A stretch of 64,000 nucleotides of DNA. It comes from an uncultured Deferribacteraceae bacterium. GTDB lineage: Bacteria > Chrysiogenota > Deferribacteres > CAMZNJ01. Below are positions 1 through 64,000 of this stretch, piece after piece. The number at the start of each line of letters is the position of its first letter. Positions within the stretch are counted from its first letter, which is position 1. The stretch lies in NCBI GenBank assembly GCA_947313855.1, contig CAMZNS010000010.1, forward strand, positions 12,769 through 76,768, given 5' to 3'. The notes beneath the pieces were generated by a model. The model worked only from the letters and a program-made list of their open reading frames with translations, was not told where the DNA came from and ran no database searches. A program made the translations under genes and the position numbers.

Positions 1-10
1 CGAAAATACC

Positions 11-745
11 TCACATGGGAACCAACACAGTGATGATAGCAGATGAAACCTGATTCTTAGTCGCAGCATTAAATCGCAGACTCTGAATCACTTCAGCTAC
101 AATCTGCTCCTGAAGGGGGAACCCCCGCTGTATAAAGTTTGTGCTATAAACTCGCCCCGATCTATCCACCAAAATGTACGCTGTAAGGCTTGCAGCCTTA
201 GGTTCGTCCCCCTGCGTAGACTTGCCGATACCACCAACAATAAGGCGTGCCAATCGCTGAAGGTACGCGGCGATACGACCCTTCCCATAGCTGTCGATAA
301 CACTCTGCACGCTATCAAAGCCAACAAGTAGCCTCGGATTTGTCTGAAACGTAATATCTATGCTACCTCTGTCGAGTAGTAGTGTGCGTGGTAGAATATT
401 CCCCACAATAGGTGGGTATTCGAGTGTTTGTGTTCTGTCTGGTGTGATGCTGACAAGGGTGCTTGGTGCGGTGAAGTTGCTTGTCACCGTGCTGATAGGT
501 GCGTGGTTGTTGCTTGTGAGAGTGTTGTTGGTGCTAATTCTTAGTGGTGGTATCGGTTGTTGTTCGACCCCCATGTTGGGCAAAATCTCTTTGATGCTCG
601 GTTTGGCTATGAGGTATGTGATTGATGCTTCGCCCAAGGGTGTGTCAGGTCTTTTGTTTAGTGGTGCAAGAAGGATAACTAGTGCAACGATGCCCACAAT
701 ATGGAGTATTACTGAGACGGAGTAAGCTAGTCGAATTTTGTTCAT
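11..745 (-). CDS. TonB-family energy transducer (N-terminal membrane anchor; C-terminal domain only weakly TonB-like)
   Basis: Third gene of an exbB-exbD-tonB-type operon. N-terminal TM helix, Pro-containing linker, C-terminal ~90 aa with a weak TonB_C-like pattern. Could also be TolA-like. Confidence 0.5.
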   Translation of the reverse strand: MNKIRLAYSVSVILHIVGIVALVILLAPLNKRPDTPLGEASITYLIAKPSIKEILPNMGVEQQPIPPLRISTNNTLTSNNHAPISTVTSNFTAPSTLVSITPDRTQTLEYPPIVGNILPRTLLLDRGSIDITFQTNPRLLVGFDSVQSVIDSYGKGRIAAYLQRLARLIVGGIGKSTQGDEPKAASLTAYILVDRSGRVYSTNFIQRGFPLQEQIVAEVIQSLRFNAATKNQVSSAIITVLVPM

Positions 746-760
746 TGTGTTCCCATCGCA

Positions 761-1171
761 TTATTGGTTTGAGGCTGTTACAGCCACGGCAAAGTTTGTG
801 AAGCCGGCTCTTCTTGCCAAGGCGATAACGTCCATAACATCGCCATGGTAGGAGCCTTTATCAGCTTGAATGGATATATTTGTGTTTGGGTTGCCGAGGG
901 ATTCTTTGAAGATATCATCTTGGAAAGTAGCGATATTGGTTTCTTCACCGTTAATGAAAATGTGTCCGTCGTTGTTGATTTGCACTCGAATGGTGGTGCT
1001 CATCTCCATTTTTGTTTGCGTGTTCATTTCGGGTAGTCGAATGCTTACGGCGTCGGTGTACACGAGTGTTGAAGAGAAGATGAAGAATATTAGCAGTAGG
1101 AACACAACATCCACCATGGGTGCAGTGTTGATCTCTATACCTTTGCCTTTCTCACGGTCGATAAATTTCAT
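761..1171 (-). CDS. exbD: Biopolymer transport protein ExbD/TolR
   Basis: 136 aa, single N-terminal TM (VDVVFLLLIFFIF) and periplasmic domain typical of ExbD/TolR. Sits between the ExbB-like and TonB-like genes. Confidence 0.75.
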   Translation of the reverse strand: MKFIDREKGKGIEINTAPMVDVVFLLLIFFIFSSTLVYTDAVSIRLPEMNTQTKMEMSTTIRVQINNDGHIFINGEETNIATFQDDIFKESLGNPNTNISIQADKGSYHGDVMDVIALARRAGFTNFAVAVTASNQ

Positions 1172-1200
1172 ACTAGTTTTGCTTGCCTGCCTTGGTTTTG

Positions 1201-1857
1201 TTACTCTTTGAAGATGAGGTTGATGACGGAGGATGTATTTTTTTCAATAAAGACTGATATTGCTGTGATACGCATTTCGATGATGTGGTAGAACACTGCC
1301 GTGGGAATGGCAACAATAAGCCCAGCAGCTGTGGTAACAAGGGCGACGGCGATACCAGCGGAGAGGTATTGCATGTCGGTGTACCCTGTGTCTAGTATGG
1401 CGAAGAAGACTTGCATCATCCCTAGGACAGTACCGAGGAGACCAAGGAGTGGTGCGATGGTTGTGATGAGTTTGAGGGTTTGCAGGTATTTGTCTTGTTT
1501 CATGATTTCGTGTCGTCCTGCTTCTTCTGCCACTTCGAGTAGTCGCGAGAGGGGCATATCGAGGTTATTGAGTATGGAGTAGATGATACGTGAGAAGGGT
1601 GAGGAGTCTTTTTTGCAGAGTTCGATGGCTGCGGGTATATTTTTGTTTTTGATGTGTCTGTTTAGGTCGATAAGAAAGTTGTCGTTGATGAATTGTTTTT
1701 CACGAATGGAGAAAAACCGTTCGATGAATACGCCTACGGACACGATGGATAGTGCCACTAGGGGGTAGATAACCATTCCGCTCATGCCTGTAAACAACCA
1801 CATAATTATTAAAACCGCCACTATTCGTTTGTGTTGAGCTCTGAAGTATAGAAACAA
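1201..1857 (-). CDS. exbB: MotA/TolQ/ExbB proton-channel family protein
   Basis: 218 aa. Three TM segments and the conserved LGLLGTVLGMMQVF motif of the MotA_ExbB family. Confidence 0.75.
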   Translation of the reverse strand: MFLYFRAQHKRIVAVLIIMWLFTGMSGMVIYPLVALSIVSVGVFIERFFSIREKQFINDNFLIDLNRHIKNKNIPAAIELCKKDSSPFSRIIYSILNNLDMPLSRLLEVAEEAGRHEIMKQDKYLQTLKLITTIAPLLGLLGTVLGMMQVFFAILDTGYTDMQYLSAGIAVALVTTAAGLIVAIPTAVFYHIIEMRITAISVFIEKNTSSVINLIFKE

Positions 1858-1929
1858 TGCTTACGTACTTATTGTATCATGGTTCACCCTATTTGTATAT
1901 ATTTTACCTAGTCTATTTGCAAAATATTT

Positions 1930-2046
1930 GGCGGGGGGTGTGCGGGGGGTGTGGAGAGGTTGTGTGCGAGGGTGTGCGGGAGGTGTGGAGAGGTTGTGCG
2001 GGGGTGGTCGGTGGTCGGCAGTCGGCAGTCGGCAGTCGGTGGTCAG
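1930..2046. repeat. Intergenic G-rich tandem repeats (about 25-mer x2, then heptamer cggcagt x4)
   Basis: Direct reading of gtgcgg..gtggagaggttgtg duplicated, followed by ggtcggcagtcggcagtcggcagtcggtggtc. Confidence 0.8.
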
Positions 2047-3326
2047 AGTCGTCGCAAAACCGCACGGTAGAATCCGTCGGAGTTCTCGAGATGGGGCATG
2101 ATGTACCCCTGTCGCTCTAGGGTGAACTCGGTATTCGTACGCAAAAAATCTTGGATGACGGCTGTTGTTTCCGCCGGCTCGAGGGAGCAGACACAGTAGT
2201 GGATGTAGTGTTTGGTCAGGGGGGCAACATGGTGGAGCATGGCAAGCTGTATGGGTTGCAATGTTTGTATGTCGCATGAGTTTTTGATGGCACGAACTTC
2301 GGGATGGCGACGAACGGTGCCGAGGCAGGAGCATGGTGCATCGAGCAGTGTGATGTCGCACAGGGGCACATCTTGTGGTGTTACGTCCATGATATCCTTG
2401 TTGAGGGGGCGAACATTGGACACGTTGTAGCCTCGGAGGTAGCTTTTGAGGGTGTTGAATCGGGAGGGATTAATCTCCACAGCGTGTACGAGTGCGTCGG
2501 GTAGGAGTTTTGCCATGGCGACGGTTTTGCCTCCAGGTGCGGCACAGGCGTCTAGGATGTGCAGGGTGTTGTCGTTGACGTTGGTGTTGTCGTTGACGTT
2601 GGTGTTGTCGTTGGCGATTTTCTCCCCAAGCTCAACGGTTTCCAGTGCGACCATGGCAGAGCCCTTGTCCATAGGTAGTACGCCATGTTTCTGCAGGTCT
2701 GATTCGGTTTTCAGGTTTTGGGGGTGTTCGTCCACGCGTATAATTTTGCCCGTATTGAGGTCTAGTCCCCAGTAGACGGGGGGCGTATTGAGGGTTGTGA
2801 GTAGGGTGTGGAGTTCAGCTCCTGTGCAGTGTGTTTTGAGGTTGTTGATAAAGTTGTTGGGGAAGTCGTCGTAAATAGTGTGTTTTGCGAGGATACTCTC
2901 CTTGGTGCGTGCTATTTCCATGAGTATCCAGTTTACAAACGGTTTTTGGTGTTTGGGGGCAAGTTCAACGGTTGTGCTGACTGCGGCGTAGTCGGGTACG
3001 GAGTCCATGAAGAGTATTTGTGCAATACCCATGGCGATAATACTGCGTAGGGCGGGTGTGGTGGTGGATTTGCTGTGGGTATCGATTAGGGAGTCGATGA
3101 AGGGGAGGTGTCGCATGGTGTTCAGGAATATTTTACGGTAGAATTTGCCGTGTTCCGAGTTGAGGAAGAACTCTTCGCTGTAGGAGCCGTTGTACACTTG
3201 GAGGATGAGGGACGCCACAGTACGGCGTTCATTGGCGTTAGCGTTAGTATTGGCGTTAGCGTTAGCAACTCCTGACGGTGATGACTGAGGGTGTGCCTCG
3301 GTGTGTGTGTGCTTGTGTTCAATCAT
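2043..3326 (-). CDS. rsmB: 16S rRNA (cytosine967-C5)-methyltransferase RsmB/Sun
   Basis: SAM-binding motif LDACAAPGGKT and catalytic DAPCSCLGTVRRHPE. N-terminal NusB-like part. Contains in-frame tandem repeats (NVNDNT x3 at 2566-2616; ANANTNANAN at 3232-3268). Confidence 0.85.
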   Translation of the reverse strand: MIEHKHTHTEAHPQSSPSGVANANANTNANANERRTVASLILQVYNGSYSEEFFLNSEHGKFYRKIFLNTMRHLPFIDSLIDTHSKSTTTPALRSIIAMGIAQILFMDSVPDYAAVSTTVELAPKHQKPFVNWILMEIARTKESILAKHTIYDDFPNNFINNLKTHCTGAELHTLLTTLNTPPVYWGLDLNTGKIIRVDEHPQNLKTESDLQKHGVLPMDKGSAMVALETVELGEKIANDNTNVNDNTNVNDNTLHILDACAAPGGKTVAMAKLLPDALVHAVEINPSRFNTLKSYLRGYNVSNVRPLNKDIMDVTPQDVPLCDITLLDAPCSCLGTVRRHPEVRAIKNSCDIQTLQPIQLAMLHHVAPLTKHYIHYCVCSLEPAETTAVIQDFLRTNTEFTLERQGYIMPHLENSDGFYRAVLRRL

Positions 3327-3363
3327 TGTTCAGCGGGCTCCTTTTTTGGGGCGGGAAGTGGCT

Positions 3364-3418
3364 GTTAGCGTTAGCGTTGGCGTTGGCGTTGGCGTTGGCG
3401 TTGGCGTTGCGTTGGCGT
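3364..3418. repeat. Intergenic hexamer tandem repeat (gcgttg/gcgtta x about 9)
   Basis: gttagcgttagcgttggcgttggcgttggcgttggcgttggcgttgcgttggcg. Confidence 0.9.
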
Positions 3419-3440
3419 GAAGGAGTCAGCCTAGCTCTGC

Positions 3441-4736
3441 TTAGTTGTTGCGGAGGATGACAAAATCGCGTGAAACCCAGGCTTTAACACCGTTATCGGT
3501 ACGAATCTGCACCCAGTCGGGGTAGCTGACGCTGTCTATTACTTCGAGTCGGGAGTTGCGTGGCGACTGCAGTATAACATCGGAGTTGAGTGATGGTTGG
3601 TTGCGTAAGTTGAGTACGCGTGCAGCGACAATGGCGTAGTCATATTGGGGGGCAGGGATTACCTCGGGGCTGAGCTCAAGGAGGGGGGTGCCGAGGGTGA
3701 CAACGGTATCGACGGTGTCGGTGTCGATGTCGGTGTCGATGGTTACGATGGCGTCCTCTGTTAGAGAGTTGCGGTCATCCTCGAATAGTGTTGTGTATGT
3801 TTCGACGTCATTGGCTTGAATGTCCACCATGGCGTTGTTCCATTTGGGGTAGAGGAATACTGTGACCGGCACTGTAATAACGACGACTGGGATAACAATG
3901 GTGAAGAAGTTTCGAATGTGGTTATGGAGTCGTACGTTGTTGTTTTCAGGTTTGGGTGTGTCGAAGCAGTCCAGGTCTGCGATGCAGATGTGTTTGCTAC
4001 GTTTGAGGTACATTTGGAAGAGGAGTGTGTGTAAAATACGATTGAGTTGTTCCGTGTTGAGTTTGGATTTCAGGGCGATTGCGGTGATGGTGTCGTTGTC
4101 GTCGTAGCTGATGTGTAGTCGTTCGAATAGTTCAGCAATGCTTAAAACAACTAGGGGTAGGGTTACTTTGGGTAGCGTGTAGAATTCAACTCGGTTTGTC
4201 GCGAGGGTTCCGTTTAGGTGTTTGTTGCTGACTTCGCCAATAGAGGAGATAATTACTTTGGGGATGTCAAGGTTGAGAATATGTTTGTAGAAGTAGGGTG
4301 TGCTTTTCTTTGCGGTGTGGTTGCTGACAATCAGAACGAGGGAGTCTTTGTTGTCGTTGATAAATTCTAGGGTAGAGCTCCATGTGGTGTAGTACTGTTT
4401 TCTGAGTTGGTTTCCTGTTCGGGAGTAGATAGTGGCGTATACTGTATCTTCTGTGTCTGGGTCGTCATGGGTGTGTTTTTTGTCTGGAGAGTGTGGAATG
4501 AGTGTGGAGTCAACTATGCAGATATGTCCGTCGTTGATGCTGTTTGATACGGTGCTGTAGATGATGCTGGTGGTGTCGTGGTGTTTGTCGCCATCGATAA
4601 TGAAGACGTTGTTTTCGGACACCATGAAGTCGCATATCATCGGTTTGAGGTTGTAGAAGAACTCTTGGTCAAGGTTTATGTATTCCCCGTCGCTGTAGAG
4701 TCCTCGGTTGTTGTGGAAAAATTCGTTAAACGTCAT
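3441..4736 (-). CDS. Hypothetical bitopic membrane protein with a C-terminal bacterial SH3 (SH3b) domain
   Basis: 431 aa. About 270 aa N-terminal cytoplasmic domain of unknown fold, one TM (FFTIVIPVVVITVPVTVFLY), D/T-rich linker (TIDTDIDTDTVDTV), C-terminal YPDWVQIRTDNGVKAWVSRDFV SH3b-like module. Last gene of the ank-fapA-like operon. Confidence 0.6.
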   Translation of the reverse strand: MTFNEFFHNNRGLYSDGEYINLDQEFFYNLKPMICDFMVSENNVFIIDGDKHHDTTSIIYSTVSNSINDGHICIVDSTLIPHSPDKKHTHDDPDTEDTVYATIYSRTGNQLRKQYYTTWSSTLEFINDNKDSLVLIVSNHTAKKSTPYFYKHILNLDIPKVIISSIGEVSNKHLNGTLATNRVEFYTLPKVTLPLVVLSIAELFERLHISYDDNDTITAIALKSKLNTEQLNRILHTLLFQMYLKRSKHICIADLDCFDTPKPENNNVRLHNHIRNFFTIVIPVVVITVPVTVFLYPKWNNAMVDIQANDVETYTTLFEDDRNSLTEDAIVTIDTDIDTDTVDTVVTLGTPLLELSPEVIPAPQYDYAIVAARVLNLRNQPSLNSDVILQSPRNSRLEVIDSVSYPDWVQIRTDNGVKAWVSRDFVILRNN

Positions 4737-4903
4737 ATGGCATCACCACTACTTTTTATTATCCCCACGCTCATTTTTGTATGAACAATACCTAGTGCAC
4801 AGGACATACTGGGGTTTGTTTTGAAGCGTTGTTGTGTGTGTGGGGTATTGTTTTTAGATAGTATATGTTAACTTTGGTTGTATTTCTAGTGTTTTCCACT
4901 AGA

Positions 4904-6619
4904 TTATTTTTGGTAGTTTTTGTCGAATGAAACTGGCGTGTTCGATTCTTTAGTGAGCACTGTGTGTCGTGGTGTGTGTATGCGAGTACCCTCTTGCATT
5001 TTTTGTATGTCAGCGTAGAAATTATTACTGTATAGATTTTTGGAGAGAGAGTCAATATTTTCTTGCAGGTTTGTGATATGTTTTTTGAGGTCGGTTATTT
5101 GTTCAAAAACATGTTGGGGATAGTCCATATCGTCGTGAGGGTTGTTGTTGTCGAGTTCTTGTAGTTCGTGGATTTTTATTTCGGTGGTAAGAGCCTGTTT
5201 TTTGAGTTGGTATATTTTGTTTGCTTTTCGGTAGTGGAGTCCCATGTGTATGGATGTGGCGGAGCTACTGGGTGTGCCGATGGTGCCGAGGTATGCGTTG
5301 TGGTAGAAGGTGAGCATCCCCCCTGAGATAGAGGTTGTATCTTTGGTGAGTATGGTTTGTGTTGCCCATATTTTTGAGTTAAAAATATAGTTATCGATGA
5401 TGATAGTGTTGCCGTAGATGTTGGCTTGGCTGGAGTATGAGCAGTGTATGGTGGTGCCATGGATAGAGCTCCCCTTGCCGGCAATGCCATGGGATATGTA
5501 GAGCGTGCCCGTAGAAACTAGCGAAGAGCTCTGTACGGAGCCCATGATGTAGATGGCGTCACCTTGGATTGTGTACCCGCTTTCAACGTCGCTGTTAATG
5601 ATGATGCCACCTTGGAAGGTGATGGTTTTGTCTGTGGGTGGGAGTTTGTCGTAGGTTTTGTGTGGTAGGATGTGGAATGTGTTGTTGTTGAAGGAGACAA
5701 GTCCGGATGTGGTGGCTGTTACAATATTTGACTCTATTTTCACCCCTTGACCAGCGTTGATGGTGATTGTGTTGATTTTTTTGCTAGGAATAATCTCACC
5801 GGTCACAAGTATGGTATCGCGGGCTTGTGTGGCTGGTATTATGCGTGCGAAGCTCTCCCCTTTGTGGACGATGAGTGGTGCTGTTGAGTGCCACAGTAGT
5901 TGTTCCCTATGTTTTGCAAACAGTTGATTGGTGTTGTTTGTGTCGGTGTGTTGTTCAGTTTCGTCGGTATCGGGTTTTTTGTGGAACAGGAGTTTGGTGA
6001 GGTGTGTCAGCCAGCCCTCCTTCTTGGGTACCGATGTGATGTTGCTGTTTATTGTTGTCTTGTGCGGGGTTAGGGGGTTGTGTGCAGTGGTGTGGATGTG
6101 GTTTATGTTGTATCGGGGGTTAGGTTCCGTTGGTTGTATGGGCATTATGGAGGTATCGACGCCGTGTATCGGTTGTTGTTGGTGTGCGATGGGTGCTTGC
6201 AAGATGATGTACCCTTGTGAGGCGTACTGTAGGTATGTGTTGAGTGCTTCGGTGTTTATGAGTGGTTGGTAAAGGTTGTATTTTTTGACGATGTAGTGGG
6301 TTACGGCATCGGGGGAGAGGGATCGCCCTGCACCTAATCGGGGGTAGATGTTGACAGCGACCATGGAGCCATCGGGTTCGATGGAGAGTTTGATGCGTGC
6401 GTCCTGTTTTGGTGCCCGTCCGTCGCTATTTCCGCGAAATATTTTTGCACCGAGTGTGTCGGTTGTTTGGTAGATGCGGTATTGGGAGTTGTGGAGCTTG
6501 TAGACGTCGGTCAGTATTTTGTCGAGAGCATCGCGTCCTGCTTTGGATGGTATGAGGATTGTCATCCCCATGGCGTTATACTGAGCCGTATTTTTTGTAT
6601 TTTTTGATTGCGGTTTCAT
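4904..6619 (-). CDS. FapA-like (DUF342) protein: N-terminal domain, beta-helix-like G/I/V periodic repeats, C-terminal coiled coil
   Basis: 571 aa. Central region with periodic ..G..I.G.V..G.. repeats (ISHGIAGKGSSIHGTTIHCSYSSQANIYGNTIII) and a C-terminal heptad-rich tail, as in flagellar-assembly protein A / DUF342 proteins. Assignment from pattern memory, not a search. Confidence 0.5.
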   Translation of the reverse strand: MKPQSKNTKNTAQYNAMGMTILIPSKAGRDALDKILTDVYKLHNSQYRIYQTTDTLGAKIFRGNSDGRAPKQDARIKLSIEPDGSMVAVNIYPRLGAGRSLSPDAVTHYIVKKYNLYQPLINTEALNTYLQYASQGYIILQAPIAHQQQPIHGVDTSIMPIQPTEPNPRYNINHIHTTAHNPLTPHKTTINSNITSVPKKEGWLTHLTKLLFHKKPDTDETEQHTDTNNTNQLFAKHREQLLWHSTAPLIVHKGESFARIIPATQARDTILVTGEIIPSKKINTITINAGQGVKIESNIVTATTSGLVSFNNNTFHILPHKTYDKLPPTDKTITFQGGIIINSDVESGYTIQGDAIYIMGSVQSSSLVSTGTLYISHGIAGKGSSIHGTTIHCSYSSQANIYGNTIIIDNYIFNSKIWATQTILTKDTTSISGGMLTFYHNAYLGTIGTPSSSATSIHMGLHYRKANKIYQLKKQALTTEIKIHELQELDNNNPHDDMDYPQHVFEQITDLKKHITNLQENIDSLSKNLYSNNFYADIQKMQEGTRIHTPRHTVLTKESNTPVSFDKNYQK

Positions 6620-6680
6620 ATGGCTAAAGCCCCGTTCTTTTTAATTAGGTGCTTTTTTTGTGCATTTAGTTCCCATTTGT

Positions 6681-8066
6681 TTAGTTCCCTTTAATGACGA
6701 CGGGTGTTGTTACGCCACCGATACCTCTGGATACCGATGCTGGTGAGAGTTCTTGTCCGCCGGTGAGTAGAGAGTAGAGGGTTTCGTCGTTATTTGCGGC
6801 AGCAACATCGATTGCGGTGAGTCCGTCACTATTTTGCACAGTTGGTAGTGCACCGAATCGCAGTAGTATTGAGACCCCTTGGTTGTTAGAGTTGCTAACG
6901 GCGTAGTAGAGAGCGGTGTTGCCGAGGTTGTCTTGTGTGTTTGGGTTTGCACCGTTGAGCAGTAGTAGGTACATGGTTTGTATGCTTGACAGTTCGGAGG
7001 AGACGATGAGGGGTGTTTTTCTTTGTCCAACGCGTATGTTTACATCGGCACCGCTTTGGATTAGTCGTCGGACAACGTTGTAGTTGCTGAATGTTATTGC
7101 GATGGTGAGCGGTGTTTGTTGTTCGAAGTTGAGTCTGTTGGGTGATGCTCCTGCAGTGAGTAGTCGTTCGAGTATGTAGATGTTGCTTGTGCCTGATGCT
7201 ATCATGAGAGGTGTGTTGCCGTTGTTGTTGGATATATTTGGGTTGCTGGATTCGTCTAGGAGTAGGTCGACGATGCCGTTGTATCCGCCTTGTGTTGCGT
7301 AGAACAGTTCGTTGTTGCCGGATGTGTCCACAGTGTTTATTTTGGCACCACGGTTGAGTAGTTCTTTTACGATGAAAAGGTTCCCCTGTTTGGCGGCGAT
7401 CATGAGTGCTGTTTGTCCGTCGTTGTTTTTGTGATTGATGTTGATGCCTGAGTTGGCCAAAATAACGGCGATGTCGTTGTATCGGTTCCTTACGGATGCG
7501 ATGAGTGCGTTGTCTCCTGTGACGCTGTCCACTTGGTCTATCTCCACATTGGGGGAGGAGATCATGGATACGACCCTGTCTACTTCGCCACGGGATGAGG
7601 CAACGATGAGGAATATGTCACCGTCGTCGATGGGTGTGCCGGTGGGGTATGCAATGGCGATATCGGAGTTGTAGCTGTAGAAGAACGGGTTAACGTCACT
7701 GCGTCTCATGCGTATGGAGACGTAGTCGGGTTTGACCACTTGAATGCTTCCTGTGAGGTAGTCGGTAAGCATTCCGATGGGTGCGGCGGGGAGTAGTAGT
7801 AGGTTGGCGTAAAACCATGGGCTAATCCCGTCGTAGAATTCGATGGTGGCGTCTTCGTACCCTTGTCGACTGATGGTGATTGAGTCCACAGCGTTTTGGC
7901 TATTGATTTCGAGTAGTGCGGGTGTTTTGTAGTCTTTGCCGTTCACAAAAAAGTTTGAGTTGGGTGGATCGGTGTTGATGGGCACGTATTGTGTTGATGG
8001 GTTCATTAGGGTGGCACATCCGAGTAGTGCGAGTAGTGTTGGCACGAGCAGTAGTGTTAGCAGCAT
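6681..8066 (-). CDS. Ankyrin-repeat lipoprotein
   Basis: Probable start at the internal Met (8066), giving MLLTLLLVPTLLALLGCATL with lipobox LLGC. At least 6 ANK repeats (GNTPLMIA..., TPLTIAI..., KTPLIVSS..., GNTALYYAV...). The ORF extends to 8207 if the upstream Met is used. Confidence 0.75.
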   Translation of the reverse strand: MLLTLLLVPTLLALLGCATLMNPSTQYVPINTDPPNSNFFVNGKDYKTPALLEINSQNAVDSITISRQGYEDATIEFYDGISPWFYANLLLLPAAPIGMLTDYLTGSIQVVKPDYVSIRMRRSDVNPFFYSYNSDIAIAYPTGTPIDDGDIFLIVASSRGEVDRVVSMISSPNVEIDQVDSVTGDNALIASVRNRYNDIAVILANSGININHKNNDGQTALMIAAKQGNLFIVKELLNRGAKINTVDTSGNNELFYATQGGYNGIVDLLLDESSNPNISNNNGNTPLMIASGTSNIYILERLLTAGASPNRLNFEQQTPLTIAITFSNYNVVRRLIQSGADVNIRVGQRKTPLIVSSELSSIQTMYLLLLNGANPNTQDNLGNTALYYAVSNSNNQGVSILLRFGALPTVQNSDGLTAIDVAAANNDETLYSLLTGGQELSPASVSRGIGGVTTPVVIKGN

Positions 8067-8465
8067 ATTGCGTTGTTGTGTGTATTGCGATGGTGCTTTG
8101 CCGACGATAACGCTACTGCTAACGCCACTGCTAACGCTACTGCCGACGATAACGCTGTGGGTAGAGTGTTGGTGGGCGTTAGGGTTGTTTTTCGTAAGTA
8201 TACGCATACCGTTAAGCTCCCTTTGTGGCTGGTAACTTTAGTGTGTTGCACTATGTTTATTGTTTATTCATGTCTCACCTATTTACAATCATACACCAAA
8301 ATAATAGTAGTGGTCAAGTATATTGGCGACTTAATAACGGAATATTCCGTGTACATATTTTATTTGCATGTTGTATAATTGCTATGTGTATTGTAAGATT
8401 GCTCTGACGGAAGTGTTGGAGACAGCAAAACGCAATAAACAACTTTGTTTTGGGAGGTAGTTAGT

Positions 8466-9785
8466 ATGCGAGTAGTAAGCTACACAGAAGGGTGGAGCGG
8501 GCTGAAAACGGTGACGGTAACGGCAATGTTGCTGCTAATGTTAACGATAATGCTGGCTATGGTTACCGCAACAGCAGTCGCATCACCATACTACGTAAAC
8601 TCCCTGCGTGCCCAAGGTATGGGGAACGCCTACACAGGCGTCTCCAACGACAAGTATGCACCATTCTACAACCCTGCAGGGCTGACCTATCTGCGAGAAA
8701 ACAGCATCGTAACCATTCTTGACGGCTCTTATGGCGAAGTGAGCAATCTTGTGCAAGATCTCTACGGCGACTACTCAGATGTCAAGCCGATTATCGACAG
8801 CACCGATATCATTGATCAGGTCGAGGGTGTGTCTGATATTCTGAATACACCGTCAACTTACCGATACTACAAGATAGCTCTGATGCCCCTAGCGTATACC
8901 AAACGTAAGTTTGCCATAGGAACATACGGTGTTGCCAATGCGTACGCCATCTACGGCGGCGACTACATCGAGCTGGAGCTACCCGACAGCATGGATGATA
9001 TCGAGTCTCTATCCGACCTACTCGACCTGCTATCATTCGACCCGGCAAAAGCACCCGTGGGAATAGCTTACACCGAGGCTGGAGCGGGTATCTACACCGC
9101 TCTGTCAAACGACTTTGGCGTAGGGGTAGGACGACTCTCTTACGGCGGTAACATAAGGGTTGGAACAAGATTCACGGGGCTAGGAACAGTAAACCTCGAC
9201 CTAAAACTAAAACAAGTAAGGGCAGAAACAGCGGTAACAGCAGTGTCGGACTTAGGACTAATGTATGCACTAGGTGAAACAGGGCTTCGATACCAAATGG
9301 GTGCCTCCTACAACAATATCTTTATCGCAGAAACAGCAATCAAGCAAAAGAAAGGGGACAAGCCGTTCCCCTACAACAGCTACCTAACACCGACGGTACT
9401 CAATATCGGTGGTGCAATCATCATTCCCACAGGCTCACAACCAACCATCGACGGCATTACCCTTGCCGTGGACCTACCCGACGCACTAGACCAACGGAAC
9501 ATATCTGACTACCGAATAGGCAATCAGTACGCGAATATGTTTAACTATGGTGCTGAAGTGAATTTTGCAGAACGGTTTGCATTACGCACAGGGCTAAACG
9601 AAGGGTATGGCACAGCGGGTGCGGGCATCAGACTGCTAGGACTCACAGTGGACTACGCCTACTACGTGGAAACACCTCCTGCCCCCGTAACCATTGAAAC
9701 AGGTGTGGAGGACGGCACCCTAACACTATTCGCCAATCGTGGAGCGGTACGCAAGCACTCGGTTAATGTTGGGTTCAACTTCTAG
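8466..9785 (+). CDS. FadL/OmpP1/TodX-family outer-membrane hydrophobic-compound transporter
   Basis: Signal peptide. N-terminal hatch region RAQGMGNAYTGVSNDKYAPFYNPAGL with the FadL-family NPA motif. About 440 aa, terminal Phe (VNVGFNF). Strong RBS GGGAGG 8 nt upstream of ATG 8466. The ORF track's 8445 start is a TTG extension. Confidence 0.65.
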   Translation: MRVVSYTEGWSGLKTVTVTAMLLLMLTIMLAMVTATAVASPYYVNSLRAQGMGNAYTGVSNDKYAPFYNPAGLTYLRENSIVTILDGSYGEVSNLVQDLYGDYSDVKPIIDSTDIIDQVEGVSDILNTPSTYRYYKIALMPLAYTKRKFAIGTYGVANAYAIYGGDYIELELPDSMDDIESLSDLLDLLSFDPAKAPVGIAYTEAGAGIYTALSNDFGVGVGRLSYGGNIRVGTRFTGLGTVNLDLKLKQVRAETAVTAVSDLGLMYALGETGLRYQMGASYNNIFIAETAIKQKKGDKPFPYNSYLTPTVLNIGGAIIIPTGSQPTIDGITLAVDLPDALDQRNISDYRIGNQYANMFNYGAEVNFAERFALRTGLNEGYGTAGAGIRLLGLTVDYAYYVETPPAPVTIETGVEDGTLTLFANRGAVRKHSVNVGFNF

Positions 9786-9805
9786 GGGGAGCAACACACA
9801 GCATA

Positions 9806-9889
9806 AACAGACGCACAGACGCACAGACGCACAGACGCACAGACGCACAGACGCACAGACGCACAGACGCACAGACGCACAGACGCACA
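9806..9889. repeat. 8-bp tandem repeat (cagacgca x about 10)
   Basis: Direct reading. Immediately after the stop of the FadL-like gene. Confidence 0.9.
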
Positions 9890-9924
9890 TCCATGGTTTA
9901 CATCCCGTGCAGAAATGGTCGTAG

Positions 9925-9961
9925 AAAAAGGGTAACTAGCTAGCAGCTGGCTACCCTTTTT
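9925..9961. terminator. Bidirectional rho-independent terminator candidate between convergent genes
   Basis: aaaaaGGGTAactagctagcagctggcTACCCttttt: a GC stem flanked by an A-run and a T-run. Lies between the 3' ends of the FadL-like (+) and ccdA (-) genes. Confidence 0.5.
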
Positions 9962-10034
9962 GCATGTTTGTTGCATGTTTGTTGCATGTTTGTTTTGCGT
10001 TCGGTACACCCTTAAGATTCAGTGCCTTGCTATC

Positions 10035-10760
10035 TTATAGTTTGTAGCTCAGGGAAAGGGTAAACGATGAGATGATACCCAGCAGACCTGATACCAAGAA
10101 CACGCCCAGTATCATCAACAGTACGCCTGAAACAATGTTTGTGTATTTCAAGAACTTGAGGCTTCTGATTTTGGTAATGAGTGTGCTTACGGATAGTCCG
10201 ACGATAAAGAGTGGCACGAAGATACCCATGGAGTATGCACCCAAAAGTATCATCCCTTGGTACACTGAGCCTTGAAGGGCTGCAAGGGTAAGTATCCCCG
10301 ATAGAATTGGGCTGATGCAGGGTGCCCATCCCACGGAAAACGCAATACCGATGATGAATGCGTTAACGTAGAAAGGTGCCCTTACAAAGCCGCTGAAGTG
10401 TGATTTCTTCTCACCGAGTAGTGCTTTTATCTTCAGGATGCCTGTCATGTGCAGACCTAAGAAGATTATCAACACGCCGAGAACTTTCTCAACGGTGTAA
10501 CGATACTCAAACAGTAGGGAGCCGAAGAACGTGGATGTTGCCCCGAGTAGGATGAATATTAGGGAGAACCCAACGCCGAAAGATAGTAGCCCTATGATTA
10601 CTCGAATACGTGTGGCGAGTTTTGGTTTGCCACTTAAGAGCTCTTTTGCACTAACCCCTGACGTGTAAGCTAAATACCCTGGAAGTAGGGGGATTATACA
10701 TGGCGAAAAGAACGACAGTAGTCCGCCAAAGAACGATGAAGCGATTAAAGCGATACTCAT
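10035..10760 (-). CDS. ccdA: Cytochrome c-type biogenesis thiol-disulfide transporter CcdA (DsbD transmembrane-domain family)
   Basis: Conserved CcdA motif LLSFFSPCIIPLLPGYLAY, six TM. Start placed at 10760 (MSIALIASSFF) with a perfect AGGAGG RBS 7 nt upstream. The ORF extends to 10829. Confidence 0.8.
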   Translation of the reverse strand: MSIALIASSFFGGLLSFFSPCIIPLLPGYLAYTSGVSAKELLSGKPKLATRIRVIIGLLSFGVGFSLIFILLGATSTFFGSLLFEYRYTVEKVLGVLIIFLGLHMTGILKIKALLGEKKSHFSGFVRAPFYVNAFIIGIAFSVGWAPCISPILSGILTLAALQGSVYQGMILLGAYSMGIFVPLFIVGLSVSTLITKIRSLKFLKYTNIVSGVLLMILGVFLVSGLLGIISSFTLSLSYKL

Positions 10761-11076
10761 TAGAGTGCCTCCTAGTCTATCATTGGTTTCATTTATGTTG
10801 TCGAGAGCATGATTGGGGGACAGAGTCATCAGGTAAACCCAGATTATGCACCCTACTTAATTCTATTTACAAGTGTTAGCAACGATTGTTCGAGCGTCAG
10901 TATTGTTAAGACCGACGCCAACCGATTTTGTTCAAAGTTTTATCACATTTCTTTTATTAATAGCTAACTAAGTGTCAACAATACTACAGAGAAAAATAAT
11001 GTCAACAATACTTTTTGCATAATTGACAAAGAGTGTGGGTAAAGAATAAATTATACTGAATAAGTAGCAATAAACC

Positions 11077-11106
11077 TTGACTTTAGTGTGCTTTTGTAAC
11101 TATAGT
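11077..11106 (+). promoter_or_regulatory. Sigma70-like promoter candidate for the ccm operon (TTGACT-18-TATAGT)
   Basis: ttgact at 11077-11082, 18-bp spacer, tatagt at 11101-11106, about 75 bp upstream of ccmE. AT-rich 350-bp region with a direct repeat tgtcaacaatact x2 at 10975-11011. Confidence 0.4.
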
Positions 11107-11181
11107 ATAAACAGTGAAGTATATTTAAGGTTAGTGCAACAGCTTGGTGCAATAGCTTGGTGCAATAGGTAGGTTTAGCCC

Positions 11182-11571
11182 ATGAATCAAAATAAGAAAA
11201 TACTATTGGCCACTGTAGTGTTCTCATTCATAATTATCGGTATGATGTTTGTTGCCTTCAAAGGATCAAACTTCTACTATGTCAACGTATCCGATCTGCA
11301 AAAAAACATGAGCACTAACGAATTCCGCGTAACAGGAGAAGTTATCGCCGGAACGGTAGTGGACGCACCCGCCAAATCAACACTAATGTTTGCAATGGCC
11401 GATATTGATGACACCAGTATCGCTGTAGACGTAGTCTACAAAGGGATCAAACCCGACGCTTTTGCTGAGGGACAACACGCTGTTGTCGAAGGATCTTACG
11501 ACAGGGTGACGAATACCTTCCATGCCAAGACGATGCTCGTCAAGTGCCCCTCCAAATACGAAGAGGAGTAA
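11182..11571 (+). CDS. ccmE: Cytochrome c maturation haem chaperone CcmE, CxxxY variant
   Basis: N-terminal TM anchor, OB-fold core (GIKPDAFAEGQHAVVEGSY aligns with E. coli GILPDLFREGQGVVVQGEL). The C-terminal LVKCPSKY replaces the canonical LAKHDENY, i.e. Cys instead of the haem-binding His. Confidence 0.8.
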   Translation: MNQNKKILLATVVFSFIIIGMMFVAFKGSNFYYVNVSDLQKNMSTNEFRVTGEVIAGTVVDAPAKSTLMFAMADIDDTSIAVDVVYKGIKPDAFAEGQHAVVEGSYDRVTNTFHAKTMLVKCPSKYEEE

Positions 11572-11650
11572 CGGTCGGCGGTCGGCGGTCGGCGGTCGGC
11601 GGTAACGGTCGCGGTTGCGGTAATGGTCGGCGGTTGCGGTAAGCACGCCC
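11572..11650. repeat. Intergenic tandem repeat (cggtcggcggt-type units)
   Basis: cggtcggcggtcggcggtcggcggtcggcggtaacggtcgcggttgcggtaatggtcggcggttgcggtaag. Confidence 0.85.
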
Positions 11651-11729
11651 TTACAGAACACACGCAGTCGTAACAGCAAAACGAACAAGCACGATTCATG
11701 TTATGAAAAAACACTCGGAGATATAAATA

Positions 11730-13694
11730 ATGACCCTCGGTTTATCCCTACAATATTTGGCGTTTGCCGCCTACACATTCGCCCTAGCGTCATACGCTCT
11801 TGCCATCTACAAAAACTCTAAAAAGATACGCTTTTACGCCTCACTAGGTGTTATGTTAGGCTTTGTCTTCGTTGTTGGTGCCGTCACACTACTGGAAATC
11901 GCACTCGTAACCGACGATATCCGCAACGTATACGTCGCCAATTACGCCGGTGCCAACATGCCCCTCATCTACAAAATAACAGCTTTGTGGGGTGGTCAGG
12001 CTGGTTCCCTCCTGTTCTGGCTCTTCCTCATCGCCATATTCGCTGTTGTGGAGTTGGCAAGCATCGAACGATACGATGTGAAATTCGGCTCATACATAAT
12101 GATAGCCATCATCGCCAATATCCTCTTCTTCAACATGATGGTCATCGAATACAACCCGTTCGAACTACTAGACGACCAGATTGCACCCATGCTCATACAG
12201 GGCGTTGGGCTCAATCCGCTACTGCAAAATATCGGAATGATATACCACCCGCCACTGCTCTACATCGGCTACACCGTAATGCTCATACCGTTCTCGTACG
12301 CCTTTGCAGCACTAATCACCCGTCGCCTCGATGCGTTCTGGATAGACTCCGTACGTAGCTGGATACTCTTCGCATGGACAGCACTCACAGCAGGTGTTAT
12401 CCTCGGTGGACAGTGGGCATACGTGGAGCTAGGTTGGGGTGGTTATTGGGCATGGGATCCTGTGGAGAACGCGTCCATCTTCCCTTGGTTTGCCATAACA
12501 GCGTACTTGCATATGGTTTTGGTGTATAAGTCCACGCGTAAGTTCGCCATCTTCACATTTGCCACAGCCATGGGGGTGCATATCCTGTCCATCTTCGGCA
12601 CCTACCTCACTCGTAGCGGTATCGTTACGTCTGTACACTCCTTTGCCCCCTCTAGCATCGGAACCCTGTTCCTGTACTACATGGGTGCACTGACCCTTGT
12701 TAGCGTTGCGTTGATTGTTTACAATAGGAACTCCCTATCACTTGTGGACAAGATTAACTTCCAATCGAAATCGTCGTTAATAGTCTACGGTGTGGTGCTT
12801 CTTTTTGCCCTCAATTTCGCTATTATCTTCGGAACTATTGCCCCCGTAATAACTGGCTGGTTCGGCGAACAACGCTCCCCCGCACTTGAGTACTACAATA
12901 TCGTATCCATACCCATCTTCATGGTCATACTGCTGCTTATGGGTATTGCGTCTGTGATGGTCACATTCCGTCGTTATGGGAAAAAGCTTCTCTACTTGGC
13001 TATTGTGGCATCGGTACTCAGTCTTCTGGTATTCCTCGTGATGGGTTACCGCTCGCTGATACCCTCCGCCCTCCTATTTGTGGCGTTCATGACCATGTAT
13101 GCTTCGGCTTTTACACTGTACTACTACTTCCGTAGCAAGGTGAAGTTTATTCGTGCTGGCTCGTTGTACGGTGCTCAGATTGTGCATTTCGGCATAGGGG
13201 TAATTGCCATCGGAATCATAAGCACATCGTTTTATTCCCAAGAGTTTGACATTGTCATTGATGGCGACGTCATCACCAATATTGGCGACACAGGTTACGG
13301 CGTCGAACCGAACAAGGTTCGCTACTTTGTTGGCTCGAATTACGAAGAGGCTGCCCTCGACATGAGTATTTACAAGGACGGGAAATACCTCACCAACCTA
13401 CTACCGGGCATACGCATGTACCCACCAGACGACCAACAAATATTCCGTGAAGTGGCAATTTACAGCCACGGTTTGTCCGAATTTTACGTAGCATTCATTA
13501 CCATTGTTGAGAAGGTGCAGTACCGCATACTAGTCATTATCCAACCACTCATGGCACTACTGTGGATCGGTTCCGGAATTATCATGCTTGGTGGACTATG
13601 GCTCTGGATTACATCCATGATAAACAACAGTATTCGCTACAGTCGTGGCAGAAAAGCACTCAAAACATCAACAAACCCAAGTCAGGGAAGTTAA
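11730..13694 (+). CDS. ccmF: Cytochrome c-type biogenesis protein CcmF (haem lyase, WWD domain)
   Basis: 654 aa polytopic protein with WWD motif LGWGGYWAWDPVENASIFPWF and conserved His residues. Follows ccmE. Confidence 0.9.
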   Translation: MTLGLSLQYLAFAAYTFALASYALAIYKNSKKIRFYASLGVMLGFVFVVGAVTLLEIALVTDDIRNVYVANYAGANMPLIYKITALWGGQAGSLLFWLFLIAIFAVVELASIERYDVKFGSYIMIAIIANILFFNMMVIEYNPFELLDDQIAPMLIQGVGLNPLLQNIGMIYHPPLLYIGYTVMLIPFSYAFAALITRRLDAFWIDSVRSWILFAWTALTAGVILGGQWAYVELGWGGYWAWDPVENASIFPWFAITAYLHMVLVYKSTRKFAIFTFATAMGVHILSIFGTYLTRSGIVTSVHSFAPSSIGTLFLYYMGALTLVSVALIVYNRNSLSLVDKINFQSKSSLIVYGVVLLFALNFAIIFGTIAPVITGWFGEQRSPALEYYNIVSIPIFMVILLLMGIASVMVTFRRYGKKLLYLAIVASVLSLLVFLVMGYRSLIPSALLFVAFMTMYASAFTLYYYFRSKVKFIRAGSLYGAQIVHFGIGVIAIGIISTSFYSQEFDIVIDGDVITNIGDTGYGVEPNKVRYFVGSNYEEAALDMSIYKDGKYLTNLLPGIRMYPPDDQQIFREVAIYSHGLSEFYVAFITIVEKVQYRILVIIQPLMALLWIGSGIIMLGGLWLWITSMINNSIRYSRGRKALKTSTNPSQGS

Positions 13695-13707
13695 AGAGAG
13701 TTGCTTT

Positions 13708-14385
13708 GTGATTTATAGTACCAACAACCTAAGTAAAGTTTACGGCACCAAAGTGGTTCTCAGAAAAGTGAACCTTAGTATCGGCGAAGGCGAATTTTTA
13801 CTCCTAGCAGGACACAACGGTGCGGGGAAATCCACACTCATAAGCCTGCTAGCAAATCGCCTGAAACCAACCAAAGGCGAAATCCTCTACAATGAAAAAC
13901 CCCTCAAAAGCTGGGGCAACGGCTACTACAACCATGTGGGCTTCCTCGGCGACGCAACAAACCTCTACCCACAGCTCACCGTCTACCGAAACCTCACCCT
14001 AGTAGCAAAAATATACGGACTACCGCAAAGCCGAGTTGATGACGTACTGGAAGAGTTTAGCCTCGAAGTGCACAAGGGCAAAAAATTGACAGAGCTGTCC
14101 AAGGGTCTCAAGCAGAGGGTGAACTTTGCCAGAGCCATAATGCACAACCCCAAAATTATCATGGCTGACGAACCGTTCTCAGGCATCGATATCACATTTA
14201 CGAAAACCATGGTCGACATGCTCGAAGGTTGGAAAAATATGGGGCGTACGATTATTCTTGCAACACACACGTTCGATCATATTTGGCACCTACCACACCG
14301 CGTTGCAATCATCAAAGACGCCTCACTAGTGTACCACGACAATACGGAAAACATCTCCCCCGAAGGTATTGTCGAGCACTACTAG
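13708..14385 (+). CDS. ccmA: Haem-exporter ABC ATPase CcmA
   Basis: Walker A GHNGAGKST, ABC signature LSKGLKQRV, Walker B IIMADEPFSGID. Start placed at GTG 13708 to avoid overlap with ccmF. The ORF track extends to 13645. Confidence 0.8.
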   Translation: MIYSTNNLSKVYGTKVVLRKVNLSIGEGEFLLLAGHNGAGKSTLISLLANRLKPTKGEILYNEKPLKSWGNGYYNHVGFLGDATNLYPQLTVYRNLTLVAKIYGLPQSRVDDVLEEFSLEVHKGKKLTELSKGLKQRVNFARAIMHNPKIIMADEPFSGIDITFTKTMVDMLEGWKNMGRTIILATHTFDHIWHLPHRVAIIKDASLVYHDNTENISPEGIVEHY

Positions 14386-14388
14386 CAA

Positions 14389-14544
14389 CCCGCACGGCTG
14401 GCAATTGGCACGGCTGGTAATTGGCACGGCTAGTAATTGGCACGGCTGGTAATTGGCACGGCTAGTAATTGGCACGGCTGGCAATTGGCACGGCTAGTAA
14501 TTGGCACGGCTAGTAATTGGCACGGCTGGTAATTGGCACGGCTA
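14389..14544. repeat. 17-bp tandem repeat (ggcacggctggtaattg x about 9, with g/c and g/a variants)
   Basis: Direct reading. Lies between ccmA and ccmB. Confidence 0.9.
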
Positions 14545-14576
14545 TGGCATGAAGCTACAAACTACAGGAAGGTACA

Positions 14577-15251
14577 ATGATTAGGTATTTCAGGGACTTC
14601 AAGGTGCTATTTGTGCACAACATGGTGAGCGAGCTACTCAATCGCGAACTCATATACCTCTCCGTGGCGTTCTCCCTAATGCTATCAGTAATACTCGCCT
14701 TCGCCACACATGGTAGCTCGAGCCTCGAACTCACCGTGTCCATGTACTCTGTAGCACTCATCTTCACCATCAACCTCATATCCATGCGTGCCATGTATTA
14801 CGAATACCAAGAGGGGGGGATAAACACCATCCTATTTTCGCCCATGGTTGACGCGTCAGCCTTTGTTTTTGCTAAAGGGTTGACCAACTTCTTTTACGTA
14901 ATGGTGGTAGCGGTGCTAATGTTGCCGTTCTACTTCACAACGGGCATCTTCACGCAGGGTGCATTACTAGGTGTTGTGCTTCTGATTACAGCAATAACTA
15001 TGGTTGGTGTTGCTGTGATAACGTCGTTTTTGGCGTTCATGGCATTCCATACTGCAGCCAAGGAGGTACTCCTGTTTGTTCTACAGCTACCCTTTGTTCT
15101 GCCAGTCATCATGGCGTACAATTTCATCCTTGGGTCGGTGGTTGTTGATGGTGCCGATATCCCTTGGCGAATGCTTACGCTACTGGTTGGGTACGACTTT
15201 ATCGTAATATTTATCATATTTATCCTGTTCGATTTTCTAATCAGGGACTAG
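14577..15251 (+). CDS. ccmB: Haem exporter membrane subunit CcmB
   Basis: 224 aa, 6 TM, position between ccmA and ccmC, CcmB-like composition. Confidence 0.75.
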   Translation: MIRYFRDFKVLFVHNMVSELLNRELIYLSVAFSLMLSVILAFATHGSSSLELTVSMYSVALIFTINLISMRAMYYEYQEGGINTILFSPMVDASAFVFAKGLTNFFYVMVVAVLMLPFYFTTGIFTQGALLGVVLLITAITMVGVAVITSFLAFMAFHTAAKEVLLFVLQLPFVLPVIMAYNFILGSVVVDGADIPWRMLTLLVGYDFIVIFIIFILFDFLIRD

Positions 15252-15306
15252 AAGGGGTATGACGTAAGGACTAACGCAGAGAATAAAACATAGAAACGGA
15301 GCTATT

Positions 15307-15978
15307 ATGAAAAAAAGTTATTTGATACCATTAAACATTGTATTCTTATCGGCATTCGGAGTGCTTGTGTATTTCGGGATAGTGTTCCCCCCAGTTGAGC
15401 GCGTTATGGGGATTGTTCAGAAGATATTTTACGTCCATATCGGTTTAGTTGCCATGGCGATGTTCTCTTTTTTCCTAGCCTTTGTTCTGTCTGTTATCTA
15501 TCTTATCACCGAAAGGCCGAAGATCGATATTTTGGCGTCGAACGCTATCTACATCGGAACGATAATGTTTGCTCTCGTAATCACTACAGGTATGATTTGG
15601 GCAAAGCCGGCATGGGGCACCTTTTGGGTTTGGGATCCACGCCTAACCATATCTCTGATGACGTTCCTGTTGTATATTTCCTACATTATGCTACGTGTTT
15701 TCATCGATGATCATTCCAAAAGGGCAACATTTTCGGCGGTACTAGCGATAATGACGTTTATCCTGACCCCCATCAATTATTTTGCAACAAGGTGGTGGAA
15801 TTCCATGCACCCCGTGGTATTTGGTAAAGAGGGTTCCGATGGACTAACGCCTGATATGATGACATCTGTTGAGGTATCGGTAGCCATGATGGCGATAATG
15901 TATCTGATTATATCGTGGGAAGCCTACACGGTGCAGGTGCTAAGCTACAAAAAACGTATGAAGAAACTGGATATCTAG
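15307..15978 (+). CDS. ccmC: Haem exporter / haem-handling protein CcmC (WWD domain)
   Basis: WWD motif GTFWVWDPRLTISLMTFLLY, conserved His residues, 223 aa. Confidence 0.85.
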   Translation: MKKSYLIPLNIVFLSAFGVLVYFGIVFPPVERVMGIVQKIFYVHIGLVAMAMFSFFLAFVLSVIYLITERPKIDILASNAIYIGTIMFALVITTGMIWAKPAWGTFWVWDPRLTISLMTFLLYISYIMLRVFIDDHSKRATFSAVLAIMTFILTPINYFATRWWNSMHPVVFGKEGSDGLTPDMMTSVEVSVAMMAIMYLIISWEAYTVQVLSYKKRMKKLDI

Positions 15979-15991
15979 GGAGTAGACAAAA

Positions 15992-16135
15992 TGGGCAATA
16001 ACGTAATATTTTTAATTTCGGCGTATGTGGTATCCATCGTAGTTCTTCTGGTTGTTCAGTTTTTCTTGACATACTTGGTTATCAAGAAGATGAACACAGC
16101 GGTGGAAGATTCTGACAACGGTTCTGACAACGATT
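15992..16135 (+). CDS. ccmD: Probable CcmD (small single-TM haem exporter protein D), 47 aa
   Basis: Not in the ORF track (<60 aa). ATG 14 nt after the ccmC stop. MGNNVIFLISAYVVSIVVLLVVQFFLTYLVIKKMNTAVEDSDNGSDND: one TM plus an acidic tail, as in CcmD. The 3' end runs into the aacggttctgacaacg repeat. Confidence 0.45.
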
Positions 16136-16167
16136 AGTGCAACGGTTCTGACAACTAATGGTTAGGG

Positions 16168-16360
16168 GTATTTGTGCGGTTACGCAATAATGGTAATCGT
16201 GGAGCCCGCAAGAGTGGTGTCATCCGTACAAGTGTCGACATGACTGACGTATTCGTATTTGTGCGGTTACGCAATAATGGTAATCGTGGAGCCCGCAAGA
16301 GTGGTGTCATCCGTACAAGTGTCGACATGACTGACGTATTCGTATTTGTGCGGTTTGGAG
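16168..16360. repeat. 87-bp direct repeat x2 plus a partial third copy
   Basis: gtatttgtgcggttacgcaataatggtaatcgtggagcccgcaagagtggtgtcatccgtacaagtgtcgacatgactgacgtattc at 16168 and 16255. A truncated copy starts at 16342. Each unit carries an internal inverted repeat gtcat..(SalI gtcgac)..atgac. Confidence 0.9.
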
Positions 16361-16417
16361 ATGATGGTGGGGCAAGGGGGTATTTGCCCCACTGTTGCCG
16401 CAACCTTCATCGCAACC

Positions 16418-17062
16418 TTAGTTGGAACCTTCATCGCAACCTTCGTCGGTGCTGTCAGCCGTGTGGTGGTTGACAATCCCCTCTTTAGCGGTGTACCTAT
16501 CGAGGTTGCGTGGTAGCTGTGTTTCGTACCTTTCCTCTTCGGAGTAGATGCAGCCGCAATATTGTTGTCGGTAAAGCCCGTACTCTTTGGAGATATCTAT
16601 CCCTTCTTTGTGTCCACTGCGGAAGTCACTGTAAACAAAAGGGATACCGAATCGTTTTGCGGCTTTTTCTGCCTCTTCCACAATAATATGGTGGTATTGG
16701 TGTTTGCTGTAGAGCAGGGAGGATGAGAACGCATCGACGCCCATCTTTTTTGCTTTTTGGGCAGTTTTCTGCAATCTCATGGCATAACATGTACGGCATC
16801 GTCTCTCTTTGGGTATTTTGGAGAGTTTCAGGAATTTTTTGAGTCCATACTCTTCGTCCCAGTGTGAGTTGACGTTTTCAATTTTGTTGAGTTGGAGTGT
16901 TGCTTCGAGTCGGTTGTAGAGTTCTTTCATGGGGTGTATGTTTGGGTTGTAGAAGAACCCTTCGACTTTGTATTCGTCTTGTAGTTTCAGGTTTTGGATG
17001 GGGTAACAGGAGCATGGTCCACAGCATTGGTGTAGTAGTAGAGTTTTTTTAGTTGAGGGCAT
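16418..17062 (-). CDS. queH: Epoxyqueuosine reductase QueH (DUF208)
   Basis: Hallmark LLLHQCCGPCS motif plus a downstream Cys/His cluster. Start at 17062 with an AGGAG RBS. The ORF extends to 17104. Confidence 0.8.
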   Translation of the reverse strand: MPSTKKTLLLHQCCGPCSCYPIQNLKLQDEYKVEGFFYNPNIHPMKELYNRLEATLQLNKIENVNSHWDEEYGLKKFLKLSKIPKERRCRTCYAMRLQKTAQKAKKMGVDAFSSSLLYSKHQYHHIIVEEAEKAAKRFGIPFVYSDFRSGHKEGIDISKEYGLYRQQYCGCIYSEEERYETQLPRNLDRYTAKEGIVNHHTADSTDEGCDEGSN

Positions 17063-17129
17063 ATTTTGTTGCTCCTTTGGGCGTGCAAAAACAATCGAAA
17101 ACACCCTGCACCCTTTGCCTATCTGGTTG

Positions 17130-17262
17130 GCGCGCTAGTTACGGTTACGGTTACGGTGGTGATTCGATTGCTTTGTGTCGACAACTACGGCTCCGACAAC
17201 ACCGTCACCATCTTCGCGCTAGTTACGGTTACGGTTACGGTGGTGATTCGATTGCTTTGTGT
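17130..17262. repeat. About 48-bp direct repeat x2 (cgcgctagttacggttacggttacggtggtgattcgattgctttgtgt) separated by 36 bp
   Basis: Direct reading. Internal ggttac trinucleotide-pair repeats. Confidence 0.9.
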
Positions 17263-17292
17263 AGTAGTCGATGTTGTGTTAAGGGTACAGTA

Positions 17293-17556
17293 TTAAGCTA
17301 TTTTGTCCATTTTGCGTGTTAGGCGTGATATTTTTTTGGATGCTTTATTCTGATGCAAGATACCTTTGCCCCCAAGTTTTGCGATGAAAGCGGAAGCGTC
17401 ATGAAGTAGTAGGGTAGCCTGCTCTTTGTCGTTAGCTTCAACAGCTGCCAAGTACTTCTTCACCATTGTTTTCATTGTAGATTTGTACGCAGTATTACGT
17501 TCATTTCTTTTAATATTTTGTCTAACCCTTTTTCTTCCTGATACGGTATGTGCCAC
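17293..17556 (-). CDS. rpsT: 30S ribosomal protein S20
   Basis: MAHTVSGRKRVRQNIKRNERN...GKGILHQNKASKKISRLTRKMDKIA aligns along the full length with E. coli S20. GTG start at 17556 with a GGAGGG RBS 4 nt upstream. The ORF track extends to 17637. Confidence 0.8.
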   Translation of the reverse strand: MAHTVSGRKRVRQNIKRNERNTAYKSTMKTMVKKYLAAVEANDKEQATLLLHDASAFIAKLGGKGILHQNKASKKISRLTRKMDKIA

Positions 17557-17679
17557 AATCCCTCCAATATGCCCTGTAGACATAGGTTTGCATTTAATTT
17601 GTAGTTGAATTCTAACGTTATCAAATAGAAATGTCAAGTTTTTATTGTAAAAAGCAATGCTTTTGCAGTACTATGTTAG

Positions 17680-19287
17680 TTGAAATATCTACTTTGGGGT
17701 TATAATAGCGTGTTGATTTTGATTCGCCTACTTCTTGTTGTTATAATTATGCATGCTGTTCTTGTGGGATCTGCCCTCGGCGTGTCGCCTCAGTATGACA
17801 AATCTGGTGCCACTCAGCGTGAGGGAGCAATATGGTACGATGGCAAACCGTACTACAATATGGGCTCCATCGAAAGCCTGCTGGGAACACTTATCGCCGA
17901 CGAAAACTACGACGAAGCTCTGTTCCTACTAGACACACTCGAACCCCTTTACCCGCAAAACTATCGCCTCTACAAATATCGTGCCGAAACCTATGCCAAC
18001 ATGGGGGAAGCCGCCAAAGCCGCCGACTCATATCGAGACTACTTCAACACAGCAACATTTCGCGATCGCGACGCACTAATAAAATTCACCACCATCCTTT
18101 TCGGACTACGGCAATACGGTGAAGTTCGAAACTACCTGGATAAGTTTCACAACCGAAACGGCGAATACTACTACTACTACGGCTTAACATACTACCGCGA
18201 AGGGTTATTTTATCAGGCAAGACGTAACTTCGCAAAGGTTCCCACGGGCAGTAGCTACTACCTCTCAGCACTACAACTTAGCGTTGAGTCGTGCATCGCT
18301 CTGGGGCAGTACGGCTGTGCACGCGACGGGTACGCCCTCATGAGCTCCCTCATCATCCCCGGTGCCAAGAGCCTGTCTGAGGCTGGATTCCTCCTGCTGA
18401 ACAGCTACAAAAGTCGCAACAGCTTCTACGTCGATGTACGAGGCACATATGAACTCAATCCGGGGCTAGTCAACAAAGGATCCATAGCAGCACCATCCGC
18501 AAGCGTTTTTGCCAACTACGCATACCTAGCCTACCCGTTCAGCACCTTCGATATTGTCACTAGCTCCATCTACATCGACACCAATCGATACCTTGGCTCT
18601 GAGGACTTAGGGTATTTGTCTTACACCGTAGCGGGGCTCTCCTTGGTGGGGGAGGTCAGCAACGACGGGTATCGTGTTCGCCCCTTAGACCTACTGGCAG
18701 AGTTGTGGGCAGGTGATGATGGTCTAACCCGTGCTAGGGTTGGACTAGGGGTGCAGTGGGCAGGGAACTACGCCCTAAGTGTGCGTTTCCCTGTCTCCAT
18801 CACATACAACCACTTCCTTGACGACAAAAGAAAGGGTGAAATCGGTGCTGTTGAGGGGGCGGGAGCCTTAATTCTGGGGTACAATAACATAAATGTTCAC
18901 CATAAAGTTTTTGTTAAAGGGCTCGCTTACTCACCCATTCAACCCCAAACTGTAGGCACAACATCATCCGGACCCTTCATTAATTTCGCTGGCGGATACG
19001 AAGGGGGCTACTTTACTGATCGTTATTCCTTAGGTTTTTTTATGAACCAATCAGCAGAGCAGTACCTCAATCAAATAGTGGATCTATCCGTAGGCGTTGC
19101 CGGAATTCAACCAACCTACTACACAACCACTGTTGGTGCTGATGTGGGCGTATTCCTTCGCAATAGCATCAAGCTTTACGTTACTGGGCAGTACACTAAA
19201 GGTTTCTCGAATATGGCGAAGTTTTACGGCGGACTAGGGGACTACAACAACGTGGTTTTCGGCTCGGGTGCATCCCTTGTCTTTTAA
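17680..19287 (+). CDS. Hypothetical outer-membrane protein: N-terminal TPR-like region plus C-terminal beta-barrel-like domain
   Basis: Signal-peptide-like N-terminus, TPR-like helical repeats (YDEALFLLDTLEPLYPQNYRLYKYRAETYANMGEAAKA), Gly/aromatic-rich C-terminal half ending GASLVF (terminal Phe). Confidence 0.55.
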   Translation: MKYLLWGYNSVLILIRLLLVVIIMHAVLVGSALGVSPQYDKSGATQREGAIWYDGKPYYNMGSIESLLGTLIADENYDEALFLLDTLEPLYPQNYRLYKYRAETYANMGEAAKAADSYRDYFNTATFRDRDALIKFTTILFGLRQYGEVRNYLDKFHNRNGEYYYYYGLTYYREGLFYQARRNFAKVPTGSSYYLSALQLSVESCIALGQYGCARDGYALMSSLIIPGAKSLSEAGFLLLNSYKSRNSFYVDVRGTYELNPGLVNKGSIAAPSASVFANYAYLAYPFSTFDIVTSSIYIDTNRYLGSEDLGYLSYTVAGLSLVGEVSNDGYRVRPLDLLAELWAGDDGLTRARVGLGVQWAGNYALSVRFPVSITYNHFLDDKRKGEIGAVEGAGALILGYNNINVHHKVFVKGLAYSPIQPQTVGTTSSGPFINFAGGYEGGYFTDRYSLGFFMNQSAEQYLNQIVDLSVGVAGIQPTYYTTTVGADVGVFLRNSIKLYVTGQYTKGFSNMAKFYGGLGDYNNVVFGSGASLVF

Positions 19288-19455
19288 AAAACCTTGCAAG
19301 AACGCTTAGTAAGATATACTATTAATAGTAATAACTAGATAGATTAATGTTTTTTTTGGGTTGCGAATGGTCAGGGAAGTATCGGTGTGATACTTATGTA
19401 TGCTGGCTGCAAAAGCAACACCATTGTTAAAGTTTGAAAAAACTAAGGAGCAGGT

Positions 19456-20262
19456 ATGATGAAGCTTTTCCTTGTTGCAGTAGTGGGGATGATGTCCATC
19501 GGAGCAACCTCTTTCGGCGGAGTAGTTAAAGTCGGTGAAGCCATGGAGTCGAAAGGGCGTGTGGAGGTTGTAAAACCTGACGCCGTTCGTGGTGCACCCC
19601 TTAAGTCTGGCGGAATTGTGGAGGCTGGGGATATTGTTCGTACCTCTTCAGGTGCGTCCGCCGTACTTCTTCTTGTAGACGGCTCTGTCTTAGAAGTTGG
19701 AGCAAGTTCCCGCGTGAAGTTCTACGAGCTAAACAAAAATTCCGATACACATGTTAACCTCGAAAAAGGGGATGTGCTCTTCGACATAACACCCATAACA
19801 CCCATTCGTGGCACATTCAAGATCAAAACAACAACCTCAATCATCGGGGTGAAGGGAACAAATTTTAGGGTGATTGCAACAGAATCAAGAACCAAAGTTA
19901 CCATGAACAGAGGGGTGGTTGCAATTAGTTCTGTGCTGTCTCCAGGGAAGACCGTTTCGGTTTCGGCAGGTCAAGTTGCTGTTATAACCACCTCAGGGGT
20001 GCAGACGCGTAAGCAAACACAGTCGGAGCAAAGCGGAACACTTATCGACCTACAAGCCAAACCGAGTGTTGTCGATGGCAGGATGGATATCCCCAATAAC
20101 ATAGAAACCATGCCTGCATCTACTATTGAGGGTGATGACTCCACCCCTGCAACGCCGCCAAGTCCTGTTGACCCCAAAGATAAACGCCCAGATAAGCCGG
20201 ATCCAACACCACCAACACCGCCAACACCTAGCGGTCCAGCGGTTAAGATTATTGTGAAGTAG
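19456..20262 (+). CDS. FecR-domain periplasmic protein with a Pro-rich C-terminal tail
   Basis: Signal peptide. FecR-like beta-rich domain (VVKPDAVRGAPLKSGGIVEAGDIVRTSSGASAVLLLVDGSVLEV...). C-terminal PDKPDPTPPTPPTPSGP. Confidence 0.55.
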   Translation: MMKLFLVAVVGMMSIGATSFGGVVKVGEAMESKGRVEVVKPDAVRGAPLKSGGIVEAGDIVRTSSGASAVLLLVDGSVLEVGASSRVKFYELNKNSDTHVNLEKGDVLFDITPITPIRGTFKIKTTTSIIGVKGTNFRVIATESRTKVTMNRGVVAISSVLSPGKTVSVSAGQVAVITTSGVQTRKQTQSEQSGTLIDLQAKPSVVDGRMDIPNNIETMPASTIEGDDSTPATPPSPVDPKDKRPDKPDPTPPTPPTPSGPAVKIIVK

Positions 20263-20452
20263 GTTGTGCGTTTGCAATGTTGTGCGTTGGTAGCGTTGCG
20301 TTTGCAATGTTGGTGTTGACCGCGTTGCGTTTGCAATGTTGTGCGTTGACCGCGTTGCGTTTGCAATGTTGTGCGTTGACCGCGTTGCGTTTGCAATGTT
20401 GTGCGTTGGTAGCGTTGCGTTTGCAATGTTGGTGTTGACCACGTTGCGTTGG
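20260..20452. repeat. About 30-bp tandem repeat x6 (core gcgttgcgtttgcaatgttg with variable 10-bp linkers)
   Basis: Direct reading. No unique spacers, so not CRISPR. Confidence 0.9.
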
Positions 20453-20539
20453 TTTCTGTAAATACATGGGGGTGCAAGTGTTTGTGATACTGTATCATAC
20501 TTTTTGCTTGTGCCTCCGTTCCCCGCTTAGGATGGTTTT

Positions 20540-21058
20540 ATGAGTACCTCTGTTTATCAAGCTCAGACTTTAGGGGATCTTGCTGATGTTGCGGGTTCCC
20601 TTGCGTCCTCCCTGTGTGGTAAGATTGTTTATCTTTCGGGTGATGTTGGTGCGGGTAAGACAACGTTTGTTAGTGCTTTGGCACCTCATCTTGGTTATTT
20701 CGGCTCAGTTAGTTCCCCCACGTTTACCCTGATAAACGAGTATTACCCGTCAACATCGCTGTCTACGTTGCCTATGCTCCCTATTTACCACGGTGATTTT
20801 TATCGTCTTCACGATGTTCAGCAGCTTGACAACATCGGTTTTTGGGATTTGGTTGACAATAGGGCAACTATTTTGGTAGAATGGTCAGAATCGGTATCAC
20901 TCAGCTCACTTTTACCACCTGATTGTACGATTACATTTACCCGTTTGCCGGGTCGGATAGATCTTCCTGATAAGGGTTTGAGTCTTTCGAATGTTGCAGG
21001 TAGTGGCGATTTGGGTTGCTACTTGGAGGTAGTTTTTCATCATGAAAGTAGCGTTTAA
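20540..21058 (+). CDS. tsaE: tRNA threonylcarbamoyladenosine biosynthesis ATPase TsaE (YjeE)
   Basis: P-loop GDVGAGKTTF, then SPTFTL...H.DFYRL...ILVEW, the TsaE signature. Confidence 0.8.
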   Translation: MSTSVYQAQTLGDLADVAGSLASSLCGKIVYLSGDVGAGKTTFVSALAPHLGYFGSVSSPTFTLINEYYPSTSLSTLPMLPIYHGDFYRLHDVQQLDNIGFWDLVDNRATILVEWSESVSLSSLLPPDCTITFTRLPGRIDLPDKGLSLSNVAGSGDLGCYLEVVFHHESSV

Positions 21059-21287
21059 GATTAATGAACGTCCGTTTACAGATGTTATTCCGGAGAGTTT
21101 GCAGTTCTATTTTTATGAGATAGAGTGTCTTTTGGAGTTGATAAACAGCGAAGAGGACGAGTCTTTGCTGAGCTATTACTCCTATCGGCTTGCGGCTATC
21201 GAGCGGGTTTTGAGTGAGCAGAATCTGCTTATGGTGGAGTTCCCCAATGGGCTTCCTACCATACTGGGCAACGACTACAACCATTAG
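21042..21287 (+). CDS. Hypothetical small protein (81 aa)
   Basis: ORF overlapping the tsaE stop by 17 nt (operon-like coupling). No recognisable domain. Confidence 0.3.
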   Translation: MKVAFKINERPFTDVIPESLQFYFYEIECLLELINSEEDESLLSYYSYRLAAIERVLSEQNLLMVEFPNGLPTILGNDYNH

Positions 21288-21592
21288 CGGGCAGCGTGGC
21301 ACAGCTTGAGTCGGCGTTGCGTTATGTTGGCGTATTCGCGTTGCAGTTGCGTTGCAGTTGCGTTGCACAGCTTGAGTCGGCGTTGCGTTATGTTGGCGTA
21401 TTCGCGTTGCAGTTGCGTTGCAGTTGCGTGGCACAGCTTGAGTCGGCGTTGCGTTATGTTGGCGTATTCGCGTTGCAGTTGCGTTGCACAGCTTGAGTCG
21501 GCGTTGCGTTATGTTGGCGTATTCGCGTGGCAGTTGCGTGGCACAGCTTGAGTCGGCGTTGCGTTATGTTGGCGTATTCGCGTTGCAGTTTT
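21288..21592. repeat. About 60-66-bp tandem repeat x5 (ggcacagcttgagtcggcgttgcgttatgttggcgtattcgcgttgcagttgcgttgca...)
   Basis: Direct reading. Units contain nested gcgttgcagtt sub-repeats. No unique spacers. Confidence 0.9.
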
Positions 21593-21679
21593 CAATAAAC
21601 TAATAAATTTAGTCGTCTTAGTCGTATGTAAGTAGTGTGTACGCGTGCCTGCATACTGAGCGATGCAGGAGTTTCAAGT

Positions 21680-24418
21680 ATGTCGAAAAATAACCACCCC
21701 TTAGCCCACCTATTTACCACCGAGTCGTGGTCGTCGCCCCGTGTACTCTTTGGCGACTACGAGTCTGATATCTACTCCTACTGGCTTGACTCCGCCTACT
21801 TTGAGGTGGACATGAACAGCTCTAAGCCACCCTTCTCCATGCTTATCCCCCCACCAAATGTTACTGGTAACCTGCACATCGGTCACGCACTCAACACCAC
21901 ACTGCAAGATATGCTTGCTCGGTATCATCGTCTTCGTGGGTACGAAGTGTTCTGGTCTGTGGGCACCGATCACGCTGGCATTGCCACACAAAATGTTGTT
22001 GAGCGTGAGCTGCACAAGGATGGCATAACCCGTCATGATTTGGGTCGCGAGAAGTTTGTGGAGCGTGTTTGGGAGTGGAAGGAGGAGTACGGCAGTAGCA
22101 TTAAGAATCAGCTGATGCGTATGGGTGCTTCCTGCGACTGGTCGCGAGAGTGGTTCACCATGGACGACAACCTCAGTCGTGTTGTTCGCCACACCTTTGT
22201 TGAATTCTACAAAAAGGGGCTTATCTACCGTGGCGAATACATGGTCAACTGGTGTCCACGGTGTCTGTCTGCCATTAGCGACTTGGAGACCAACAGCATT
22301 GAGGGCAAATCCCTCATGTACGACATAAAATACCCCCTCGCCGATGGTAGTGGTCATGTTGTCATATCCACTACCCGACCCGAAACCTATTTTGCCGATG
22401 TTGCTGTTGCTGTGCACCCCGATGATAATCGCTACAAGCACCTTGTTGGCAAGATGGTGGAGTTGCCCCTCGTTGGTCGTAGCATCCCCATTATTGCAGA
22501 TGATTACGTGGACATGGAGTTCGGATCCGCCTGCCTCAAGGTTACCCCTTCCCACGATGCCAATGATTTCGAAATCGGCAAACGACACAACCTAGAACAC
22601 CTCGAAGTAATCGACGCGGATGGTACCTTAAACCAACTTGCAGGCAAGTACGCTGGCTTGGATAGGTTTGAGGCACGCAAACAGGTTGTTGCGGGGTTGG
22701 AGGAGGCTGGCTACCTGATTGCCACCCACGATCACACCAATGCTGTTGGATCGTGCGACAGGTGCTCCACCGTAATCGAACCACGCCTGTCTGAGCAATG
22801 GTTTTTGAGCATGAAAGATATGGCTGCTGTTGCTATCGACGCTGTTGAGTCGGGTGAGATTAAACTCCATCCGCCAACATGGCAAAACCTTTACTTCGAC
22901 TGGATGACGAATATTCGCGACTGGTGCATCTCACGCCAACTTTGGTGGGGGCACCGCATCCCCGCATACTACTGCCACAACGGACACACCACCGTTGCCA
23001 TGGAAACACCCACCTCTTGTGCCACTTGTGGCGGCGAGATATCGCACCAAGATGAAGATGTTTTAGACACATGGTACTCATCGCAACTCCTACCATTTGC
23101 TGTGCTAGGATGGCCAGAAGATACGGCAATGATGGACAGATTCTACCCGTCGTCGGTGCTTTCCACCGGTTTTGACATAATATTCTTTTGGGTCGCACGA
23201 ATGATAATGATGGGGTACGAGTTTACAGGTAAAAAACCGTTTGACAATGTATACTTCCACGCCTTGGTGCGAGATTCAAACGGTCAGAAAATGAGCAAAT
23301 CCAAGGGGAATGTTGTGAACCCCCTAGAGCTGGCAGACAAATACGGTGCCGATACGCTACGTATGTCGTTGGCAGCTTTCGCTGTGCAGGGGCGAGATAT
23401 TAAGCTCGACCTCAACCGTGTCGAAGGGTTCTACCACTTTACAAACAAAATCTGGAACGCATCCCGCTTTGTCATGATAAACGCTCAAGACGCAACATAC
23501 ACCGAGCCCACAATTAGCGATAAAGGTGTGGTGGATACCGCCGACAGGTGGATAATCATGGAGCTCAATACCGCACTCAATAAATTCTCGCAACAAATAG
23601 AAGGGTACAACTTCGGCGGTGCAATGCAAACCGCTTACGACTTCTTCTGGAGCACATACTGCGACTGGTATCTCGAGGTTGTCAAAGTACGACTTGCTGG
23701 GGTGGATACATCCACAGAAGATGGTGCAAAAATACGGGACGAAGCAACAAGCATGACACTGTACGTTCTGCGTAGCTCACTAATCATGCTCCACAGTGTC
23801 GCACCATTCCTCACCGAGTACATCTACCAACAACTACCCAACAAACGAACACAATCTATTATGCTGGAGGAATACCCGAACCCCGCCATCTCGCAAGCAT
23901 TACAAGACGGTGGTGAAGGTGGAATCGCAGAAGCCTTCCAAAGTGCCACAACACAGATGAGCCTCGCAATGGAGTTTATCACCATGGTACGTAACATTCG
24001 TGGGGAATACAATATCCCCGCTAAGGTTGAGCTAAGTATTTTGGTGCGTTGTGATGAAGCGTCGCAAGGGGCACTGGAACAGTCGCAAAACCTTGTTCAC
24101 GCCCTTGCCAACGTGGGAACAATGAATTTTGTTGCAACACTTGAAGACGCACCTGAAGGGAGTGCCACCAAGGTTTCATCCAACTTTGAGGTTGCAGTCA
24201 ATATCAAAGACTACATCGATATTCCGCAAGAGATTGCACGCCTCGAACGTGAAAAGAAAGGACTACTGAAAGACCTGTCCGTGTATGGCAAAAAACTCGA
24301 AAATAAACGATTTCTGGAGAGTGCACCCAAAGAGGTTATTACCAAAGATAGGGCGAAGGTTGCGGACTTAAATGAACAGCTGGAATCAGTTGTTCGTGCG
24401 TTATCGTCGTTGACTTAG
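21680..24418 (+). CDS. valS: Valyl-tRNA synthetase
   Basis: HIGH (NLHIGHALN) and KMSKS motifs, editing domain, C-terminal coiled coil. Start at MSKNNHP (21680). The ORF extends to 21635. Confidence 0.9.
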   Translation: MSKNNHPLAHLFTTESWSSPRVLFGDYESDIYSYWLDSAYFEVDMNSSKPPFSMLIPPPNVTGNLHIGHALNTTLQDMLARYHRLRGYEVFWSVGTDHAGIATQNVVERELHKDGITRHDLGREKFVERVWEWKEEYGSSIKNQLMRMGASCDWSREWFTMDDNLSRVVRHTFVEFYKKGLIYRGEYMVNWCPRCLSAISDLETNSIEGKSLMYDIKYPLADGSGHVVISTTRPETYFADVAVAVHPDDNRYKHLVGKMVELPLVGRSIPIIADDYVDMEFGSACLKVTPSHDANDFEIGKRHNLEHLEVIDADGTLNQLAGKYAGLDRFEARKQVVAGLEEAGYLIATHDHTNAVGSCDRCSTVIEPRLSEQWFLSMKDMAAVAIDAVESGEIKLHPPTWQNLYFDWMTNIRDWCISRQLWWGHRIPAYYCHNGHTTVAMETPTSCATCGGEISHQDEDVLDTWYSSQLLPFAVLGWPEDTAMMDRFYPSSVLSTGFDIIFFWVARMIMMGYEFTGKKPFDNVYFHALVRDSNGQKMSKSKGNVVNPLELADKYGADTLRMSLAAFAVQGRDIKLDLNRVEGFYHFTNKIWNASRFVMINAQDATYTEPTISDKGVVDTADRWIIMELNTALNKFSQQIEGYNFGGAMQTAYDFFWSTYCDWYLEVVKVRLAGVDTSTEDGAKIRDEATSMTLYVLRSSLIMLHSVAPFLTEYIYQQLPNKRTQSIMLEEYPNPAISQALQDGGEGGIAEAFQSATTQMSLAMEFITMVRNIRGEYNIPAKVELSILVRCDEASQGALEQSQNLVHALANVGTMNFVATLEDAPEGSATKVSSNFEVAVNIKDYIDIPQEIARLEREKKGLLKDLSVYGKKLENKRFLESAPKEVITKDRAKVADLNEQLESVVRALSSLT

Positions 24419-24431
24419 GTAGTAGCTTTTT

Positions 24432-26294
24432 ATGGATGGTTTGAGTTTATACAAGTTTTTTCGGTGCTGTAACGAAATTTTCGGGGCTAACGCTAACGCT
24501 AACGCTAACGCTGGTGCTGGTGCTAACGCTGGTGCTGGTGCTAACGCTAACGCTGGTGCTAACGCTGGTGCACAAGTGAACTCACTCCTACTATGGAACG
24601 ACGCCATCTACCTCAACCTTTACAAAAAAGAGGTACACTCGTTGGCATTTACGTTCGGATCTGGTCGTGCTAGCCTGTCGTTTGTGAGCGATACATTTTC
24701 GTCGAAGCAGGTGGGTATTTTCGAGAACCTACGTGGGGGCACTGTTGAGGGGTTTTCCACCCATGGACATGATCGCATCGGGTTTGTTGACATAGCGAAA
24801 CGTCGCCCTAGTGGTAAGTTGCAGCGGTTTCGGTTAGTGTTTGAGATTGTTGGTGCCATGTCCAACTTCTTTATCCTTGATGGCGAAACTGGTCGCATCC
24901 TCTACAACCTTAATCAGCGTAACATGGATACCGCTCGCTCTATCGGCGTGTCCCATGTGTATCAACCCTTTGCCTCCAACAAAACCATGGCTTTGGCGAA
25001 CTACAGCAGTGCCTCTGAGGCTCGACTTGACGCCCCTACGAATAGTTCGGCGTCTGCTGCTGCTGAGGCGTATTTTTCGTCCCTCGAAGGGTTCTCCAAA
25101 CCACTTGTACGCGAGGCTGTTGATCTGGTTGAGTCGCACGGTTACGATGTGGCGTTGGAGTATATTTTCCATGAAATAAATATGGGCACCGACTTTTACG
25201 CCCAAGACGCCACCCTATTGCCCTTTACAAGGCATGTCTGTGGTATGGATGATTTCGCCAATGTGGGGGGTACATCCCCTGAGACACCCCCTGAGACACC
25301 CCCTGTTGAGGGAGCAAAGTGGCGTGCATACAACTTTCTGAGCCCAGAGATGGGAGCGTATTTGCAGTCCTTGACACCGCGGGAAGCTACCCTGCGAATA
25401 TCTGTGGCAAGTAGTATTCGTAAGGGGCTTAAAAAATATACTCAGCTGTGCAAAGGCTTACGTACCGAGTTGGAGAACGCCTCAAACTACGAAAAATATC
25501 GCCAAGAGGCAGACCTACTAAAGATGAACCTACACACTGTTCGAGGTCGCGGCGTCTACAGCCTCACCAAATACACCCCTGATGGCGTTGAATCGAATAT
25601 CCGATACACCTACAACAGCGATCTACATGTTCACGACTACATGAAACGACTCTACCACCGTGCAGGACGACTCGAACGAGGTATCCCTGTCATACAAGAA
25701 AGACTCAACCTCATGGAAAGCTATGTGAAGTTTTACGAAGAACAGGAACACTACTGCGAAACAGCATCATACGGCGAACTGCTCTACATGCGAAGTAACG
25801 TGCTCGTGCTTGGCAAAAAAGGGGGGGAACCTAACAAACACGGATCCGGCGGTGCCAAAGGACGCAAAAAACTGGACGCTCGACTAAAATATGAAGGGTT
25901 CCACCGATTCGAAATAGACGGCGTACTGTGCATGCTCGGGAAAAATAGTCGCGGAAACCACGAACTACTACGTGAAGCACTGCCACACGACCACTGGGTG
26001 CACGCCAAAGGGATACCATCTGCACACGGAATAATACGATGGAACAACGACAACAACACTAACCATGACCAAGATAAACTGGACGCACTAATACACACAA
26101 TGGCTCAACTAGTTGCACACTACACCAAAACAACCAACAAACAGGTGGAAATAGACTACACAATACGCAAAAATGTGCGAAACGTAAAAGGTGCACCCAT
26201 GGGGTTCGTAACCTACAAAGGATTCAAAACCATCGCTGTGAACAAAATGAACAAAAACAAAGTAGAACAAATTATCGAGAACAGGAAGCGGTAA
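24432..26294 (+). CDS. RqcH/FbpA-like NFACT-family protein (ribosome quality control)
   Basis: C-terminal NFACT-R/DUF814-like HDHWVHAKGIPSAHGIIRWNND, coiled coil in the middle. N-terminus carries an in-frame hexamer repeat (ANANANANAGAGANAGAGANANAGANAGA, 24487-24570) and PETPPETPP (25276-25303). Confidence 0.65.
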   Translation: MDGLSLYKFFRCCNEIFGANANANANAGAGANAGAGANANAGANAGAQVNSLLLWNDAIYLNLYKKEVHSLAFTFGSGRASLSFVSDTFSSKQVGIFENLRGGTVEGFSTHGHDRIGFVDIAKRRPSGKLQRFRLVFEIVGAMSNFFILDGETGRILYNLNQRNMDTARSIGVSHVYQPFASNKTMALANYSSASEARLDAPTNSSASAAAEAYFSSLEGFSKPLVREAVDLVESHGYDVALEYIFHEINMGTDFYAQDATLLPFTRHVCGMDDFANVGGTSPETPPETPPVEGAKWRAYNFLSPEMGAYLQSLTPREATLRISVASSIRKGLKKYTQLCKGLRTELENASNYEKYRQEADLLKMNLHTVRGRGVYSLTKYTPDGVESNIRYTYNSDLHVHDYMKRLYHRAGRLERGIPVIQERLNLMESYVKFYEEQEHYCETASYGELLYMRSNVLVLGKKGGEPNKHGSGGAKGRKKLDARLKYEGFHRFEIDGVLCMLGKNSRGNHELLREALPHDHWVHAKGIPSAHGIIRWNNDNNTNHDQDKLDALIHTMAQLVAHYTKTTNKQVEIDYTIRKNVRNVKGAPMGFVTYKGFKTIAVNKMNKNKVEQIIENRKR

Positions 26295-26320
26295 CAACAA
26301 AATAAACTGGATAGATAGCA

Positions 26321-27157
26321 ATGAACGACACTAACACCCAACAACAAATAAACAACAAACCGATTGTGGGGAAGTACGGCTGGTACGACTACTTCAACCC
26401 CAACATCGGCTCACGGGCAACACGCAATACGAATAACCCCCACGGCGTTGTAACACGCAAGCACTCCCGAGGAGACAACCTGAACAGTAGCTTCACAAAC
26501 TTCACCGACAACCGATACATTTACAGCAACAACATGTGGAACGCCATCGAAAAATACGCACCAAGATACCCCGAAGTACGACCCGAAACCGTTTTCGACA
26601 ATAACAACAAAACTGTCCTTGAAGTTGGCATCGGTAATGGCGAATTCCTCATCAATCTGGCGGAAAATAACCCCGAAACCAACTTTATCGGATTCGAAGT
26701 ATTCAAAGAGGGGGCAACAAAATGCATACGCCGATGCAAGTCTCTGGGACTAAACAACGTTCGTGTGGTGCATTTCGATGCAATATTCTACATGCACCTA
26801 CTGGAAAAATCATCCATCAGCGAAATCTACGTTAACTTCCCCGATCCATGGTTCAAAAAACGCCACAGAAAGAGACGTATCATTAATCCGCAATTTGTTG
26901 AGCTAGTTGCAAGCCTGCTAAAACCTGATGGCGTGCTCAATATTGCCACAGACAACGAAGACTACGCCACAGGCTTGGACGGAATACAGCATACCCTAGA
27001 AAACTGTGCATCGGGTGGCACCCTCTCCAATATGCAGGGAGAACCATTCACCCACGACGACTCACACTACTTCCCCACAAAATACTACCGCAAGTTCGGT
27101 CGCCAACGCTCCTACTTCTTCAAGTACTATCGACCCAACACCAATGCACAAAAGTAA
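26321..27157 (+). CDS. trmB: tRNA (guanine46-N7)-methyltransferase TrmB with an Asn-rich N-terminal extension
   Basis: SAM motif VLEVGIGNGEFL and downstream TrmB core (FPDPWFKKRHRKRRI). About 60 aa of extra N/T-rich N-terminal sequence. Confidence 0.8.
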   Translation: MNDTNTQQQINNKPIVGKYGWYDYFNPNIGSRATRNTNNPHGVVTRKHSRGDNLNSSFTNFTDNRYIYSNNMWNAIEKYAPRYPEVRPETVFDNNNKTVLEVGIGNGEFLINLAENNPETNFIGFEVFKEGATKCIRRCKSLGLNNVRVVHFDAIFYMHLLEKSSISEIYVNFPDPWFKKRHRKRRIINPQFVELVASLLKPDGVLNIATDNEDYATGLDGIQHTLENCASGGTLSNMQGEPFTHDDSHYFPTKYYRKFGRQRSYFFKYYRPNTNAQK

Positions 27158-27198
27158 CCAAATAACAACTAAATAATAAATTAAACGAGGTGATTTTT

Positions 27199-27624
27199 AT
27201 GAACCAAAACACAAGCAACACCAATAGCGTAGATGGTGCAAACGACGAAGGACAGGGGGCGAACCCCGCTGAAAACAACCTCCGCAAGGTCGAAGGGATG
27301 GCAGACTTTGACCCCGCTACACTCAAAAAAGCGAAAGTCGGACTGCACACACTTGGAGGCGGAGAACTAACCGCCGGATCCCTGGAAGACATGCTCGAAT
27401 TCCCCCTAGACTACACCTACAAGGTCATCGGTATCAATACCCCCGAATTCGTACCAGCAGTGGAAACTTTCTTTGCCGAGGCTTCCCCAAAAATACACCA
27501 AAAAGAATCATCGTCAGGGAAATACGTATCACTAAGCATCACAGTGCACCTAACAGATTACGCCACACTCAAAAAATACTACGACGGAGTGGCAACACTA
27601 AAAGGATTCAAATATTGCATGTAA
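27199..27624 (+). CDS. YbeD/UPF0250 (DUF493) family protein with a low-complexity N-terminal extension
   Basis: C-terminal 85 aa LEFPLDYTYKVIGINTPEFV...GKYVSLSITVHLTD aligns with E. coli YbeD (LEFPTPFTYKVMG...GNYHSVSITINA). Start ATG 27199 with an ACGAGG RBS. Confidence 0.65.
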   Translation: MNQNTSNTNSVDGANDEGQGANPAENNLRKVEGMADFDPATLKKAKVGLHTLGGGELTAGSLEDMLEFPLDYTYKVIGINTPEFVPAVETFFAEASPKIHQKESSSGKYVSLSITVHLTDYATLKKYYDGVATLKGFKYCM

Positions 27625-27763
27625 TAAATATTAAAATATGATACAATTAAGAAGTTATACTTTTCTAACGAATAAAACATGAAGAATTGCCTTTAAACAA
27701 AAGACATATTAAAATGTCCAAACCTACAAACACAACTACACAAGTAGCTAACGGAGCAAAACT

Positions 27764-28726
27764 ATGAAAACAATCGGTGTCTTAACCAGCGGTGGCGATA
27801 GCCCCGGAATGAACGCAGCCATACGTGCTGTTGTACGCACAGCACACGCCAAAGGACTCGTCGTCTACGGTATCGAAAACGGATACCAAGGGATGATCGA
27901 CAACAACATGAGGATACTACAACCCCACGACGTTGGCGGAATACTACACAGGGGCGGAACATTCCTCTACTCAGCACGCTGCAAAGAATTTCGTACCTAC
28001 GAAGGACGAGAAAAAGCCCACAATAACCTGAAAACCAGGGGCATCGAAGCCATTGTTGTCATCGGCGGTGACGGATCGCTAGCCGGTGCAAGGGACCTCT
28101 ACAACGAATTCAACATCCGGTGCATCGGAATACCCGGATCCATCGACAACGACCTCTACGGCACAGACATGTCACTCGGCGTGGACACCGCACTCAACAC
28201 CATCGTCAACGCACTGGACATGATAAGCGATACCGCCTCAAGCCACAACAGAACCTTCTTCGTAGAAGTAATGGGACGAAACAGCGGATACCTCGCAGCA
28301 CAAGCAGCACTAGCATCAGGAGCCGAAGCAGTAGTCGTACCCGAATACAAATTCGACTGGGACAAAGGGATCAAACAACTACTAGACAGACACAACAACG
28401 GATACAGATGCAATATTGTTATTGTTGCCGAAGGGGCAGGCTCGGTGCTGGAGATGGCATCAGAGGTTAAGAAAAAAGCACCCGAACTTGACGCTCGAAT
28501 CACTATCCTAGGACACGTGCAACGCGGTGGAGCACCAACCGCTTACGACCGTAACCTCGCATCCATACTAGGACGAACATCCGTCGAAGCACTACTTGAC
28601 GGCAAAACAGGACTCATGGTAGGAACGCAAGGGGGCAAAATAGCGTTCACAAGCTTCGAAGATGTGTTCAACAACAAATCAACACTCGACCCAGCCATCA
28701 TCGAAACATTAGTAATGATAAAATAA
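27764..28726 (+). CDS. pfkA: ATP-dependent 6-phosphofructokinase
   Basis: GVLTSGGDSPGMNAAIRAVVR, GGDGS and IPGSIDND motifs. 320 aa. Confidence 0.9.
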   Translation: MKTIGVLTSGGDSPGMNAAIRAVVRTAHAKGLVVYGIENGYQGMIDNNMRILQPHDVGGILHRGGTFLYSARCKEFRTYEGREKAHNNLKTRGIEAIVVIGGDGSLAGARDLYNEFNIRCIGIPGSIDNDLYGTDMSLGVDTALNTIVNALDMISDTASSHNRTFFVEVMGRNSGYLAAQAALASGAEAVVVPEYKFDWDKGIKQLLDRHNNGYRCNIVIVAEGAGSVLEMASEVKKKAPELDARITILGHVQRGGAPTAYDRNLASILGRTSVEALLDGKTGLMVGTQGGKIAFTSFEDVFNNKSTLDPAIIETLVMIK

Positions 28727-28757
28727 AACAAAATACATAACACGAGAGGGAATAAAT

Positions 28758-29213
28758 ATGCTGAGCGATAAGATTTTTGACGATATGAAACAAGCCATGC
28801 GTAACAAAGACAAAACCGCACTGGGTGTCTTGCGTATGCTTCGTTCTGAGATTAAATACTCGGAAACCGACGGAGGCAACAAACCTAGCGACGAAAATAC
28901 AATCAAAGTTGTACAGTCAGCTATCAAAAAACGCAAAGTGGCAGCAGAACAATACAAAGAAGCTGGAAGAGACGATCTCGCTGAACAAGAAATAGCCGAA
29001 GCCGATGTGCTAGCACTGTACCTGCCCAAACAACTATCCGAAACCGAAATCATAGAAATAATAACAGCCGAAGCAGAAAAACTCGGTATCAACAAAGGCA
29101 GCAAAAACGGTGCCGCAATGGGACAACTCATGAAAGGCGTAATGGCAGTAGTCGGTGCTAGTGCTGAAGGCAAAGCTGTCAATAATCTAGTGAAATCGTT
29201 TGTCAACGACTAA
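28758..29213 (+). CDS. yqeY: GatB/YqeY-domain protein
   Basis: 151 aa. N-terminal MKQAMRNKDKTALGVLRMLRSEIKY typical of the YqeY family. Confidence 0.7.
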   Translation: MLSDKIFDDMKQAMRNKDKTALGVLRMLRSEIKYSETDGGNKPSDENTIKVVQSAIKKRKVAAEQYKEAGRDDLAEQEIAEADVLALYLPKQLSETEIIEIITAEAEKLGINKGSKNGAAMGQLMKGVMAVVGASAEGKAVNNLVKSFVND

Positions 29214-29295
29214 GCAGAGACGTAAATAAATAAAAATAATTGACTGACGGTCTTGTTGCGTACCGATGTGCCAACAACACCAGGGAGGAGAAGGT

Positions 29296-29766
29296 ATGTT
29301 AGGTTTTTTGGATATTATTATTGTTGCCGTGTTGGCAACTCTGTACGCAGGATTAGGGTTTTATCGTGGCATATTAAGGTCGATAACAGCTGTGGCCGTT
29401 CTTTACGGATCATACATGGCAGCCAAAATTGGTGCACCAGTGGTATTCCCCATTGTTGTTGGTATCATCCCTATCTTTGGGGCTTACATGTATATCGCAA
29501 TCTTCGCGATAATAATGTACTTGACATACCTCCTCTTAGGCATGATAACAGGCATGATGTTTAAACGTGTCCTAAACTTTAGTCGTCCGAGATGGCTTTC
29601 TAGGTTCTTTGGTGGTCTTATTGGTGCAATGATGGGTGTGTTTTTGGCGAGTATTTTGTTCTATTTGCTACAAATTTTCGCTCCCATGGGCACCCCATTC
29701 GTATCATCCATACTGAACTCCCCCGTTGCCAATGCTCTGATCGGGTCTGTGGGTAGGCTTTTGTAG
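29296..29766 (+). CDS. cvpA: CvpA-family membrane protein (colicin V production protein)
   Basis: MLGFLDIIIVAVL...GFYRGILRS with four TM. GGGAGGAG RBS. The ORF track start 29266 is an upstream extension. Confidence 0.65.
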   Translation: MLGFLDIIIVAVLATLYAGLGFYRGILRSITAVAVLYGSYMAAKIGAPVVFPIVVGIIPIFGAYMYIAIFAIIMYLTYLLLGMITGMMFKRVLNFSRPRWLSRFFGGLIGAMMGVFLASILFYLLQIFAPMGTPFVSSILNSPVANALIGSVGRLL

Positions 29767-29806
29767 TCTAGTGCCCCTGTTCGTTAGTTCTTGAATTAAA
29801 TATAAT

Positions 29807-30268
29807 ATGGTAGGTTTTATCGACATGACTTTGATTTACGCATCACTATTTGCACCCATACTGATTTTCGCCGTTGTAGGTTTTCGCAAAGGGGCGATGT
29901 TTACGTTGTTGTCCCTTTTGGTGTTTAACATTGCGTACCAAATATCTGTTTTGGCAACACCGTTTGTTTATATTTTGGTTGTGTCGTTGCTCCCGTTTTT
30001 GGAGAGCACTGCCTACCCATACGTTTATGTTACACTGCTGGGGTTGTTGTACCTTGGCGGTGTACGTTTAACATTTTTCGCCATAGGCAAGATTTCTGGT
30101 TCGGTAAGATTTTTCATGTTTTCGCGATTGCTGACGTTCATTGATATCAGTCTTCGTACCGCACCGAGTCTACGTTCTAGCATATTGGGTGGCATACTTG
30201 GTCTTGTTTGGGGTTTGTTGGTAACGGTTGCAGTATTTTATTTGATTACGATCTACTATGTCGCTTAA
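29807..30268 (+). CDS. Second CvpA-like membrane protein (tandem paralogue)
   Basis: MVGFIDMTLIYASLFAPILIFAVVGFRKGAMFTL mirrors the CvpA N-terminus of the preceding gene. 4 TM. Confidence 0.5.
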   Translation: MVGFIDMTLIYASLFAPILIFAVVGFRKGAMFTLLSLLVFNIAYQISVLATPFVYILVVSLLPFLESTAYPYVYVTLLGLLYLGGVRLTFFAIGKISGSVRFFMFSRLLTFIDISLRTAPSLRSSILGGILGLVWGLLVTVAVFYLITIYYVA

Positions 30269-30274
30269 CAACAT

Positions 30275-30318
30275 TGCTACGATGAGTCTTGCTACGATGA
30301 GTCTTGCTACGATGAACA
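30275..30318. repeat. 18-bp tandem repeat x3 (gagtcttgctacgatga)
   Basis: Direct reading. Just upstream of mutS2. Confidence 0.9.
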
Positions 30319-30343
30319 TTATTGAGCTAGTGGGGCTAGACGT

Positions 30344-32890
30344 ATGATACACTCTACTCATGTTGCGGGGCATGGTTCTTCTGAGGATTATGCTGCCCTA
30401 GATTTTGGCACTTTCAAAACTCTTCTCTCCAGTCGTTATGTTTCGTCATTCTCCCTAGATTTTTTTTCAGGTTTGGAGCCCCTACTAAGCTCCGATGGTA
30501 GCACCCGTATGGATGGGATATTTCGTTCGCACAAGCTGTTTGGCGAGTCGATGTTGTTTGTGCCATTGTCGTCTTATTCCCCTGCCCCCGACACTGTTTT
30601 TTTCCATCTGATGGACGATGTGGACATGGAGTTTCGCACAACATTTGAGGGGTTGTGGCTGTACAATTTTCAACTGCTAATTCATGATGTTGAGTTGCTA
30701 CGCACCTTACTGTCTGATTTCAAAGACACCCCTGCGTTGACCGCCCTTGCTTTGTCCCTCCCTGACTACTCCTCTTTGGCGAGTAGTATTCGTCGGTCTG
30801 TGGATGATCTTGGTGGTGTTCGCGATGATGCGACTCCTGAGTTGCGTCGTATTCGTGGTGTGCTTCGTTCGTCTCGTAGTACTGCGTACGGTATCGCACA
30901 AAATTATACGCATGGTGCGAACTCCTCCCGTTTTATTCAGGATGATGTTTTGACCATGAAAAATGGTCGCTACACCATTGCTTGCAAGAGCTCTTACAAG
31001 AGTCATATTTCCAACGGCATTTTGCAGGGTGTGTCGAAATCTGGTCAGACATTTTTTGTTGAGCCGTCAGACTTGGCATCGGTGAATAATAGTATTCATC
31101 AGGCGTTGTCCGATGAGCGTGCGGAGGTGTTTCGAATACTTCGCGACTTGTCGGATGAGGTGTATGATAGTTACGCGAATTTTGTGCATCTTTGGTCGTT
31201 GTATGGCGAGTTGCTGTTTTTCTTGGAGACCGCACACATTTACGCTCAGTTTGAGTATTGTTACCCCGAGTTTTCTAACACTAGTATCAACTTAGTTGAT
31301 GTTCATCACCCTGTAATTTACTTGATGAGTCGTGCAACTGGTGGTGCAACTGGTGGTGCAACTGGTGGTAAGTCGTCGTCATCTATTCCTATTTCGTTTG
31401 ATTTGGACGAGAGTTGCTCCTTGGCTGTTATCTCTGGTGCCAACGCTGGCGGTAAGAGTTCGGCGTTGAAATCTGTGGGCTTGAACCACATCATCGCCAA
31501 GTGTGGGCTCCCCCTGTTTGGCAAAAAAGCTGTTGTGATGGATTACCGCACCATCATGGCAGACATAGGCGATCATCAGTCCATAGACATGAGCCTCTCC
31601 ACCTTTTCCGCCAATGTGGCTAACATCAAACGTGTGCTCGAAACAGCTCAAGGGAACGATCTTGTTCTGCTCGATGAACTCGGATCCTCCACGGAGCCTC
31701 GCGAAGGTGCTGCCTTGGCTGTTGCTGTTTTGGAGAGTATGCTGTCGAAAGGTGTGAAGTGCATCGTTACCACCCATTACGGCGAAGTGAAAAAGCTTGG
31801 CTTTGCCCACGAAAGGGCTGTCTCTTACGGCACAACGTTTGACGACGAAACACTCATGCCAACGTACAAGCTCCTCAAAGGGATCATGGGGGTGTCTAAT
31901 CCGTTTACCCTGGCAAGACGAATGGGACTACCCGAAGAGGTGCTGGAACGTGCCGAACACCTTGTAGACGAAAGTCGAACCATGCTGGAAAAAAGTGTGG
32001 AAGAACTCAACGAAATGCGTGTAAAAGTTGACGCACAAGCTCTGGAAGTAGCCGAACTCGAAAAATACCTCAACGAACAACACGACGACCTAAAACAACG
32101 CGAAGACCAACTAACAACCAAACTCGCCATGAAAGAAGAAGACCTCCTAAGCGAAACAATGGCTCTGCTACAACAAGCAAAACGACTCTCCAAAGAGGCT
32201 ATTCGCAACTCCGTGAGAGGCGGAAAGGTGGGAGCAACAACACCAAACAAACCTGAAATGAAGATGCAAAATGCCGAAACACTACTAACAGCTGTTCAAG
32301 GTCGCGTCAAAGCTGTGGACAAACACAAAGTGGCACTCAAAGACATTAACGTCGGACACACAATATTCCTCAACAAATACCAGAAAGAAGCAACAGTTAC
32401 CGCCGTCGAAGGATCAAAAATCGTACTCGACCTCGGCGGGATGAGGGTAACATTCCCACGAAAAGATATCAATAACCAAACAGCAGCCGTCGTGGACAAA
32501 AGTAGCCGTGGAAATAGTCGCAGAGACACTGACAGCAACACTGACAGCAACACAGGACGAAAAGCATCGCACACCAAAAATACACAACACAAACAACGAA
32601 CACACAACGGTGCCCAAGTTATCAATACCGTAAATACATACACATCGATGGAGAAAGTGTTGGTAGGGATGCGTGTGGATGACGGAATCGACGAACTGGA
32701 CAGATTCCTAGACGAAGCTGTGCTCTCTAACCACGACAAAGTATACGTGATACATGGACGTGGGAGTGGTGATCTGCGTCGAGCTGTGCACCAGTTTCTG
32801 AAGTCTGATAGGCGGGTCAAAACATTCCGACTAGCAGACCACGAACAGGGCGAACAAGGATTTGACGCCGTAACAGTTGTATTCCTGTAA
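30344..32890 (+). CDS. mutS2: Endonuclease MutS2 (MutS domain V ATPase plus C-terminal Smr domain)
   Basis: Walker A ISGANAGGKSSALKSVGL, DELGSST, coiled coil, C-terminal Smr (VYVIHGRGSGDLRRAVHQFL). In-frame repeats ATGGATGGATGG (31334-31369) and DTDSNTDSNT (32527-32556). Confidence 0.9.
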   Translation: MIHSTHVAGHGSSEDYAALDFGTFKTLLSSRYVSSFSLDFFSGLEPLLSSDGSTRMDGIFRSHKLFGESMLFVPLSSYSPAPDTVFFHLMDDVDMEFRTTFEGLWLYNFQLLIHDVELLRTLLSDFKDTPALTALALSLPDYSSLASSIRRSVDDLGGVRDDATPELRRIRGVLRSSRSTAYGIAQNYTHGANSSRFIQDDVLTMKNGRYTIACKSSYKSHISNGILQGVSKSGQTFFVEPSDLASVNNSIHQALSDERAEVFRILRDLSDEVYDSYANFVHLWSLYGELLFFLETAHIYAQFEYCYPEFSNTSINLVDVHHPVIYLMSRATGGATGGATGGKSSSSIPISFDLDESCSLAVISGANAGGKSSALKSVGLNHIIAKCGLPLFGKKAVVMDYRTIMADIGDHQSIDMSLSTFSANVANIKRVLETAQGNDLVLLDELGSSTEPREGAALAVAVLESMLSKGVKCIVTTHYGEVKKLGFAHERAVSYGTTFDDETLMPTYKLLKGIMGVSNPFTLARRMGLPEEVLERAEHLVDESRTMLEKSVEELNEMRVKVDAQALEVAELEKYLNEQHDDLKQREDQLTTKLAMKEEDLLSETMALLQQAKRLSKEAIRNSVRGGKVGATTPNKPEMKMQNAETLLTAVQGRVKAVDKHKVALKDINVGHTIFLNKYQKEATVTAVEGSKIVLDLGGMRVTFPRKDINNQTAAVVDKSSRGNSRRDTDSNTDSNTGRKASHTKNTQHKQRTHNGAQVINTVNTYTSMEKVLVGMRVDDGIDELDRFLDEAVLSNHDKVYVIHGRGSGDLRRAVHQFLKSDRRVKTFRLADHEQGEQGFDAVTVVFL

Positions 32891-33006
32891 GCTAACGAAT
32901 TGCCTTGCCAAATGCCTTGCCAAAGTTGCACTACTTTGCTACAATAAACCTATTTTAGTGCGTAAACTAGGAACAAAAATACACACACAAGCAGGAGCCA
33001 AGAAGA

Positions 33007-34659
33007 ATGTTTTTTATGAAGACAAGGTATGTATTACTTTACTTATTAGGCATGGCAATAATCGCAACCTACATGCTGACTGCAGTGGCGTGGGCTGAAT
33101 CGGATGACCTTGACTCCGAAAATACCACCAGAAATACCACCGAAAATACCGACAACTACAGCGACGCCGGAAGCGACACAGCAGCGTACGACTTCGCATA
33201 CAACACCAGTGTGGACTATCGAAGCATACGAGAACGTGCCATACAATTCTCCACCACCACGGCCGTCAACAACATGAACAGCATAAACAACAACAACCTC
33301 ATACTCGCCAACATATTTATCTATAACCAAAGCCAGCAAAAAAACGTTGCATTTGTTGACAAAAGCAACCTCACAATATATGTGGGAACTTACCAAGGCG
33401 ATAAACTCGAAATAACCGATACATTCGACATCCTAGTCGGTGAAGCAGAGGGGGACAAAGTACGCGAAGGGGATCGAAAAACACCCGAAGGGGTCTACTA
33501 CACCGTGGACTACCTAAGCAATAAATACCTCACAAACCGATACGGAAACCAAGTGGGAAATATCTACGGCACAGGAGCTTTCCCCATCAACTACCCCAAC
33601 ATTGTCGACAAAATAGAAGGGCGAGGCGGAAGCGGTATCTGGATACACGGACTCAACCCCGAAAAACACAAACCCGTTACCCTCGGGTGCATCGCCATGG
33701 GGAACGAACGATTCGACCGACTAATGACCTACATGAACGTAGGGGTGACCACGGTCATCGGCGAAACACTAAACTTTACCCCCGACAGGGATGCCTACCT
33801 AAAGGAAAAAACTCGCTACTACAACTTCATCGAAAACTTCACAAACGCTTGGAGCACAAACAATTACGACGCTTACGCCGAAATGTTCCACCAACAGTTT
33901 AGAACACCAGCAGGGGTCAGGCGTGGAAGCTTCCTTGGACGCAAAAAAAGCATAATGGATTACGGACTCTCAATCAACAAACAAACAAACAAAAACATTA
34001 CCAACACAACAAACACCGTGGAAACAACAGGGGCAACTCTTGCCGAAAACAGACGCATCGCACAAATGCTCAAAGGGAACAAACTAATCACCTTCAACAA
34101 CCTAACAGTATTCGTTGAGCGAGACCTAGTTGTCTACGACTTCAACCAACTCTACGCAACCAACAACCTCATCTCCTACGGCAATAAGCGTTACTACGTC
34201 AAAGATACTGCCAACGAACTCGATGGACGCAACGGACGCAACGGACGCAACGGACTGCAGGTAATATCGGAAGAGTTCACACCCAGCGATGCCAACACCA
34301 AAAAAGAGGCGATTATGCCTTACGTGCAAACATTCCTGCAAACGTGGATACAGGCTTGGGAAACCAAAGATGTGGACGGCTACACAGCAATGTACTCGCC
34401 GGCATTCCGCCACAAAGGCACAAACATGGGGCTAAGACAGTTTGCCGCATACAAACAAGGCGTATTCCAGAGGGCGGGGAACATCTCCGTGGAATACTCC
34501 AACGTAACAATCGAATCCATTGCCGCAGGTAGTGTTACCGTGAGCTTTACACAAAAATACTCATCAGACACCGTCGCCGATACGGGCAAAAAAGTCTTAG
34601 TGCTAACAGGGCGACCCGATCTATTCAGTATCCGCTCCGAAGCTTGGTTCAAACTGTAA
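33007..34659 (+). CDS. L,D-transpeptidase (YkuD domain) with two C-terminal NTF2/SnoaL-like (DUF4440-type) domains
   Basis: Signal peptide. Catalytic GSGIWIHGLNPEKHKPVTLGCIAMGN (His...Gly-Cys). Two copies of the pattern F..W..AW...D.D.Y..MF downstream. In-frame GRNGRNGRNG (34225-34253). Confidence 0.7.
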   Translation: MFFMKTRYVLLYLLGMAIIATYMLTAVAWAESDDLDSENTTRNTTENTDNYSDAGSDTAAYDFAYNTSVDYRSIRERAIQFSTTTAVNNMNSINNNNLILANIFIYNQSQQKNVAFVDKSNLTIYVGTYQGDKLEITDTFDILVGEAEGDKVREGDRKTPEGVYYTVDYLSNKYLTNRYGNQVGNIYGTGAFPINYPNIVDKIEGRGGSGIWIHGLNPEKHKPVTLGCIAMGNERFDRLMTYMNVGVTTVIGETLNFTPDRDAYLKEKTRYYNFIENFTNAWSTNNYDAYAEMFHQQFRTPAGVRRGSFLGRKKSIMDYGLSINKQTNKNITNTTNTVETTGATLAENRRIAQMLKGNKLITFNNLTVFVERDLVVYDFNQLYATNNLISYGNKRYYVKDTANELDGRNGRNGRNGLQVISEEFTPSDANTKKEAIMPYVQTFLQTWIQAWETKDVDGYTAMYSPAFRHKGTNMGLRQFAAYKQGVFQRAGNISVEYSNVTIESIAAGSVTVSFTQKYSSDTVADTGKKVLVLTGRPDLFSIRSEAWFKL

Positions 34660-34721
34660 TGGCACACAACTTAAATGGGGCACTTATCATACGTCAAAGA
34701 TTGTCAAAAAGGGGAACAGAT

Positions 34722-36374
34722 ATGAAACATAAACACAACGCCCCTACTCTAAACACGCCTGTATGGAGCCCGAGAGCTACAACTATCTACACACTGACCC
34801 TTTTACTAACGGTTGGCATCATCCTAATCGCTACGTCCTCCACTGCTCATGCACGCAAGATGGTGTTTGAACCCAACAACGTGAAACATATTTCATACTT
34901 CCCGCAAACCGACTACTCACTAGACGTATACATTATCACAGGTGCAAAACCCGGTGCAACAGGACTCATTGTCGGCGGTATTCAGGGCGACGAAGAGGGG
35001 GGCTACCTTGCCGCTGATCAGTTTATCGACATGCAGGTGGATACCGGAACACTAATCGTTATCCCACGTGCCAACGCAAAGGCTGTTGCCATTGCTGAGC
35101 GTGCAACGGCTGTGGACATGAATCGCCAATTCAAAAATATTACTTATGAAAAGATGCGTGGTGCCATTGAAACCATCAAAAAATATATCAGTGAAGCGGA
35201 TGTGTTTATTAATTTCCACGATGGCTGGGGGTTTCACCGTAAGGTGTACACCGATTGGTCGTATTCCCCTGATAGGTTCGGTCAATCGGTTGTTACCGAC
35301 TCCGACGAATACACATGTAGCAACGACACCATACTAAACCTACGTGAACCAGCATTCATAGCCATAAAAAGTGCCAACGAACGCATTCAGCTAGAAAAAT
35401 ACTACCTCGAATACTTCAACACAAGAACTTTTGAAGAAACATCGAAATACTACACATCCATGACAAACGCATCCACCTACTACGTACTGACAGCTGAATG
35501 CAAGCCTGCTTTCGCAATCGAGGCATCCAAAAACCTGCCAACGGTTAGAGACAAAGTCTTGGTACATGTTTACGCCGCCATCCCACTGCTAGCATATTAC
35601 GGCATTATCGTCAACGAATCGGTGTCGCCAGTGGTGGCACCAACCATGAACCATGTTGTTGTAGATGTGGACGGTACGGAGTATGCTGTGCAAGCGGGGC
35701 AAACCATCAACGTAACACAAGGCTCCACGATCACGGTGAAAAATATTTACGGCAACTATCGACGTGGCTACACTGTGGATATTATCGGGGTCAATGCGAA
35801 AGGGGAGCGTGGGCAGTTGGACACAAATACGCCCCATGTAATGTCTGAGCGTGGTAAGGTTGTGGCAAATGTCTACAAAGACTCCGTTAGCGTTGGCAAG
35901 GTGTTTTTCCGAGTGCAAGCACCTGTGCAAGCACCTGTGCAAGCACCTGTGCCTCGGGGAGGGGGCGAAATCTTGTCCGAAGGGCTAACCACACCGACAA
36001 CACCATCCCTGCTGGCTTCAGTCAATGGACAGATAGGCGTCTACCCTGTTGCTCAAAATATCGTACTCAACAAAGGGGACGCTTTCATACCCATCTATTT
36101 CCTCCTACCAAAAACAGATGTGCCTTATTCTGTTAACGTTATTAACATCAAGGGGTTTGTGCCCAAGGGGCTCCCTTCAGGTGTAAATACTGGGAACGAC
36201 ATGGGGCACACAATGGTTGCGGGCGTGTCTGACATGTTGGCACAGTATGCTGTTCCCCCCACTGCAGGGGATGATTTCGGTGTTGGCGAGGTGTTCCCCA
36301 TTGTGGTGGAGTATACCATGGCAGACTCTGTTGCTCGCAAGGTGGAAGTTTTTCGTATCCAAATCCTAAAGTAG
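34722..36374 (+). CDS. Secreted AstE/AspA (succinylglutamate desuccinylase/aspartoacylase, M14-like) family protein with a variant metal site, plus a C-terminal beta-rich extension
   Basis: Signal/TM anchor. GGIQGDEEGG where the family has G.HGNE.G (His->Gln), followed by the DMNRQF motif (family DLNR.F). In-frame QAPVQAPVQAPV (35914-35952). Start ATG 34722 (RBS AAAGGGGA). Confidence 0.5.
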   Translation: MKHKHNAPTLNTPVWSPRATTIYTLTLLLTVGIILIATSSTAHARKMVFEPNNVKHISYFPQTDYSLDVYIITGAKPGATGLIVGGIQGDEEGGYLAADQFIDMQVDTGTLIVIPRANAKAVAIAERATAVDMNRQFKNITYEKMRGAIETIKKYISEADVFINFHDGWGFHRKVYTDWSYSPDRFGQSVVTDSDEYTCSNDTILNLREPAFIAIKSANERIQLEKYYLEYFNTRTFEETSKYYTSMTNASTYYVLTAECKPAFAIEASKNLPTVRDKVLVHVYAAIPLLAYYGIIVNESVSPVVAPTMNHVVVDVDGTEYAVQAGQTINVTQGSTITVKNIYGNYRRGYTVDIIGVNAKGERGQLDTNTPHVMSERGKVVANVYKDSVSVGKVFFRVQAPVQAPVQAPVPRGGGEILSEGLTTPTTPSLLASVNGQIGVYPVAQNIVLNKGDAFIPIYFLLPKTDVPYSVNVINIKGFVPKGLPSGVNTGNDMGHTMVAGVSDMLAQYAVPPTAGDDFGVGEVFPIVVEYTMADSVARKVEVFRIQILK

Positions 36375-36390
36375 TAAAGTAGGGGGCATT

Positions 36391-37425
36391 ATGGAGTTGA
36401 GCTTCATCAACAACCTGCAACGCCACTTCAACCCTTCGGGGGGTGTGGACGGTATTGGGGATGATGGTGTTTTTGTGTCACCCTACATTTACGTTAGCGA
36501 TACCGTTGTGGAGGGGGTACATTTCCACCCCACCACGCCACGTAAGCATGTGTTGCACTACCTATTCACGTCGAATATTAGCGATATGGCTGCCATGGGG
36601 GCGAAGGCTGAGTATGGGATACTCAACATTAGTGCCCCTGTGGCGTTTCTGTCTTCGGAAACAGCTAGCACCATCAAAGAGCTGTGCCATGCGAACGGGA
36701 TTCGCCTTATTGGTGGAGATACTTGTGGCGGCTCCAGTGTTGTGCTGTCCCTCACACTTTTTGGCAGGGCAGAGCATAATATTCTAACACGCTCGGGTGC
36801 CACGGCTGGGGATATCATATTCATATCGCGACCCATTGGTCTCACCAACATTGCCCTCGCCAACGAAACACAGCTGAGTCGTCGTTCTCACGAAACGAAT
36901 AACTCAGTGGAGTTGGGAAATCCATTGGAAGGGGAACTCGACCTGTACTACCACTACAACCGCCCTCCGGAGACGAAACTAGGTCTGCACCTAGCTGCCA
37001 CCGGTGTTGTAACATCGTGCATGGACATATCCGACGGACTCGGTGTTGACCTAACAAGGCTCGGGAAAAGTAGTGGTGTGCGGTGTGTTGTCCATGAGGA
37101 CGCCCTCCCGTTGGAGCATATTGAAACCATGGTTGATCGTGTGCAAAAGTTGGGTGGGATGATCGGCGTTGATGGTACGGACGTGGGCAGGGTTTCACCT
37201 TTGGAGCACGCACTTTCGTCGGGACAAGAATTTGCACTACTGTTTACCGTTGCACCCCAAGAGGCGTACGGACTGCAAGAACATTTGCGAACAGCTTTGG
37301 GGCGTGAGATTATCCCTGTGGGTTGGTGCGAGGAGTATGTTGAAGGTGAGCACCATGGGGTTGTTTGTCTGCAGGATAGCACAACTGAGAGCATCGCCAA
37401 CAGAGGCTGGATACACGGTAACTAG
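36391..37425 (+). CDS. thiL: Thiamine-monophosphate kinase
   Basis: N-terminal GIGDDGVFV motif and PurM-like (AIR synthase-related) fold signature. 344 aa. Confidence 0.75.
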   Translation: MELSFINNLQRHFNPSGGVDGIGDDGVFVSPYIYVSDTVVEGVHFHPTTPRKHVLHYLFTSNISDMAAMGAKAEYGILNISAPVAFLSSETASTIKELCHANGIRLIGGDTCGGSSVVLSLTLFGRAEHNILTRSGATAGDIIFISRPIGLTNIALANETQLSRRSHETNNSVELGNPLEGELDLYYHYNRPPETKLGLHLAATGVVTSCMDISDGLGVDLTRLGKSSGVRCVVHEDALPLEHIETMVDRVQKLGGMIGVDGTDVGRVSPLEHALSSGQEFALLFTVAPQEAYGLQEHLRTALGREIIPVGWCEEYVEGEHHGVVCLQDSTTESIANRGWIHGN

Positions 37426-37460
37426 GCACACGGCAACTAGCCACACAGCACACAAAGACA

Positions 37461-38366
37461 CTACAGCAGTACGTCTAGAAGTACTCCCACCATTACCGCA
37501 ATGCTAATGTAAATATTAACGTTGAACGCCTGCATGAGGTGATTCGTCCCCCTGCTACTGTGGTTATCCCTGCTAGCAATGACGTGTTGCCAGACGATTA
37601 GAACACCGACGATTAATACTGCCATGTAAAACCATGACCCTAACCCCAAAAATACTCCAGACAAGACCAACAGAGCCACAAATAGGGCATGAAGCAAACG
37701 CGATAGAAACACAGCACTACTGCGACCCAATATTGACGGTACTGAGTGGAGACGCTCCCTCCTGTCGAAATCCATATCCTGAAGGGCGTAAATAATGTCG
37801 AACCCAGCTGTCCACACAAGGACGCTGCCACCCAAAAGGATAATCCCCCACGAGATGGTTCCCGTAATGGCAATAAACGCACCAATAGGGGCGATGGCAA
37901 GGGATAAACCAAGGATAAAATGGCACAAAGCTGTAAACCTCTTGCTGTAGGCATACAGCACAAACAGGGCGACGGGGATGGGGGCTAGGATGAAGCACAG
38001 GGGGGAGAGTAGGAGGGCGGCGATACCATAACCGATAACCGATATGGTTATGAAAACCATGGAGGTGGCGTTGGATATCTGTCCAGAGGGTATCTCCCTG
38101 CCAGCTGTTCGAGGGTTTCGTCGGTCGATACCGCTGTCAATCACACGGTTTACACCCATGGCAACACTGCGAGCAAATGCAACCGCAATCACAATCAGAA
38201 TAGCATCACCAATGAACCCGTAGATAGACGATCCAACAGGGTCGACACGGTACTGATATGCAATGGCGATGGCAGTTGCCGATACCGCAAAGGGCATGGC
38301 AAAGAGTGTATGGCTGATTTTTATCATTTTGGAGTAGGTTGTTATCTGTGCAAAAAGGGTATTCAT
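37461..38366 (-). CDS. UbiA-family aromatic prenyltransferase (UbiA/MenA-like)
   Basis: 8-9 TM. First Asp-rich motif NRVIDSGIDRRNPRT (NxxxDxxxD). 301 aa. Confidence 0.7.
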   Translation of the reverse strand: MNTLFAQITTYSKMIKISHTLFAMPFAVSATAIAIAYQYRVDPVGSSIYGFIGDAILIVIAVAFARSVAMGVNRVIDSGIDRRNPRTAGREIPSGQISNATSMVFITISVIGYGIAALLLSPLCFILAPIPVALFVLYAYSKRFTALCHFILGLSLAIAPIGAFIAITGTISWGIILLGGSVLVWTAGFDIIYALQDMDFDRRERLHSVPSILGRSSAVFLSRLLHALFVALLVLSGVFLGLGSWFYMAVLIVGVLIVWQHVIASRDNHSSRGTNHLMQAFNVNIYISIAVMVGVLLDVLL

Positions 38367-38404
38367 GCCCCCATTTTAACGGATTTGCTGGATTAAATCA
38401 ATAA

Positions 38405-38490
38405 AGTTTATGGGTAGCGTTGCGGTAGCGGTAGCGTTGCGGTTGTACAACTGTGCACAATTGTGCACGATTGTGCACGATTGTGCAGAA
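38405..38490. repeat. Intergenic tandem repeats (agcgttgcggt units; ttgtgcacgattgtgcacgattgtgca)
   Basis: Direct reading between ubiA-like and the following membrane protein. Confidence 0.85.
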
Positions 38491-38559
38491 GGCATAAATA
38501 TTGCTAGTTTACTTGGGAAACTATCAGTACGTCTTATTAAGGTTCCCTTTGGGAGAAGC

Positions 38560-39822
38560 ATGGGTGCAAATACAAATATTCTACAAAAAATACAGGTCGG
38601 GTTCTCAACCTTAGGGATTTGGTTAGGGCTACGAATGATCGGTTTTACGATCCTAATTGCTGTGTCCGGAGCAGTGTTTGTTTCGGGGATCAAAATTGGT
38701 GCCGAAGAGAACTCTAATTCGTACAATGTTCAGGGGAACTACTTCTACAACATAAAACTACTCTCACCACCATACTTCAAGTCTGGGGGGAGTATTACCT
38801 TTTTCAGTCAGTTTTATCTGTCCAAAAATTTCCGTGAAGACAATAGTTTTGTGTACATGTTGAGCAATGGTGATGATAGGCGGATAATTGCCATTAACAA
38901 AACGGCTGATGGTGTAAAGTATTCCGATATTAAGGTCGGTTATAATTTTTCTGATTACATTCGGTTGGATATCCCTGAATCGTTTGAGAAGAGCAGTTAC
39001 GATATTAGTGTTGGGTTTGCCTATGCGGATCAGCCTTTGGAGTCTATTCTCGAGCGTGAGAATGTGGATAATCTGTTCATTAAGGTGTTAACCATTTACA
39101 GGGTTACCGATTCTGATGCTGTGAGGATAGCTTTTGCGGCCATAGTATTGGTTGTTTCTCTTGCTGGTTTGTCCATAGCTTTGGCAGAGATATTGTTGCC
39201 GTCCACCAAGGTCAACACAGTGTTATCTCTGACAGCCATGACTTTTGCCATGGGTGTGACTTTCATGACCATGGTGGTAACATTTAGTTTTGCTTCGTCC
39301 ATGTGGGTTTTTGGTCGTGTTATCATACCTGAGTATATTTTCATATTCACGTTGCCATTTTTCATTATTGTCCTTTGGTTCTCCCTGTTTTACCTAATAC
39401 TGGGACGAATAGATACGGCATTGTATTTAATTATTATGTTTGTTGCTCTTTTGGCGACCACTCACATTTATATTGCTAATTACGAGGGTAATACTTCGGG
39501 CAATATGCTTGACATTATTTTGGGTATTGATGATCTTTTTATGTATTTGATAACGGATAAGTATGTTGGGAGTCTCATCGCCCTGATGTTCTTTGCCTTG
39601 GTCATACTGATTGCAAATACTTATCGCAAGGTTTTGTTTTCAAGCACATTTGTGCTACGTTTTTATCTGTTTCTTGGGATGTTGATTATCAATATTGCGT
39701 TGTTCTCCATAATAGACTACGTTATGGTGTCGTATACTGGGATTAACATTCTCAACATGATGAATTCTTTCGAATTTTTCGGTTTGTTCATATCGTACTT
39801 CACTTCGTACATTAACTTGTAA
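38560..39822 (+). CDS. Hypothetical polytopic membrane protein
   Basis: About 420 aa. N-terminal TM, large extracytoplasmic domain, then 7 or more TM helices. No recognisable family. Start 38560 with a GGGAGAAG RBS. The ORF extends to 38410 through the repeats. Confidence 0.55.
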   Translation: MGANTNILQKIQVGFSTLGIWLGLRMIGFTILIAVSGAVFVSGIKIGAEENSNSYNVQGNYFYNIKLLSPPYFKSGGSITFFSQFYLSKNFREDNSFVYMLSNGDDRRIIAINKTADGVKYSDIKVGYNFSDYIRLDIPESFEKSSYDISVGFAYADQPLESILERENVDNLFIKVLTIYRVTDSDAVRIAFAAIVLVVSLAGLSIALAEILLPSTKVNTVLSLTAMTFAMGVTFMTMVVTFSFASSMWVFGRVIIPEYIFIFTLPFFIIVLWFSLFYLILGRIDTALYLIIMFVALLATTHIYIANYEGNTSGNMLDIILGIDDLFMYLITDKYVGSLIALMFFALVILIANTYRKVLFSSTFVLRFYLFLGMLIINIALFSIIDYVMVSYTGINILNMMNSFEFFGLFISYFTSYINL

Positions 39823-39833
39823 CCTGCCTAGCG

Positions 39834-40406
39834 TTAGGGTAGCTGTAGCGAATCCAAAATTCCACTTTGCAGGGGTAGCATTACGTTGCTGTCGCAATCT
39901 TGTATATGGTCGAAGCCTAGCAGGTGCAGTGTGCCATGAATGAGAAGGAACGCAACCTCCTTGGTAACGCTATGACCGAGGGTAATACTCTGTCTGAGTG
40001 CTACAGGTGTGCATATGATGATGTCGCCTAGGGGGATGGTGGTGTTGCTGGTGTTGACGGTGTTGCTGGTGTTGCTGGTGTTGCTGGCGTTGACGGTGGA
40101 CTGAATAAGTTGGTGAATGGTGGTAACCTCCTGTGCGTCAAACAGGGGGAACGTTAGAACGTCGGTGGGTTTGTTTACCTGCCGATGGGTATTGTTGATG
40201 TCTTGCATCTGGACTTCGTCCACCATGGTGAGGTGGATGGTGAACGTTGCTGTTGCGTTGTTGTCAGCCATGCCCATTTTCTCTACAACGGTTGCGTTGT
40301 TGACAGTACTGGTTGCCGCTCGGAGTAGTGTGGCGTTGATGTTCGCATCGCTGATATTTGCATCGCTGTTAGCGTGTGGGTTTACGATTAGTGTTACTTT
40401 GTGCAT
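39834..40406 (-). CDS. ybeY: Endoribonuclease YbeY (16S rRNA 3'-end maturation)
   Basis: Zn-binding motif HGTLHLLGFDH. In-frame NTSNTSNTVNTSNTT repeat (40039-40097) inserted in the core. Overlaps the phoH 3' end. Confidence 0.8.
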   Translation of the reverse strand: MHKVTLIVNPHANSDANISDANINATLLRAATSTVNNATVVEKMGMADNNATATFTIHLTMVDEVQMQDINNTHRQVNKPTDVLTFPLFDAQEVTTIHQLIQSTVNASNTSNTSNTVNTSNTTIPLGDIIICTPVALRQSITLGHSVTKEVAFLLIHGTLHLLGFDHIQDCDSNVMLPLQSGILDSLQLP

Positions 40407-41340
40407 GTTCGTTTTCATGTTTGTCGTATGCCTCCACAATGTCTTGTATTAGGCGGTGTCTGACTACATCTTCGTTGGTGAATTGTGTGAAGTGTACCCC
40501 TTCAATTTTGTTTAGTATTTCGGTGGCATTTCGTAGTCCATTTGTTTGGTGTTTTGGTAGATCGGCTTGTGTTAGGTCGCCAGTGATGACCATTTTGGAT
40601 CCTTGTCCGAGTCTTGTGAGGAACATTTTCATCTGTGCGACGGTGGTGTTTTGTGCTTCGTCGAGTACGATAAAGCTGTTGTTCAGCGTACGTCCACGCA
40701 TGAATGCTAGTGGTGCGATTTCGATTGTTTGTGTTTCGAGTAGTTTGTTGAGCTGGTTTGTGTTGAGCAGTGTGTGTAGTGCGTCGTACATGGGTTGCAG
40801 GTATGGTGTAATTTTCTCTTCGATGTCACCCGGTAGGAAGCCGAGTGCTTCTCCTGCTTCCACGGCGGGTCGGGTGAGGATTAGTCGTTCCACGTCTTTG
40901 TTGAGTAGGTGGTGTAGTCCGGCGGCGATTGCGAGGAATGTTTTCCCTGTTCCGGCTGTACCGATGGCAAAGTTGAGGTCGTGTGTTTTCATTGCGTGGA
41001 AGTATTTGGATTGGTTTGCATTTTTGAGTCGTAAATCTTTGGCACGTCCTCCGATGTGCACAATATTCCCTACGGTTTGTGCAATATTTCCGGGTTGTTG
41101 TCGTAGAGCGAGGTTTAGTGCGTTTGCGACGTCTTCTTGTACGAGTTCACGTTTGGCGGCGATGATGGCCATGGATTCGAGTATCTCTTTTGCGATTGCA
41201 CTGTTGTTTCCGGTGATACGAAACAGTCCGCCAATATTGTTGATGTTGACACCGAGGTGTGTTTTGAATAGTTTGAGGTTGGAGTTGTTGACACCCACTA
41301 GTGCTGGGACAACGCTTTCGTTTACTTGAATTTCTGTCAT
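40369..41340 (-). CDS. phoH: PhoH-like ATPase (YbeZ)
   Basis: Walker A AIGTAGTGKTFLAIA, Walker B IVLDEAQN, PhoH C-terminal region. Classic phoH-ybeY adjacency. Confidence 0.85.
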   Translation of the reverse strand: MTEIQVNESVVPALVGVNNSNLKLFKTHLGVNINNIGGLFRITGNNSAIAKEILESMAIIAAKRELVQEDVANALNLALRQQPGNIAQTVGNIVHIGGRAKDLRLKNANQSKYFHAMKTHDLNFAIGTAGTGKTFLAIAAGLHHLLNKDVERLILTRPAVEAGEALGFLPGDIEEKITPYLQPMYDALHTLLNTNQLNKLLETQTIEIAPLAFMRGRTLNNSFIVLDEAQNTTVAQMKMFLTRLGQGSKMVITGDLTQADLPKHQTNGLRNATEILNKIEGVHFTQFTNEDVVRHRLIQDIVEAYDKHENEHAQSNTNRKPTR

Positions 41341-42440
41341 ATTGTTTCCCCTTGGGCGAGTTTTTCGAGGTATCGTTTGATGTGTTTTTGAGTTGCGTGT
41401 GGTTTCCCTTGTAGTGCGAGTGCTACGATGTTGTGTTGTTGAGTTGTTTGTGCGTGTTGCGTTAGTGTGTGCACCCTTAGTGCGTACCGTTTGTTGGCTG
41501 TATTTGTTGTGTTGTCGAATTGCTCATCACCATGGCGTATCTCTGAGGCGAGGTTTGTTTGTGCGGTTTGGGTGTTGAACATTATGCTGAAGATATCTAT
41601 TCCTAGGGTGTGTGCGAGGGTGATTATCTGTGGCAATGAGTTTTCGTCCATGAGTTTTGCCATTTCGTAGGGGGTACGGTTGGCATTGAGGTTTGCTAGT
41701 GTGATTTTGGCGTTGTGGATTAGTGTTACTGTGTGGTGTGTGGGTGTGAGGTTGTAGCGTGCGGCGAACCTGAGGCAACGGAGTATGCGTGATGGGTCGT
41801 CTGTGAAGCTTTGGTCGTGGAGTACGGCTATGGTCTTGTTGCGGATGGCGTCCAAGCCGTTAAACGGGTCGAGGAGGTGTTCGGCGAGGTGTTCGGTTAT
41901 GTGTTCGGCGAGGTGTTCGGCGGTTATCTGCGTGCCCGTTGCGATGAGTGTGTCTAGTGTTTGCGTTGGGATGTTGAGTGCCATGGCGTTGATATTGAAG
42001 TCGCGTCGTGGCAGGTCGTGTTCGATGGTGGGCATGATGGTGATTTGTGGTTGTCCCCCTGATGTGAGGAAGGTTTCTGTTCGTGGCGTGGTGATATCGA
42101 TTTTGCGGGTGTTGTTGCCGTCGTTGTAGGATATGCTAGCTGTGCGGTATTTCTTGTATTGGCGAACGGTGGCATTGGGCATAATTTTGCCGTACTCTTC
42201 ACTTAAAACGCATGCGTCCATTTCGGTAATAATATCCACGTCGTGGCTGTTGTTGCCCATGATGATATCTCGCACTGTTCCGCCAACAAGCCATACGCCA
42301 CGATTGTCACGATTGTCACGATTGTCACGATTGTCACGATTGTCACGATTGGTGGAGCTTGTTTTTTGGACGATATTTTGTAGTAGGCGTATTGTTTTTA
42401 GGGTGGCAGTGCTGAAGTTTGGGTTATTGTGTGGGTTCAT
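41337..42440 (-). CDS. tRNA nucleotidyltransferase / poly(A) polymerase family protein (Pol-beta NTase head domain)
   Basis: GGTVRDIIMG...DVDI head motif. 367 aa without an HD domain. In-frame NRDNRDNRDNRDNRDNR insertion (42299-42352) immediately N-terminal to the catalytic glycine motif. Confidence 0.7.
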   Translation of the reverse strand: MNPHNNPNFSTATLKTIRLLQNIVQKTSSTNRDNRDNRDNRDNRDNRGVWLVGGTVRDIIMGNNSHDVDIITEMDACVLSEEYGKIMPNATVRQYKKYRTASISYNDGNNTRKIDITTPRTETFLTSGGQPQITIMPTIEHDLPRRDFNINAMALNIPTQTLDTLIATGTQITAEHLAEHITEHLAEHLLDPFNGLDAIRNKTIAVLHDQSFTDDPSRILRCLRFAARYNLTPTHHTVTLIHNAKITLANLNANRTPYEMAKLMDENSLPQIITLAHTLGIDIFSIMFNTQTAQTNLASEIRHGDEQFDNTTNTANKRYALRVHTLTQHAQTTQQHNIVALALQGKPHATQKHIKRYLEKLAQGETI

Positions 42441-42546
42441 GTTGCGTGGGGGCTCCTGCGTATGTGGCTTTGTGTTTGTCGATGCTACATTGTAGCGAGT
42501 TTCAACTATTTACTCAACAGGCAACATTAGGTGTTGGGCGGTATGG

Positions 42547-43638
42547 TTATTGGTGTTTTCGGTATCGAGGGTGGAACTGCTCTAGTGTGTTGCGTTTGCG
42601 ATCGTCAGTAATGTGGGTGTATATTTGTGTTGTGGATAGGGAGGTGTGCCCCAAAAATATTTGGATAGTGCGTAGGTCGGCACCGCCAAAGAGCATATTG
42701 GTGGCGAATGAGTGTCGCAGGGTGTGTGGCGATGGTTTTTTGGTGAGCCCAGCTAGGCGTGCGTATTTGCGAACAATGTACCAGCATCCTTGACGAGTCA
42801 TCTGTTTCCCACTCCTGTCAACAAAAATAAAACCTTCATCGCGGATATTTTTGTTTTTTGGGGAGGACATGAAAACATGGCGACGCTCTAGTAAGGTTGG
42901 GTAGTCGTTTAAAAGTGAAAGGTACAAGGGGGCGTATCGTGTTTTGCCGCCTTTACCCACAACAACTGCCACACCGCGTTCTAAATCGATACTAGTAACC
43001 TTGAGGTTAATGACTTCGCTAACACGCATGCCAGAGGAGTATAAGGTCTGGATGATAACACTGTCCCGCTGACCTAAGTAGTTGTTGGTTTTGATTACGC
43101 CCAGGAGGGTGTCAACTTCGGTTTGGGTGAGGAAGGAGGGGAGCTTGTTGACGCTTCGCGGTTTGATGGTGCTTAATAAGGGGTTTACGGGGAGGTGTTG
43201 CTCTTGAACCAAGTAGTCGAAAAAACAGGAAAGACCGCTCAACTTACGCTGAATGGTTCTGTTGCCCATGGCATTGGTACGCATGTAAACAAGGAGTTGG
43301 GTGACGCCAGATCTGTCTAAGGAGCTCGCGAGGTTGTTTAAGTTGATGAGCATGTTGTTGACGTTGAATATGTCCGCACCATCAGCACCATCAGCACCAT
43401 CAGCACCATCCGTCGCCACAGGGGGGGATGCAGGCTTGTAGTACACAGTGCTAGAGTTGCCACCGTGACCATCAAGGTCGTAACTTGAAAGGAATTTCAG
43501 GAGCGTAATAACGTCATTGCTGTAGGAGATTAAGGTGTTCGCCGAGTAGCCCAACTCAAACTTGAGGTAGTCCTGAAGAAAAGACTCAAGGAGCTTAGAC
43601 ACAGACAACGCCTCAATATTAGTTCTATGCCTGTGCAT
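42547..43638 (-). CDS. xerD: Tyrosine recombinase XerD-like
   Basis: C-terminal HTLRHSFATNMLFGGADLRTIQIFLGHTSLSTTQIYTH (R-H-R-Y tetrad context) and N-terminal SAM-like domain. In-frame DGADGADGADGAD insertion (43377-43412). Confidence 0.8.
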   Translation of the reverse strand: MHRHRTNIEALSVSKLLESFLQDYLKFELGYSANTLISYSNDVITLLKFLSSYDLDGHGGNSSTVYYKPASPPVATDGADGADGADGADIFNVNNMLINLNNLASSLDRSGVTQLLVYMRTNAMGNRTIQRKLSGLSCFFDYLVQEQHLPVNPLLSTIKPRSVNKLPSFLTQTEVDTLLGVIKTNNYLGQRDSVIIQTLYSSGMRVSEVINLKVTSIDLERGVAVVVGKGGKTRYAPLYLSLLNDYPTLLERRHVFMSSPKNKNIRDEGFIFVDRSGKQMTRQGCWYIVRKYARLAGLTKKPSPHTLRHSFATNMLFGGADLRTIQIFLGHTSLSTTQIYTHITDDRKRNTLEQFHPRYRKHQ

Positions 43639-44602
43639 GCTGCTGCTGTTGATGATTACGACGCAAACGACGCCTTGAAACACTCTTCACTTTCTCAGGC
43701 TTGGCAACAACAACAGGGGCGACCAGCTCGCGGGATCGACGACCGTAATGATTGATACAACGCTCAGATGGAGCAAATATTATGTAAATGAAGCTTGCCA
43801 AAAATATTGCCGAAACAAGACTAGCAGCAACGGTAAGGAAGAAGCTGGTAATGCCAGCAGTATGGAGAACATCCAATGTCACCAAAGACAGAGTAACGAC
43901 AACCAACTTAAACGTAGTGCCACGACGTAAACCGATATCGTTGACGCGGTTTTTGAGCAGGCACACAAAGCTGTAGGTGTAGACGAGGAGCAGAACGCAA
44001 GCGTAAGCGATGGCAACAATACTCATGGTACTAAGGTTGCTGAGATTAATACTAATATCAAGGGGAACAACACCAAGGTAAACCAGACCAACCAAAGGGA
44101 GACTCAGTATGGCAACCATCAGGAGGAGGAGTACATTGTATTGAACAAACATAAAGCGATGAACACGAGACCTAAACGTAAACACTGAATGGAAAAAGCT
44201 TTTTAAGGGGGCATTTATGCGAAACGGAGGGGTGCCGTAACGGTTGATATATTTTTGTCCAGGGATAAGGGATATGAGTATGGTGATTGCTATGCCGACG
44301 CCAGCAAAGTTTAAAATCACCTTGAGAATGGCCATTTTGGAGGGTATGCCAATATCTTTAAGACGCTTGGTTGTAAGGATGAAGTCGCTAACGGCACCGA
44401 TGGAGACTAGTAGTATGAGCATAAGGGTTCCCAAGGCGGGATAGAGGTGTGACGACGATAAGTAGAATACGCCGGAAGCAAGGAGCAACATGAGGTATGC
44501 AGTAATGTAGAGACGACCGTTGATGCGTCCTGATGATGCAAAAAATAGTCGAAAAAGGTTATCGCGACGAATTAGTGTTTTGGTTTGGTGATTGATAGAC
44601 AT
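43625..44602 (-). CDS. DUF805-family inner-membrane protein with an extended C-terminal membrane domain
   Basis: N-terminal GRINGRLYITAYLMLLL and NRYGTPP, signatures of DUF805 (YhaH-like). 325 aa, multiple TM. Confidence 0.55.
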   Translation of the reverse strand: MSINHQTKTLIRRDNLFRLFFASSGRINGRLYITAYLMLLLASGVFYLSSSHLYPALGTLMLILLVSIGAVSDFILTTKRLKDIGIPSKMAILKVILNFAGVGIAITILISLIPGQKYINRYGTPPFRINAPLKSFFHSVFTFRSRVHRFMFVQYNVLLLLMVAILSLPLVGLVYLGVVPLDISINLSNLSTMSIVAIAYACVLLLVYTYSFVCLLKNRVNDIGLRRGTTFKLVVVTLSLVTLDVLHTAGITSFFLTVAASLVSAIFLASFIYIIFAPSERCINHYGRRSRELVAPVVVAKPEKVKSVSRRRLRRNHQQQQHAQA

Positions 44603-44613
44603 AGGTATTCTCC

Positions 44614-45915
44614 CTATTCTGAATCTGAATAAGAATCGTTGTTTTCATGCTGTGTGTCGCTCTTCTTAAACTCAACTCGTCCGATACGTGTGCCAGTCAT
44701 GGTTTTGACCGTAACGGAGTAACCTTGGTAGTACATTTTTTGACCAGCAGTGGGGATGTCGCCGGCGATGTCAAATACCAAGCCCCCAACAGTATCGTAG
44801 CTTTTGTCGTTCTCCACCATGTGAACCCCTAGCACTTCAAAGAAGTCTTCCAAGTTCATCCTTGAGTCTACAATATAAGTATCACTGCCAATTTTAATAT
44901 AGTCAATATCTTTTTCGTCGTATTCGTCGTAAATTTCGCCAACAATCTCTTCGAGGATATCCTCCATGGTAACAATCCCCGACAGTCCGCCGTATTCATC
45001 GACTACAAGGGCGATGTGGCGACTTTTCGATCGCATATCAGCAAGGAGGCTGCTAATTGTTTTGGTTTCGGGTACGTGTAGTGCAACGTGTAGTGTGCTT
45101 TTGTCTTTAAGGGAGGACTCAATATTTTGCAGTATGCTTTCAGTATTGGATTTTACCAAATCCTTAACGTAAAAGATGCCAGAAATCTCGTCGATATTGC
45201 CACTGTGGACGGGGTAACGTGAAAACTGATGTTCTTCGATTGTATCTAAGTTGGACTCTGGTGGGGCGGAAGAGTTCAGAAAAACAATTTCGGTGCGGGG
45301 AACCATAATCTCTTTGACCATGGCGGTCTGCATGTCAAAAATACTAGACAGCATGGCGTGTGTTTCCTCTTCAATTGCCCCTTCGCCGAGGGAGGCATCA
45401 ACAATAAACTCAAGCTCATCGGAGGTAATGGTAGGGTTGCTGCCACCGTTGCTTTTCTCACCCCAAGAGCTTAGCCAAGAGGAGATGAAGCTTAGAAGCA
45501 GGCTGAGGGGGTAGACCAAGGTATTGATAATGTAGATGGGGTAGATGAACGCAAGGGTGACAACCATGGGGTTGCGTTTGGCAAATGTTTTGGGGATTAT
45601 CTCGCCAAACATGAGGATGAGGAGGGTCATCACACCTGTGGCGGCGGCAATGGCATTGTGTTCAAACAGCGTGAGTGCCATGCCTGTGGCAAGGGCAGAG
45701 GAGAAGATGTTAACAAGGTTGTTGCCGATTAAAATGGTGGCAAGGGTCATTTCAGGGCGATTGAGCCACATGCGTAGCGGTTTAGCGAAAAACGGGTGAT
45801 CGTCAATGGCCTTGCGGGTGCGGAGCTCATTGAGGGAGGTGAGTGCGGTTTCGCTACTGGAAAAGAAGCCGGATAGTACTAGGGATATGGATATCAAAAC
45901 TATTTCTAGGTACAA
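44614..45915 (-). CDS. CNNM/HlyC-CorC family transporter (DUF21 TM domain, CBS pair, CorC_HlyC)
   Basis: N-terminal 4-TM DUF21, tandem CBS domains, C-terminal [19 protein letters not shown]...RIGRV transporter-associated domain. Confidence 0.8.
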
Positions 45916-45949
45916 AATATACTCTCCTTGAGGGTCGGGGGGGTACTCG

Positions 45950-46200
45950 CAGTAGTATTGTTGGTACTGGTGTTAGCATGGGCATTAGCATGGTCGTTAG
46001 CAGGGCTGCACAAAATGCACGGGGGCACTGTCATTGCTATTGCTGTTGGGCAAAGGGAAGCTGTGACGAGGGGGGTGGGTGTCTGTGATGCACACGGTTC
46101 TGGAGGTTGGGAGTCTTGCGGGGCACACGGTTCTGGAGGTTGGGAGTCTTGCGGGGCAAGTAGGTCGTCCCCTGTTATTGTCTGGGGGGTGGTTGTATTG
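45950..46200. repeat. Intergenic repeat block including a 33-bp unit x2 (cacggttctggaggttgggagtcttgcggggca) and shorter G-rich repeats
   Basis: Direct reading. Confidence 0.85.
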
Positions 46201-46339
46201 CGTTGAGTGTTGGTGGCTGTACTAATACTATCTCTCCTTGATGTTGGAAACTGCTATCCCTTTGATTATATATTGTCTTGCTGTAAATGTCTACAAAAAC
46301 AGGTGTATAAAAAATAATTACGGGCAAAAAGCTCGAAGA

Positions 46340-47578
46340 CTACTGTGGAACAGCCTTAAGACGTAGGGTGATATCGGTGATGATGGCGTCCTTGCTGGTG
46401 AAGTATTGGAGTAGTTCGGGGATGGTGTTCTGGATGCGTGCAAGGTTTTGCGACCAAGACTGTATGGCAAGGTTTACCTTTTGTGGATTACTGAGATCCA
46501 TGGCTTCGTTGTAAATGAGGTTAGCTGATGATCGGCTGAAGTATAGTTTGTAGAGGAGGGTCTGCACATCTTGGGCGTTTGTTGCAAGGAATTTTGCTGT
46601 TTCGGTGCCATAGGTTTGTGCGAGGTTTGTTTCGGTGATATTGCCGTTCATGTATTCGATGAGGGCGCTAGCGGGTATGGAGTTCGTGTTCATTGTGGTC
46701 ATGGTTTCGGTGGAGATTTTCTGCAGTAGGGTGGAGGAGTCGTAGGTGTTGATACGCAGTTGTCCAGCAATATTGACGAGTTCGTTGTAGGATATTTCGC
46801 CACGCATAAACCTGTAGGCGAGGGCTTCGTTGTCGCGATACAAACGCTCCTCAGGGGTATCGCCTGATTTTATGGAGGTTGCGATAGGTTTGTTGTTGAA
46901 GACTAGTCTGTTGTCGTAAACCTGAAGGTTGGCTTTGACACGTAGATCGGTGAAATCGAAAAGGATGTCGGGTATGCCGTCGTGATTGTAGTCTAGAACA
47001 TTTTGCGGGGAGTCTATGTTAGTGAGGGATACGGAGATATTTTCAGCGTACTGACCCCAGTTAAGAATAACATAGTCAACGATAACAAGGGTGTTGCCTG
47101 AGGGTTTAACTAGGAGCAGGTAGTTGTTGTAGGAGTTGTTGTCGGAGTTGTTGTCCCTGCCATAAACCACAACGCCGTTGTCCACTAGCCCCATGAATCC
47201 AATATTTAAGTTAATCTCATTCTCCGTGTAAAAGTTTGGACGAAGGGTTCCGCTACGTGGTGGCACTATCCCCCATAGGGAGTAGGAGCGGTTCTGGTAT
47301 CGGAAGATGTCGGAGCTGTTGGACTTTGCACCATAGCTTGAAGCACCAACAATGGATATGGCACCCCCATCGGAGCTGTTGCGTGGGGGAGTTGGTGGCG
47401 AGGTTGATGTGCCCCTTGAATTCAATGAGTAGCGATCTATATTGTAAGTATCACCATCAGACTGAGCAACAATAGTAGCAGTAGCAGTAGCAGTAACGAT
47501 GGCGATGGCGATGAAGGGTAACGCCAAAAACATGGTGACGAGGAGCAATAAGTATGGGGTATGGGTAGGTGGTGGCAT
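46340..47578 (-). CDS. Hypothetical secreted protein with an EF-hand/dockerin-like Ca-binding loop
   Basis: Signal peptide (LLLLVTMFLALPFIAIAIVTATATA). DYNHDGIPDILFD (DxNxDGxxD) loop. In-frame SSS/DGD trinucleotide-pair repeats at 47474-47512. No family recognised. Confidence 0.5.
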   Translation of the reverse strand: MPPPTHTPYLLLLVTMFLALPFIAIAIVTATATATIVAQSDGDTYNIDRYSLNSRGTSTSPPTPPRNSSDGGAISIVGASSYGAKSNSSDIFRYQNRSYSLWGIVPPRSGTLRPNFYTENEINLNIGFMGLVDNGVVVYGRDNNSDNNSYNNYLLLVKPSGNTLVIVDYVILNWGQYAENISVSLTNIDSPQNVLDYNHDGIPDILFDFTDLRVKANLQVYDNRLVFNNKPIATSIKSGDTPEERLYRDNEALAYRFMRGEISYNELVNIAGQLRINTYDSSTLLQKISTETMTTMNTNSIPASALIEYMNGNITETNLAQTYGTETAKFLATNAQDVQTLLYKLYFSRSSANLIYNEAMDLSNPQKVNLAIQSWSQNLARIQNTIPELLQYFTSKDAIITDITLRLKAVPQ

Positions 47579-47960
47579 GCGAGTAAAGTCTCCATTTATG
47601 CAAGTATGCAAGTATGCACGGCAAGGGGGCGGAAATAGGGGATTAACGTGACGCAATTAGCCTGTACATGGTTATACAACTACTCAACCAAAGGTCAGGG
47701 AACGCCAAAGTAGTTATTCAGTTATTTTTACGCTCAAAAAATGAGCAGCTTACGCCCGATGATCTTAAAACTAAAACCGATGGTATCACAGTACCCTTGA
47801 AGTTGAAATGCAAGCAAGCATAAGGCGTTTGAGGCTCCCATGTTATTTTGAAATGAACACAATGATAGCAGTTTATTTTGGATTTCATAGGTCATAATAA
47901 TAAGAAAAAGAGGATTTTGCAATAAAAAAATGTTTACAATTTGTTTAAAATATATTAAAT

Positions 47961-47980
47961 AGTTGTAATAGAGTTGCAAC
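47961..47980 (+). promoter_or_regulatory. Putative operator: tandem 8-mers agttgtaa / agttgcaa 11 bp apart; the second lies within the palindrome gttgcaac, immediately upstream of the XRE gene RBS
   Basis: agttgtaatagagttgcaac. gttgcaac is a perfect 8-bp palindrome ending 9 nt before ATG 47990. Confidence 0.35.
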
Positions 47981-47989
47981 GGAGTAATT

Positions 47990-48787
47990 ATGCGAAATGA
48001 TGTGAAAACTAGGCAACGAGGGAATATTGCACAGTATCAGTCCGTGGCAAATGTGCTGAAAGTTCGAATGATTACCATCGGTATGAAACAAAATGAACTG
48101 TCAGAACGACTAGGAATAAGCCAGTCAAGGGTCTCAAACTACCTCAACGGGAAGAGCGAACCCGACTTCCACACACTCTCCAAGATGGCCGAATACCTCG
48201 GTATCAGCCTCAACGACCTTGTCCGAAACGCCGAAACTCTCCTAGGTGACGAAAACCTCAGAACCACCGCAGGAAGCTACGACACAGAACCCAAAGACTT
48301 GAACGATAGGGACGAACAAAATGATCTGAACCACCCACACGAAGCCTACATGCCCTTTATTGTTGCCAAAAAATTACGCATAAGAGACTCCGTAACTAAC
48401 GCCAAAAACCTTGTCAGCCTACCACCGCAAGTCGCCAAGATGGTCAATGTGTCCCCTGATGCACTGAATAAAAACGGCGACGAACAGATGATTATACTCG
48501 AAATTACAGAAAAAATATACTCATCCAAAATTGTCGTAAATATTGGCGACGTTGTCTTTGCCGTACCATATTCAGCAGGGATGGATGTGGGAGACGATGC
48601 TTTGCTGGTCAAACCGGGGAAAAACTTTAGCGTGCTGAAACTCTCGCGAACACTAAGCATTAACGGCGAACACACCTACACAGCACTGCAAGAGCACTGC
48701 AACCAAGGTGAGGGTGTTGGGGCAAGCCTGGATACGATCGACCTTTCCGGCTACCACCTTGTCACAGCTGTTTTGCAGGTTATGTAG
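47990..48787 (+). CDS. XRE-family helix-turn-helix transcriptional regulator with an about 180-aa C-terminal domain of unknown function
   Basis: HTH_XRE: MKQNELSERLGISQSRVSNYLNGKSEPDFHTLSKMAEYLGISLNDLV. Confidence 0.7.
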   Translation: MRNDVKTRQRGNIAQYQSVANVLKVRMITIGMKQNELSERLGISQSRVSNYLNGKSEPDFHTLSKMAEYLGISLNDLVRNAETLLGDENLRTTAGSYDTEPKDLNDRDEQNDLNHPHEAYMPFIVAKKLRIRDSVTNAKNLVSLPPQVAKMVNVSPDALNKNGDEQMIILEITEKIYSSKIVVNIGDVVFAVPYSAGMDVGDDALLVKPGKNFSVLKLSRTLSINGEHTYTALQEHCNQGEGVGASLDTIDLSGYHLVTAVLQVM

Positions 48788-48825
48788 CTCGAAAAGGCAC
48801 ACGATATTCCGCTCGTGCGTTATGG

Positions 48826-49320
48826 GTGTTGCCGGGTGTTATGGGGGGGCTATGCCCGTCCACGCCCACGTACAACCGTCCACGCCCACGCACAACCGTC
48901 CACGCCCACGCCCACTCACAACCGTCCACGCCCACGCACAACCGTCCACGACCACGCACAACCGTCCACGCCCACGCACAACCGTCCACGACCACGCCCA
49001 CGTACAACCTCGTACAACCGTCCACGCCCACGCACAACCGTCCACGCCCACGCACAACCGTTCACGCCCACGCACAACCGTCCACGACCACGCACAACCG
49101 TCCACGACCACGCACAACCGTCCACGCCCACGCACAACCGCCCACGCCCACACACAACCCCCCACCCCCACACACACCCCCCCACCCCCCCACCCACCCC
49201 CCCCCCCGCCCACCCGCCCCCCCCCCCCCACACCCGACCCCGCCCACGCACAACCGTCCACGACCACGCACAACCGTCCACGACCACGCACTCATCTTTC
49301 CCCACAATCCCGACTTCGTT
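48826..49320. repeat. About 500-bp array of a 21-bp tandem repeat (ccacgcccacgcacaaccgtc x about 20, with a/c variants), decaying into poly-C tracts (runs of 11 and 13 C)
   Basis: Direct reading. All six frames are open through it (ORF-track ORFs of 150-218 aa here are repeat artefacts). Minus strand carries G-runs. Confidence 0.9.
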
Positions 49321-49602
49321 TGTTACAAAATGTAAACTTTTCTTATAATTCACTGATATTTTGAGTTTTGTTCGAGGTGTGTATTGTGGTGAGTTTTGTT
49401 TGTAATGGCGTACATTTTTTTGAGTGCGATGACTTCCCCTCGCGTCAGGGCTTTCGACACGATTAACATTTGCCTGCAAACAGGCTTCGCTCCCGCCATT
49501 GCGTTAAAAGTAGTTCGGTTACTTAGGGATTATTTTTTGTTACTGCAACCCCTTCTATTATTGAGTATACAGTATAATTTGAAAATAATTTCAAGATTAG
49601 TC

Positions 49603-49631
49603 TTGACAAGGGGTCAACGTTTGGCTATACT
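49603..49631 (+). promoter_or_regulatory. Consensus sigma70 promoter TTGACA-17-TATACT driving the tRNA pair
   Basis: ttgaca 49603-49608, 17-bp spacer, tatact 49626-49631. The tRNA starts at 49645. Confidence 0.7.
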
Positions 49632-49644
49632 TGCAGAACGTTAT

Positions 49645-49718
49645 CGCGGGGTAGAGCAGCTTGGTAGCTCGTTGGGCTCATAACCCAGAGGTCGTTGGTT
49701 CAAATCCAGCCCCCGCAA
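49645..49718 (+). tRNA. tRNA-fMet (initiator, anticodon CAT)
   Basis: Cloverleaf read by hand: acceptor CGCGGGG/CCCCGCA with a C1-A72 mismatch typical of bacterial initiator tRNA. Anticodon loop CTCATAA. T-arm GGTTCAAATCC. No encoded CCA. Confidence 0.8.
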
Positions 49719-49744
49719 TGTCTTTTTTCACAGTTTAACTTATG

Positions 49745-49818
49745 TGGCGGATTAGCTCAGGTGGTTAGAGCATACGGCTCATATCCGTAGGGTCCGGGGT
49801 TCAAGTCCCTGATCCGCC
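49745..49818 (+). tRNA. tRNA with CAT anticodon (elongator Met or lysidine-modified Ile2)
   Basis: GGCGGAT...ATCCGCC acceptor, D-arm TAGCTCAGGTGGTTAGAGC, anticodon loop CTCATAT, T-arm GGTTCAAGTCC. Confidence 0.75.
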
Positions 49819-49920
49819 ATTATCCCCTCACTTTCGTCGCCGTATTCGGCACAATCTTTCACCGTTCACCCCTCACCCCTCACTTTTTTAATGTAGTAAC
49901 AAGCGTTCGGCGTACTGTGT

Positions 49921-50200
49921 CCTGCGTGGATGTTTCTACGTGGATGCTCGGCGTACGGCTCGGCGTACACTACACGTAATCAGATGTGTGTGCGGGGGGG
50001 AAGGGGTATGGCATGGTATGGTTGCCCCTACTACCTCTGCTACCCCTGTCCCCCCCTGCCACAATACTCGTACTCCGATGAATTCGAGACGTGTGTACGG
50101 CTCGGCGTACTGCTCGGCGTATCGTGCCCCGCGTACCGTGCCCCGCGTACCGTGACCCGCGTACTGCTCGGCGTACACTGCCCCGCGTACTGTCGTCAGT
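49921..50200. repeat. Intergenic repeat block (ctcggcgta / ccccgcgtaccgtg units)
   Basis: cggctcggcgtac... and cgtgccccgcgtaccgtgccccgcgtaccgtgacccgcgtactgctcggcgtacactgccccgcgtac. Confidence 0.85.
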
Positions 50201-50204
50201 AGCC

Positions 50205-51314
50205 CTAGTTGAAGTCCACGCTAACAAACGGCTCACCAATGGACTCAGCAAGCTGTTTGTGCACAATTTTGCCGTTGTACACATTTAGTCCGTTTTTGAG
50301 GTGTGTATTTTCGGCGAGTGCTTTCGAGATGCCTTTGTTGGCGAGTTCTACGATAAAGGGTATTGTGGCGTTGTTTAGTGCTATGGTGGATGTTTTGGCA
50401 ACGCCGCCCGGCATGTTGGCAACGCAGTAGTGGATTATGCCGTCCACTTCGAACACAGGGTTGTCGTAGCTTGTTGGCTTGGAGGTTTCAAAGCAGCCAC
50501 CCTGATCGATGGATACGTCCACGAGTACGGAGCCTTTTTTCATGGTTTTGAGCATCTCTTTGGTAACAAGTTTTGTAGCTTTGGCACCGGGGATGAGTGC
50601 TGCTCCAACAACGATGTCGGCTTCGGCCACACTTTTTGCGATTGCGTCTTTGGAGGAGTACAGGGTGGTGATTTTGTTGCCGTAAAGTGCGTCTAGTTGT
50701 CTGAGGCTGTTCATGTTTCTGTCAAGGGCGACAACTTTTGCACCGATACCGATGGCTGTTGCGATGGCGTTGCTTCCAACCACACCGGCACCGATAACGC
50801 AAACGTTACCTTGGGCTACACCCGGAACGCCGTTGAGTAGTACACCGGAGCCGTTGTTGCTTTTGAGTAGGAATTGGCATCCGCTGAGTATTGAGAGTCG
50901 TCCAGCGACTTCGCTCATGGGTGCGAGTAGTGGTAGTCGTCCGTTGTTGTCGGTTACGGTTTCGTAAGCGATGGCAGTGGATTTGGATTCTTTGAGTAGT
51001 TTTGTTTGTTCGGGTAGTGCTGCTAGGTGTAGGTAGGTGAAGATTGTGTGTGATTTGGTGAGCAGTAGGCATTCGTCGAGTGTTGGTTCTTTGACTTTGA
51101 CGAGTAGTTCTGATTTTTGGAAGAGTTCTTCCACAGTGTCAACGATGGTTGCACCAACATTTTTATAATCGTTGTCGGAAAATCCGATTGCTTCGCCGAG
51201 TCCTTTTTGTATAAAAACGGTATGTCCGTGCTGTACTAGTTCGATAACGCTGGAGGGGATGAGGCTAGCACGATATTCGTGTACTTTAGTTTCTTTTATT
51301 GCTCCAATTTTCAT
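50205..51314 (-). CDS. ald: Alanine dehydrogenase
   Basis: N-terminal MKIGAIKETKVHEYRASLIPSSV. Rossmann GAGVVGSNA. 369 aa, AlaDH/PNT family. Confidence 0.85.
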   Translation of the reverse strand: MKIGAIKETKVHEYRASLIPSSVIELVQHGHTVFIQKGLGEAIGFSDNDYKNVGATIVDTVEELFQKSELLVKVKEPTLDECLLLTKSHTIFTYLHLAALPEQTKLLKESKSTAIAYETVTDNNGRLPLLAPMSEVAGRLSILSGCQFLLKSNNGSGVLLNGVPGVAQGNVCVIGAGVVGSNAIATAIGIGAKVVALDRNMNSLRQLDALYGNKITTLYSSKDAIAKSVAEADIVVGAALIPGAKATKLVTKEMLKTMKKGSVLVDVSIDQGGCFETSKPTSYDNPVFEVDGIIHYCVANMPGGVAKTSTIALNNATIPFIVELANKGISKALAENTHLKNGLNVYNGKIVHKQLAESIGEPFVSVDFN

Positions 51315-51594
51315 AATTATACTTCTCCTTTCTAAATTTAGTATGTTTTCATTATTTATTAAGATGGTATAAAAATTTCATATTGTCAAGATAATTTTTC
51401 CCGAGGTTTAGTATCGCTATGGAACACAAGGGTTTTGAGAACTGCTTTTTTTTTTGCCTTTAGGGTGAAATTAGTTGTACCAATTGTTGTGGATTTGTGC
51501 CATAGTATTAATATGTTGTACTGCGAAAAGCTACTAATCAACTCTGACATGTGTGGTACGACAGGTCAATAACTTTCAGCGAGGTATATAAAAT

Positions 51595-52422
51595 ATGATG
51601 AAAGTTACAACTATGGGTATGATGCTAACCTTTATACTTGCCCTAAGCGGAATCGCAGTTGCTGCCCCCGGCGACGTTGTCGTCTACAACAAAACTAGTG
51701 GCACAACCGTTGTCCTTGATAGCGAAGCGGACTCTGTACCCGGTGGTGTAAGTGGGTTCAGCTTCCAAAATACAGTTATTCTTGGTGCAGAGTTCAGCGA
51801 CCGTCCATACAAAAGCTTCTCGCCAGGAAGAAGTGGCGATAGTGCCTCCTATGTCGGTTCCTACTACTCCAACCTCGTGGACACCAGCATATTCCGTGCC
51901 AAACTAGGGTCGTCGGTGGAATTTAACCGACGAAACGCAGCTACACTCTACTTCGTATACCAAGGCACAGTCCTCAATGACGCATACGGAATACTTACCG
52001 ACGGCGAACTTGCCTCTCTAGACGACTCGTGGCCGTACTACAAAATCGCCGGATACCTAAACGGTGCCGGTGCCGAATTCGAATACGGCTTCAGAATATT
52101 CCCAGCACTAAGCATAAACCCGTTTATCGGTGGCTACATCTCAAGGGGAATGGTCTGTGCAGAGGACGACTACAGCGACAAATACCTTGCCGCAACAACT
52201 ACAGCACCCGAACGCTTTCGTGAATGCTACAACGTTAAGGCAAGCAACTACGATCTAGGCTCACGCCTTGTTCTACACACAAGGTTCAACGTCGAACCGT
52301 ACGTCGGCTTCGCCTACTCGCAGGCAAACATGAGAGGGAAACCGTACGAAGCTGTGGGCTACACCGTGGGGATACAAACACGCTTTGCAAGCTCGTTCAC
52401 ATCATTTGTCGTAGCAGAATAG
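51595..52422 (+). CDS. Secreted beta-rich paralogue P1 (array of five)
   Basis: Signal peptide ending LSGIAVAAPGD. Family motif EPYVGFAYSQANM...KPYE. Cys-x24-Cys pair. Confidence 0.6.
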   Translation: MMKVTTMGMMLTFILALSGIAVAAPGDVVVYNKTSGTTVVLDSEADSVPGGVSGFSFQNTVILGAEFSDRPYKSFSPGRSGDSASYVGSYYSNLVDTSIFRAKLGSSVEFNRRNAATLYFVYQGTVLNDAYGILTDGELASLDDSWPYYKIAGYLNGAGAEFEYGFRIFPALSINPFIGGYISRGMVCAEDDYSDKYLAATTTAPERFRECYNVKASNYDLGSRLVLHTRFNVEPYVGFAYSQANMRGKPYEAVGYTVGIQTRFASSFTSFVVAE

Positions 52423-52474
52423 AACGTACAATTAAACCGAATACACTGAATACACTGAATACGGGGGGGGAGCA

Positions 52475-53221
52475 ATGAGGACGATTATACTATTTGGAAG
52501 CATGCTTGTATTAACACTGAGTGGGGTTGCCTATGGGGCACCAGGTGTTACTGTCATACCCAACCCTGATGAGCCTGTCAACCTTCAACCACTTGATAGA
52601 GCCGACAGCATGGCCATTGCCGACAATGAAGTTTCCAACAGGAAACCTATTGTGATAGACTTTAGCCTAGGAACATCAACCTACTCGGCCATAAAGAAGA
52701 ATAATCCCGTTTACGATACAGGGACGTCTTCCAATAGTATTATCAGAATAAATATAGGCTCCTACAAAAAAGTTGGTGGCAATGGAGGTGTTTTCGAATA
52801 CTTCTTTGGCTACCAAGGCTTAGAATTAGGGGATGGAGTATTTATTATCTCCAAAGATGAACTCGCCGCCTCAAACTACACAACAACAGTGAGCACCATG
52901 GATGGGCTCGGTGTAGGTGCTGCCTACTTTGTCAGGGTTGTGCCCAATGTGGGCATAGGATCGCGGGTTCAAGCTTACTCCTCGGGGGTTACGACCTGTG
53001 TAGGGGCGGACTCATACCGACCTGAACTCTACGACCAGAACTGCCGTAATTTCAAAGGGTACAACGCCGATGTGGATCTAACTGTAAAATACTATGGCAA
53101 AAGTGGGCTCAGTGCCTACCTTAGTCTACTGCAGTCCTACGCAAACATAAGGGACAGAAGCTTTACAGGAACAGGAGCTGTGCTAGGAATCGCCTACAGC
53201 TTCAGACCTATTTTTCAGTAA
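52475..53221 (+). CDS. Secreted beta-rich paralogue P2
   Basis: Signal peptide LSGVAYGAPG. Cys-x15-Cys. Gly/aromatic-rich. Confidence 0.6.
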   Translation: MRTIILFGSMLVLTLSGVAYGAPGVTVIPNPDEPVNLQPLDRADSMAIADNEVSNRKPIVIDFSLGTSTYSAIKKNNPVYDTGTSSNSIIRINIGSYKKVGGNGGVFEYFFGYQGLELGDGVFIISKDELAASNYTTTVSTMDGLGVGAAYFVRVVPNVGIGSRVQAYSSGVTTCVGADSYRPELYDQNCRNFKGYNADVDLTVKYYGKSGLSAYLSLLQSYANIRDRSFTGTGAVLGIAYSFRPIFQ

Positions 53222-53296
53222 AATAAATAGGCTAGACACAAGGGGTTTATCATGTTATATAATCTGTATACTACTTTAAAAGGAAGGAGATAGAGT

Positions 53297-53992
53297 ATGA
53301 GACATATAATACTAACTGCCATGGTTGCAGTTTTAACCGTATCAGGAGTGGCGATGGCTGCACCGGGCGACGATCAAAACAGCAAAGGTGCCTTCGTTGT
53401 TCTTGGCTTTGGAGCAGGAGCAACATACTACACTACCCTAGACGACAACCTCTTCGACCTAGGATTAATACCCAGTGTTTACAGCAAATTCGGGCTCGGT
53501 TACAAGTTTAACGAAAAAAATCAGTTTAGCGTTTACATGACTCCCACATACGCCCTTCTAGACGGAGCAGGCTTCTTCACCTCCCAAGGGTATGTTTTGG
53601 CGGACAAACCAAAATCTAACGAGAGCTTTACCACTGCTGGCGGAGTAATGTCAGGGGGGGGCTTGAGTGCTGACTATGTCTTCAAACCATCCCCATCTTA
53701 CGGATTTGGACCCTATGTTAGCGGCAAAAGGTACACAGCCTTAACCTGCGACAACTTCTACAAAGAGAACTCCAAAAACATGACCTGCGACTACTCTAAG
53801 GCTAGCAGTTTTGAAACCGGCTTGTCGGCTAACTACTATTTCAGCAATGGCTTCAACCCATTCATTACCCTAGGGTACACACAGCTGAACTTCGATTCGC
53901 ATCCTTACCAGGGTGCCAATGTGGTTGTCGGTCTCAACTACATCTTTACCCCCGCTCGCGACTCCAAAACAGCCGCACTAATCCTATTTTAG
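53297..53992 (+). CDS. Secreted beta-rich paralogue P3
   Basis: Signal peptide VSGVAMAAPGD. NPFITLGYTQLNFDSHPYQG motif. Cys-x12-Cys. Terminal Phe. Confidence 0.6.
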   Translation: MRHIILTAMVAVLTVSGVAMAAPGDDQNSKGAFVVLGFGAGATYYTTLDDNLFDLGLIPSVYSKFGLGYKFNEKNQFSVYMTPTYALLDGAGFFTSQGYVLADKPKSNESFTTAGGVMSGGGLSADYVFKPSPSYGFGPYVSGKRYTALTCDNFYKENSKNMTCDYSKASSFETGLSANYYFSNGFNPFITLGYTQLNFDSHPYQGANVVVGLNYIFTPARDSKTAALILF

Positions 53993-54029
53993 TACGGTGA
54001 GTGGAGCTCTGCAGGATTATGAGCAGACC

Positions 54030-54080
54030 ATAAACCATCGATTATCGACTATCGACCATCGATTATCGACCATCGACTAA
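54030..54080. repeat. Intergenic tandem repeat (catcgattatcgac / catcgac units)
   Basis: accatcgattatcgactatcgaccatcgattatcgaccatcgacta. Confidence 0.85.
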
Positions 54081-54209
54081 TCAGAAACAGGGGAGGGTGC
54101 CATGTGCCCCTCCCTTTTTTGCGTGTAAAGTACCCCCAACCACTTGAAAGCGTGTCGCCATGTGCCTATATTTTGTTTGGTAATATGCCACGACGGAGGG
54201 GGAATATTT

Positions 54210-54890
54210 ATGAATACTACAATCACACAAATAGGTATGTTGCTCTGTGCAATACTCCTTTTCAGCGTTGCGAGTGTTGCCACTTCGGCACCAGAGGATA
54301 CCGGCACAGCTAGTAATAAGGTTGCGGAAGACACAAATATCGCCCTTGGGTTCGGTGTCCACGCTGACCATGGGTTTTACACCAGCACCAACGATGAATT
54401 ATCCAGCCTAGGACTACTCAGCTCCCTTTACCTAACGGCGGGGTTGAGCAAAATTTACAAAGAGCAACATGAGCTGAGTGCCTACCTAGGCTACCAATTA
54501 ACAGCTCTAGAATCATACTACGGCGACAGTAGGGCTGATGCGAATCGCCCCGATGGTGCAACAGGGTATCTTAACGGTGTGGGCGTTGAAGGGTACTACA
54601 CCTTCCGACCATACAAATACCTAACAGCAGGAGGGTTCGCAACACTTTACGCCTCCACAGGGCAGGATTGTAGCGAAGAGAGTCGCACGTCATGCAGTGT
54701 CGCCAAAGCAAACAAAATCGACATAGGCTTGACACTAGGAACCAACATCGGCGAAAGCTTCAACCCCTACATGTATGTGGGCTACTCGCAAATGAACTTC
54801 CGACTCAAGCCGTACGAATCAACAAGGATGGGCATAGGCATCAAAGGACGTATCACAAATACACGTCTGTTTGGTGCTGACGCAGGATAG
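54210..54890 (+). CDS. Secreted beta-rich paralogue P4
   Basis: Start ATG 54210 (RBS GGAGGGGG). Signal peptide ...SVATSAPED. NPYMYVGYSQMNFRLKPYES motif. Cys-x7-Cys. Confidence 0.6.
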   Translation: MNTTITQIGMLLCAILLFSVASVATSAPEDTGTASNKVAEDTNIALGFGVHADHGFYTSTNDELSSLGLLSSLYLTAGLSKIYKEQHELSAYLGYQLTALESYYGDSRADANRPDGATGYLNGVGVEGYYTFRPYKYLTAGGFATLYASTGQDCSEESRTSCSVAKANKIDIGLTLGTNIGESFNPYMYVGYSQMNFRLKPYESTRMGIGIKGRITNTRLFGADAG

Positions 54891-54986
54891 TGCTACACAT
54901 TTTACCATATAATAATTTGTACCCCCCCTTGAAAATATATTCTCTTTATGTTATGATTATTTCAGCTTTAATGCGGGAGTGTATTT

Positions 54987-55727
54987 ATGGCGAATAATGC
55001 GAGTACGATAAAGGTGGGTCGTAAATATATCGTTCTATCAGGGCTGGTCTTGCTAATATTAAGTACAGTTCTCTTTTCAACCATTGCGGTCGCAGCCCCC
55101 AACATTACTCCCCCTGCAGATAAAAGCGGTGCTGTTAGTGTTCCCTACGACGAAAACCCTACAACAGGTGCTGTTACGAGTCTTTCGTTTAGTGCCTCCT
55201 TAGAGGTTCCCGTGTTTGGTCGCTCTAACTATGCCGACGCCTATGGCTTATTTACTAGATACCCCGCCGTAGGCTTTACAGCTGGGTTCTCCACCCTTGT
55301 GAACCCCCATCACGAATTTCGATACAGTGTCGGTTTTAAGCGTGCTTTCCCCATAACCGTGATAGATAAAATTATTGAATACCCCCAACTCATGACTTTT
55401 ATGTCGTACAACAGTGTGGGGTTAGAGGGTAGTTACTACTATCGACCTGTACGTTGGTTTGGCATAGGACCTACTGCTAAAACTTATGTTGTGTTGGACA
55501 GAAAACCGAAGGGAATTGGTTTGCTCACAGGGACTAGGATCATGCAAGAAACAGAAGAGCTCTCCAATGCGATACCTATCGTTAGCGATATCGGTGGACA
55601 GGTACGGTACTACACCAAGGGTCGTCATTCGTTGTATGCGTCGTTCCTGCTTTCCAATTACTACAAGGGTAGCGATTCGTGGTTCTACACCCATGTTTAT
55701 TCAATAGGCGTAATTGTTGATTTGTAA
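54987..55727 (+). CDS. Secreted beta-rich paralogue P5 (most divergent, no Cys pair)
   Basis: Signal peptide TIAVAAPN. Similar size and Gly/Tyr-rich composition. Confidence 0.5.
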   Translation: MANNASTIKVGRKYIVLSGLVLLILSTVLFSTIAVAAPNITPPADKSGAVSVPYDENPTTGAVTSLSFSASLEVPVFGRSNYADAYGLFTRYPAVGFTAGFSTLVNPHHEFRYSVGFKRAFPITVIDKIIEYPQLMTFMSYNSVGLEGSYYYRPVRWFGIGPTAKTYVVLDRKPKGIGLLTGTRIMQETEELSNAIPIVSDIGGQVRYYTKGRHSLYASFLLSNYYKGSDSWFYTHVYSIGVIVDL

Positions 55728-55729
55728 CC

Positions 55730-56020
55730 GACGGAGGTGCTGACGGTCGTGTTGGCGGTGCTGACGGTCGTGTTGGCGGTGGCGACGGTGGTGTTGGCGG
55801 TGGCGCTGGTCGTGTCCGCGGTGCTTTCGGTCGGGGTGGCGGTGGTTTCGGTCGTGTTGGCGGTGGCGACGGTCGTGTTGGCGGTGCTGACGGTCGTGTT
55901 GGCGGTGGCGATGGTCGTGTTGGCGGTGGCGATGGTCGTGTTGGCGGTGGCGATGGTCGTGTTGGCGGTGGCGATGGTCGTGTTGGCGGTGGCGATGGCG
56001 GTGCAGTTCGGTGGCGATGG
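55730..56020. repeat. 21-bp tandem repeat x about 13 (ggtgctgacggtcgtgttggc with gcg/gat variants)
   Basis: Direct reading. Both strands are open through it (ORF-track artefacts 55697-56101 and 55737-56024). Confidence 0.9.
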
Positions 56021-56084
56021 CTGACTTTTGGGCGACGGGGCGACGGCGTTCCTGCTTGGCGGTGACAACTCGACTGCTAATCCC

Positions 56085-56663
56085 CTATGGCAGTTTCTCA
56101 ATCAACATGGTGTGTTGCGGGCGTAACCAGCCCTTGTTGTCAATGGTTTTCTCGAAGTGGAACTCTTTGCGACACATGGGTGTGTTGTCGTATGAGTCGT
56201 AGAAGTGGTAGCAGCACTCCTGCACGTATTTAAGGATTGTCCAGTGTTCAAACCTGCTTTTATACTGCAGTAGCACAACATGGTTGTCGCTTTTGGCAAT
56301 ATGTTTCTCCATAATCTCAAACAGATCCTCTTTCTCCCCTTTAAAAGTGTCTAGGTATGTGATTTTCATGTTTGTTTGCTGTTCGTCGGGCAGTTTGTAT
56401 CTACTGTAGTGTTCCACCAAGAACTTCATCTGCTCGTAGGTTATGCCATCGATAAACAGCTCCTCCATCCATCCTTCGCGTGTGTAAAACTGTTTTAGCA
56501 TGTCTAGTAGTAGTATGTTTGAGTCTTTGAATTTGATACCGTAAAGCAGTCGCACAAGGTTGAGGACGGTGTAAACGCCACACAACATGTTGTCACCTTG
56601 GGAGAGTGGATTGACCTTGTGGCTTTGGATATTGGCGTCGTCTAGTGTAAATATACTGCTCAC
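56085..56663 (-). CDS. Standalone papain-fold (peptidase C39-like) cysteine peptidase domain protein
   Basis: 192 aa, no signal peptide. QGDNMLCGVYTVLNLV (Q-x5-CG: oxyanion Gln plus catalytic Cys) and DNHVVLLQY (His motif), like the double-glycine-leader peptidase domain of ABC exporters but without the ABC transporter part. Confidence 0.4.
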   Translation of the reverse strand: MSSIFTLDDANIQSHKVNPLSQGDNMLCGVYTVLNLVRLLYGIKFKDSNILLLDMLKQFYTREGWMEELFIDGITYEQMKFLVEHYSRYKLPDEQQTNMKITYLDTFKGEKEDLFEIMEKHIAKSDNHVVLLQYKSRFEHWTILKYVQECCYHFYDSYDNTPMCRKEFHFEKTIDNKGWLRPQHTMLIEKLP

Positions 56664-56894
56664 TCTGTTCCTCGTTCTTCTGTTGTCACAATTTTATTTT
56701 GGTGCAAAACTTTCCCAATTGTATCATACTATTCCCATAGTATCCACAGATTTATTGTGTAACAAAGCTTGTGTTTAGTTGGTAGATTTTGTTTGTCAAA
56801 GGGTATATAATTGTGTAGTATTTAGTATTATGAATATGTTGCGTAGTGGGTAGTCATTGTTCACTAATCATTTTTGCAACACTAGAGGTTTGCT

Positions 56895-57740
56895 ATGTTA
56901 TTCCAAGATATTATCATGAATCTGCAACGCTACTGGGCGGATAGGGGGTGCATCGTTACATCTGGCTTGGATATTGAAGTTGGTGCTGGTACGTTTAACC
57001 CCACAACATTCCTCCGATCATTGGGTGGCAAGCCGTTTAGTGCTGCCTATGTTGAGCCTAGCCGACGCCCAACTGATGGACGTTACGGGCAAAACCCCAA
57101 CAGACTCCAACAACACCATCAGTTCCAAGTTTTTCTCAAACCGTCACCCGATGATATTGTTGACATCTACCTAGGATCCTTGGAAATGCTAGGTATCAGG
57201 AGTTCTGAGCACGATATCCGCTTTGTGGAAGACAACTGGGAATCCCCCACCTTAGGTGCGTGGGGTTTAGGTTGGGAGGTCTGGCTGGACGGCATGGAGA
57301 TTACACAGTTTACCTACTTTCAACAGGTCGGCGGTATCGCCATGGAGATGGTTCCGGGTGAGATAACATACGGCTTGGAGCGAATAGCCATGCACCTGCA
57401 AGGGGTGGACAGCGTGTACGACCTCAAATGGAACGATAACATATCGTACGGCGATGTGTTTTTGCAAAACGAAGTTCAGCTGTCGAAATACAACTTCGAA
57501 CATGCCGACGTTGCAATGCTCTTCGGGTTGTTCGACACCTACCAACACGAATGCCATGCCCTTGTAGAGGCGAGCCTTCCCATACCGGCTTACGAATACT
57601 GTCTCAAGGCGAATCATGTGTTTAACTTGCTGGATGCACGTTCGGCTATTTCGGTGAACGAGCGGGCTGCGTATATCGGTCGCATTCGCAAGATGTCTGC
57701 TGGTTGTGCCTCTTTGTACCTTGAGGAGCTTGCGTCGTAA
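56895..57740 (+). CDS. glyQ: Glycyl-tRNA synthetase alpha subunit
   Basis: Near-colinear identity with E. coli GlyQ ([63 protein letters not shown]). Confidence 0.95.
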
Positions 57741-57791
57741 TGTTCCGGCTATTTAGCTGTATTGGATTAATTAAGGGTTGCGGAGAATATT

Positions 57792-58835
57792 ATGATAGCT
57801 GAGAGTAAAGCGTTTAGGTTTTTGGGTTTGAGCAAGTTTTTTGTAGTGTCACTTCTTGCAACAAATCTTGGGTTGTTTTATGTTTTCATCAAATATATTG
57901 CCCCGAGTTATAATATATTAGTTAATGTTTACATGCAGTTTTTTGCTTTGGGTATTATTGCTGCTTACGTTATGGTATTGGTAAGCGTTGTTCGCCCCTT
58001 GTATTTCCCTTTTTCTCAGGGGATGATGGCGTTGTTTTTTACGTTGACCATGATGCTGTTTGCACTACTCATGGGTGCACAGTTCTGTCTTGTTGACGGG
58101 CTCAATTTCATGGCAAAGATTTCAGGTGGCAGGTTGCCTTATTTGGCACCGATTGTACTTCTGTTTATTTCGGTTGTTGTGCTTGCTGTTGCTTATGAGG
58201 TGTCTGAACATCGTGGTTGGTTGCGTTTGAAGTCTGCGATAACGATAATTGCGTTTGTGCCGTTTATTTACATTGCGTCTAAGAGTTTGTACCTTTATTA
58301 TTCCTCCCTTTACTACTCCGAGCTATGGGTTTACATCCCCTACTATGTTGGTGTTGGCGTTGTGAGTCTTCTGTCTTGGCTTAGTTTTGCTTTGTTATTT
58401 GCGTCGCCTCGTTTTGCATTGGGTCGTTTTCAGTCTAAGGTGCAGAGCTCCACACCTGTGCGGCTGCTTTACATATTGCTAGGGTTGTACTCCCTTGTTT
58501 TAGCGTTGTTTCAGTTTACGCCATTTAGTGTCATATTCCTTTTGGCGGCGATATTTTTTGTGTACATCTACTTGCGTCCTATGGGTTTGGGTTCCGAGTA
58601 TTCCAGTAAGGATGCCGAGAGTCGTTCAAGAGAGTTTTGGTCAGCGTTGTTGCGTCTTTATGTAGTAAACTCTGCTACCTTGACGCTTTACATCGCCCTT
58701 AACATGTTTGTATTCTATTCCGTATTTGAATACACGTTGCCTCTGTTTGTCGAGAATATGATTATCATGGGGATTCTGATGATAATCGTAGTACCGCTTT
58801 TCCCCTTAGCGTTGCGAATGTTCCGTAGTTTGTAG
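57792..58835 (+). CDS. Hypothetical polytopic membrane protein (10 or more TM)
   Basis: Hydrophobic throughout. No recognisable motif. Occupies the position where glyS would normally follow glyQ. Confidence 0.5.
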   Translation: MIAESKAFRFLGLSKFFVVSLLATNLGLFYVFIKYIAPSYNILVNVYMQFFALGIIAAYVMVLVSVVRPLYFPFSQGMMALFFTLTMMLFALLMGAQFCLVDGLNFMAKISGGRLPYLAPIVLLFISVVVLAVAYEVSEHRGWLRLKSAITIIAFVPFIYIASKSLYLYYSSLYYSELWVYIPYYVGVGVVSLLSWLSFALLFASPRFALGRFQSKVQSSTPVRLLYILLGLYSLVLALFQFTPFSVIFLLAAIFFVYIYLRPMGLGSEYSSKDAESRSREFWSALLRLYVVNSATLTLYIALNMFVFYSVFEYTLPLFVENMIIMGILMIIVVPLFPLALRMFRSL

Positions 58836-58853
58836 GATTGTTAGGTTTCCCTG

Positions 58854-59507
58854 ATGGCAACAAAAACAACAGCAGTAAGGATGACCAAACCGAGGCGTGT
58901 GTCCATGGTGTTGCCGTATTTGGAGGCGAGGTACGGCGATGTTGAGTGTGCACTTCTCCACGATTCACCGTTTCAGTTGCTGATTGCGACCGTGTTGTCG
59001 GCACAGTGTCGTGATGAGCGAGTTAATATTGTTGCGCGTGAGTTGTTTGCACAGTATGGCACAGCGTGGGAGCTGGCAAACGCCGATCTGAGCCATGTTG
59101 CTGGCATCCTAAAATCTTTGGGACTGTACAAAACCAAGTCCAAAAATATCATCGCCCTGTCGACTATTCTTTGCGAAAAACACAACGGCACACCACCCAA
59201 CAACATGACCGACCTTGTGGCTCTCCCCGGAGTTGGTCGCAAAACAGCTAACGTTCTCCTTGGCGAGTGTTTCGAGGTTGAAGGCGTTGTTGTTGATACC
59301 CACGTAAATCGTATCACCAACAGGCTAGGGCTCACAACATCCAACAACCCCGTTGTCATCGAAAAAGAGCTCATGAAACTGCTCCCAAAAAACGAGTGGC
59401 GGAACTTTACCCATCGAACCATATATTTTGGTCGTGAAGTATGCATCGCACGCAAACCGAATTGCCACGACTGCGGTCTGCAGTCCATCTGCACCTACAA
59501 GCCTTAA
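58854..59507 (+). CDS. nth: Endonuclease III
   Basis: HhH-GPD (LVALPGVGRKTANVLLGE), catalytic Lys/Asp context, C-terminal 4Fe-4S cluster C-x6-C-x2-C-x5-C. Confidence 0.9.
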   Translation: MATKTTAVRMTKPRRVSMVLPYLEARYGDVECALLHDSPFQLLIATVLSAQCRDERVNIVARELFAQYGTAWELANADLSHVAGILKSLGLYKTKSKNIIALSTILCEKHNGTPPNNMTDLVALPGVGRKTANVLLGECFEVEGVVVDTHVNRITNRLGLTTSNNPVVIEKELMKLLPKNEWRNFTHRTIYFGREVCIARKPNCHDCGLQSICTYKP

Positions 59508-59590
59508 TAATAGTGTTGTAGTAGTAATGCTACTGTGCTACACTGGTGCAATATGTTGGTGTTGGGGTAAACTACCACGGAGGCATAGGG

Positions 59591-61048
59591 ATGGCAATGA
59601 AGTGGAGCAGGCTCTTGGAAGGCAAAACATTGGTCTCCAAACAGGACAACAAATCTGAAAATAACCCCATACGTACAATTTTTGAGCGTGACTACGACCG
59701 ACTCATCTACTCCACAGCATTCCGACGACTAGGACGAAAAACACAGGTGCACCCCCTATCCGAAAACGACCATGTACATAACCGACTATCACACACTCTG
59801 GAAACAACAACCGTAGGACGATCTCTAGGACGTATCCTTGTACAGAAATTACGCGAAGAGGACAACAGCAAGAAACTAGACACTTACGACAACAACGCCT
59901 TGGATAATATCCCAAACATTATGGTTGCGGCATGCCTTGCCCACGATATGGGTAACCCACCATTCGGACACAGCGGCGAAGACATACTCAGCAAACACAT
60001 GTTTCACGGCAAAAAAAGATACCCCGATCTATTCGAAAAACTGTCTGATGACGAAAATATCGATATCACTCGCTTTGAAGGGAACGCACAAACATTCCGA
60101 ATACTCACAAAACTAGAAATATACGGGAAAGAGGGTGGACTAAAACTAAGCATGCCAACACTCGCAACAACCATCAAATACCCGTGGGGACTACCTGATG
60201 CTCCCGAAGGCAAAAATAAATTCAACTACTACCAATCTGAAAAAACAGAATTCGAAACCCTAGTGGAAAAACTAGGACTCAAAACTGAAGCAGGGAAGGC
60301 GTGTCGCCACCCCCTATCATACCTACTCGAAGCCGCAGACGATATCTGCTACCTAATCATGGACTTCGAAGACGCACTAGACATGAACATTATCAGTGAA
60401 GCCAACTTCTACAAAGAGCTCGAACCACTATGCAAAAAACTAGGACTAGAAGGGGAGTGTGGGGACAAAAAAAATAGCAATAGCAACGTCAACAACGTCA
60501 ACAACGTCAACAACGTCAACAACGAAGCTAATGGCGATGACGAAAAAAAGATTTCACCTGGGAAGGTCAGGGGACAACTAATCAACAAACTAACACACAG
60601 AGCTGTGGACATATTCATGGCAAACTACGACAACATTATGGCAGGTAGGTTCAAAGGGGCGTTGCTTAACTGGGCGGGGAACAACAATATCCCATCAATC
60701 AAAGAGGAACTGGATAGTATTCGTTGGTTCTTCAGCGAAAACGTCTACGACACCGGTCGAAATATGAGTATTGATATCGGTGCATACCAAGTGCTGGGCG
60801 ATCTGGTGGACTACTCACTCAAACGACTCGACAACCATGTGCAAGCCCTGAAAAGTGAGGCGAATACTATCCCCGATTTTGACAGAAAACTGACGAAAGT
60901 TATGGGGATAGAAAGTATTCAGAATACCATCGAAAAATATGACGATAGCCACTACGAAGCCCTGCGTATGGTGCTGGACTACATCTCCGGAATGACAGAC
61001 AACTTCTCGGTGAATATGCGAAAAACAGTTCGAGGGCACAACCTATGA
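59591..61048 (+). CDS. dgt: dGTP triphosphohydrolase-like HD-domain protein
   Basis: FERDYDRLIYSTAFRRLGRKTQV, HSLE-like RLSHTLETT, CLAHDMGNPPFGHSGE. In-frame NVNNVNNVNNVNN (60484-60524). Start 59591 (GGAGG RBS). The ORF extends to 59546. Confidence 0.8.
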   Translation: MAMKWSRLLEGKTLVSKQDNKSENNPIRTIFERDYDRLIYSTAFRRLGRKTQVHPLSENDHVHNRLSHTLETTTVGRSLGRILVQKLREEDNSKKLDTYDNNALDNIPNIMVAACLAHDMGNPPFGHSGEDILSKHMFHGKKRYPDLFEKLSDDENIDITRFEGNAQTFRILTKLEIYGKEGGLKLSMPTLATTIKYPWGLPDAPEGKNKFNYYQSEKTEFETLVEKLGLKTEAGKACRHPLSYLLEAADDICYLIMDFEDALDMNIISEANFYKELEPLCKKLGLEGECGDKKNSNSNVNNVNNVNNVNNEANGDDEKKISPGKVRGQLINKLTHRAVDIFMANYDNIMAGRFKGALLNWAGNNNIPSIKEELDSIRWFFSENVYDTGRNMSIDIGAYQVLGDLVDYSLKRLDNHVQALKSEANTIPDFDRKLTKVMGIESIQNTIEKYDDSHYEALRMVLDYISGMTDNFSVNMRKTVRGHNL

Positions 61049-61479
61049 AAATAACCAAAGCCTCCGACTATGCCATCAAAGCACTGGCATACATGTCGCA
61101 AGACCCGAAAGCAAAATACCTAAGACACAGGCTCGCTAAAGATTGCGATATCCCCGACTACTTTCTCGCACGAATATTGCAAGGACTCGCCAAGGCAGGA
61201 TTACTGCAGTCCGAAAGGGGGGCACACGGCGGCTTCTTCCTGCTAAGATCCCCCGGTGAGATAACACTCTTAGACGTAATAGTTGCCGTTGATGGGAACA
61301 TTAGCCTCCTAGACTGTACCGGTGCTGATGGGTGCAAAAGCATGGGCAACTGTGTGGCGGCATCTGCTTGGATGGACATACAGAGTGGATTCGAAGCCTT
61401 GCTCAGCTCCAAAACCGTGGAGTCTATTGCGGAAGGGTTCTGCTTCAACATCAGTAACGACGATAACACCGACAACTGA
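61045..61479 (+). CDS. Rrf2-family transcriptional regulator, probably Fe-S cluster-binding
   Basis: N-terminal wHTH MKITKASDYAIKALAYM. C-terminal C-x6-C-x5-C (CTGADGCKSMGNC), as in IscR/NsrR. Confidence 0.75.
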   Translation: MKITKASDYAIKALAYMSQDPKAKYLRHRLAKDCDIPDYFLARILQGLAKAGLLQSERGAHGGFFLLRSPGEITLLDVIVAVDGNISLLDCTGADGCKSMGNCVAASAWMDIQSGFEALLSSKTVESIAEGFCFNISNDDNTDN

Positions 61480-61486
61480 TAGGGGG

Positions 61487-61672
61487 GTGTGCCCCGAGCA
61501 CGCTCACACACGCCCCGAGCACGCTCACACACGCCCGAGCACGCTCACACACGCCCGAGCACGCTCACACACGCCCGAGCACGCTCACACACGCCCGAGC
61601 ACGCTCACACGCCCCGAGCACGCTCACACGCCCGAGCACGCTCACACACGCCCGAGCACGCTCACACGCCCC
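61487..61672. repeat. About 19-bp tandem repeat x about 9 (cccgagcacgctcacacacg with length variants)
   Basis: Direct reading between rrf2 (+) and murD (-) 3' ends. Confidence 0.9.
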
Positions 61673-63149
61673 TGAGGGCTTCAGCAACATACTCCCTGAA
61701 CCGATTGCCACGATCTTCGAACGATTGAAACTCATCAAAGCTCGGCGAACCGGGGCTCATCAACACATAAATAACACTGTCGTCAGGTTCGGTGTTAGAG
61801 CCGTCATCGTTTCGCTCCTTCCCGTCATTGTCAGCATTTCGCAATACTGTTTGTGCTTCGTCAAGGGCATGTTGTATGCTTTTCTGCACCCCTTCACGCA
61901 GGGTTTTGCATGGTGTTGAGGTAATATGTTTTTCCGGCGTTACTAGCCTATTGATGCGGTATGCTTCTTCGCCAAAGGAGTAGATTGCGATTGCATGTTT
62001 GTTGATGGCATCTAGTGCGGTTTCGTAGTTTGTGCGTCTGTGTTGTCCGCCAATGAGCAGTATGATGTTTGGGTTGTCGTTAGTATTTGTGAGACTTGCG
62101 AGGGCGGTGACAACAGATTGTGCGTTTGTGCTTTTGGAGTCGTTGACGAATATAATTTTGCAGCCGTTAGTTTTGTTATTGTTGTGTGTGATATGGTGGG
62201 TGTGGCATGGCTCCATTCTGTGTGGTAGTGGCGGGATATTTTCGACAATGTGCGTAATGGAGTTGGATTTTAGTGTTTTGAGGTAGTTGGGTACAACTGT
62301 GCTGATGGTGAATAGGGCGTAGTGTAGGTTTATGAGGTTGTGGTTCCCCATGAAGTTGAATCGGTTGTTGAGGAAGTGTAGTCCATTGACGTAGGTGTAG
62401 TTGTTTCCGAAGTAGACTTTGTGTTTTGCTGGTATAACTTTGTCGAGGTGTTTTTGGATGGTGTTATTGGTGTCCACGTTGCTTGTGGGGTGTTGTTGTA
62501 GTAGTGTTTTCACCGTGTTGACGTATTCGTGGTTGATTATCAACGTACCATTCTCTTTGAGGTGTCCCACGCCCATGGCTTTGGAGAGGTAGTACTGTTC
62601 GGCAGTGGTGTAGCGTTCTTGGTGTGTATGGGCGAGGTTGAGGATGATGAATGCGTCTAGGAGTAGCTCTTTCATGATATCGATTTGGAAGCTGGAGAGT
62701 TCGAGTACGAGGATTTCGGCGTTGGGGTTGTCGTAGAGGGTGTCCCCTAGTGTGTTGCCGATGTTGCCACATGCGTGTACGTTGGCACCGAGTTGTTTGA
62801 GGAGGCTTGTGAGCATTGTTGCGGTGGTGGTTTTGCCGCTGCTCCCTGTGATGGCGATGATTAGTGGTTTGTGGCTTTTTTGTTTGTTTAGGATGTACCT
62901 TTGGCACAGGTCGAGTTCGTTTGTGATGTGTGGCAGTGTTGTGTCGGGGTAGTTGGTCATTGTTTTCGGGTTTAGCCCTGGTGAGACGACTGTTAGGGTG
63001 TTGCCATGGTCTTGGTTTCGGTAGCTGTTGAGTGGTTTTGCGTTTGGGGTATTGTCGTCGTAGATGTGAAACTGAGTGTAGCCGTTTTGTGATAGGATTC
63101 GTTTGGCCGTGTTGCCACTTTTGCCCATGCCTAGAATAATTGCTTTCAT
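61662..63149 (-). CDS. murD: UDP-N-acetylmuramoylalanine--D-glutamate ligase
   Basis: Mur ligase P-loop AITGSSGKTTTATML. N-terminal Rossmann KAIILGMGKSG. Start at 63149. The ORF extends to 63215. Confidence 0.85.
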   Translation of the reverse strand: MKAIILGMGKSGNTAKRILSQNGYTQFHIYDDNTPNAKPLNSYRNQDHGNTLTVVSPGLNPKTMTNYPDTTLPHITNELDLCQRYILNKQKSHKPLIIAITGSSGKTTTATMLTSLLKQLGANVHACGNIGNTLGDTLYDNPNAEILVLELSSFQIDIMKELLLDAFIILNLAHTHQERYTTAEQYYLSKAMGVGHLKENGTLIINHEYVNTVKTLLQQHPTSNVDTNNTIQKHLDKVIPAKHKVYFGNNYTYVNGLHFLNNRFNFMGNHNLINLHYALFTISTVVPNYLKTLKSNSITHIVENIPPLPHRMEPCHTHHITHNNNKTNGCKIIFVNDSKSTNAQSVVTALASLTNTNDNPNIILLIGGQHRRTNYETALDAINKHAIAIYSFGEEAYRINRLVTPEKHITSTPCKTLREGVQKSIQHALDEAQTVLRNADNDGKERNDDGSNTEPDDSVIYVLMSPGSPSFDEFQSFEDRGNRFREYVAEALRGV

Positions 63150-63157
63150 GTTAAATA

Positions 63158-64000
63158 TTACCTTATGCGAAGTAGTGAAACGGCGATGAGTGCAAGGATG
63201 AATGCCACTATCCAAAACCTAATGACGATTTTTTGTTCGGCAATGCCGGAGAGTTCGAAGTGGTGGTGTAGGGGAGACATTTTGAAGATACGTTTCCCTT
63301 TGGTTGCTTTGAAGTAGCCCACCTGCATTATTACGGATAGTGTTTCGGCAATAAAAACGCCAGCGATGAGTATGAGGATAAGTTCTTGTTTGATCATAAT
63401 CGCCATGACGGCCATGGAGCCACCGAGGGATAAGGATCCTGTGTCGCCCATGAAAAGTTGTGCGGGGTAGGCGTTGTACCAGAGAAATCCGAGACCGGCA
63501 CCAACAATTGCAGTGGCAAATATTGCAAGCTCAGATGTTCCGGGGATGGGGGTAACGTAGAGGTAGTTGGCGATATTACTGCTACCAGCGATGTAGGCGT
63601 ACAGCCCGAGTGTTGCGAATGCTATGACCGATGGCATAATTGCTAGTCCGTCAAGACCGTCGGTGAGGTTGACCGAGTTGCTGCTGCCCACAATAATAAA
63701 TATGGCAAAGAGTATGTAAAGGTATGAGATGCTGATTTCAATATTTTTGAAAATGGGGAGGTAGATGGTGAAAAGGGTGGCGGTATCTTGAACCAAACTA
63801 ATGAGAACGATGACGACGAGGGAGACAGCTATTTGAAGGAGGAACTTTATTCGTGCCGAAACCCCTTCAGGGTTGCCCTTGACCTTGTTGTGGTCGTCGT
63901 ACCACCCTATTGCGGCAAAACTCAAAAAAGATACGAGAATAATGGCGATGTAGGGGTTGCGTAGGTCGGACAAAAGGAGGGTGGTAACAACTGCAGGAAC
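63158..64000 (-). CDS. mraY: Phospho-N-acetylmuramoyl-pentapeptide transferase (5' end beyond the window)
   Basis: DDHNK (DDxxK) and C-terminal MraY motifs (HHHFEL). The N-terminus continues past position 64000. The ORF-track Met at 63973 is internal. Confidence 0.85.
   Translation of the reverse strand, partial: VPAVVTTLLLSDLRNPYIAIILVSFLSFAAIGWYDDHNKVKGNPEGVSARIKFLLQIAVSLVVIVLISLVQDTATLFTIYLPIFKNIEISISYLYILFAIFIIVGSSNSVNLTDGLDGLAIMPSVIAFATLGLYAYIAGSSNIANYLYVTPIPGTSELAIFATAIVGAGLGFLWYNAYPAQLFMGDTGSLSLGGSMAVMAIMIKQELILILIAGVFIAETLSVIMQVGYFKATKGKRIFKMSPLHHHFELSGIAEQKIVIRFWIVAFILALIAVSLLRIR

Follow-up and report, generated by a model that had tools for sequence, protein, structure and literature searches.

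Bacterial VNTR or minisatellite loci, for example those of Wolbachia, serve MLVA typing and are explained by a slipped-strand mispairing model. Mycobacterial interspersed repetitive units (MIRU) fall into a few families of related sequence dispersed over about 40 loci, and REP/BIME and other dispersed intergenic repeats or MITEs are palindromic, with one family present in many dispersed copies. In Portiera of Bemisia tabaci intergenic tandem repeats have proliferated and dnaQ, mutL, ruvC, ssb and other genes have been lost (PMC3673631). Here we describe tandem-repeat arrays in a 64-kb window, the whole stretch of DNA that was analysed, from Candidatus Rimicarispirillum (Deferribacterota), a midgut symbiont of Rimicaris shrimp. 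This genus from the midgut of Rimicaris vent shrimps has a reduced genome, cells that elongate without division and a GC content of 47% versus 29-42% in relatives (PMC9636832). The nearest genome to the window is a Snake Pit Rimicaris midgut MAG with a ValRS identity of 93%, all remaining ValRS matches being at most 55% identical.

The closest precedent is Candidatus Portiera aleyrodidarum of Bemisia tabaci described by Sloan and Moran in 2013 (PMC3673631), a bacterium likewise restricted to its host and reduced in genome size, in which a lineage-specific and mainly intergenic burst of tandem repeats is absent from a sister lineage, recent inter-strain indels lie in repeat contexts and the pattern is read as an altered mutational process and not as functional elements. 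The two differ in that Portiera is AT-rich (26% GC) with a sharp spike of 7-bp units, whereas here GC is 47% and the units are GC-rich and 6-87 bp long with no preferred size; in that its intergenic regions are greatly enlarged (69% coding), whereas the window is about 88% coding; and in that Portiera has undergone many rearrangements, whereas gene order is conserved across four Rimicarispirillum genomes in the regions compared. Rimicarispirillum, unlike Portiera, also has many in-frame arrays in housekeeping genes.

Like VNTR loci the arrays are head-to-tail and spacer-free with locus-specific units, end in a partial copy, preserve frame within genes and vary in copy number among strains, but ordinary genomes carry a handful to some dozens of VNTRs per Mb, whereas here there is about one array per 1.5 kb and arrays make up 5% of bases and one third of non-coding DNA. 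As with MIRU, tandem units of tens of bp occupy co-directional operon gaps near or overlapping stop and start codons and differ in copy number among strains, but no Rimicarispirillum unit was found at a second locus. A preference for gene 3' ends and convergent gaps is shared with REP/BIME, whereas the arrays are direct, non-dispersed and mostly not palindromic. CRISPR loci are also regular short repeats picked up by repeat finders; against this identity the arrays have units down to 6-20 nt, no leader and, as the earlier note on this DNA had observed, no unique spacers, and a scan of the 40 largest ORFs in the window gave no match to a cas family.

Array density and composition

Using TRF with a score of at least 50 we found 41 merged arrays in 64 kb (0.64 per kb, 5.2% of bases), which occupy about 34% of the non-coding bases of the window. 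The 163 control loci (2.58 Mb) had 0.051 arrays per kb covering 0.32% of bases, short head-to-tail repeats being about 13 times as frequent in the window as in ordinary bacteria. Control loci of at least 10 kb (n=125) had a median of 0 and a 95th percentile of 0.22 per kb, and first-order Markov simulations of the window (n=20) gave 0-1 arrays each, about 0.1 per 64 kb. The excess is lineage-specific, with 0.45-0.68 arrays per kb in four Rimicarispirillum MAGs (the window and loci from three more) versus 1 array in 20.6 kb, or 0.05 per kb as in the controls, at outgroup locus L093; outgroup locus L086 (29% GC) was without comparable density and gave just weak AT-rich matches. It is also limited to units of at least 6 bp, repeats of 1-5 bp being at control level. 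These figures bear out the earlier proposal of a lineage-specific density beyond that of typical bacteria.

Comparisons were made with strain L085, 96.4% identical to the window, and between L083 and L084, which are 98.9% identical (170 substitutions over 15.2 kb). The intergenic and stop-codon arrays are given below with copy numbers, which are uncertain for arrays exceeding read length as the genomes compared are MAGs from short reads.

1931..2039, degenerate G-rich 11-mer and (GTCGGCA)x3.7, 3 nt past the stop of an RsmB-like gene (minus strand)
3359..3418, (TGGCGT)x10, co-directional gap
9807..9889, (ACAGACGC)x10.4, 100% pure, convergent gap; missing in sister species L083
9960..9994, (TTGCATGTTTG)x3.2, same convergent gap as the preceding array
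11134..11168, minor 13-mer x2.7, divergent gap
11568..11642, 7-mer/19-mer array overlapping the ccmE stop; a different 30-mer array there in the sister species
14392..14543, (GCACGGCTGGTAATTG)x9.5, 16-mer, between ccmA and ccmB, 6 nt past the stop; one GTACGGCT only in the sister species
16110..16155, 12-mer x3.8 across both the C-terminus and the stop codon of a 48-aa CcmD-like ORF (15991-16137); x4.7 in L085
16168..16355, 87-mer x2.2, 100% pure, convergent gap; L085 and species B retain only a 14-nt terminal partial copy
16399..16448, 12-mer x4.2 spanning the queH stop; a 36-mer x3.5 (127 bp) in L085
17130..17262, 48-nt duplication of period 84 with (GTTACG)3 in both copies; L085 likewise has two copies but with (GTTACG)1 in each, and species B has one copy
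20267..20450, 30-mer x6.2, higher-order period 89, 4 nt past a FecR-like stop; x2.9 in L085, a different 30-mer in species B
21294..21590, 55/66-mer x4.8, 6 nt past a stop and 44 nt before valS; one copy in L085 and species B
30274..30315, 15-mer x2.8, 5 nt past a stop
32901..32924, weak 12-mer x2.0, 10 nt past the mutS2 stop
37413..37450, 15-mer x2.5 across the stop codon at 37425, convergent gap
38413..38487, hexamer arrays and palindromic 10-mer (ACAATTGTGC)x4.1, 5' of the probable true start at 38581
45973..46158, 12-mer x2.9 and 33-mer x2.1 (100% pure); the 33-mer once only in species B (L090)
48856..49291, (CCGTCCACGCCCACGCACAA) x about 22, 20-nt unit, higher-order periods 136 and 156
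49946..50190, 12-mer x1.9 and 14/26-mer x6.5, past two tRNA-Met genes, with the alanine dehydrogenase stop 15 nt away
52439..52462, 9-mer x2.7, 52-bp co-directional gap
54026..54079, 7/14/21-mer array, co-directional gap
55730..55995, (GACGGTCGTGTTGGCGGTGGC)x12.1, 21-mer, 3 nt past a stop, convergent gap; x8.7 in L091, x2.5 in L090, 66-mer x2.0 in L092
61493..61667, (CCCGAGCACGCTCACACACG)x8.9, 20-nt unit, fills a convergent gap; related, restructured arrays in L091 (46-mer x2.2) and L090 (132-mer x1.9)

The observation made in the earlier note is partly confirmed. All 19 arrays that it listed were recovered by TRF and by eye at or near where it had placed them, but about 29 arrays inside genes were overlooked. 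Its 17-mer at 14389-14544 is a 16-mer by TRF, its 18-mer at 30275-30318 is a 15-mer, and the units called 21 nt (48856-49291) and 19 nt (61493-61667) are both 20 nt. The supposed 48-mer x2 at 17130-17262 does contain two 48-nt copies but these have 36 nt between them, and the entry at 1930-2046 is a genuine array although the 1931-2004 part is poor (68% matches).

No dispersed copies of any unit were found, which agrees with the view that the units are unrelated in so far as sequence families are concerned, but they share a high GC content and a motif bias. GC is 60% in arrays versus 40% in unique intergenic DNA, and 55-68% in arrays across all four genomes versus 47-48% for whole loci. Arrays are strand-asymmetric, some have higher-order periods, and 19 of 34 units contain GCAC (6.8 expected), with CACG and TGCA also enriched.

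Position of arrays relative to genes

Arrays were present in 19 of the 39 gaps of at least 30 bp in the window and 16 of the 24 of at least 100 bp, and the statement that almost every intergenic gap carries one was too strong. All six convergent gaps contain an array versus one of seven divergent gaps (Fisher p = 0.005), or two of seven using the corrected start at 38581 (p about 0.016, our own calculation), since it is this probable true start that places the 38413..38487 arrays in a divergent gap. Arrays are missing from 14 of 26 co-directional gaps, and within this class the median distance is 8 nt from the upstream stop to the array and 50 nt from the array to the next start (Wilcoxon p = 0.03). 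Several arrays straddle stop codons, which explains only in part the periods divisible by 3 seen in 15 of 26 intergenic arrays (p = 0.012). Within genes such periods occur in 24 of 29 arrays (p = 6e-8), and these encode peptide repeats in housekeeping proteins (such as RsmB, MutS2, YbeY and a CCA/poly(A) polymerase family enzyme). In-frame arrays inside genes include the following.

2565..2616, minus strand, 18-mer x2.7, NDNTNV peptide repeats, RsmB-like gene
24486..24571, plus strand, hexamer array, (Ala-Asn/Ala-Gly)n, NFACT/RqcH-like gene; different in all four genomes, L084 having a homogenised (AG)13
31332..31369, plus strand, 12-mer x3.2, peptide RATGGATGGATGG, mutS2; two copies fewer in species B
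32526..32553, plus strand, 12-mer x2.3, mutS2; one copy fewer in species B
40040..40098, minus strand, 9/18-mer array, SNT/VNT peptide repeats, ybeY
42299..42351, minus strand, 9-mer x5.9, 100% pure, peptide (NRD)n, poly(A) polymerase/CCA-adding enzyme family gene
43376..43410, minus strand, 9-mer x3.9, peptide (DGA)4, tyrosine recombinase gene
60484..60524, plus strand, 9-mer x4.6, peptide (NVN)n, HD-domain phosphohydrolase gene

The bacterium is host-associated, copy number varies from strain to strain and one divergent promoter gap holds a palindromic 10-mer array, all of which would be in keeping with contingency loci, at which hypermutable repeats vary host interaction through on-off switching of genes or promoter tuning. 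We consider this function, raised in the earlier note, very unlikely as the in-gene arrays mostly preserve frame and lie in housekeeping proteins, intergenic arrays avoid promoter gaps and the 1-5 bp repeats that drive classical phase variation are not in excess. Array length changes in the window leave reading frame and promoter spacing largely unaltered.

The same location pattern raises the question of whether arrays are functional 3' elements, for example zones where Rho loads or transcription terminates, insulators that limit read-through and convergent collisions, or 3'-UTR stabilisers. Such a role would be of consequence where, as seems to be the case in this genome, ordinary hairpin terminators are lacking, intrinsic-terminator-like sites being at chance level (20 versus 19.2 and 19 versus 20.6 expected). 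Their presence in every convergent gap and next to stop codons, their distinct GC-rich and strand-asymmetric composition and the retention of some positions in both species (55730, 61493 and the queH upstream site) are consistent with such a role. However, units, copy number and even presence vary between genomes 96-99% identical, which also speaks against the sequence-specific spacer function suggested earlier; by our reading of the units, only about 10 of 17 cases have the C-rich strand as the sense strand of the upstream gene, a misfit with rut sites; more than half of the co-directional gaps lack one; the ccmA-ccmB operon has a 152-bp array within it at 14392; and the in-frame arrays inside genes visibly come from the same process. 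We therefore regard 3' elements as an unlikely explanation.

Turnover between strains and sister species

Between L083 and L084 nine of ten indels of at least 6 bp lie within five array regions, and between the window and L085 such indels are likewise almost all in array regions. Arrays are thus hypervariable between genomes 96.4% and 98.9% identical, a property for which the earlier note had proposed a comparison of strains, and this fits a generating process of the slippage or recombination type. At 55730 the four genomes carry the 21-mer array in 12.1, 8.7, 2.5 and about 6 copies. Transition:transversion counts (46:6 in the 98.9% pair, 193:98 in the 96.4% pair) were uninformative.

Sister genomes have just one copy of the 33-mer, the 55/66-mer, the 48-mer and the mutS2 12-mers. 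The last copy in an array is incomplete, and it is exactly this part that sister genomes keep (8 nt at 14392, 14 nt at 16168), and at 17130-17262 both copies have changed in concert. Most of the unit of the 87-mer and of the 16-mer is missing from every sister genome available, and these two may have arisen, against local amplification, by insertion of new sequence.

Collapse, expansion or chimeric joins during metagenome assembly might also generate apparent arrays. Logan and MAG contigs frequently terminate at arrays, those exceeding read length cannot be sized reliably, and within the largest array positions 49140-49240 decay into C-runs that retain the 20-nt period and resemble low-quality poly-G read tails. 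This stretch alone is likely to be an artefact, probably of poly-G reads or of assembly. As a general explanation assembly artefact is ruled out by arrays at the same sites in four independent MAG assemblies and by some array sequences recurring in Logan contigs, the independent contig L001 being 100% identical over 30274-30315; moreover many arrays fit within a read, and in-gene frame preservation and the location pattern are biological signatures. We find an artefactual origin scarcely credible.

Proposed origin of the arrays

The reading that we favour, at a probability of about two in three, is that slippage and unequal exchange occur at a high rate throughout the lineage and that selection filters the products, with arrays that would be mostly neutral and not sequence-specific functional elements; they look like a tolerated by-product of unusually frequent copying slippage and not purpose-built. 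Local sequence would duplicate in tandem in units of about 6-90 bp, with copy number shifting unusually fast in the genus, and a local origin is suggested by units that are single-copy in sister genomes and lack dispersed copies. Replication would slip through misalignment between short direct repeats and the copies would next undergo unequal exchange and gene conversion, as the terminal partial copies kept in sisters, the higher-order periods and the concerted change at 17130-17262 suggest. Selection would leave within genes frame-preserving arrays in tolerant loops and tails, would tolerate any period and growth to hundreds of bp at or just past stops and between convergent genes, and would purge arrays from promoter and 5' regions; frame-preserving periods, the contrast between convergent and divergent gaps, and stop-proximal and stop-straddling arrays point to such a filter. 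The product would mostly be neutral, fast-evolving minisatellite- or VNTR-like DNA. The interpretation offered in the earlier note is partly supported.

The high GC and GCAC bias of the arrays is counter-evidence, as it is not predicted by amplifying random local sequence, and it points to a sequence preference of the process or to selection on composition. The frequency of periods divisible by 3 in intergenic arrays is a further point against the favoured reading. Lineage-specific recombination between many genome copies in filaments, with GC-biased gene conversion or a GCAC recombination signal and not plain slippage, could create, homogenise and enrich GC-rich arrays and lift genomic GC above that of relatives. 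The composition of arrays and units, the concerted change and the homogenised (AG)13 array of one strain are consistent with this, as are the high GC of the genus and its cell elongation without division (PMC9636832). However, polyploidy and biased conversion remain putative, polarised substitutions have no AT-to-GC excess (25 versus 26 and 122 versus 142 in the reverse direction) and array GC correlates weakly with array length (rho = 0.33, p = 0.10), and we judge this alternative improbable.

For slippage filtered by selection there are two candidate causes. Replication or repair functions that usually hold misalignment of longer units in check may have been lost or altered, or genome copies may recombine often in the long and possibly polyploid filaments. 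MutS-type mismatch repair acts on loops of only about 1-4 nt. Because only units of at least 6 bp are in excess, the status of mutS and mutL is not what is most relevant to these arrays.

Repeat density and the lineage that carries it

Tandem Repeats Finder (TRF) returned 113 rows with a score of at least 30 for the window, and once overlapping rows with a score of at least 50 had been merged we counted 41 separate arrays, which together span 3,305 bp, equivalent to 0.64 arrays per kb or 5.2% of bases. Chance accounts for 0-1 array in each of 20 first-order Markov simulations of the window, and 163 control loci (2.58 Mb in total) that surround valS in a range of genomes and metagenomes, a set to which the loci of a ValRS metagenome scan (ValRS all at most 55% identical) were added, contain 0.051 arrays per kb with 0.32% coverage. 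Among the 125 controls of at least 10 kb the median is 0 and the 95th percentile 0.22 per kb. This bears out the claim of an earlier note, made by eye, that the density lies beyond that of typical bacteria. The excess is confined to units of at least 6 bp, with perfect repeats of 1-5 bp units at the control level.

Every array listed in that note is present by TRF and sequence reading, though several unit sizes required correction (arrays are named by their start in the window): 16 nt rather than 17 at 14392, 15 rather than 18 at 30274, and 20 at both 48856 and 61493 in place of 21 and 19. The region 17130-17262 is a 48-nt segment present twice with a period of 84, and 1931-2004 is a poor array. 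Copies stand head to tail without unique spacers, as had been described, except at 17130-17262 where they lie 36 nt apart.

The genes of the window are ordinary housekeeping genes, including RsmB, FapA, an ankyrin protein, ccm genes, QueH, ValRS, an NFACT/RqcH-like protein, TrmB, PFK, MutS2, YkuD, YbeY and PhoH. Its ValRS shares 93% identity with the ValRS of 'uncultured Deferribacteraceae bacterium M_SnakePit_MAG_00002', a member of Candidatus Rimicarispirillum, and at most 55% with any other match found; the ValRS metagenome scan likewise gave no close relative, all matches being at or below 55%. Exact-protein look-ups for TsaE and P0001 gave no match. Candidatus Rimicarispirillum lives as a filamentous symbiont in the midgut of the vent shrimp Rimicaris exoculata; its genomes measure 1.25-1.36 Mb with a GC content of 47%, and the ANI between its two species is about 87% (PMC9636832). 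Six syntenic loci were available from three further MAGs of the genus: L085 and L091 (GCA_947313805.1) are 96.4% identical to the window, and L083 and L092 (GCA_947313825.1) together with L084 and L090 (GCA_947313785.1) represent the other species at about 88% identity, the loci of these two MAGs being 98.9% identical to each other.

Array density is 0.45-0.68 per kb in all six loci, whereas the nearest outgroup by QueH (57-60% identity, 29% GC) has one array in 20.6 kb in locus L093 and weak AT-rich matches and nothing else in locus L086. The trait is thus a property of this genus or family, in agreement with the lineage specificity proposed earlier, and the unusual repeat density is real and striking. 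In L089, a Logan contig (run SRR23346877) from a more distant third relative with a QueH 83% identical, a 7-mer array lies at the queH 3' end (1117-1146) where the contig stops, which suggests that the trait reaches past the two named species. Papers on Rimicarispirillum and on Mucispirillum in the literature searched mention neither tandem repeats nor DNA repair; in PMC9636832 mutS, mutL, recA and uvrD are absent from the supplements and 'repair' and 'recombination' from the main text. Repeat proliferation in Rimicarispirillum is unreported in that literature.

Turnover of arrays between genomes

The window and the six loci are collinear in gene order over about 6,300-27,300 and 44,800-64,000, and alignments of the window to L083 and to locus L002 are interrupted exactly at arrays. 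L083 and L084 differ by 170 substitutions in 15.2 kb, with nine of their ten indels of at least 6 bp falling within five array regions, and in the comparison of the window with L085 the indels of this size again lie, nearly all of them, in array regions. The comparison of copy number between strains that the earlier note had called for shows that loci differ. Upstream of queH the 15-mer GCACGGCAACACCTT is repeated 10.7 times in L083 and 4.6 times in L084 (both short-read MAGs), is cleanly deleted in the window and is built into a 63-nt higher-order repeat in L085. The 21-mer at 55730 is present in 12.1, 8.7, 2.5 and about 6 copies across four genomes, and in the RqcH-like protein the (AN/AG)n tract has four versions in four genomes, one of them a homogenised (AG)13. 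Array 14392 consists of 9.5 copies of a 16-mer in the window as against one GTACGGCT in the sister species, the 55/66-mer of 21294 (4.8 copies) is a single copy in L085 and in the second species, and of the 87-mer at 16168 (2.2 copies) these same genomes keep a 14-nt terminal partial copy alone.

Units are of local origin, having single-copy homologues in sister genomes; for the 87-mer and the 16-mer, most of whose sequence no available sister genome contains, a local origin is a possibility, and nothing in related loci or in metagenome or viral contigs matches the unique part of the 87-mer. At 17130-17262 both 48-nt copies contain (GTTACG)3 and in L085 (reverse complement, about 1270-1390) both contain (GTTACG)1, a concerted change that points to gene conversion between the copies.

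As all assemblies are short-read MAGs, arrays longer than about 150 bp are of uncertain length, while differences in short arrays between genomes are robust; the Logan contigs for the window organism come from one run, are broken at arrays and are of little use for copy number. Assembly artefact was rejected as a general explanation. It is likely at 49140-49240, where the 20-mer array dissolves into long C-runs that keep the 20-nt period and look like poly-G read tails of two-colour chemistry built into the contig, so that the copy number of array 48856 is unreliable.

Position relative to genes and the proposed mechanism

With a coding fraction of about 88%, the window has about 7.5 kb of non-coding DNA, some 34% of it filled by 26-27 arrays (score of at least 40, curated gene map). 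Arrays occur in 19 of the 39 gaps of at least 30 bp and in 16 of the 24 of at least 100 bp, fewer than the 'almost every gap' first reported, and they are unevenly distributed: all six convergent gaps carry one as against one of seven divergent gaps (Fisher p = 0.005; two of seven if the start of the 38410 gene shifts to a better ATG at 38581), and co-directional gaps are intermediate (12/26). Within co-directional gaps the median distance is 8 nt from the upstream stop codon to the array and 50 nt from the array to the next start (Wilcoxon p = 0.03). Arrays 11568, 16399, 37413 and 16110 straddle stop codons, and in L083 a stop codon itself lies within the 14-mer CATTAGCATGTAAA. The 12-mer array at 16110 encodes the C-terminus '...EDSDNGSDND*' and covers the stop codon of the following ORF, which is probably ccmD:

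15991-16137, + strand, ccmD-like ORF, 48 aa, one transmembrane helix, directly 3' of ccmC

This proximity to stop codons and occupation of convergent gaps would also fit arrays that serve as terminators, insulators or other functional 3' elements. Intrinsic-terminator-like hairpins are no commoner than chance (20 vs 19.2 expected in 8000-27999 and 19 vs 20.6 in 44001-64000, with one clear hairpin at about 16365-16393 between ccmD and queH), which can be counted on the same side; by itself this carries no information on the arrays. Fast turnover between genomes, inconsistent strand orientation, the many gaps that have no array and the presence of one array within the ccm operon argue against that explanation. 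A rut-like orientation of stop-proximal arrays with a C-rich sense strand was rejected (about 10 for, 7 against), and orientation by plus strand or GC skew (11 vs 7) gave no rule.

A further 29 or so arrays lie within genes, and 24 of 29 have periods divisible by three (p = 6e-8), the exceptions being weak two-copy matches or located at doubtful start codons. They are translated into short peptide repeats in housekeeping proteins, for example:

RqcH-like protein, peptide repeat (AN/AG)n
MutS2, peptide repeat RATGGATGGATGG
CCA/poly(A) polymerase family enzyme, peptide repeat (NRD)6
Tyrosine recombinase, peptide repeat (DGA)4

In-frame repeats in MutS2, RqcH-like, YbeY and RsmB show the extent to which low-complexity insertion is tolerated in a bacterium. 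The NFACT/RqcH-like gene (24432-26294) and the MutS2 gene with its Smr domain (30344-32890), 4 kb apart, both carry hypervariable in-frame repeats; in Bacillus proteins of these two types act in ribosome-collision rescue. Intergenic arrays also show an excess of periods divisible by three.

The contingency function put forward earlier did not hold, as arrays in genes keep the frame of housekeeping proteins, promoter gaps are avoided, units of 1-5 bp are at the control level and no frame-shifting or promoter-spacing repeat was found at a surface or virulence gene. A possible exception is 38413-38487. Few arrays sit in a divergent promoter gap as this one does, with hexamer arrays and four copies of the palindromic 10-mer ACAATTGTGC, at a period of 10 bp, on the 5' side of ATG 38581, which is probably the true start and is itself preceded by GGGAGAAG; the site could bind a protein.

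Local units, terminal partial copies, collapse to a partial copy, higher-order periods and concerted change are classical signatures of slippage with later unequal exchange and conversion, and each of these is found among the arrays, the collapse in sister genomes being to exactly the terminal partial copy. From these features of the sequence we infer that the arrays formed by slipped misalignment between short direct repeats, then by unequal exchange and conversion. If such events took place everywhere and selection purged those that disrupt a reading frame or a 5' regulatory region, sequence at or past the stop codon would be free to expand, and the frame and location patterns would follow.

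The earlier note had directed attention to mutS and mutL. Repair of the MutS/MutL type handles loops of about 1-4 nt and there is no excess of short units, so that the state of these genes is not the key test; single-strand exonucleases, DnaQ, helicases and the recombination regime are better candidates for a raised rate. The MutS2 gene in the window is distinct from mismatch-repair MutS. Transition/transversion ratio and AT/GC direction of substitutions, used as a proxy for a repair defect, gave no clear signal.

Several observations concern annotation. Longest-ORF starts are too far upstream at 16418-17104, 21635-24418 and 20540-21058, for which database gene calls give a QueH of 214 aa (ATG at 17062), a ValRS of 912 aa and a TsaE of 156 aa. 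Small, probably spurious ORFs are called on arrays in sister MAGs (for example L090 1165-1383 and 9712-9969), and the region 51595-55727 (+) holds five successive ORFs of 231-275 aa without Pfam match, adjacent members of which are weakly related (23-30% identity), so that they form a tandem paralogue family. The largest gap contains a tandem pair of tRNA-Met (CAT) genes (49644-49820), upstream of which lies a strong promoter-like site (49603-49631), and Rfam found nothing in the window beyond these two tRNAs.

Known systems and the composition of the units

The arrays have the attributes of VNTRs or minisatellites, namely head-to-tail copies, strain-variable copy number, local non-dispersed units and multiples of three in genes. 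They are distinct from CRISPRs, having no unique spacers of similar length, and a Pfam scan of the 40 largest ORFs found no cas families. No sequence family recurs at many loci as in REP/BIME, MIRU or MITE elements, and the defining property of phase-variation loci is likewise lacking. For two Rimicarispirillum MAGs, PMC9636832 describes 'CRISPRs' of 30 and 19 spacers that lie at contig ends and lack cas genes, and given the repeat landscape of the genus these may be higher-order tandem arrays.

The closest precedent is Portiera of Bemisia tabaci, in which intergenic tandem repeats proliferated as dnaQ, mutL and other genes were lost (PMC3673631). Both are host-restricted bacteria with reduced genomes, lineage-specific repeats and inter-strain indels in repeat contexts. 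They differ in that Portiera has an AT-rich 7-bp spike whereas the units of Rimicarispirillum are GC-rich and of many sizes and its genes hold numerous in-frame arrays, and in that the greatly expanded intergenic regions and frequent rearrangements of Portiera are absent here, the coding density being normal (about 88%) and gene order conserved in the compared regions. ruvC and ssb are also among the replication and repair losses in Portiera; Rimicarispirillum is known here from about 5% of the genome.

The best reading is genome-wide tandem-repeat proliferation in a host-restricted bacterium, a second such case and compositionally very unlike the first, AT-rich one. Together the two could reveal replication and repair functions that stabilise 6-90 bp units. 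The arrays are ready and highly discriminating strain markers that could trace symbiont transmission between Rimicaris hosts or vent sites. They are also the reason that short-read symbiont assemblies fragment, and they call for caution in annotation, as repeat finders may give them a wrong label and spurious small ORFs are placed on them by gene callers.

Proliferation leaves outside its scope the intergenic excess of periods divisible by three and a bias in composition. Arrays are 60% GC compared with 40% in unique intergenic DNA and 47.5% in coding DNA, arrays in sister genomes are likewise GC-rich (55-68%), and GC content correlates weakly and not significantly with array length. GCAC/GTGC occurs in 19 of 34 units (6.8 expected, z = 5.2) and GCACA in 11 (2 expected). 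Units had been described as unrelated to each other, which is correct in that self-comparison gave no off-diagonal matches and no unit was found at a second locus, and incomplete in that they share this GC-rich, GCAC-biased composition. The lack of any unit at a second locus shows that the arrays are not mobile or dispersed elements, and a mobile-element or MITE origin was ruled out accordingly.

A GC-biased process driven by recombination or polyploidy would fit the GC-rich, GCAC-containing units and the concerted evolution of copies; against it, polarised substitutions show no AT-to-GC excess. We regard it as unlikely that Rimicarispirillum has a dedicated or strongly altered DNA-transaction regime producing GC-rich, GCAC-containing minisatellites mostly at gene ends. 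Such a regime may involve recombination in filaments that do not divide and hold many genome copies, perhaps with a recombination signal of the GCAC type, or alternatively template switching at sites of replication-transcription conflict. If true it would be a bacterial counterpart of recombination-driven eukaryotic minisatellite biology and might account for the higher GC of this reduced genome relative to its relatives.

Two short words are depleted in the window. GGCC is nearly missing (observed/expected about 0.1), all 36 of its sites lying in coding DNA (56 kb) while intergenic DNA lacks it, and GATC is reduced to an observed/expected of about 0.45, a shortage that looks like restriction-site avoidance.

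Follow-up and report, generated by a model that had tools for sequence, protein, structure and literature searches.

Conserved genes of this bacterium carried in-frame arrays of short tandem repeats, and these arrays are very probably variable-number tandem repeats (VNTRs) produced by a slippage-type process that is unusually active genome-wide and that is filtered, within genes, by selection. The window, by which we mean the whole 64 kb stretch of DNA analysed (47.5% GC; approximately 84% coding; 5.1% tandem array), probably derives from the lineage Candidatus Rimicarispirillum (Deferribacterota), and its host bacterium is probably an extracellular gut symbiont of deep-sea vent shrimp. No mention of tandem repeats was found in the Candidatus Rimicarispirillum genome papers compared. 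Three related assemblies, denoted B, C, and D, were set against the window (W). DNA identity to W was about 96% for B (95.9–96.6%) and about 88% for C and D, which were about 99% identical to each other.

The ten arrays of the original prediction were re-derived, and Tandem Repeats Finder (TRF) returned the same coordinates (Table 1), with periods of 6, 9, 12 or 18 bp and matches of 85–100%, mostly 100%, i.e. head-to-tail copies of one unit. Each lay in frame within an ORF that carried the expected Pfam domains and whose PDB matches agreed; both coordinates and frame were thus borne out. At a TRF score of at least 50, coding DNA held 19 arrays spread over 13 of 50 genes. Since 100 codon shuffles gave 0.39 ± 0.65 arrays (maximum 3), chance is excluded as their source. 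The period was a multiple of three (3n) in 23 of the 27 ORF arrays detected by TRF in the window; the other four were weak 1.9-copy matches or fell in doubtful 5′ ORF extensions. Near-perfect arrays occurred in 19% of the window's long ORFs versus 0.69% of those in 133 unrelated bacterial loci, a density about 27 times greater, so that the description of the arrays as unusual for a bacterium is a fair one. Across all four genomes the proportion was 17–23.5%; judging from this census, array richness would be a trait of the whole lineage. Asn was the commonest residue encoded, with a strong bias toward N, A, T, D, G, and S, and none of the encoded units contained K, F, W, C, or M. Array DNA was 53% G+C, and the motif GCAAC/GTTGC was present in 10 of 41 units (3.1 expected), a modest excess.

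Table 1. Tandem arrays located in the window (coordinates counted from its first nucleotide)
Gene or region (coordinates)	Array	Position	Strand	Units	Context
rsmB (2043-3326)	NVNDNT = ANDNTNVNDNTNVNDNT	2565..2616	-	18 bp x 2.7	
rsmB	ANANANTNANAN	3231..3268	-	18 bp x 1.9	N-terminal, upstream of NusB-like domain
intergenic	ACAGACGC	9807..9889	.	8 bp x 10.4	example of non-3n type
intergenic, ccmA to ccmB		14392..14543	.	16 bp x 9.5	
rqcH/NFACT (24432-26294)	AN/AG x14	24486..24571	+	6/18 bp	
rqcH/NFACT	TPPE	25272..25305	+	12 bp x 2.8	second array
trmB	MND(TN)n TQQQ	26321..26345	+		N-terminus, variable dipeptide repeat
mutS2 (30344-32890)	ATGG x3	31332..31369	+	12 bp x 3.2	before Walker A region
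mutS2	DSNT x2.3	32526..32553	+	12 bp	second array, linker before Smr domain
csd6-like (33007-34659)	NTT(R/E)NT	33119..33150	+		N-terminal, after signal peptide
csd6-like	GRN x3.4	34225..34255	+	9 bp	
csd4-like Peptidase_M99 (34644-36374)	QAPV x3.3	35913..35952	+	12 bp	
thiL (36391-37425)		37413..37450	+	15 bp	across stop codon
ybeY (39834-40418)	NTS/NTV x5-6	40039..40098	-	9/18 bp	
ybeY	SDANI x2.1	40337..40368	-	15 bp	N-terminal
cca (41337-42440)	AEHL/TEHI x4	41874..41922	-	12 bp	between head and neck regions
cca	NRD x5.9	42299..42352	-	9 bp, perfect	
xerD (42547-43638)	DGA x4	43376..43412	-	9 bp	
intergenic		48856..49291	.	20 bp x 22	largest intergenic array, upstream of two tRNA genes
dgt (59591-61048)	NVN x4.6	60484..60524	+	9 bp	
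intergenic, dgt to murD		61493..61667	.	20 bp x 8.9	

Nearly all protein indels between W and B fell within arrays and were sized in whole units. Relative to W, B differed by −18 bp in cca, −9 bp in xerD, +9 and +15 bp in ybeY, −12 and −6 bp in rqcH, and −12 bp in mutS2. Between C and D, arrays accounted for 33 of 37 indels, and the four coding indels were all whole units. When both genome pairs (W–B and C–D) were considered, 17 of the 22 coding indels in arrays were exact multiples of the local period. Indels of 3n length made up 28 of 30 in coding DNA versus 21 of 76 in intergenic DNA (Fisher p = 3.4e-10), and 55 of the 76 intergenic indels lay in arrays, such that in coding and intergenic DNA alike the majority occurred in tandem arrays. 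The 3n bias in coding DNA, together with the concentration of indels in arrays, argues for one mutational process, with selection filtering for frame. The original prediction had held that the slippage seen in intergenic DNA is tolerated inside conserved enzymes; these comparisons support it.

TRF detected 25 intergenic arrays in the 64 kb window. The one at 9807..9889 differed from its counterpart in B by 16 bp (two units), that between dgt and murD showed indels of 6, 7, and 19 bp relative to B, and that between ccmA and ccmB was missing from C and D, where the gap measured 48 bp. The period was 3n in 16 of the 25, a feature which, like the GCAAC/GTTGC excess, would not be expected if slippage were purely random.

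Site by site, the coding arrays varied in copy number and often in unit. The NVNDNT array of rsmB, which immediately precedes SAM-binding motif I (HILDACAAPGGKT), had decayed in B, whereas D lacked it and was 10 residues shorter; at the N-terminal site, B carried ANANANANDNDN and D a shorter, unrelated sequence. The AN/AG units of rqcH, situated after the first helix of NFACT-N and before its first strand, differed in order and copy number in each of the four genomes, and a shorter non-repeat occupied the TPPE site in C and D. TrmB began MNDTNTQQQ in W, with an additional TN in B, and MNDTNINANANTQQQ in C and D; the Asn/Thr-rich N-terminal extensions foreseen for TrmB and for a DUF493/YbeD-like protein were both present. 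ATGG units in mutS2 numbered three in W and B and one in C and D (the single copy reading ATSG), and DSNT was one unit shorter in B, C, and D than in W. For cca, NRD copies numbered six, four, and none in W, B, and D, and D had one AEHL/TEHI unit fewer than W. DGA copies in xerD were 4, 3, 4, and 4 in W, B, C, and D, with a private MES x3 array adjoining in C and D. NTS/NTV units in ybeY numbered about five in W, seven in B, and five in D, and B exceeded W by one unit of SDANI. At the NVN site of dgt, B was 7 aa shorter and C had NSH units in place. In B the array units at the end of thiL were read through, whereby ThiL gained IKIHG x3. The csd4-like gene had 3, 3, 1.5, and 5 copies of QAPV in W, B, C, and D, downstream of the catalytic domain. 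In the csd6-like gene, the N-terminal site carried three ENT units in B and three ETA units in C and D, and the GRN site read as GQD/GQN units in B and as GAG/GVG runs of unequal length in C and D. These last two genes had been named AstE-like and L,D-transpeptidase; by Pfam and structure matches they are instead a Csd4-type Peptidase_M99 and a Csd6/Bd1075-type YkuD+NTF2 protein. Further coding arrays, outside the original set, were observed in SH3, ankyrin, FecR-like, and hypothetical genes.

Orthologues in the three sister genomes were intact stop-to-stop ORFs, dN/dS of the array-bearing genes was 0.09–0.33, and catalytic motifs seen in structure alignments were intact. The intact ORFs and low ratios indicate that the host genes are functional, and purifying selection acts on them. 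The frameshifted pseudogenes that would have contradicted the original prediction were thus tested for and not found.

Arrays aligned to gaps in solved homologues, which places them in loops and linkers and not in the conserved fold. Opposite the mutS2 ATGG array, B. subtilis MutS2 (8qpp) has a gap of 17 residues, and 2pgs and 3bg2 have a gap opposite the dgt NVN array. The NRD array of cca occupied the loop that connects helix 1 to strand 1, immediately upstream of GGTVRD, and its AlphaFold model gave pLDDT 60–66 at the array. The segment of XerD that holds DGA was about 47 aa longer than its counterpart in the N-terminal domain of E. coli XerD, and the csd6-like GRN array was located in an extra region running from the YkuD domain to the C-terminal NTF2 domain. 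The NTS/NTV array of ybeY had been placed inside the catalytic core; it in fact lies in the loop joining the DVLTFP and LGDIIIC strands. The core of the YbeY AlphaFold model superposed on 7y7o (TM-score 0.81 per target length), with pLDDT 63–77 at the array as compared to 95+ in the core, and the family alignment put the array within a variable loop. More distant YbeY relatives bear private repeats of their own. The expectation that inserts fall in loops therefore agrees with both the gaps against solved homologues and the lower-confidence regions of the two AlphaFold models. Structural repeat proteins (collagen-like, ankyrin, or TPR) were considered and rejected, the arrays being absent from orthologues and solved structures; a collagen-like GXY gene in an unrelated locus (L076) provides a contrast to the present arrays. 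A mobile REP/MITE-like element or an intein was rejected as well: units differed between arrays, with only the short GCAAC motif enriched, and no Pfam domain was found in the inserts.

The phenomenon is of a known kind, related to VNTRs, to the repeats of Ehrlichia ruminantium, and to Plasmodium inserts; the lineage is new and the density unusual. Bacterial coding VNTRs, as used in MLVA, share near-perfect head-to-tail units, whole-unit changes between relatives, and 3n coding units. They are usually limited to a handful of loci in a genome, and the proteins concerned are often secreted or exposed at the surface, whereas here about one-fifth of long ORFs were affected, including those for rRNA- and tRNA-processing, repair, and recombination enzymes. 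Contingency loci of Neisseria, Haemophilus, and Campylobacter, which have units of 1–5 or 7 bp that shift frame or alter promoter spacing in surface or restriction-modification genes, likewise derive heritable, reversible variation from repeat slippage. A phase-variable locus was rejected, because the coding arrays analysed have 3n units and a change in copy number cannot switch expression on or off; the actual hosts, moreover, are RsmB, RqcH, MutS2, YbeY, CCA-adding enzyme, XerD, dGTPase, TrmB, and ThiL. Housekeeping enzymes of Plasmodium falciparum and Dictyostelium carry Asn-rich, length-polymorphic loop inserts thought to be born of slippage; these organisms are eukaryotes with extreme AT bias, and their units are mostly homopolymeric or very short. 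The present arrays resemble the Plasmodium inserts in being hydrophilic, low in complexity, located in loops of conserved proteins, and richest in Asn, and differ in belonging to a bacterial genome, in having units of 2–7 codons, and in being A+C-rich rather than AT-rich. An extreme-AT driver was rejected on the G+C content of both window and arrays. E. ruminantium is described as an intracellular, AT-rich member of the Alphaproteobacteria, about 64% coding, in which tandem-repeat expansion and contraction, targeted at non-coding regions, form the main length difference between strains (Frutos et al. 2006, as summarised in PMC10710844). Both bacteria are host-restricted with reduced genomes, owe most length change between strains to such gain and loss of repeats, and have many intergenic arrays that vary in copy number, but the present one belongs to another phylum, is probably extracellular, and has many arrays inside enzymes; the low coding ratio of the E. 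ruminantium type was not observed.

Could the arrays instead be linkers conserved from an ancestor, or structural features particular to each family, whose repetitive look is superficial? One neighbouring segment is older: the LFDxQEVxTIxQL stretch preceding the ybeY array is common to relatives (56–57% identity). In the csd6-like protein, 184 additional residues may form a second NTF2 domain. The arrays themselves, however, are perfect or near-perfect in DNA, vary in copy number between genomes that are 96% and even 99% identical, and are missing from all solved homologues. Because they vary by whole units and several are absent or single-copy in sisters, they are recent expansions, and this alternative, which the original prediction had named as a test, is very unlikely. 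Assembly error or gene decay in a reduced symbiont genome is less probable still. The sequence comes from a metagenome-assembled genome, miscounting of repeats is possible in short-read assembly, and Logan contigs end inside two arrays, which is at most a hint of population-level slippage. Against error, the coding arrays (26–86 bp) are assumed to be shorter than an Illumina read, arrays recur with intact ORFs in four independent assemblies, and three were 100% identical in the independent Logan re-assembly of run ERR7998034; against decay stand the dN/dS values and the 3n lengths of coding indels.

Composition bias alone, without unit slippage, deserves equally little credence. The coding strand of minus-strand genes is 60% A+C, these genes encode more N, T, H, and Q, and the A+C share on the coding strand of arrays is 65%, but point-mutation bias cannot yield exact multi-codon periodicity in DNA or whole-unit changes between genomes; it may influence the survival of particular units and the decay of older arrays. 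Selected tuning elements, whether adjustable loops and linkers or a contingency mechanism yielding protein variants in the host gut, are unlikely, though the least so of these alternatives. The csd6, dgt, and xerD sites have been struck repeatedly with differing units, and units are biased in residues and enriched in GCAAC; loop tolerance also predicts repeated insertion at one site, however, and a filter against disruptive inserts also predicts the residue bias. The hosts are functionally unrelated cytoplasmic housekeeping enzymes whose expression 3n units cannot switch, sister species manage without a number of arrays (cca, rsmB, mutS2), intergenic DNA is full of arrays from the same process, and the most constrained genes (glyQ, pfk, valS, ccmF, phoH) have no arrays.

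We therefore return to slippage filtered by selection. On sequence comparison, the arrays are best regarded as young, lineage-specific, variable-number repeats, and the proposed order of events is as follows: units of 6–21 bp would duplicate head to tail, and copies would then be gained or lost in coding and intergenic DNA alike. In genes, selection would retain only arrays whose units are 3n, whose residues are small and polar (Asn, Ala, Thr, Asp, Gly, Ser), and whose place is a loop or linker able to accept added length. Finally, point mutation would erode the arrays, leaving the cryptic Asn/Thr-rich low-complexity segments found elsewhere in the same proteins. The molecular event was presumably slippage during replication, or else unequal recombination of one unit with another, and the arrays are probably, for the most part, neutral or slightly deleterious passengers and not functional modules.

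Much more tentatively, and with considerable doubt, we suggest that the whole Rimicaris-symbiont Deferribacterota lineage may have a mutational regime of its own that goes back to a particular cause. One candidate is that a factor which normally holds slippage between short direct repeats in check has been lost or altered; alternatively, the cause may lie in the biology of the cells, which are very long, spiral, and probably polyploid. If such a regime exists, it keeps seeding and resizing arrays of 6–21 bp units in about a fifth of genes, and the modest GCAAC enrichment could mark a sequence preference of the process. In its low-complexity proteome the lineage would then parallel Plasmodium, but as a bacterium whose GC content is ordinary, and it would offer a natural setting in which to measure the insertion tolerance of enzyme loops.

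All of the in-frame arrays listed in the original prediction were recovered by Tandem Repeats Finder at matching coordinates, with periods of 6, 9, 12 or 18 bp. They belong to a larger set, as the 113 rows returned for the 64-kb window reduced to 55 non-redundant arrays (score ≥40). Array peptides were re-derived in the frame of the ORF that carries them (see table). Pfam confirmed the host identities RsmB, NFACT/RqcH, MutS2, YbeY, a PolyA_pol-head nucleotidyltransferase (cca), an XerD-type integrase, an HD/dGTPase and TrmB. Two earlier names were replaced: what had been called an L,D-transpeptidase is a Csd6/Bd1075-type protein with YkuD and NTF2 domains, and what had been called AstE-like belongs to Peptidase_M99, Csd4 type.

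Arrays and other features, with coordinates (window unless a locus is named), repeat or content, state in sister B relative to the window, and motif intact in alignments to solved structures
Feature	Coordinates	Repeat or content	Sister B	Intact motif
rsmB		ANDNTNVNDNTNVNDNT + ANANANTNANAN		DAPCS + second Cys
rqcH		AN/AG x14	shorter by 6 residues	
mutS2		ATGG x3	minus 1 DSNT unit	Walker A
csd6-like		GRN x3		
csd4-like		QAPV x3		
ybeY		NTS/NTV x5-6	+1 NTS unit, +1 SDANI unit	HGTLHLLGFDH
cca		NRD x5.9	4 copies (window 6)	GGTVRD + DVDI
xerD		DGA x4	3 copies (window 4)	LRHSFAT...YTH
dgt		NVN x4		
trmB			+TN	
thiL, across stop codon	37413-37450; L162 ~14392-14560	15 bp	+IKIHG x3	
Ala-Asn hexamer arrays	3359-3418; 3231-3268; 24486-24571	GCyAAC		
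5' extension, membrane protein	38447-38487			
5' extension, xerD	43638-43683			
5' extension, hypothetical (438 aa)	47597-47618			
ccmA-ccmB spacer	14392-14543	16 bp x 9.5		
Five tandem paralogues	51595-55727	231-275 aa		
Paralogue spacer arrays	52439-52462; 54026-54077			
Array downstream of last paralogue	55742-55995	21 bp x 12		
Minus-strand ORF over that array	55697-56101			
Logan contig L081	27391-31361			
Logan contig L163	31340-35942			
cca of D	L164 3336-4496	361 aa		
ORF adjoining mraY	L171 15491-19201; L172 14299-17853	1184-1236 aa		
Collagen-like control gene	L076 109-7072	GXY		

Nineteen arrays (score ≥50) were observed in 13 of the 50 genes, compared with 0.39 ± 0.65 expected from 100 within-gene codon shuffles. 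The period was a multiple of three (3n) in 23 of 27 ORF arrays; the remaining four were 1.9-copy chance-level matches or lay in 5' ORF extensions that are non-coding according to the sister genomes. Intergenic arrays had 3n periods, which were in excess there too, and also periods of 7, 8, 11, 13, 16, 19 and 20 bp. Array-encoded residues were chiefly N (59), A (38), T (35), D (22), G (21) and S (18), with no K, F, W, C or M. Of 41 array units, 10 contained the pentamer GCAAC/GTTGC, where 3.1 would be expected (a roughly three-fold enrichment). The Ala-Asn hexamer GCyAAC is the repeated unit at three different sites; the array at one of them (6 bp x 10) occupies non-coding DNA immediately upstream of the rsmB start. 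An Rfam search of the window returned two tRNAs only. Strand asymmetry was strong over the entire window (1-64000): the plus strand was G+T-rich throughout, with cumulative GC skew up to 2.62, and minus-strand genes had a coding strand of 60% A+C and an N+T+H+Q content of 21.3%, as compared to 15.9% in plus-strand genes.

The original prediction held such arrays to be unusual for a bacterium of 50% GC, and the controls agreed. Among 133 unrelated bacterial loci taken from PhoH scans (each ≥5 kb, 2.2 Mb together), we counted 9.4 arrays per 100 kb, compared with 64 in the window and 58-83 in its sisters; arrays covered 0.6% of the control sequence and 5.1% of the window. The control with the highest raw repeat density, and the sole one above the window, was L076, a Gammaproteobacteria MAG (OZ220483.1). 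It was rejected as a second example, since its density reflects a single collagen-like protein near phoH with 66-80% unit identity, and for that reason the census was based on long ORFs with near-perfect arrays (≥95% matches, ≥2.5 copies, score ≥50). These made up 10 of 1,459 control ORFs (0.69%), with at most one per locus, versus 9 of 48 in the window (18.8%) and 17-23.5% in the sisters. Two more distant YbeY relatives from Logan (P0056 and P0057, 56-57% identity) share an older LFDxQEVxTIxQL insert. Because they also have repeats of their own at other positions (DNNAH x2; some 20 residues of GNVGD/GNVGN), their sequences suggest that the repeat-prone state may be family-wide, reaching beyond the genus.

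Relatives were obtained by exact-sequence cluster look-ups, which placed the window in an NCBI contig of 78,248 bp and yielded three sister assemblies, B (GCA_947313805.1), C (GCA_947313785.1) and D (GCA_947313825.1), along with Logan re-assemblies built from runs ERR7998034 and ERR7998035. PhoH-anchored scans of GTDB species genomes and JGI metagenomes gave a best full-length identity of ≤49%, in unrelated phyla. Identity to the window in BLASTN HSPs was 95.4% for B (95.9-96.6% in global alignments) and 88% for C and D, which were ~98-99% identical to each other in DNA (about 99% in global alignments); gene order was kept throughout the window. ValS was ≤51% identical to any protein outside the genus, its best named matches being Deferribacter and Denitrovibrio. 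The midgut of Rimicaris exoculata, a vent shrimp, has yielded four described Deferribacteres MAGs (ENA project PRJEB50056), with sizes of 1.25-1.36 Mbp, 46.67-47.6% GC, ANI of 94.8% and 97.6% within pairs and 87% between the two species, from symbionts that are long spiral cells (Aube et al. 2022, PMC9636832). The window has 47.5% GC and encodes the cell-shape proteins Csd4 and Csd6; since these features and the identity values fit the published MAGs, it probably derives from Candidatus Rimicarispirillum atlantis, an assignment based on the paper's description rather than an accession match; the run and assembly accessions themselves gave no hits in the literature. Tandem repeats other than CRISPR are unmentioned in the main texts of Aube et al. 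(PMC9636832) and of the paper on the R. kairei symbiont.

Between the window and B, nearly all protein indels fell within tandem arrays and comprised whole units. At the DNA level, 69 indels were found over 45.6 kb: 24 of the 26 in genes were 3n, 18 of those within arrays, versus 10 of 43 in intergenic DNA. Comparison of C and D gave 37 indels over 38.4 kb, 33 of them within arrays; all four coding indels were whole 3n units, as against 11 of 33 intergenic ones. Pooled, 28 of 30 coding and 21 of 76 intergenic indels were 3n (Fisher p = 3.4e-10), a pattern that matches one length-mutation process acting everywhere, with selection purging frame-breaking outcomes in genes.

In thiL, the array extends the ORF of B, whose units have AAG in place of the window's TAG, so that three of them are translated. 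Arrays in three 5' extensions of longest-ORF calls were non-3n or of variable period; as the sisters place these extensions upstream of the real start codons, such arrays crowd 5' untranslated regions. The ccmA-ccmB spacer array is missing from C and D (L166, L168), where the spacer is 48 bp. The five tandem paralogues encode small proteins with a signal peptide and the look of outer-membrane beta-barrels; Pfam records at the sister loci showed no match for them. Two of their spacers contain arrays, and a third array follows shortly after the last gene. Both strands of it are open, the minus strand potentially encoding ATANTTI heptads. This third array differs from that of B by 22, 43, 20 and 66 bp and, because of this non-3n variation, was taken as probably non-coding. 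In D, the source annotation missed the intact cca ORF and called three short opposite-strand genes instead. Just past the window's right end, the sister ORF that adjoins mraY has two Mur_ligase_M matches and is possibly a murE-murF fusion.

The arrays were placed outside conserved protein cores. YbeY had been predicted to carry its array inside the catalytic core, which was not borne out. Residues 101-135 of the ORF aligned to 74-86 of S. aureus YbeY (7y7o), leaving ~22 extra residues between the DVLTFP and LGDIIIC strands, upstream of the His motif, in a loop that is variable in a 42-sequence family alignment. In the AlphaFold model (mean pLDDT 86.9) the insert scored 63-77 and the core 95+; the TM score against 7y7o (0.81 per target length, 0.62 per query length) points to an intact modeled core with the extra residues outside it. 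Alignment of the CCA enzyme to solved enzymes began at residue 46-49, directly after its array; in the model, the array joins helix 11-34 to strand 49-52 and has pLDDT 60-66. Opposite the MutS2 ATGG array the B. subtilis protein shows a gap of 17 residues, and opposite the dGTPase NVN array 2pgs and 3bg2 have a gap. The DGA array lay in an N-terminal-domain segment ~47 residues longer than that of E. coli XerD, the RsmB NVNDNT array ran up to the residue preceding the strand leading to motif I, the RqcH array preceded the region aligning with B. subtilis RqcH, and the GRN and QAPV arrays were outside the parts aligning to solved homologues.

That the arrays are ancestral linkers was contradicted by four-way alignment. 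The cca array is missing in D (TSTS-KRG-VWLVGG); the ATGG x3 of mutS2, shared by the window and B, is a lone ATSG in both C and D; the rsmB NVNDNT array is lacking in D and decayed in B; and csd4 QAPV is present in 3, 3, 1.5 and 5 copies in the window, B, C and D, respectively. Units also differed between species at one site (csd6 GRN vs GAG/GVG; dgt NVN vs NSH), and C and D have private arrays, including xerD MES x3 and cca TQH x3. Because of these absences, single copies and differing units, the arrays are insertions, as originally predicted, and several are recent; tolerant sites have been hit repeatedly. That the arrays are assembly artefacts, or their hosts pseudogenes, was likewise contradicted. 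Two Logan contigs from ERR7998034 (L081, L163) were 100% identical to the window. They terminate within the ATGG and QAPV arrays, which at 38-40 bp are too short for a 31-mer to occur twice; copy-number variants present in the sample may account for the breaks. Orthologues were intact stop-to-stop ORFs in each covering genome, dN/dS of array-bearing genes against the sisters was 0.09-0.33, and catalytic motifs were intact in YbeY, the CCA enzyme, XerD, RsmB and MutS2. In the array-free valS, pfk, glyQ and ccmF, dN/dS was 0.01-0.08, and PhoH was 100% identical between the window and B; in this small sample of genes, array tolerance seems to track the general level of constraint.

Adaptive tuning by the arrays, an unlikely alternative, is not needed to account for them: several are missing from sister species, their cytoplasmic host enzymes are unrelated, and units of 3n length are unable to switch expression. 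Compositional bias probably influences which units persist, but alone it cannot make arrays, as it produces neither exact multi-codon periodicity nor unit-wise change. N-glycosylation sequons were rejected as the reason for N-x-S/T-rich units, the hosts being cytoplasmic enzymes, and a shared mobile element was rejected because units differ among arrays.

The best explanation is genome-wide slippage combined with selection inside genes. Slippage-type events would add and remove units throughout the genome, selection would admit only 3n, polar, loop-placed arrays within genes, and old arrays would decay into the cryptic Asn/Thr-rich stretches of these proteins; rsmB of B (NDNSNDIDNDNSST, versus a perfect array in the window) is an example of decay. 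The arrays are real, and the original reading, slippage tolerated within conserved enzymes, gained support, among other results from the whole-unit indels and the 3n filter in genes. In kind, the arrays are coding VNTRs. They resemble the low-complexity inserts of Plasmodium at the protein level and the repeats of Ehrlichia ruminantium at the genome-wide level; they count neither as contingency loci nor as structural repeat proteins or mobile elements. The phenomenon is a known one, of which this is a new and unusually dense case in a little-studied symbiont lineage.

Array birth, resizing and loss in the same enzyme loops, across four genomes at 88-99% identity, provide a natural experiment on insertion tolerance in well-studied enzymes (YbeY, CCA-adding enzyme, XerD, MutS2 and RsmB), while the most constrained genes remain array-free. 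For annotation and binning of this lineage there is a warning, in that arrays affect gene lengths, start calls and short-read contig ends. The arrays would be high-resolution strain markers for symbiont populations across shrimp and vent sites, and increased slippage in a symbiont whose reduced genome has an ordinary GC content may show which replication and repair functions keep bacterial minisatellites rare.

Follow-up and report, generated by a model that had tools for sequence, protein, structure and literature searches.

A lineage-restricted FapA/SH3b gene pair beside an ankyrin lipoprotein gene in a shrimp gut symbiont: a candidate wall-anchored docking module

The 64-kb stretch of DNA analyzed here (the window) derives from a Candidatus Rimicarispirillum-like member of the Deferribacterota, belonging to a lineage of shrimp midgut symbionts. 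[quoted passage not shown] The filament is uncultured and grows without dividing while wedged between the microvilli. Three genes on the minus strand, to which all gene and protein features given below belong, are found at positions 6681–8207, 4904–6619, and 3441–4736, with gaps of 61 bp (6620–6680) and 167 bp (4737–4903). They encode a lipoprotein with PEGA-like and ankyrin-repeat regions, a FapA/DUF342-family protein, and a bitopic membrane protein with an SH3b domain. The ORFs and their gaps match a preliminary description of this DNA, which reported three co-directional genes. The gene order at the locus is porV-like/ank/fapA/SH3b gene/rsmB/exbBD. The three-gene boundary is arbitrary because rsmB (2043–3326) and exbB/exbD follow the SH3b gene on the same strand. 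The spacer between the SH3b gene and rsmB, the next co-directional gene, contains an intergenic (TGGCGT)x10 tandem repeat (3359–3418, not assigned to a strand).

The first gene (6681–8207) encodes 508 aa from an ATG at 8207, and its product matches ankyrin families with E-values from 1e-23 to 1e-45 (Ank_2, 1.7e-45; Ank, 2.8e-40), as expected from its earlier assignment as an ankyrin lipoprotein with an LLGC lipobox. The start codon had been placed at position 8066, which corresponds to Met48 and lacks a ribosome-binding site, whereas the ATG at 8207 is preceded by AGGGAG and a promoter-like site; hence, the gene probably starts at 8207. The first 14 residues encoded from this ATG are conserved in an orthologue, and the resulting n-region of 47 aa would be unusually long. 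The protein has a single hydrophobic window, the core of the signal peptide, which together with the lipobox LLG/C (Cys64) spans positions 8016–8066. The lipobox, defined as the end of a signal peptide with the pattern [LVI][ASTVI][GAS]C, was found as LLALLG followed by Cys64 (L-L-G-C, residues 61–64 of the 508-aa ORF), and the orthologues P0008 and P0009 retain it as LLGC or LFGC.

The lipoprotein had been described as consisting almost entirely of ankyrin repeats, but residues ~64–169 (~105 aa) appear to form a PEGA-like module ahead of the repeats. This PEGA-like/LEPBI_I2678-like N-terminal lipoprotein domain (residues 64–169; 7701–8018) was matched by NCBIfam NF047662 (1.4e-11; 44.6 bits, under the 240-bit cut-off), by Pfam PEGA (18.1 bits, under the 20.8-bit cut-off), and by phrog_6823 (8.7e-6). 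A GW..G..D(F/Y).TG motif is common to this domain and to proteins P0011, P0019, and P0035, and the alignment with these three proteins supports homology of the domain. The repeats themselves (6756–7622; Pfam Ank_2, Ank, Ank_4, and Ank_5) number nine, each of 33 residues, covering residues ~196–484, with count and boundaries read by eye from the translation. Orthologues of the whole protein are 94 to 96% identical (P0008/L002/L006) or 88% identical (P0009), and none was recovered at the level of ~45% identity. More distant relatives from Deferribacteraceae-like MAGs (P0011, P0015, P0019, and P0035) share a signal peptide or lipobox, the N-terminal β-domain with the motif mentioned above, and the sequence TGDNAL in the first ankyrin repeat. 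With nine repeats and 508 aa, the window protein is shorter than these relatives (650–665 aa) and lacks their ~60-aa linker. Their genes are found in unrelated contexts, with neither FapA nor SH3b neighbors.

The ankyrin lipoprotein could be a eukaryote-like repeat protein, surface-exposed or released, and contact the microvilli independently of the two other gene products. This would be in keeping with a secreted lipoprotein that has Ala at position +2 and is conserved at 88 to 96% identity, and with the presence of Brachyspira proteins among the best ankyrin matches; in some species of Brachyspira, the cells attach end-on to the epithelium of the gut. However, the likeness to the Brachyspira proteins is generic repeat similarity, ankyrin proteins go unmentioned in the published genome papers, and it is just as possible that the protein acts only in the periplasm. 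We consider a host-contacting function unlikely.

The second gene (4904–6619) encodes a 571-aa protein that had been proposed to belong to the FapA/DUF342 family, and both Pfam domains of the family score above their cut-offs. PF03961 (FapA) gave 91.7 bits against a cut-off of 31 for residues 333–565 (4925–5623), with profile positions 16–265 of 272 covering the β-solenoid and the C-terminal helical/coiled-coil region. PF20250 (FapA_N) gave 51.5 bits against a cut-off of 27 for residues 251–313, which align with profile positions 113–178, and profile positions 1–87 weakly match residues 76–164 (E = 0.048). Since the two halves of FapA_N match separate segments, the N-domain is split by an insert of ~85 aa with low complexity (residues 165–250; 5870–6127). 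A basic amphipathic segment in this insert scores high only in the relative P0003 (muH 0.59), not in the window protein. FapA is known as a flagellar assembly factor of the cell pole; proteins of the FapA/DUF342 family are widespread and poorly understood, and a sequence search found no solved structure for the family. The close relatives of the window protein are few (P0001, 96%; P0002, 83%; P0003, 44% identity; four clusters among 5.8 billion), and the nearest ordinary FapA recovered is 24% identical. A distant relative, P0004, is encoded between flgG and cheC/cheD in a flagellar operon. A Pfam scan of 40 proteins from the 64-kb window revealed no flagellar or chemotaxis families, so a flagellar link of the window FapA is unsupported there.

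The third gene (3441–4736) encodes 431 aa. As previously described, the protein is bitopic, with a D/T-rich linker and a C-terminal SH3b domain: it has one hydrophobic segment alone and no N-terminal signal peptide. Residues 1–277 (3906–4736) make up an orphan cytoplasmic domain, which is followed by the single transmembrane helix (residues ~278–298; 3843–3905; Kyte-Doolittle maximum 2.62). The acidic periplasmic linker (3621–3842) has 16 D+E, 1 K+R, and 11 T in the 72 residues analyzed, owes part of its coding sequence to a hexanucleotide tandem repeat (3713–3741), and varies in length and sequence between orthologues. The SH3b domain (residues 374–426; 3459–3617) matches PF08239 (SH3_3) with 45.1 bits against a cut-off of 27 bits, and with an E-value of 1.8e-12 when the C-terminal fragment is searched alone. 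Its periplasmic location and the usual role of the family suggest that it binds peptidoglycan; SH3b domains do not do so in every case. The protein somewhat resembles TIGR04211 “SH3_and_anchor” (YgiM-type) proteins, which combine an SH3b domain with a single membrane anchor (E = 0.0019), but the score is 17.9 bits against a 65-bit cut-off, the order is opposite in that the anchor precedes the SH3b domain, and the window protein carries the 277-aa cytoplasmic domain in addition. Relatives fall into three clusters among 5.8 billion (P0005, 100% identical and the same sequence; P0006, 80%; P0007, 44%), and a profile of the cytoplasmic domain, searched against 1.84 billion representative proteins, matched P0006 and P0007 alone. 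Judged by these searches, both FapA and the SH3b protein are confined to the Rimicarispirillum-like lineage.

The cytoplasmic domain was modeled twice, and both models are of low confidence (pLDDT 49–60; Foldseek TM-scores 0.20–0.28). The better model was placed in the AAA+ clamp-loader/RuvB clade by two search methods, whereas the first model gave generic P-loop matches (Clp1/Grc3 and helicases) rather than AAA+ proteins. Based on these low-confidence models, residues 1–277 probably adopt an AAA+-like fold of the clamp-loader/RuvB type. At the sequence level, hhalign gave no match between this domain and the P-loop proteins available for comparison, and no AAA families were detected in the SH3b protein by Pfam, even at E ≤ 10, or by NCBIfam. 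Neither Walker A (GxxxxGK[ST]) nor Walker B (hhhhDE) is present, the corresponding segments being IIDGDKHHDTTS and LVLIVSN, and a GK[ST] or an acidic pair was found in none of the four aligned sequences. The domain would thus probably be a pseudo-ATPase. Inactive AAA+ subunits are known from clamp loaders (Pol III delta and RFC5), which show no sequence-level homology to residues 1–277; unlike these, the window domain is membrane-tethered, fused to a periplasmic SH3b domain, and without a replication context.

The three genes, earlier described as an operon, form at most a putative one: no terminator is evident in the three-gene run, yet promoter-like sites occur in the 167-bp gap. Promoter-like sites were identified as consensus matches alone, their number in the region being no higher than in shuffled sequence; they comprise TTGACC-18-TATGAT upstream of the ankyrin gene (8288–8317; 10/12 positions match) and sites at 4888–4860 and 4785–4758 in the spacer that separates fapA from the SH3b gene (4737–4903). 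L002, L006, and L003, the last representing the lineage at 44% identity, retain the −10-like GATAAT/GGTAAT of one of the spacer sites as well as a GGTGATG ribosome-binding site. A hairpin after the fapA stop codon is not conserved among the relatives compared. The 167-bp gap may hold a separate promoter.

The order fapA–SH3b gene of the window recurs in L002/L006 (a second Rimicarispirillum species), where the identities are 83% and 80%, and in L003, where they are 44% and 46%; the adjacency is thus documented in only three lineages, all from one family. The two Rimicarispirillum species are collinear over the whole ~15-kb region, and adjacency inside the genus therefore carries no information. 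The identity of fapA and the SH3b gene between these species is 81 to 83%, compared with 88 to 96% for seven of nine neighbors, the other two being rsmB (84%) and a TonB-like gene (78%); by this measure, the pair evolves faster than most of its neighbors. The adjacency could be explained by shared ancestry, and the three genes might simply be unrelated, fast-evolving, lineage-specific genes that by chance lie in a syntenic housekeeping stretch and have no joint function. The collinearity of the region, the extension of the co-directional run into rsmB and exbB/exbD, the promoter-like sites in the 167-bp spacer, and the unrelated contexts of the ankyrin-family relatives all fit this view. Nevertheless, the FapA–SH3b adjacency survives down to 44 to 46% identity, the two proteins share the same extremely narrow distribution, and the placement of a cytoplasmic scaffold beside a bitopic protein of the wall-binding type matches the pairing of FapA with HubP. 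We consider mere neighborhood by descent possible but somewhat unlikely.

The preliminary description went further and suggested that the three proteins together span the envelope and could be a polar-landmark or envelope-anchoring module. On such a model, they would all join in a single trans-envelope complex, in which an outer-membrane or periplasmic ankyrin lipoprotein would contact the SH3b protein across the periplasm, with FapA on the cytoplasmic side. The part concerning FapA and the SH3b protein is supported to the extent that this pair is lineage-confined and still adjacent in L003, but the inclusion of the ankyrin protein is not supported. In favor of a three-part complex, the genes are co-directional with a short ank–fapA gap (61 bp in the window, 43 bp in L002), the compartments predicted for the three proteins complement one another, and the ankyrin protein is strongly constrained (96% identity). 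On the other hand, ank–fapA linkage is seen only inside one genus, no ankyrin orthologue was recovered at ~45% identity, and the four wider family members lack FapA and SH3b neighbors. In the divergent lineage, the L003 contig ends 63 bp upstream of fapA, short of the place where an ankyrin gene would lie. A complex of all three proteins thus appears improbable. The ankyrin lipoprotein is probably just a neighbor of the pair and would be a separate periplasmic or outer-membrane protein of the wider PEGA-like and ankyrin-repeat family, possibly co-transcribed with fapA in this genus.

We tentatively favor the idea that the FapA paralog docks on the SH3b protein as a platform anchored to the wall, a reading that we hold to be plausible rather than probable. 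The domain identities, the topology, the lineage restriction, and the conserved FapA–SH3b adjacency are observed; the AAA+-like fold, a physical interaction between FapA and the platform, peptidoglycan binding, and a polar location are inferred. The functional unit is most likely a two-gene, lineage-restricted FapA/SH3b module. The 431-aa protein resides in the inner membrane with its N terminus in the cytoplasm and its C terminus in the periplasm, where the SH3b domain, held on a flexible acidic linker, may tie it to peptidoglycan. The 277-aa domain, probably an AAA+-like fold that has lost Walker A and B, could provide a fixed site on which the soluble FapA-family protein, the product of the gene just upstream, would dock. 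In this way, a cytoplasmic scaffold anchored to the wall would arise at a defined site of the envelope, most plausibly a cell pole; the notion of a polar landmark gains plausibility from the HubP–FapA precedent. The filament grows without dividing between microvilli, and lineage-specific polarity factors are therefore plausible candidates for holding its position. One may extend this to a symbiont-specific polar attachment apparatus, in which the peptidoglycan-pinned pseudo-AAA+ protein nucleates the FapA-paralog scaffold at the pole between microvilli, with a co-transcribed outer-membrane ankyrin lipoprotein as the host-facing end; FapA would thus have been re-used away from flagella for a host-anchoring pole. 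We regard this extension as quite improbable. Practical value is limited, as the bacterium is not culturable and the basis is comparative alone.

The architecture of the proposed docking platform resembles that of ExeA/GspA, the factor for T2SS secretin assembly in Aeromonas and Vibrio, and we know of no other case of an AAA+-like domain ahead of a transmembrane helix and a cell-wall-binding domain; the window protein would, if the fold is correct, be a further one. In ExeA, a single transmembrane helix links a cytoplasmic AAA ATPase to a peptidoglycan-binding domain in the periplasm, and the protein multimerizes on peptidoglycan (PMC4098917). The SH3b protein has the same order of parts, with the AAA+-type assignment resting on the low-confidence models and the periplasmic domain being of a putatively peptidoglycan-binding type, and the MAGs have a reported T2SS and flagellar genes. 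It might accordingly be a functional ExeA/GspA analogue that assists the passage of a secretin or some other large envelope machine (such as the T2SS or flagellar rings) through the peptidoglycan, FapA being incidental. Yet no sequence match to AAA_22/ExeA was obtained, the ATPase domain that ExeA needs has no counterpart with Walker A and B in the window protein, and the periplasmic domain is SH3_3 instead of PG_binding_1. In addition, the neighbors of the gene are fapA and rsmB, not ExeB/GspB, and no T2SS or gspB/exeB-like genes were found within the 64-kb window. We give this analogy in function very little credence.

In its logic, the proposed docking platform resembles the landmark proteins HubP/FimV, which are likewise bitopic inner-membrane proteins with a periplasmic domain of the wall-binding type and a cytoplasmic part that docks clients. 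The topology is reversed, as the wall-binding type domain of the window protein is C-terminal, and this domain is SH3b instead of LysM. Acidic cytoplasmic repeats and a FimV/TPR C-terminal domain are lacking, and Pfam detected neither HubP similarity nor the HubP/FimV domain families (LysM and FimV/TPR) in the SH3b protein. HubP is also much larger than ~430 aa. The window FapA has the same layout as Vibrio vulnificus FapA, with FapA_N followed by the β-solenoid and C-terminal helices; it differs from ordinary FapA in lying outside a flagellar/chemotaxis cluster, in its split FapA_N, and in an N-terminal extension of ~75 aa. To our knowledge, pole recruitment by a wall-anchored landmark protein in Vibrio is the sole mechanistic thread on FapA. 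Polar localization of FapA and its dependence on a landmark protein or EIIA-Glc are known only from Vibrio experiments, and in V. vulnificus it is HubP, a peptidoglycan-binding bitopic landmark protein, that recruits FapA (PMC12918733). This recruitment is echoed in the window, where fapA adjoins the gene for a bitopic protein of the wall-binding type. If the proposed pairing is true, a second, unrelated wall-anchored partner would be known beside a FapA paralog, and the combination of FapA with a bitopic docking protein tethered to peptidoglycan may recur as a design rather than being a peculiarity of Vibrio.

The three genes lie on the minus strand and encode the ankyrin lipoprotein (6681–8207, 508 aa), the FapA/DUF342 protein (4904–6619, 571 aa), and the SH3b protein (3441–4736, 431 aa), with gaps of 61 bp and 167 bp, which agree with the first description. 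The minus-strand run continues past the SH3b gene with rsmB (2043–3326), exbB, exbD, and a TonB-like gene. Plus-strand ORFs within the interval overlap the three genes and are regarded as spurious. Upstream of the ankyrin gene, in divergent orientation, is a gene for a PorV/FadL-like outer-membrane protein (8445–9785, plus strand). Its product resembles PorV/PorQ- or FadL-like β-barrels (NCBIfam PorV_fam, 1.2e-15, below the cut-off; matches to Toluene_X and TraF_2 are weak).

Scanning a single genome for each species recovered one relative of the SH3b protein, 80% identical, in [quoted passage not shown] a member of Candidatus Rimicarispirillum (Ca. Microvillispirillaceae). The window comes from a sister species of this organism; neighboring proteins are 78–96% identical, a region of about 15 kb is fully collinear, and the position of the PorV/FadL-like gene is kept. 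Candidatus Rimicarispirillum lives as a symbiont in the midgut of the vent shrimp Rimicaris exoculata, growing as long filaments that elongate without division and are inserted between the host microvilli; besides chemotaxis genes and a T2SS, it encodes over 30 flagellar genes (PMC9636832). Elsewhere in the window (33007–36374, plus strand), the gene for a Peptidase_M99 (Csd4/Pgp1-type) carboxypeptidase comes directly after that for a YkuD L,D-transpeptidase carrying a Cds6_C NTF2-like domain. According to Pfam, the Peptidase_M99 family controls helical cell shape, in keeping with the spiral form described for these symbionts.

The cluster genes have a strong C>G and A>T coding-strand bias, with G at 8–14% of third codon positions. 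Because other minus-strand genes across the window share this bias, an origin of the cluster by horizontal transfer or as an island was rejected. Minus-strand genes in 1–8200 and in the rest of the window have strongly C-rich and A-rich coding strands (GC skew −0.18 to −0.38), whereas the skew of plus-strand genes is near zero; the pattern looks like coding-strand bias on top of replication-strand bias and is not specific to the cluster. An origin in a defense system or phage was also discarded, as PADLOC and PHROGs matched only generic ankyrin repeats and a small lipoprotein domain.

The middle protein is a true FapA/DUF342 protein, as proposed, matching PF03961 with 91.7 bits (cut-off 31) and PF20250 with 51.5 bits (cut-off 27). 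The first half of FapA_N matches separately and weakly, at residues 76–164, and the domain is therefore split by a low-complexity insert of about 85 aa. An amphipathic membrane-targeting helix in this insert was considered and dropped, since the 44% identical relative alone scores high and the window protein does not. The protein has very few relatives (96%, 83%, and 44% identical, plus one at 24%), and a scan of metagenomes with the FapA alignment recovered none. The 24% identical FapA belongs to a flagellar operon of the classical type, where its gene lies between flgG and cheC/cheD. A Pfam scan of 40 window proteins gave no match to a flagellar or chemotaxis family. No solved structure for FapA was detectable by sequence, and the literature on DUF342 yielded almost nothing relevant.

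The SH3b protein is bitopic, in agreement with the preliminary description: it has no signal peptide, a single TM helix at about residues 278–298, and an SH3b domain whose SH3_3 score exceeds the cut-off. Of the 72 residues of the periplasmic linker, 16 are acidic, 1 is basic, and 11 are Thr; a hexanucleotide tandem repeat encodes part of it. Residues 1–277, on the cytoplasmic side, form a domain that is an orphan by sequence comparison. The whole protein has three relatives among 5.8 billion clusters, and a profile of the N-domain (residues 1–277) recovered only the two known relatives among 1.84 billion representatives. No credible match to this domain came from Pfam (E ≤ 10), NCBIfam, or PDB sequences; hits to FlhD (E 0.69) and DnaA_N (E 0.11) were judged to be noise.

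Two AlphaFold2 predictions from three-sequence alignments have low confidence (pLDDT 48.9 and 59.6), and concur in an α/β core followed by a helical bundle. The better model resembles mostly AAA+ proteins of the clamp-loader/initiator/RuvB type; the top 50 Foldseek hits are all AAA+, headed by RFC5 (E 6e-4, probability 0.89), with TM-scores of just 0.20–0.28. At the expected Walker A and Walker B positions are the segments IIDGDKHHDTTS and LVLIVSN, and both GK[ST] and the acidic pair are absent from all four aligned sequences. The segment TNRVEFYTLP, followed by ISYDD..T..IA.KS....LN.ILHTL, may resemble the SRC/box VII-to-lid region found in clamp-loader subunits. A degenerate MinD/ParA identity with a “deviant Walker A” was also considered. 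Since hhalign comparisons of the N-domain alignment with single P-loop/Rossmann proteins (FlhF, partial FlhG, PhoH, TsaE, CcmA, MutS2, shikimate kinase, and controls) never yielded a probability above 0.5%, this idea is unsupported, and the AAA+-like reading of the better model is preferred. With moderate confidence, the models point to an AAA+-like pseudo-ATPase, the predicted fold itself being tentative.

The ankyrin lipoprotein matches ankyrin families at 1e-23 to 1e-45, and its lipobox LLG|C (Cys64) closes the sole hydrophobic segment. Its start had been placed at 8066; the ATG at 8207 is more likely because it is preceded by an AGGGAG ribosome-binding site and, about 80 nt upstream, a promoter-like site (10/12 positions), and because the first 14 residues from this start are kept in the orthologue, the intervening stretch differing by in-frame repeat units. 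Rfam gave a single match, below threshold, to the mir-34 precursor in this repeat-rich 5' end (8039–8140, minus strand; 27.1 bits vs a gathering score of 53.4 bits); it is almost certainly a chance hairpin. Nor does the protein consist almost entirely of ankyrin repeats, as had been thought. Residues ~64–169 match PEGA (18.1 bits, just under the cut-off of 20.8), NCBIfam LEPBI_I2678 (1.4e-11, below the cut-off), and a small PHROG lipoprotein family; nine 33-residue ankyrin repeats follow at ~196–484.

The same PEGA-like plus ankyrin layout occurs in four wider relatives (P0011, P0015, P0019, and P0035, the last labeled as from a Deferribacteraceae MAG), and the motifs GW..G..D(F/Y).TG and TGDNAL are common to the four aligned proteins (window, P0011, P0019, and P0035). 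Relatives of this kind lie next to cheY-cheZ-cheA-OmpA (locus L007), next to rpsF-ssb-rpsR and a cation-efflux gene (L011–L014), or in another unrelated context (L010), and none of these loci has FapA or SH3b neighbors. In L007 (838–7956; JGI 3300042594, Deferribacteraceae MAG), a row of genes on one strand, comprising cheY, a cheZ-like gene, cheA, an 88-aa ORF, an OmpA-family gene, and a 324-aa unknown, ends with the gene for the secreted protein P0035, an arrangement which hints that some ankyrin-family members are linked to motility/chemotaxis genes.

Within the genus, synteny is uninformative on whether the three genes are linked. Linkage can be judged from L003, a contig of 3.2 kb from a divergent lineage (run SRR23346874) that begins 63 bp upstream of fapA. 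It encodes a FapA 44% identical to that of the window and, 258 bp after it, an SH3b-protein homologue 46% identical over the cytoplasmic domain and TM helix. The two proteins also have the same extremely narrow distribution, and both evolve faster than most of their neighbors (81–83% identity vs 88–96% in seven of nine). That the genes of the cluster are neighbors by descent only would accord with the conserved synteny of the genus, and we regard it as somewhat unlikely given the adjacency in L003.

For the ankyrin gene, no comparable linkage evidence was found, and no orthologue turned up at the ~45% identity level. Two further contigs are too short to be used for linkage: L009, which encodes an ankyrin orthologue of 88% identity, stops 177 bp past the end of that gene, where an ORF starts that is not recognizable as FapA, and L015 carries a 44% identical SH3b gene alone. 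The three-gene module proposed earlier is partly supported, as a FapA–SH3b pair rather than a triad, with a function that we infer. A trans-envelope complex of all three proteins is quite improbable. The ankyrin lipoprotein may be an independent host-interaction factor; this is unlikely as it stands, and is compatible with a FapA–SH3b pair.

Transcription signals of the cluster are equivocal. Promoter-like and terminator-like sites are no more numerous than in shuffled sequence; a −10-like GATAAT/GGTAAT and a ribosome-binding site before the SH3b gene are kept down to the 44% lineage. A terminator after fapA was rejected, the hairpin at 4885–4903 having its T-run on the wrong strand and not being conserved in the contigs of the second Rimicarispirillum species.

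Short tandem repeats are very dense throughout the window (81 TRF rows in 64 kb; periods of 6–30 nt, with a small number of longer ones reaching 156 nt), e.g., at 9807–9889, 14392–14543, 20267–20450, 21294–21590, 48856–49291, 55742–55995, and 61493–61667. Many of the intergenic spacers are filled with them, and they also occur in genes (2565–2613, 3231–3266, 3713–3741, 8099–8156, and 24486–24566), where in-frame repeats encode low-complexity peptides: ANANAN in RsmB, DTDIDTD in the SH3b linker, and VSS repeats in the ankyrin n-region. The related short contigs L015 and L009 end in or near such repeats, and the sites could be hypervariable or assembly-breaking loci. A tyrosine (phage-type) integrase adjoins a DUF805 membrane protein gene (42547–44602, minus strand), and at 48856–49820 two tandem tRNA-Met genes (49644–49719 and 49745–49820) come immediately after an array of 22 20-nt units; this may be what is left of an integration hotspot. 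Several sizeable ORFs (248–535 aa; 17680–19287, 38410–39822, 46340–47656, 51595–53221, 54144–54890, and 57792–58835) lack a Pfam match at E ≤ 1e-5; the proteins specific to this lineage in the window are not limited to the three under study.

We tentatively propose, as a reading falling a little short of an even chance, that the SH3b protein is a wall-anchored platform docking the FapA paralog. Fixed in the inner membrane, it would be tethered to peptidoglycan through the SH3b domain on its flexible acidic linker, and its nucleotide-blind AAA+-like domain would offer the docking surface; together, the two proteins could form a wall-anchored cytoplasmic scaffold, plausibly at the pole. Such a pair would be a variant on a known design and, hard as experiments are in an uncultured symbiont, a reasonable lead for a specialist in bacterial polarity or symbiosis.

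The docking-scaffold reading is reasonable because of two precedents. HubP, a bitopic landmark protein of V. vulnificus that binds peptidoglycan, brings FapA to the pole (Park et al. 2019, as cited in PMC12918733). In ExeA/GspA, a single TM helix lies between a cytoplasmic AAA ATPase and a periplasmic domain that binds peptidoglycan, on which the protein multimerizes (PMC4098917). An ExeA-like role in machine assembly would suit the similar layout predicted here, and is very improbable for a domain devoid of GK[ST]. Sequence, motifs, domain type, or topology speak against placing the SH3b protein in either family, and its likeness to HubP and ExeA/GspA would lie, rather than in a family assignment, in a possible mode of working.
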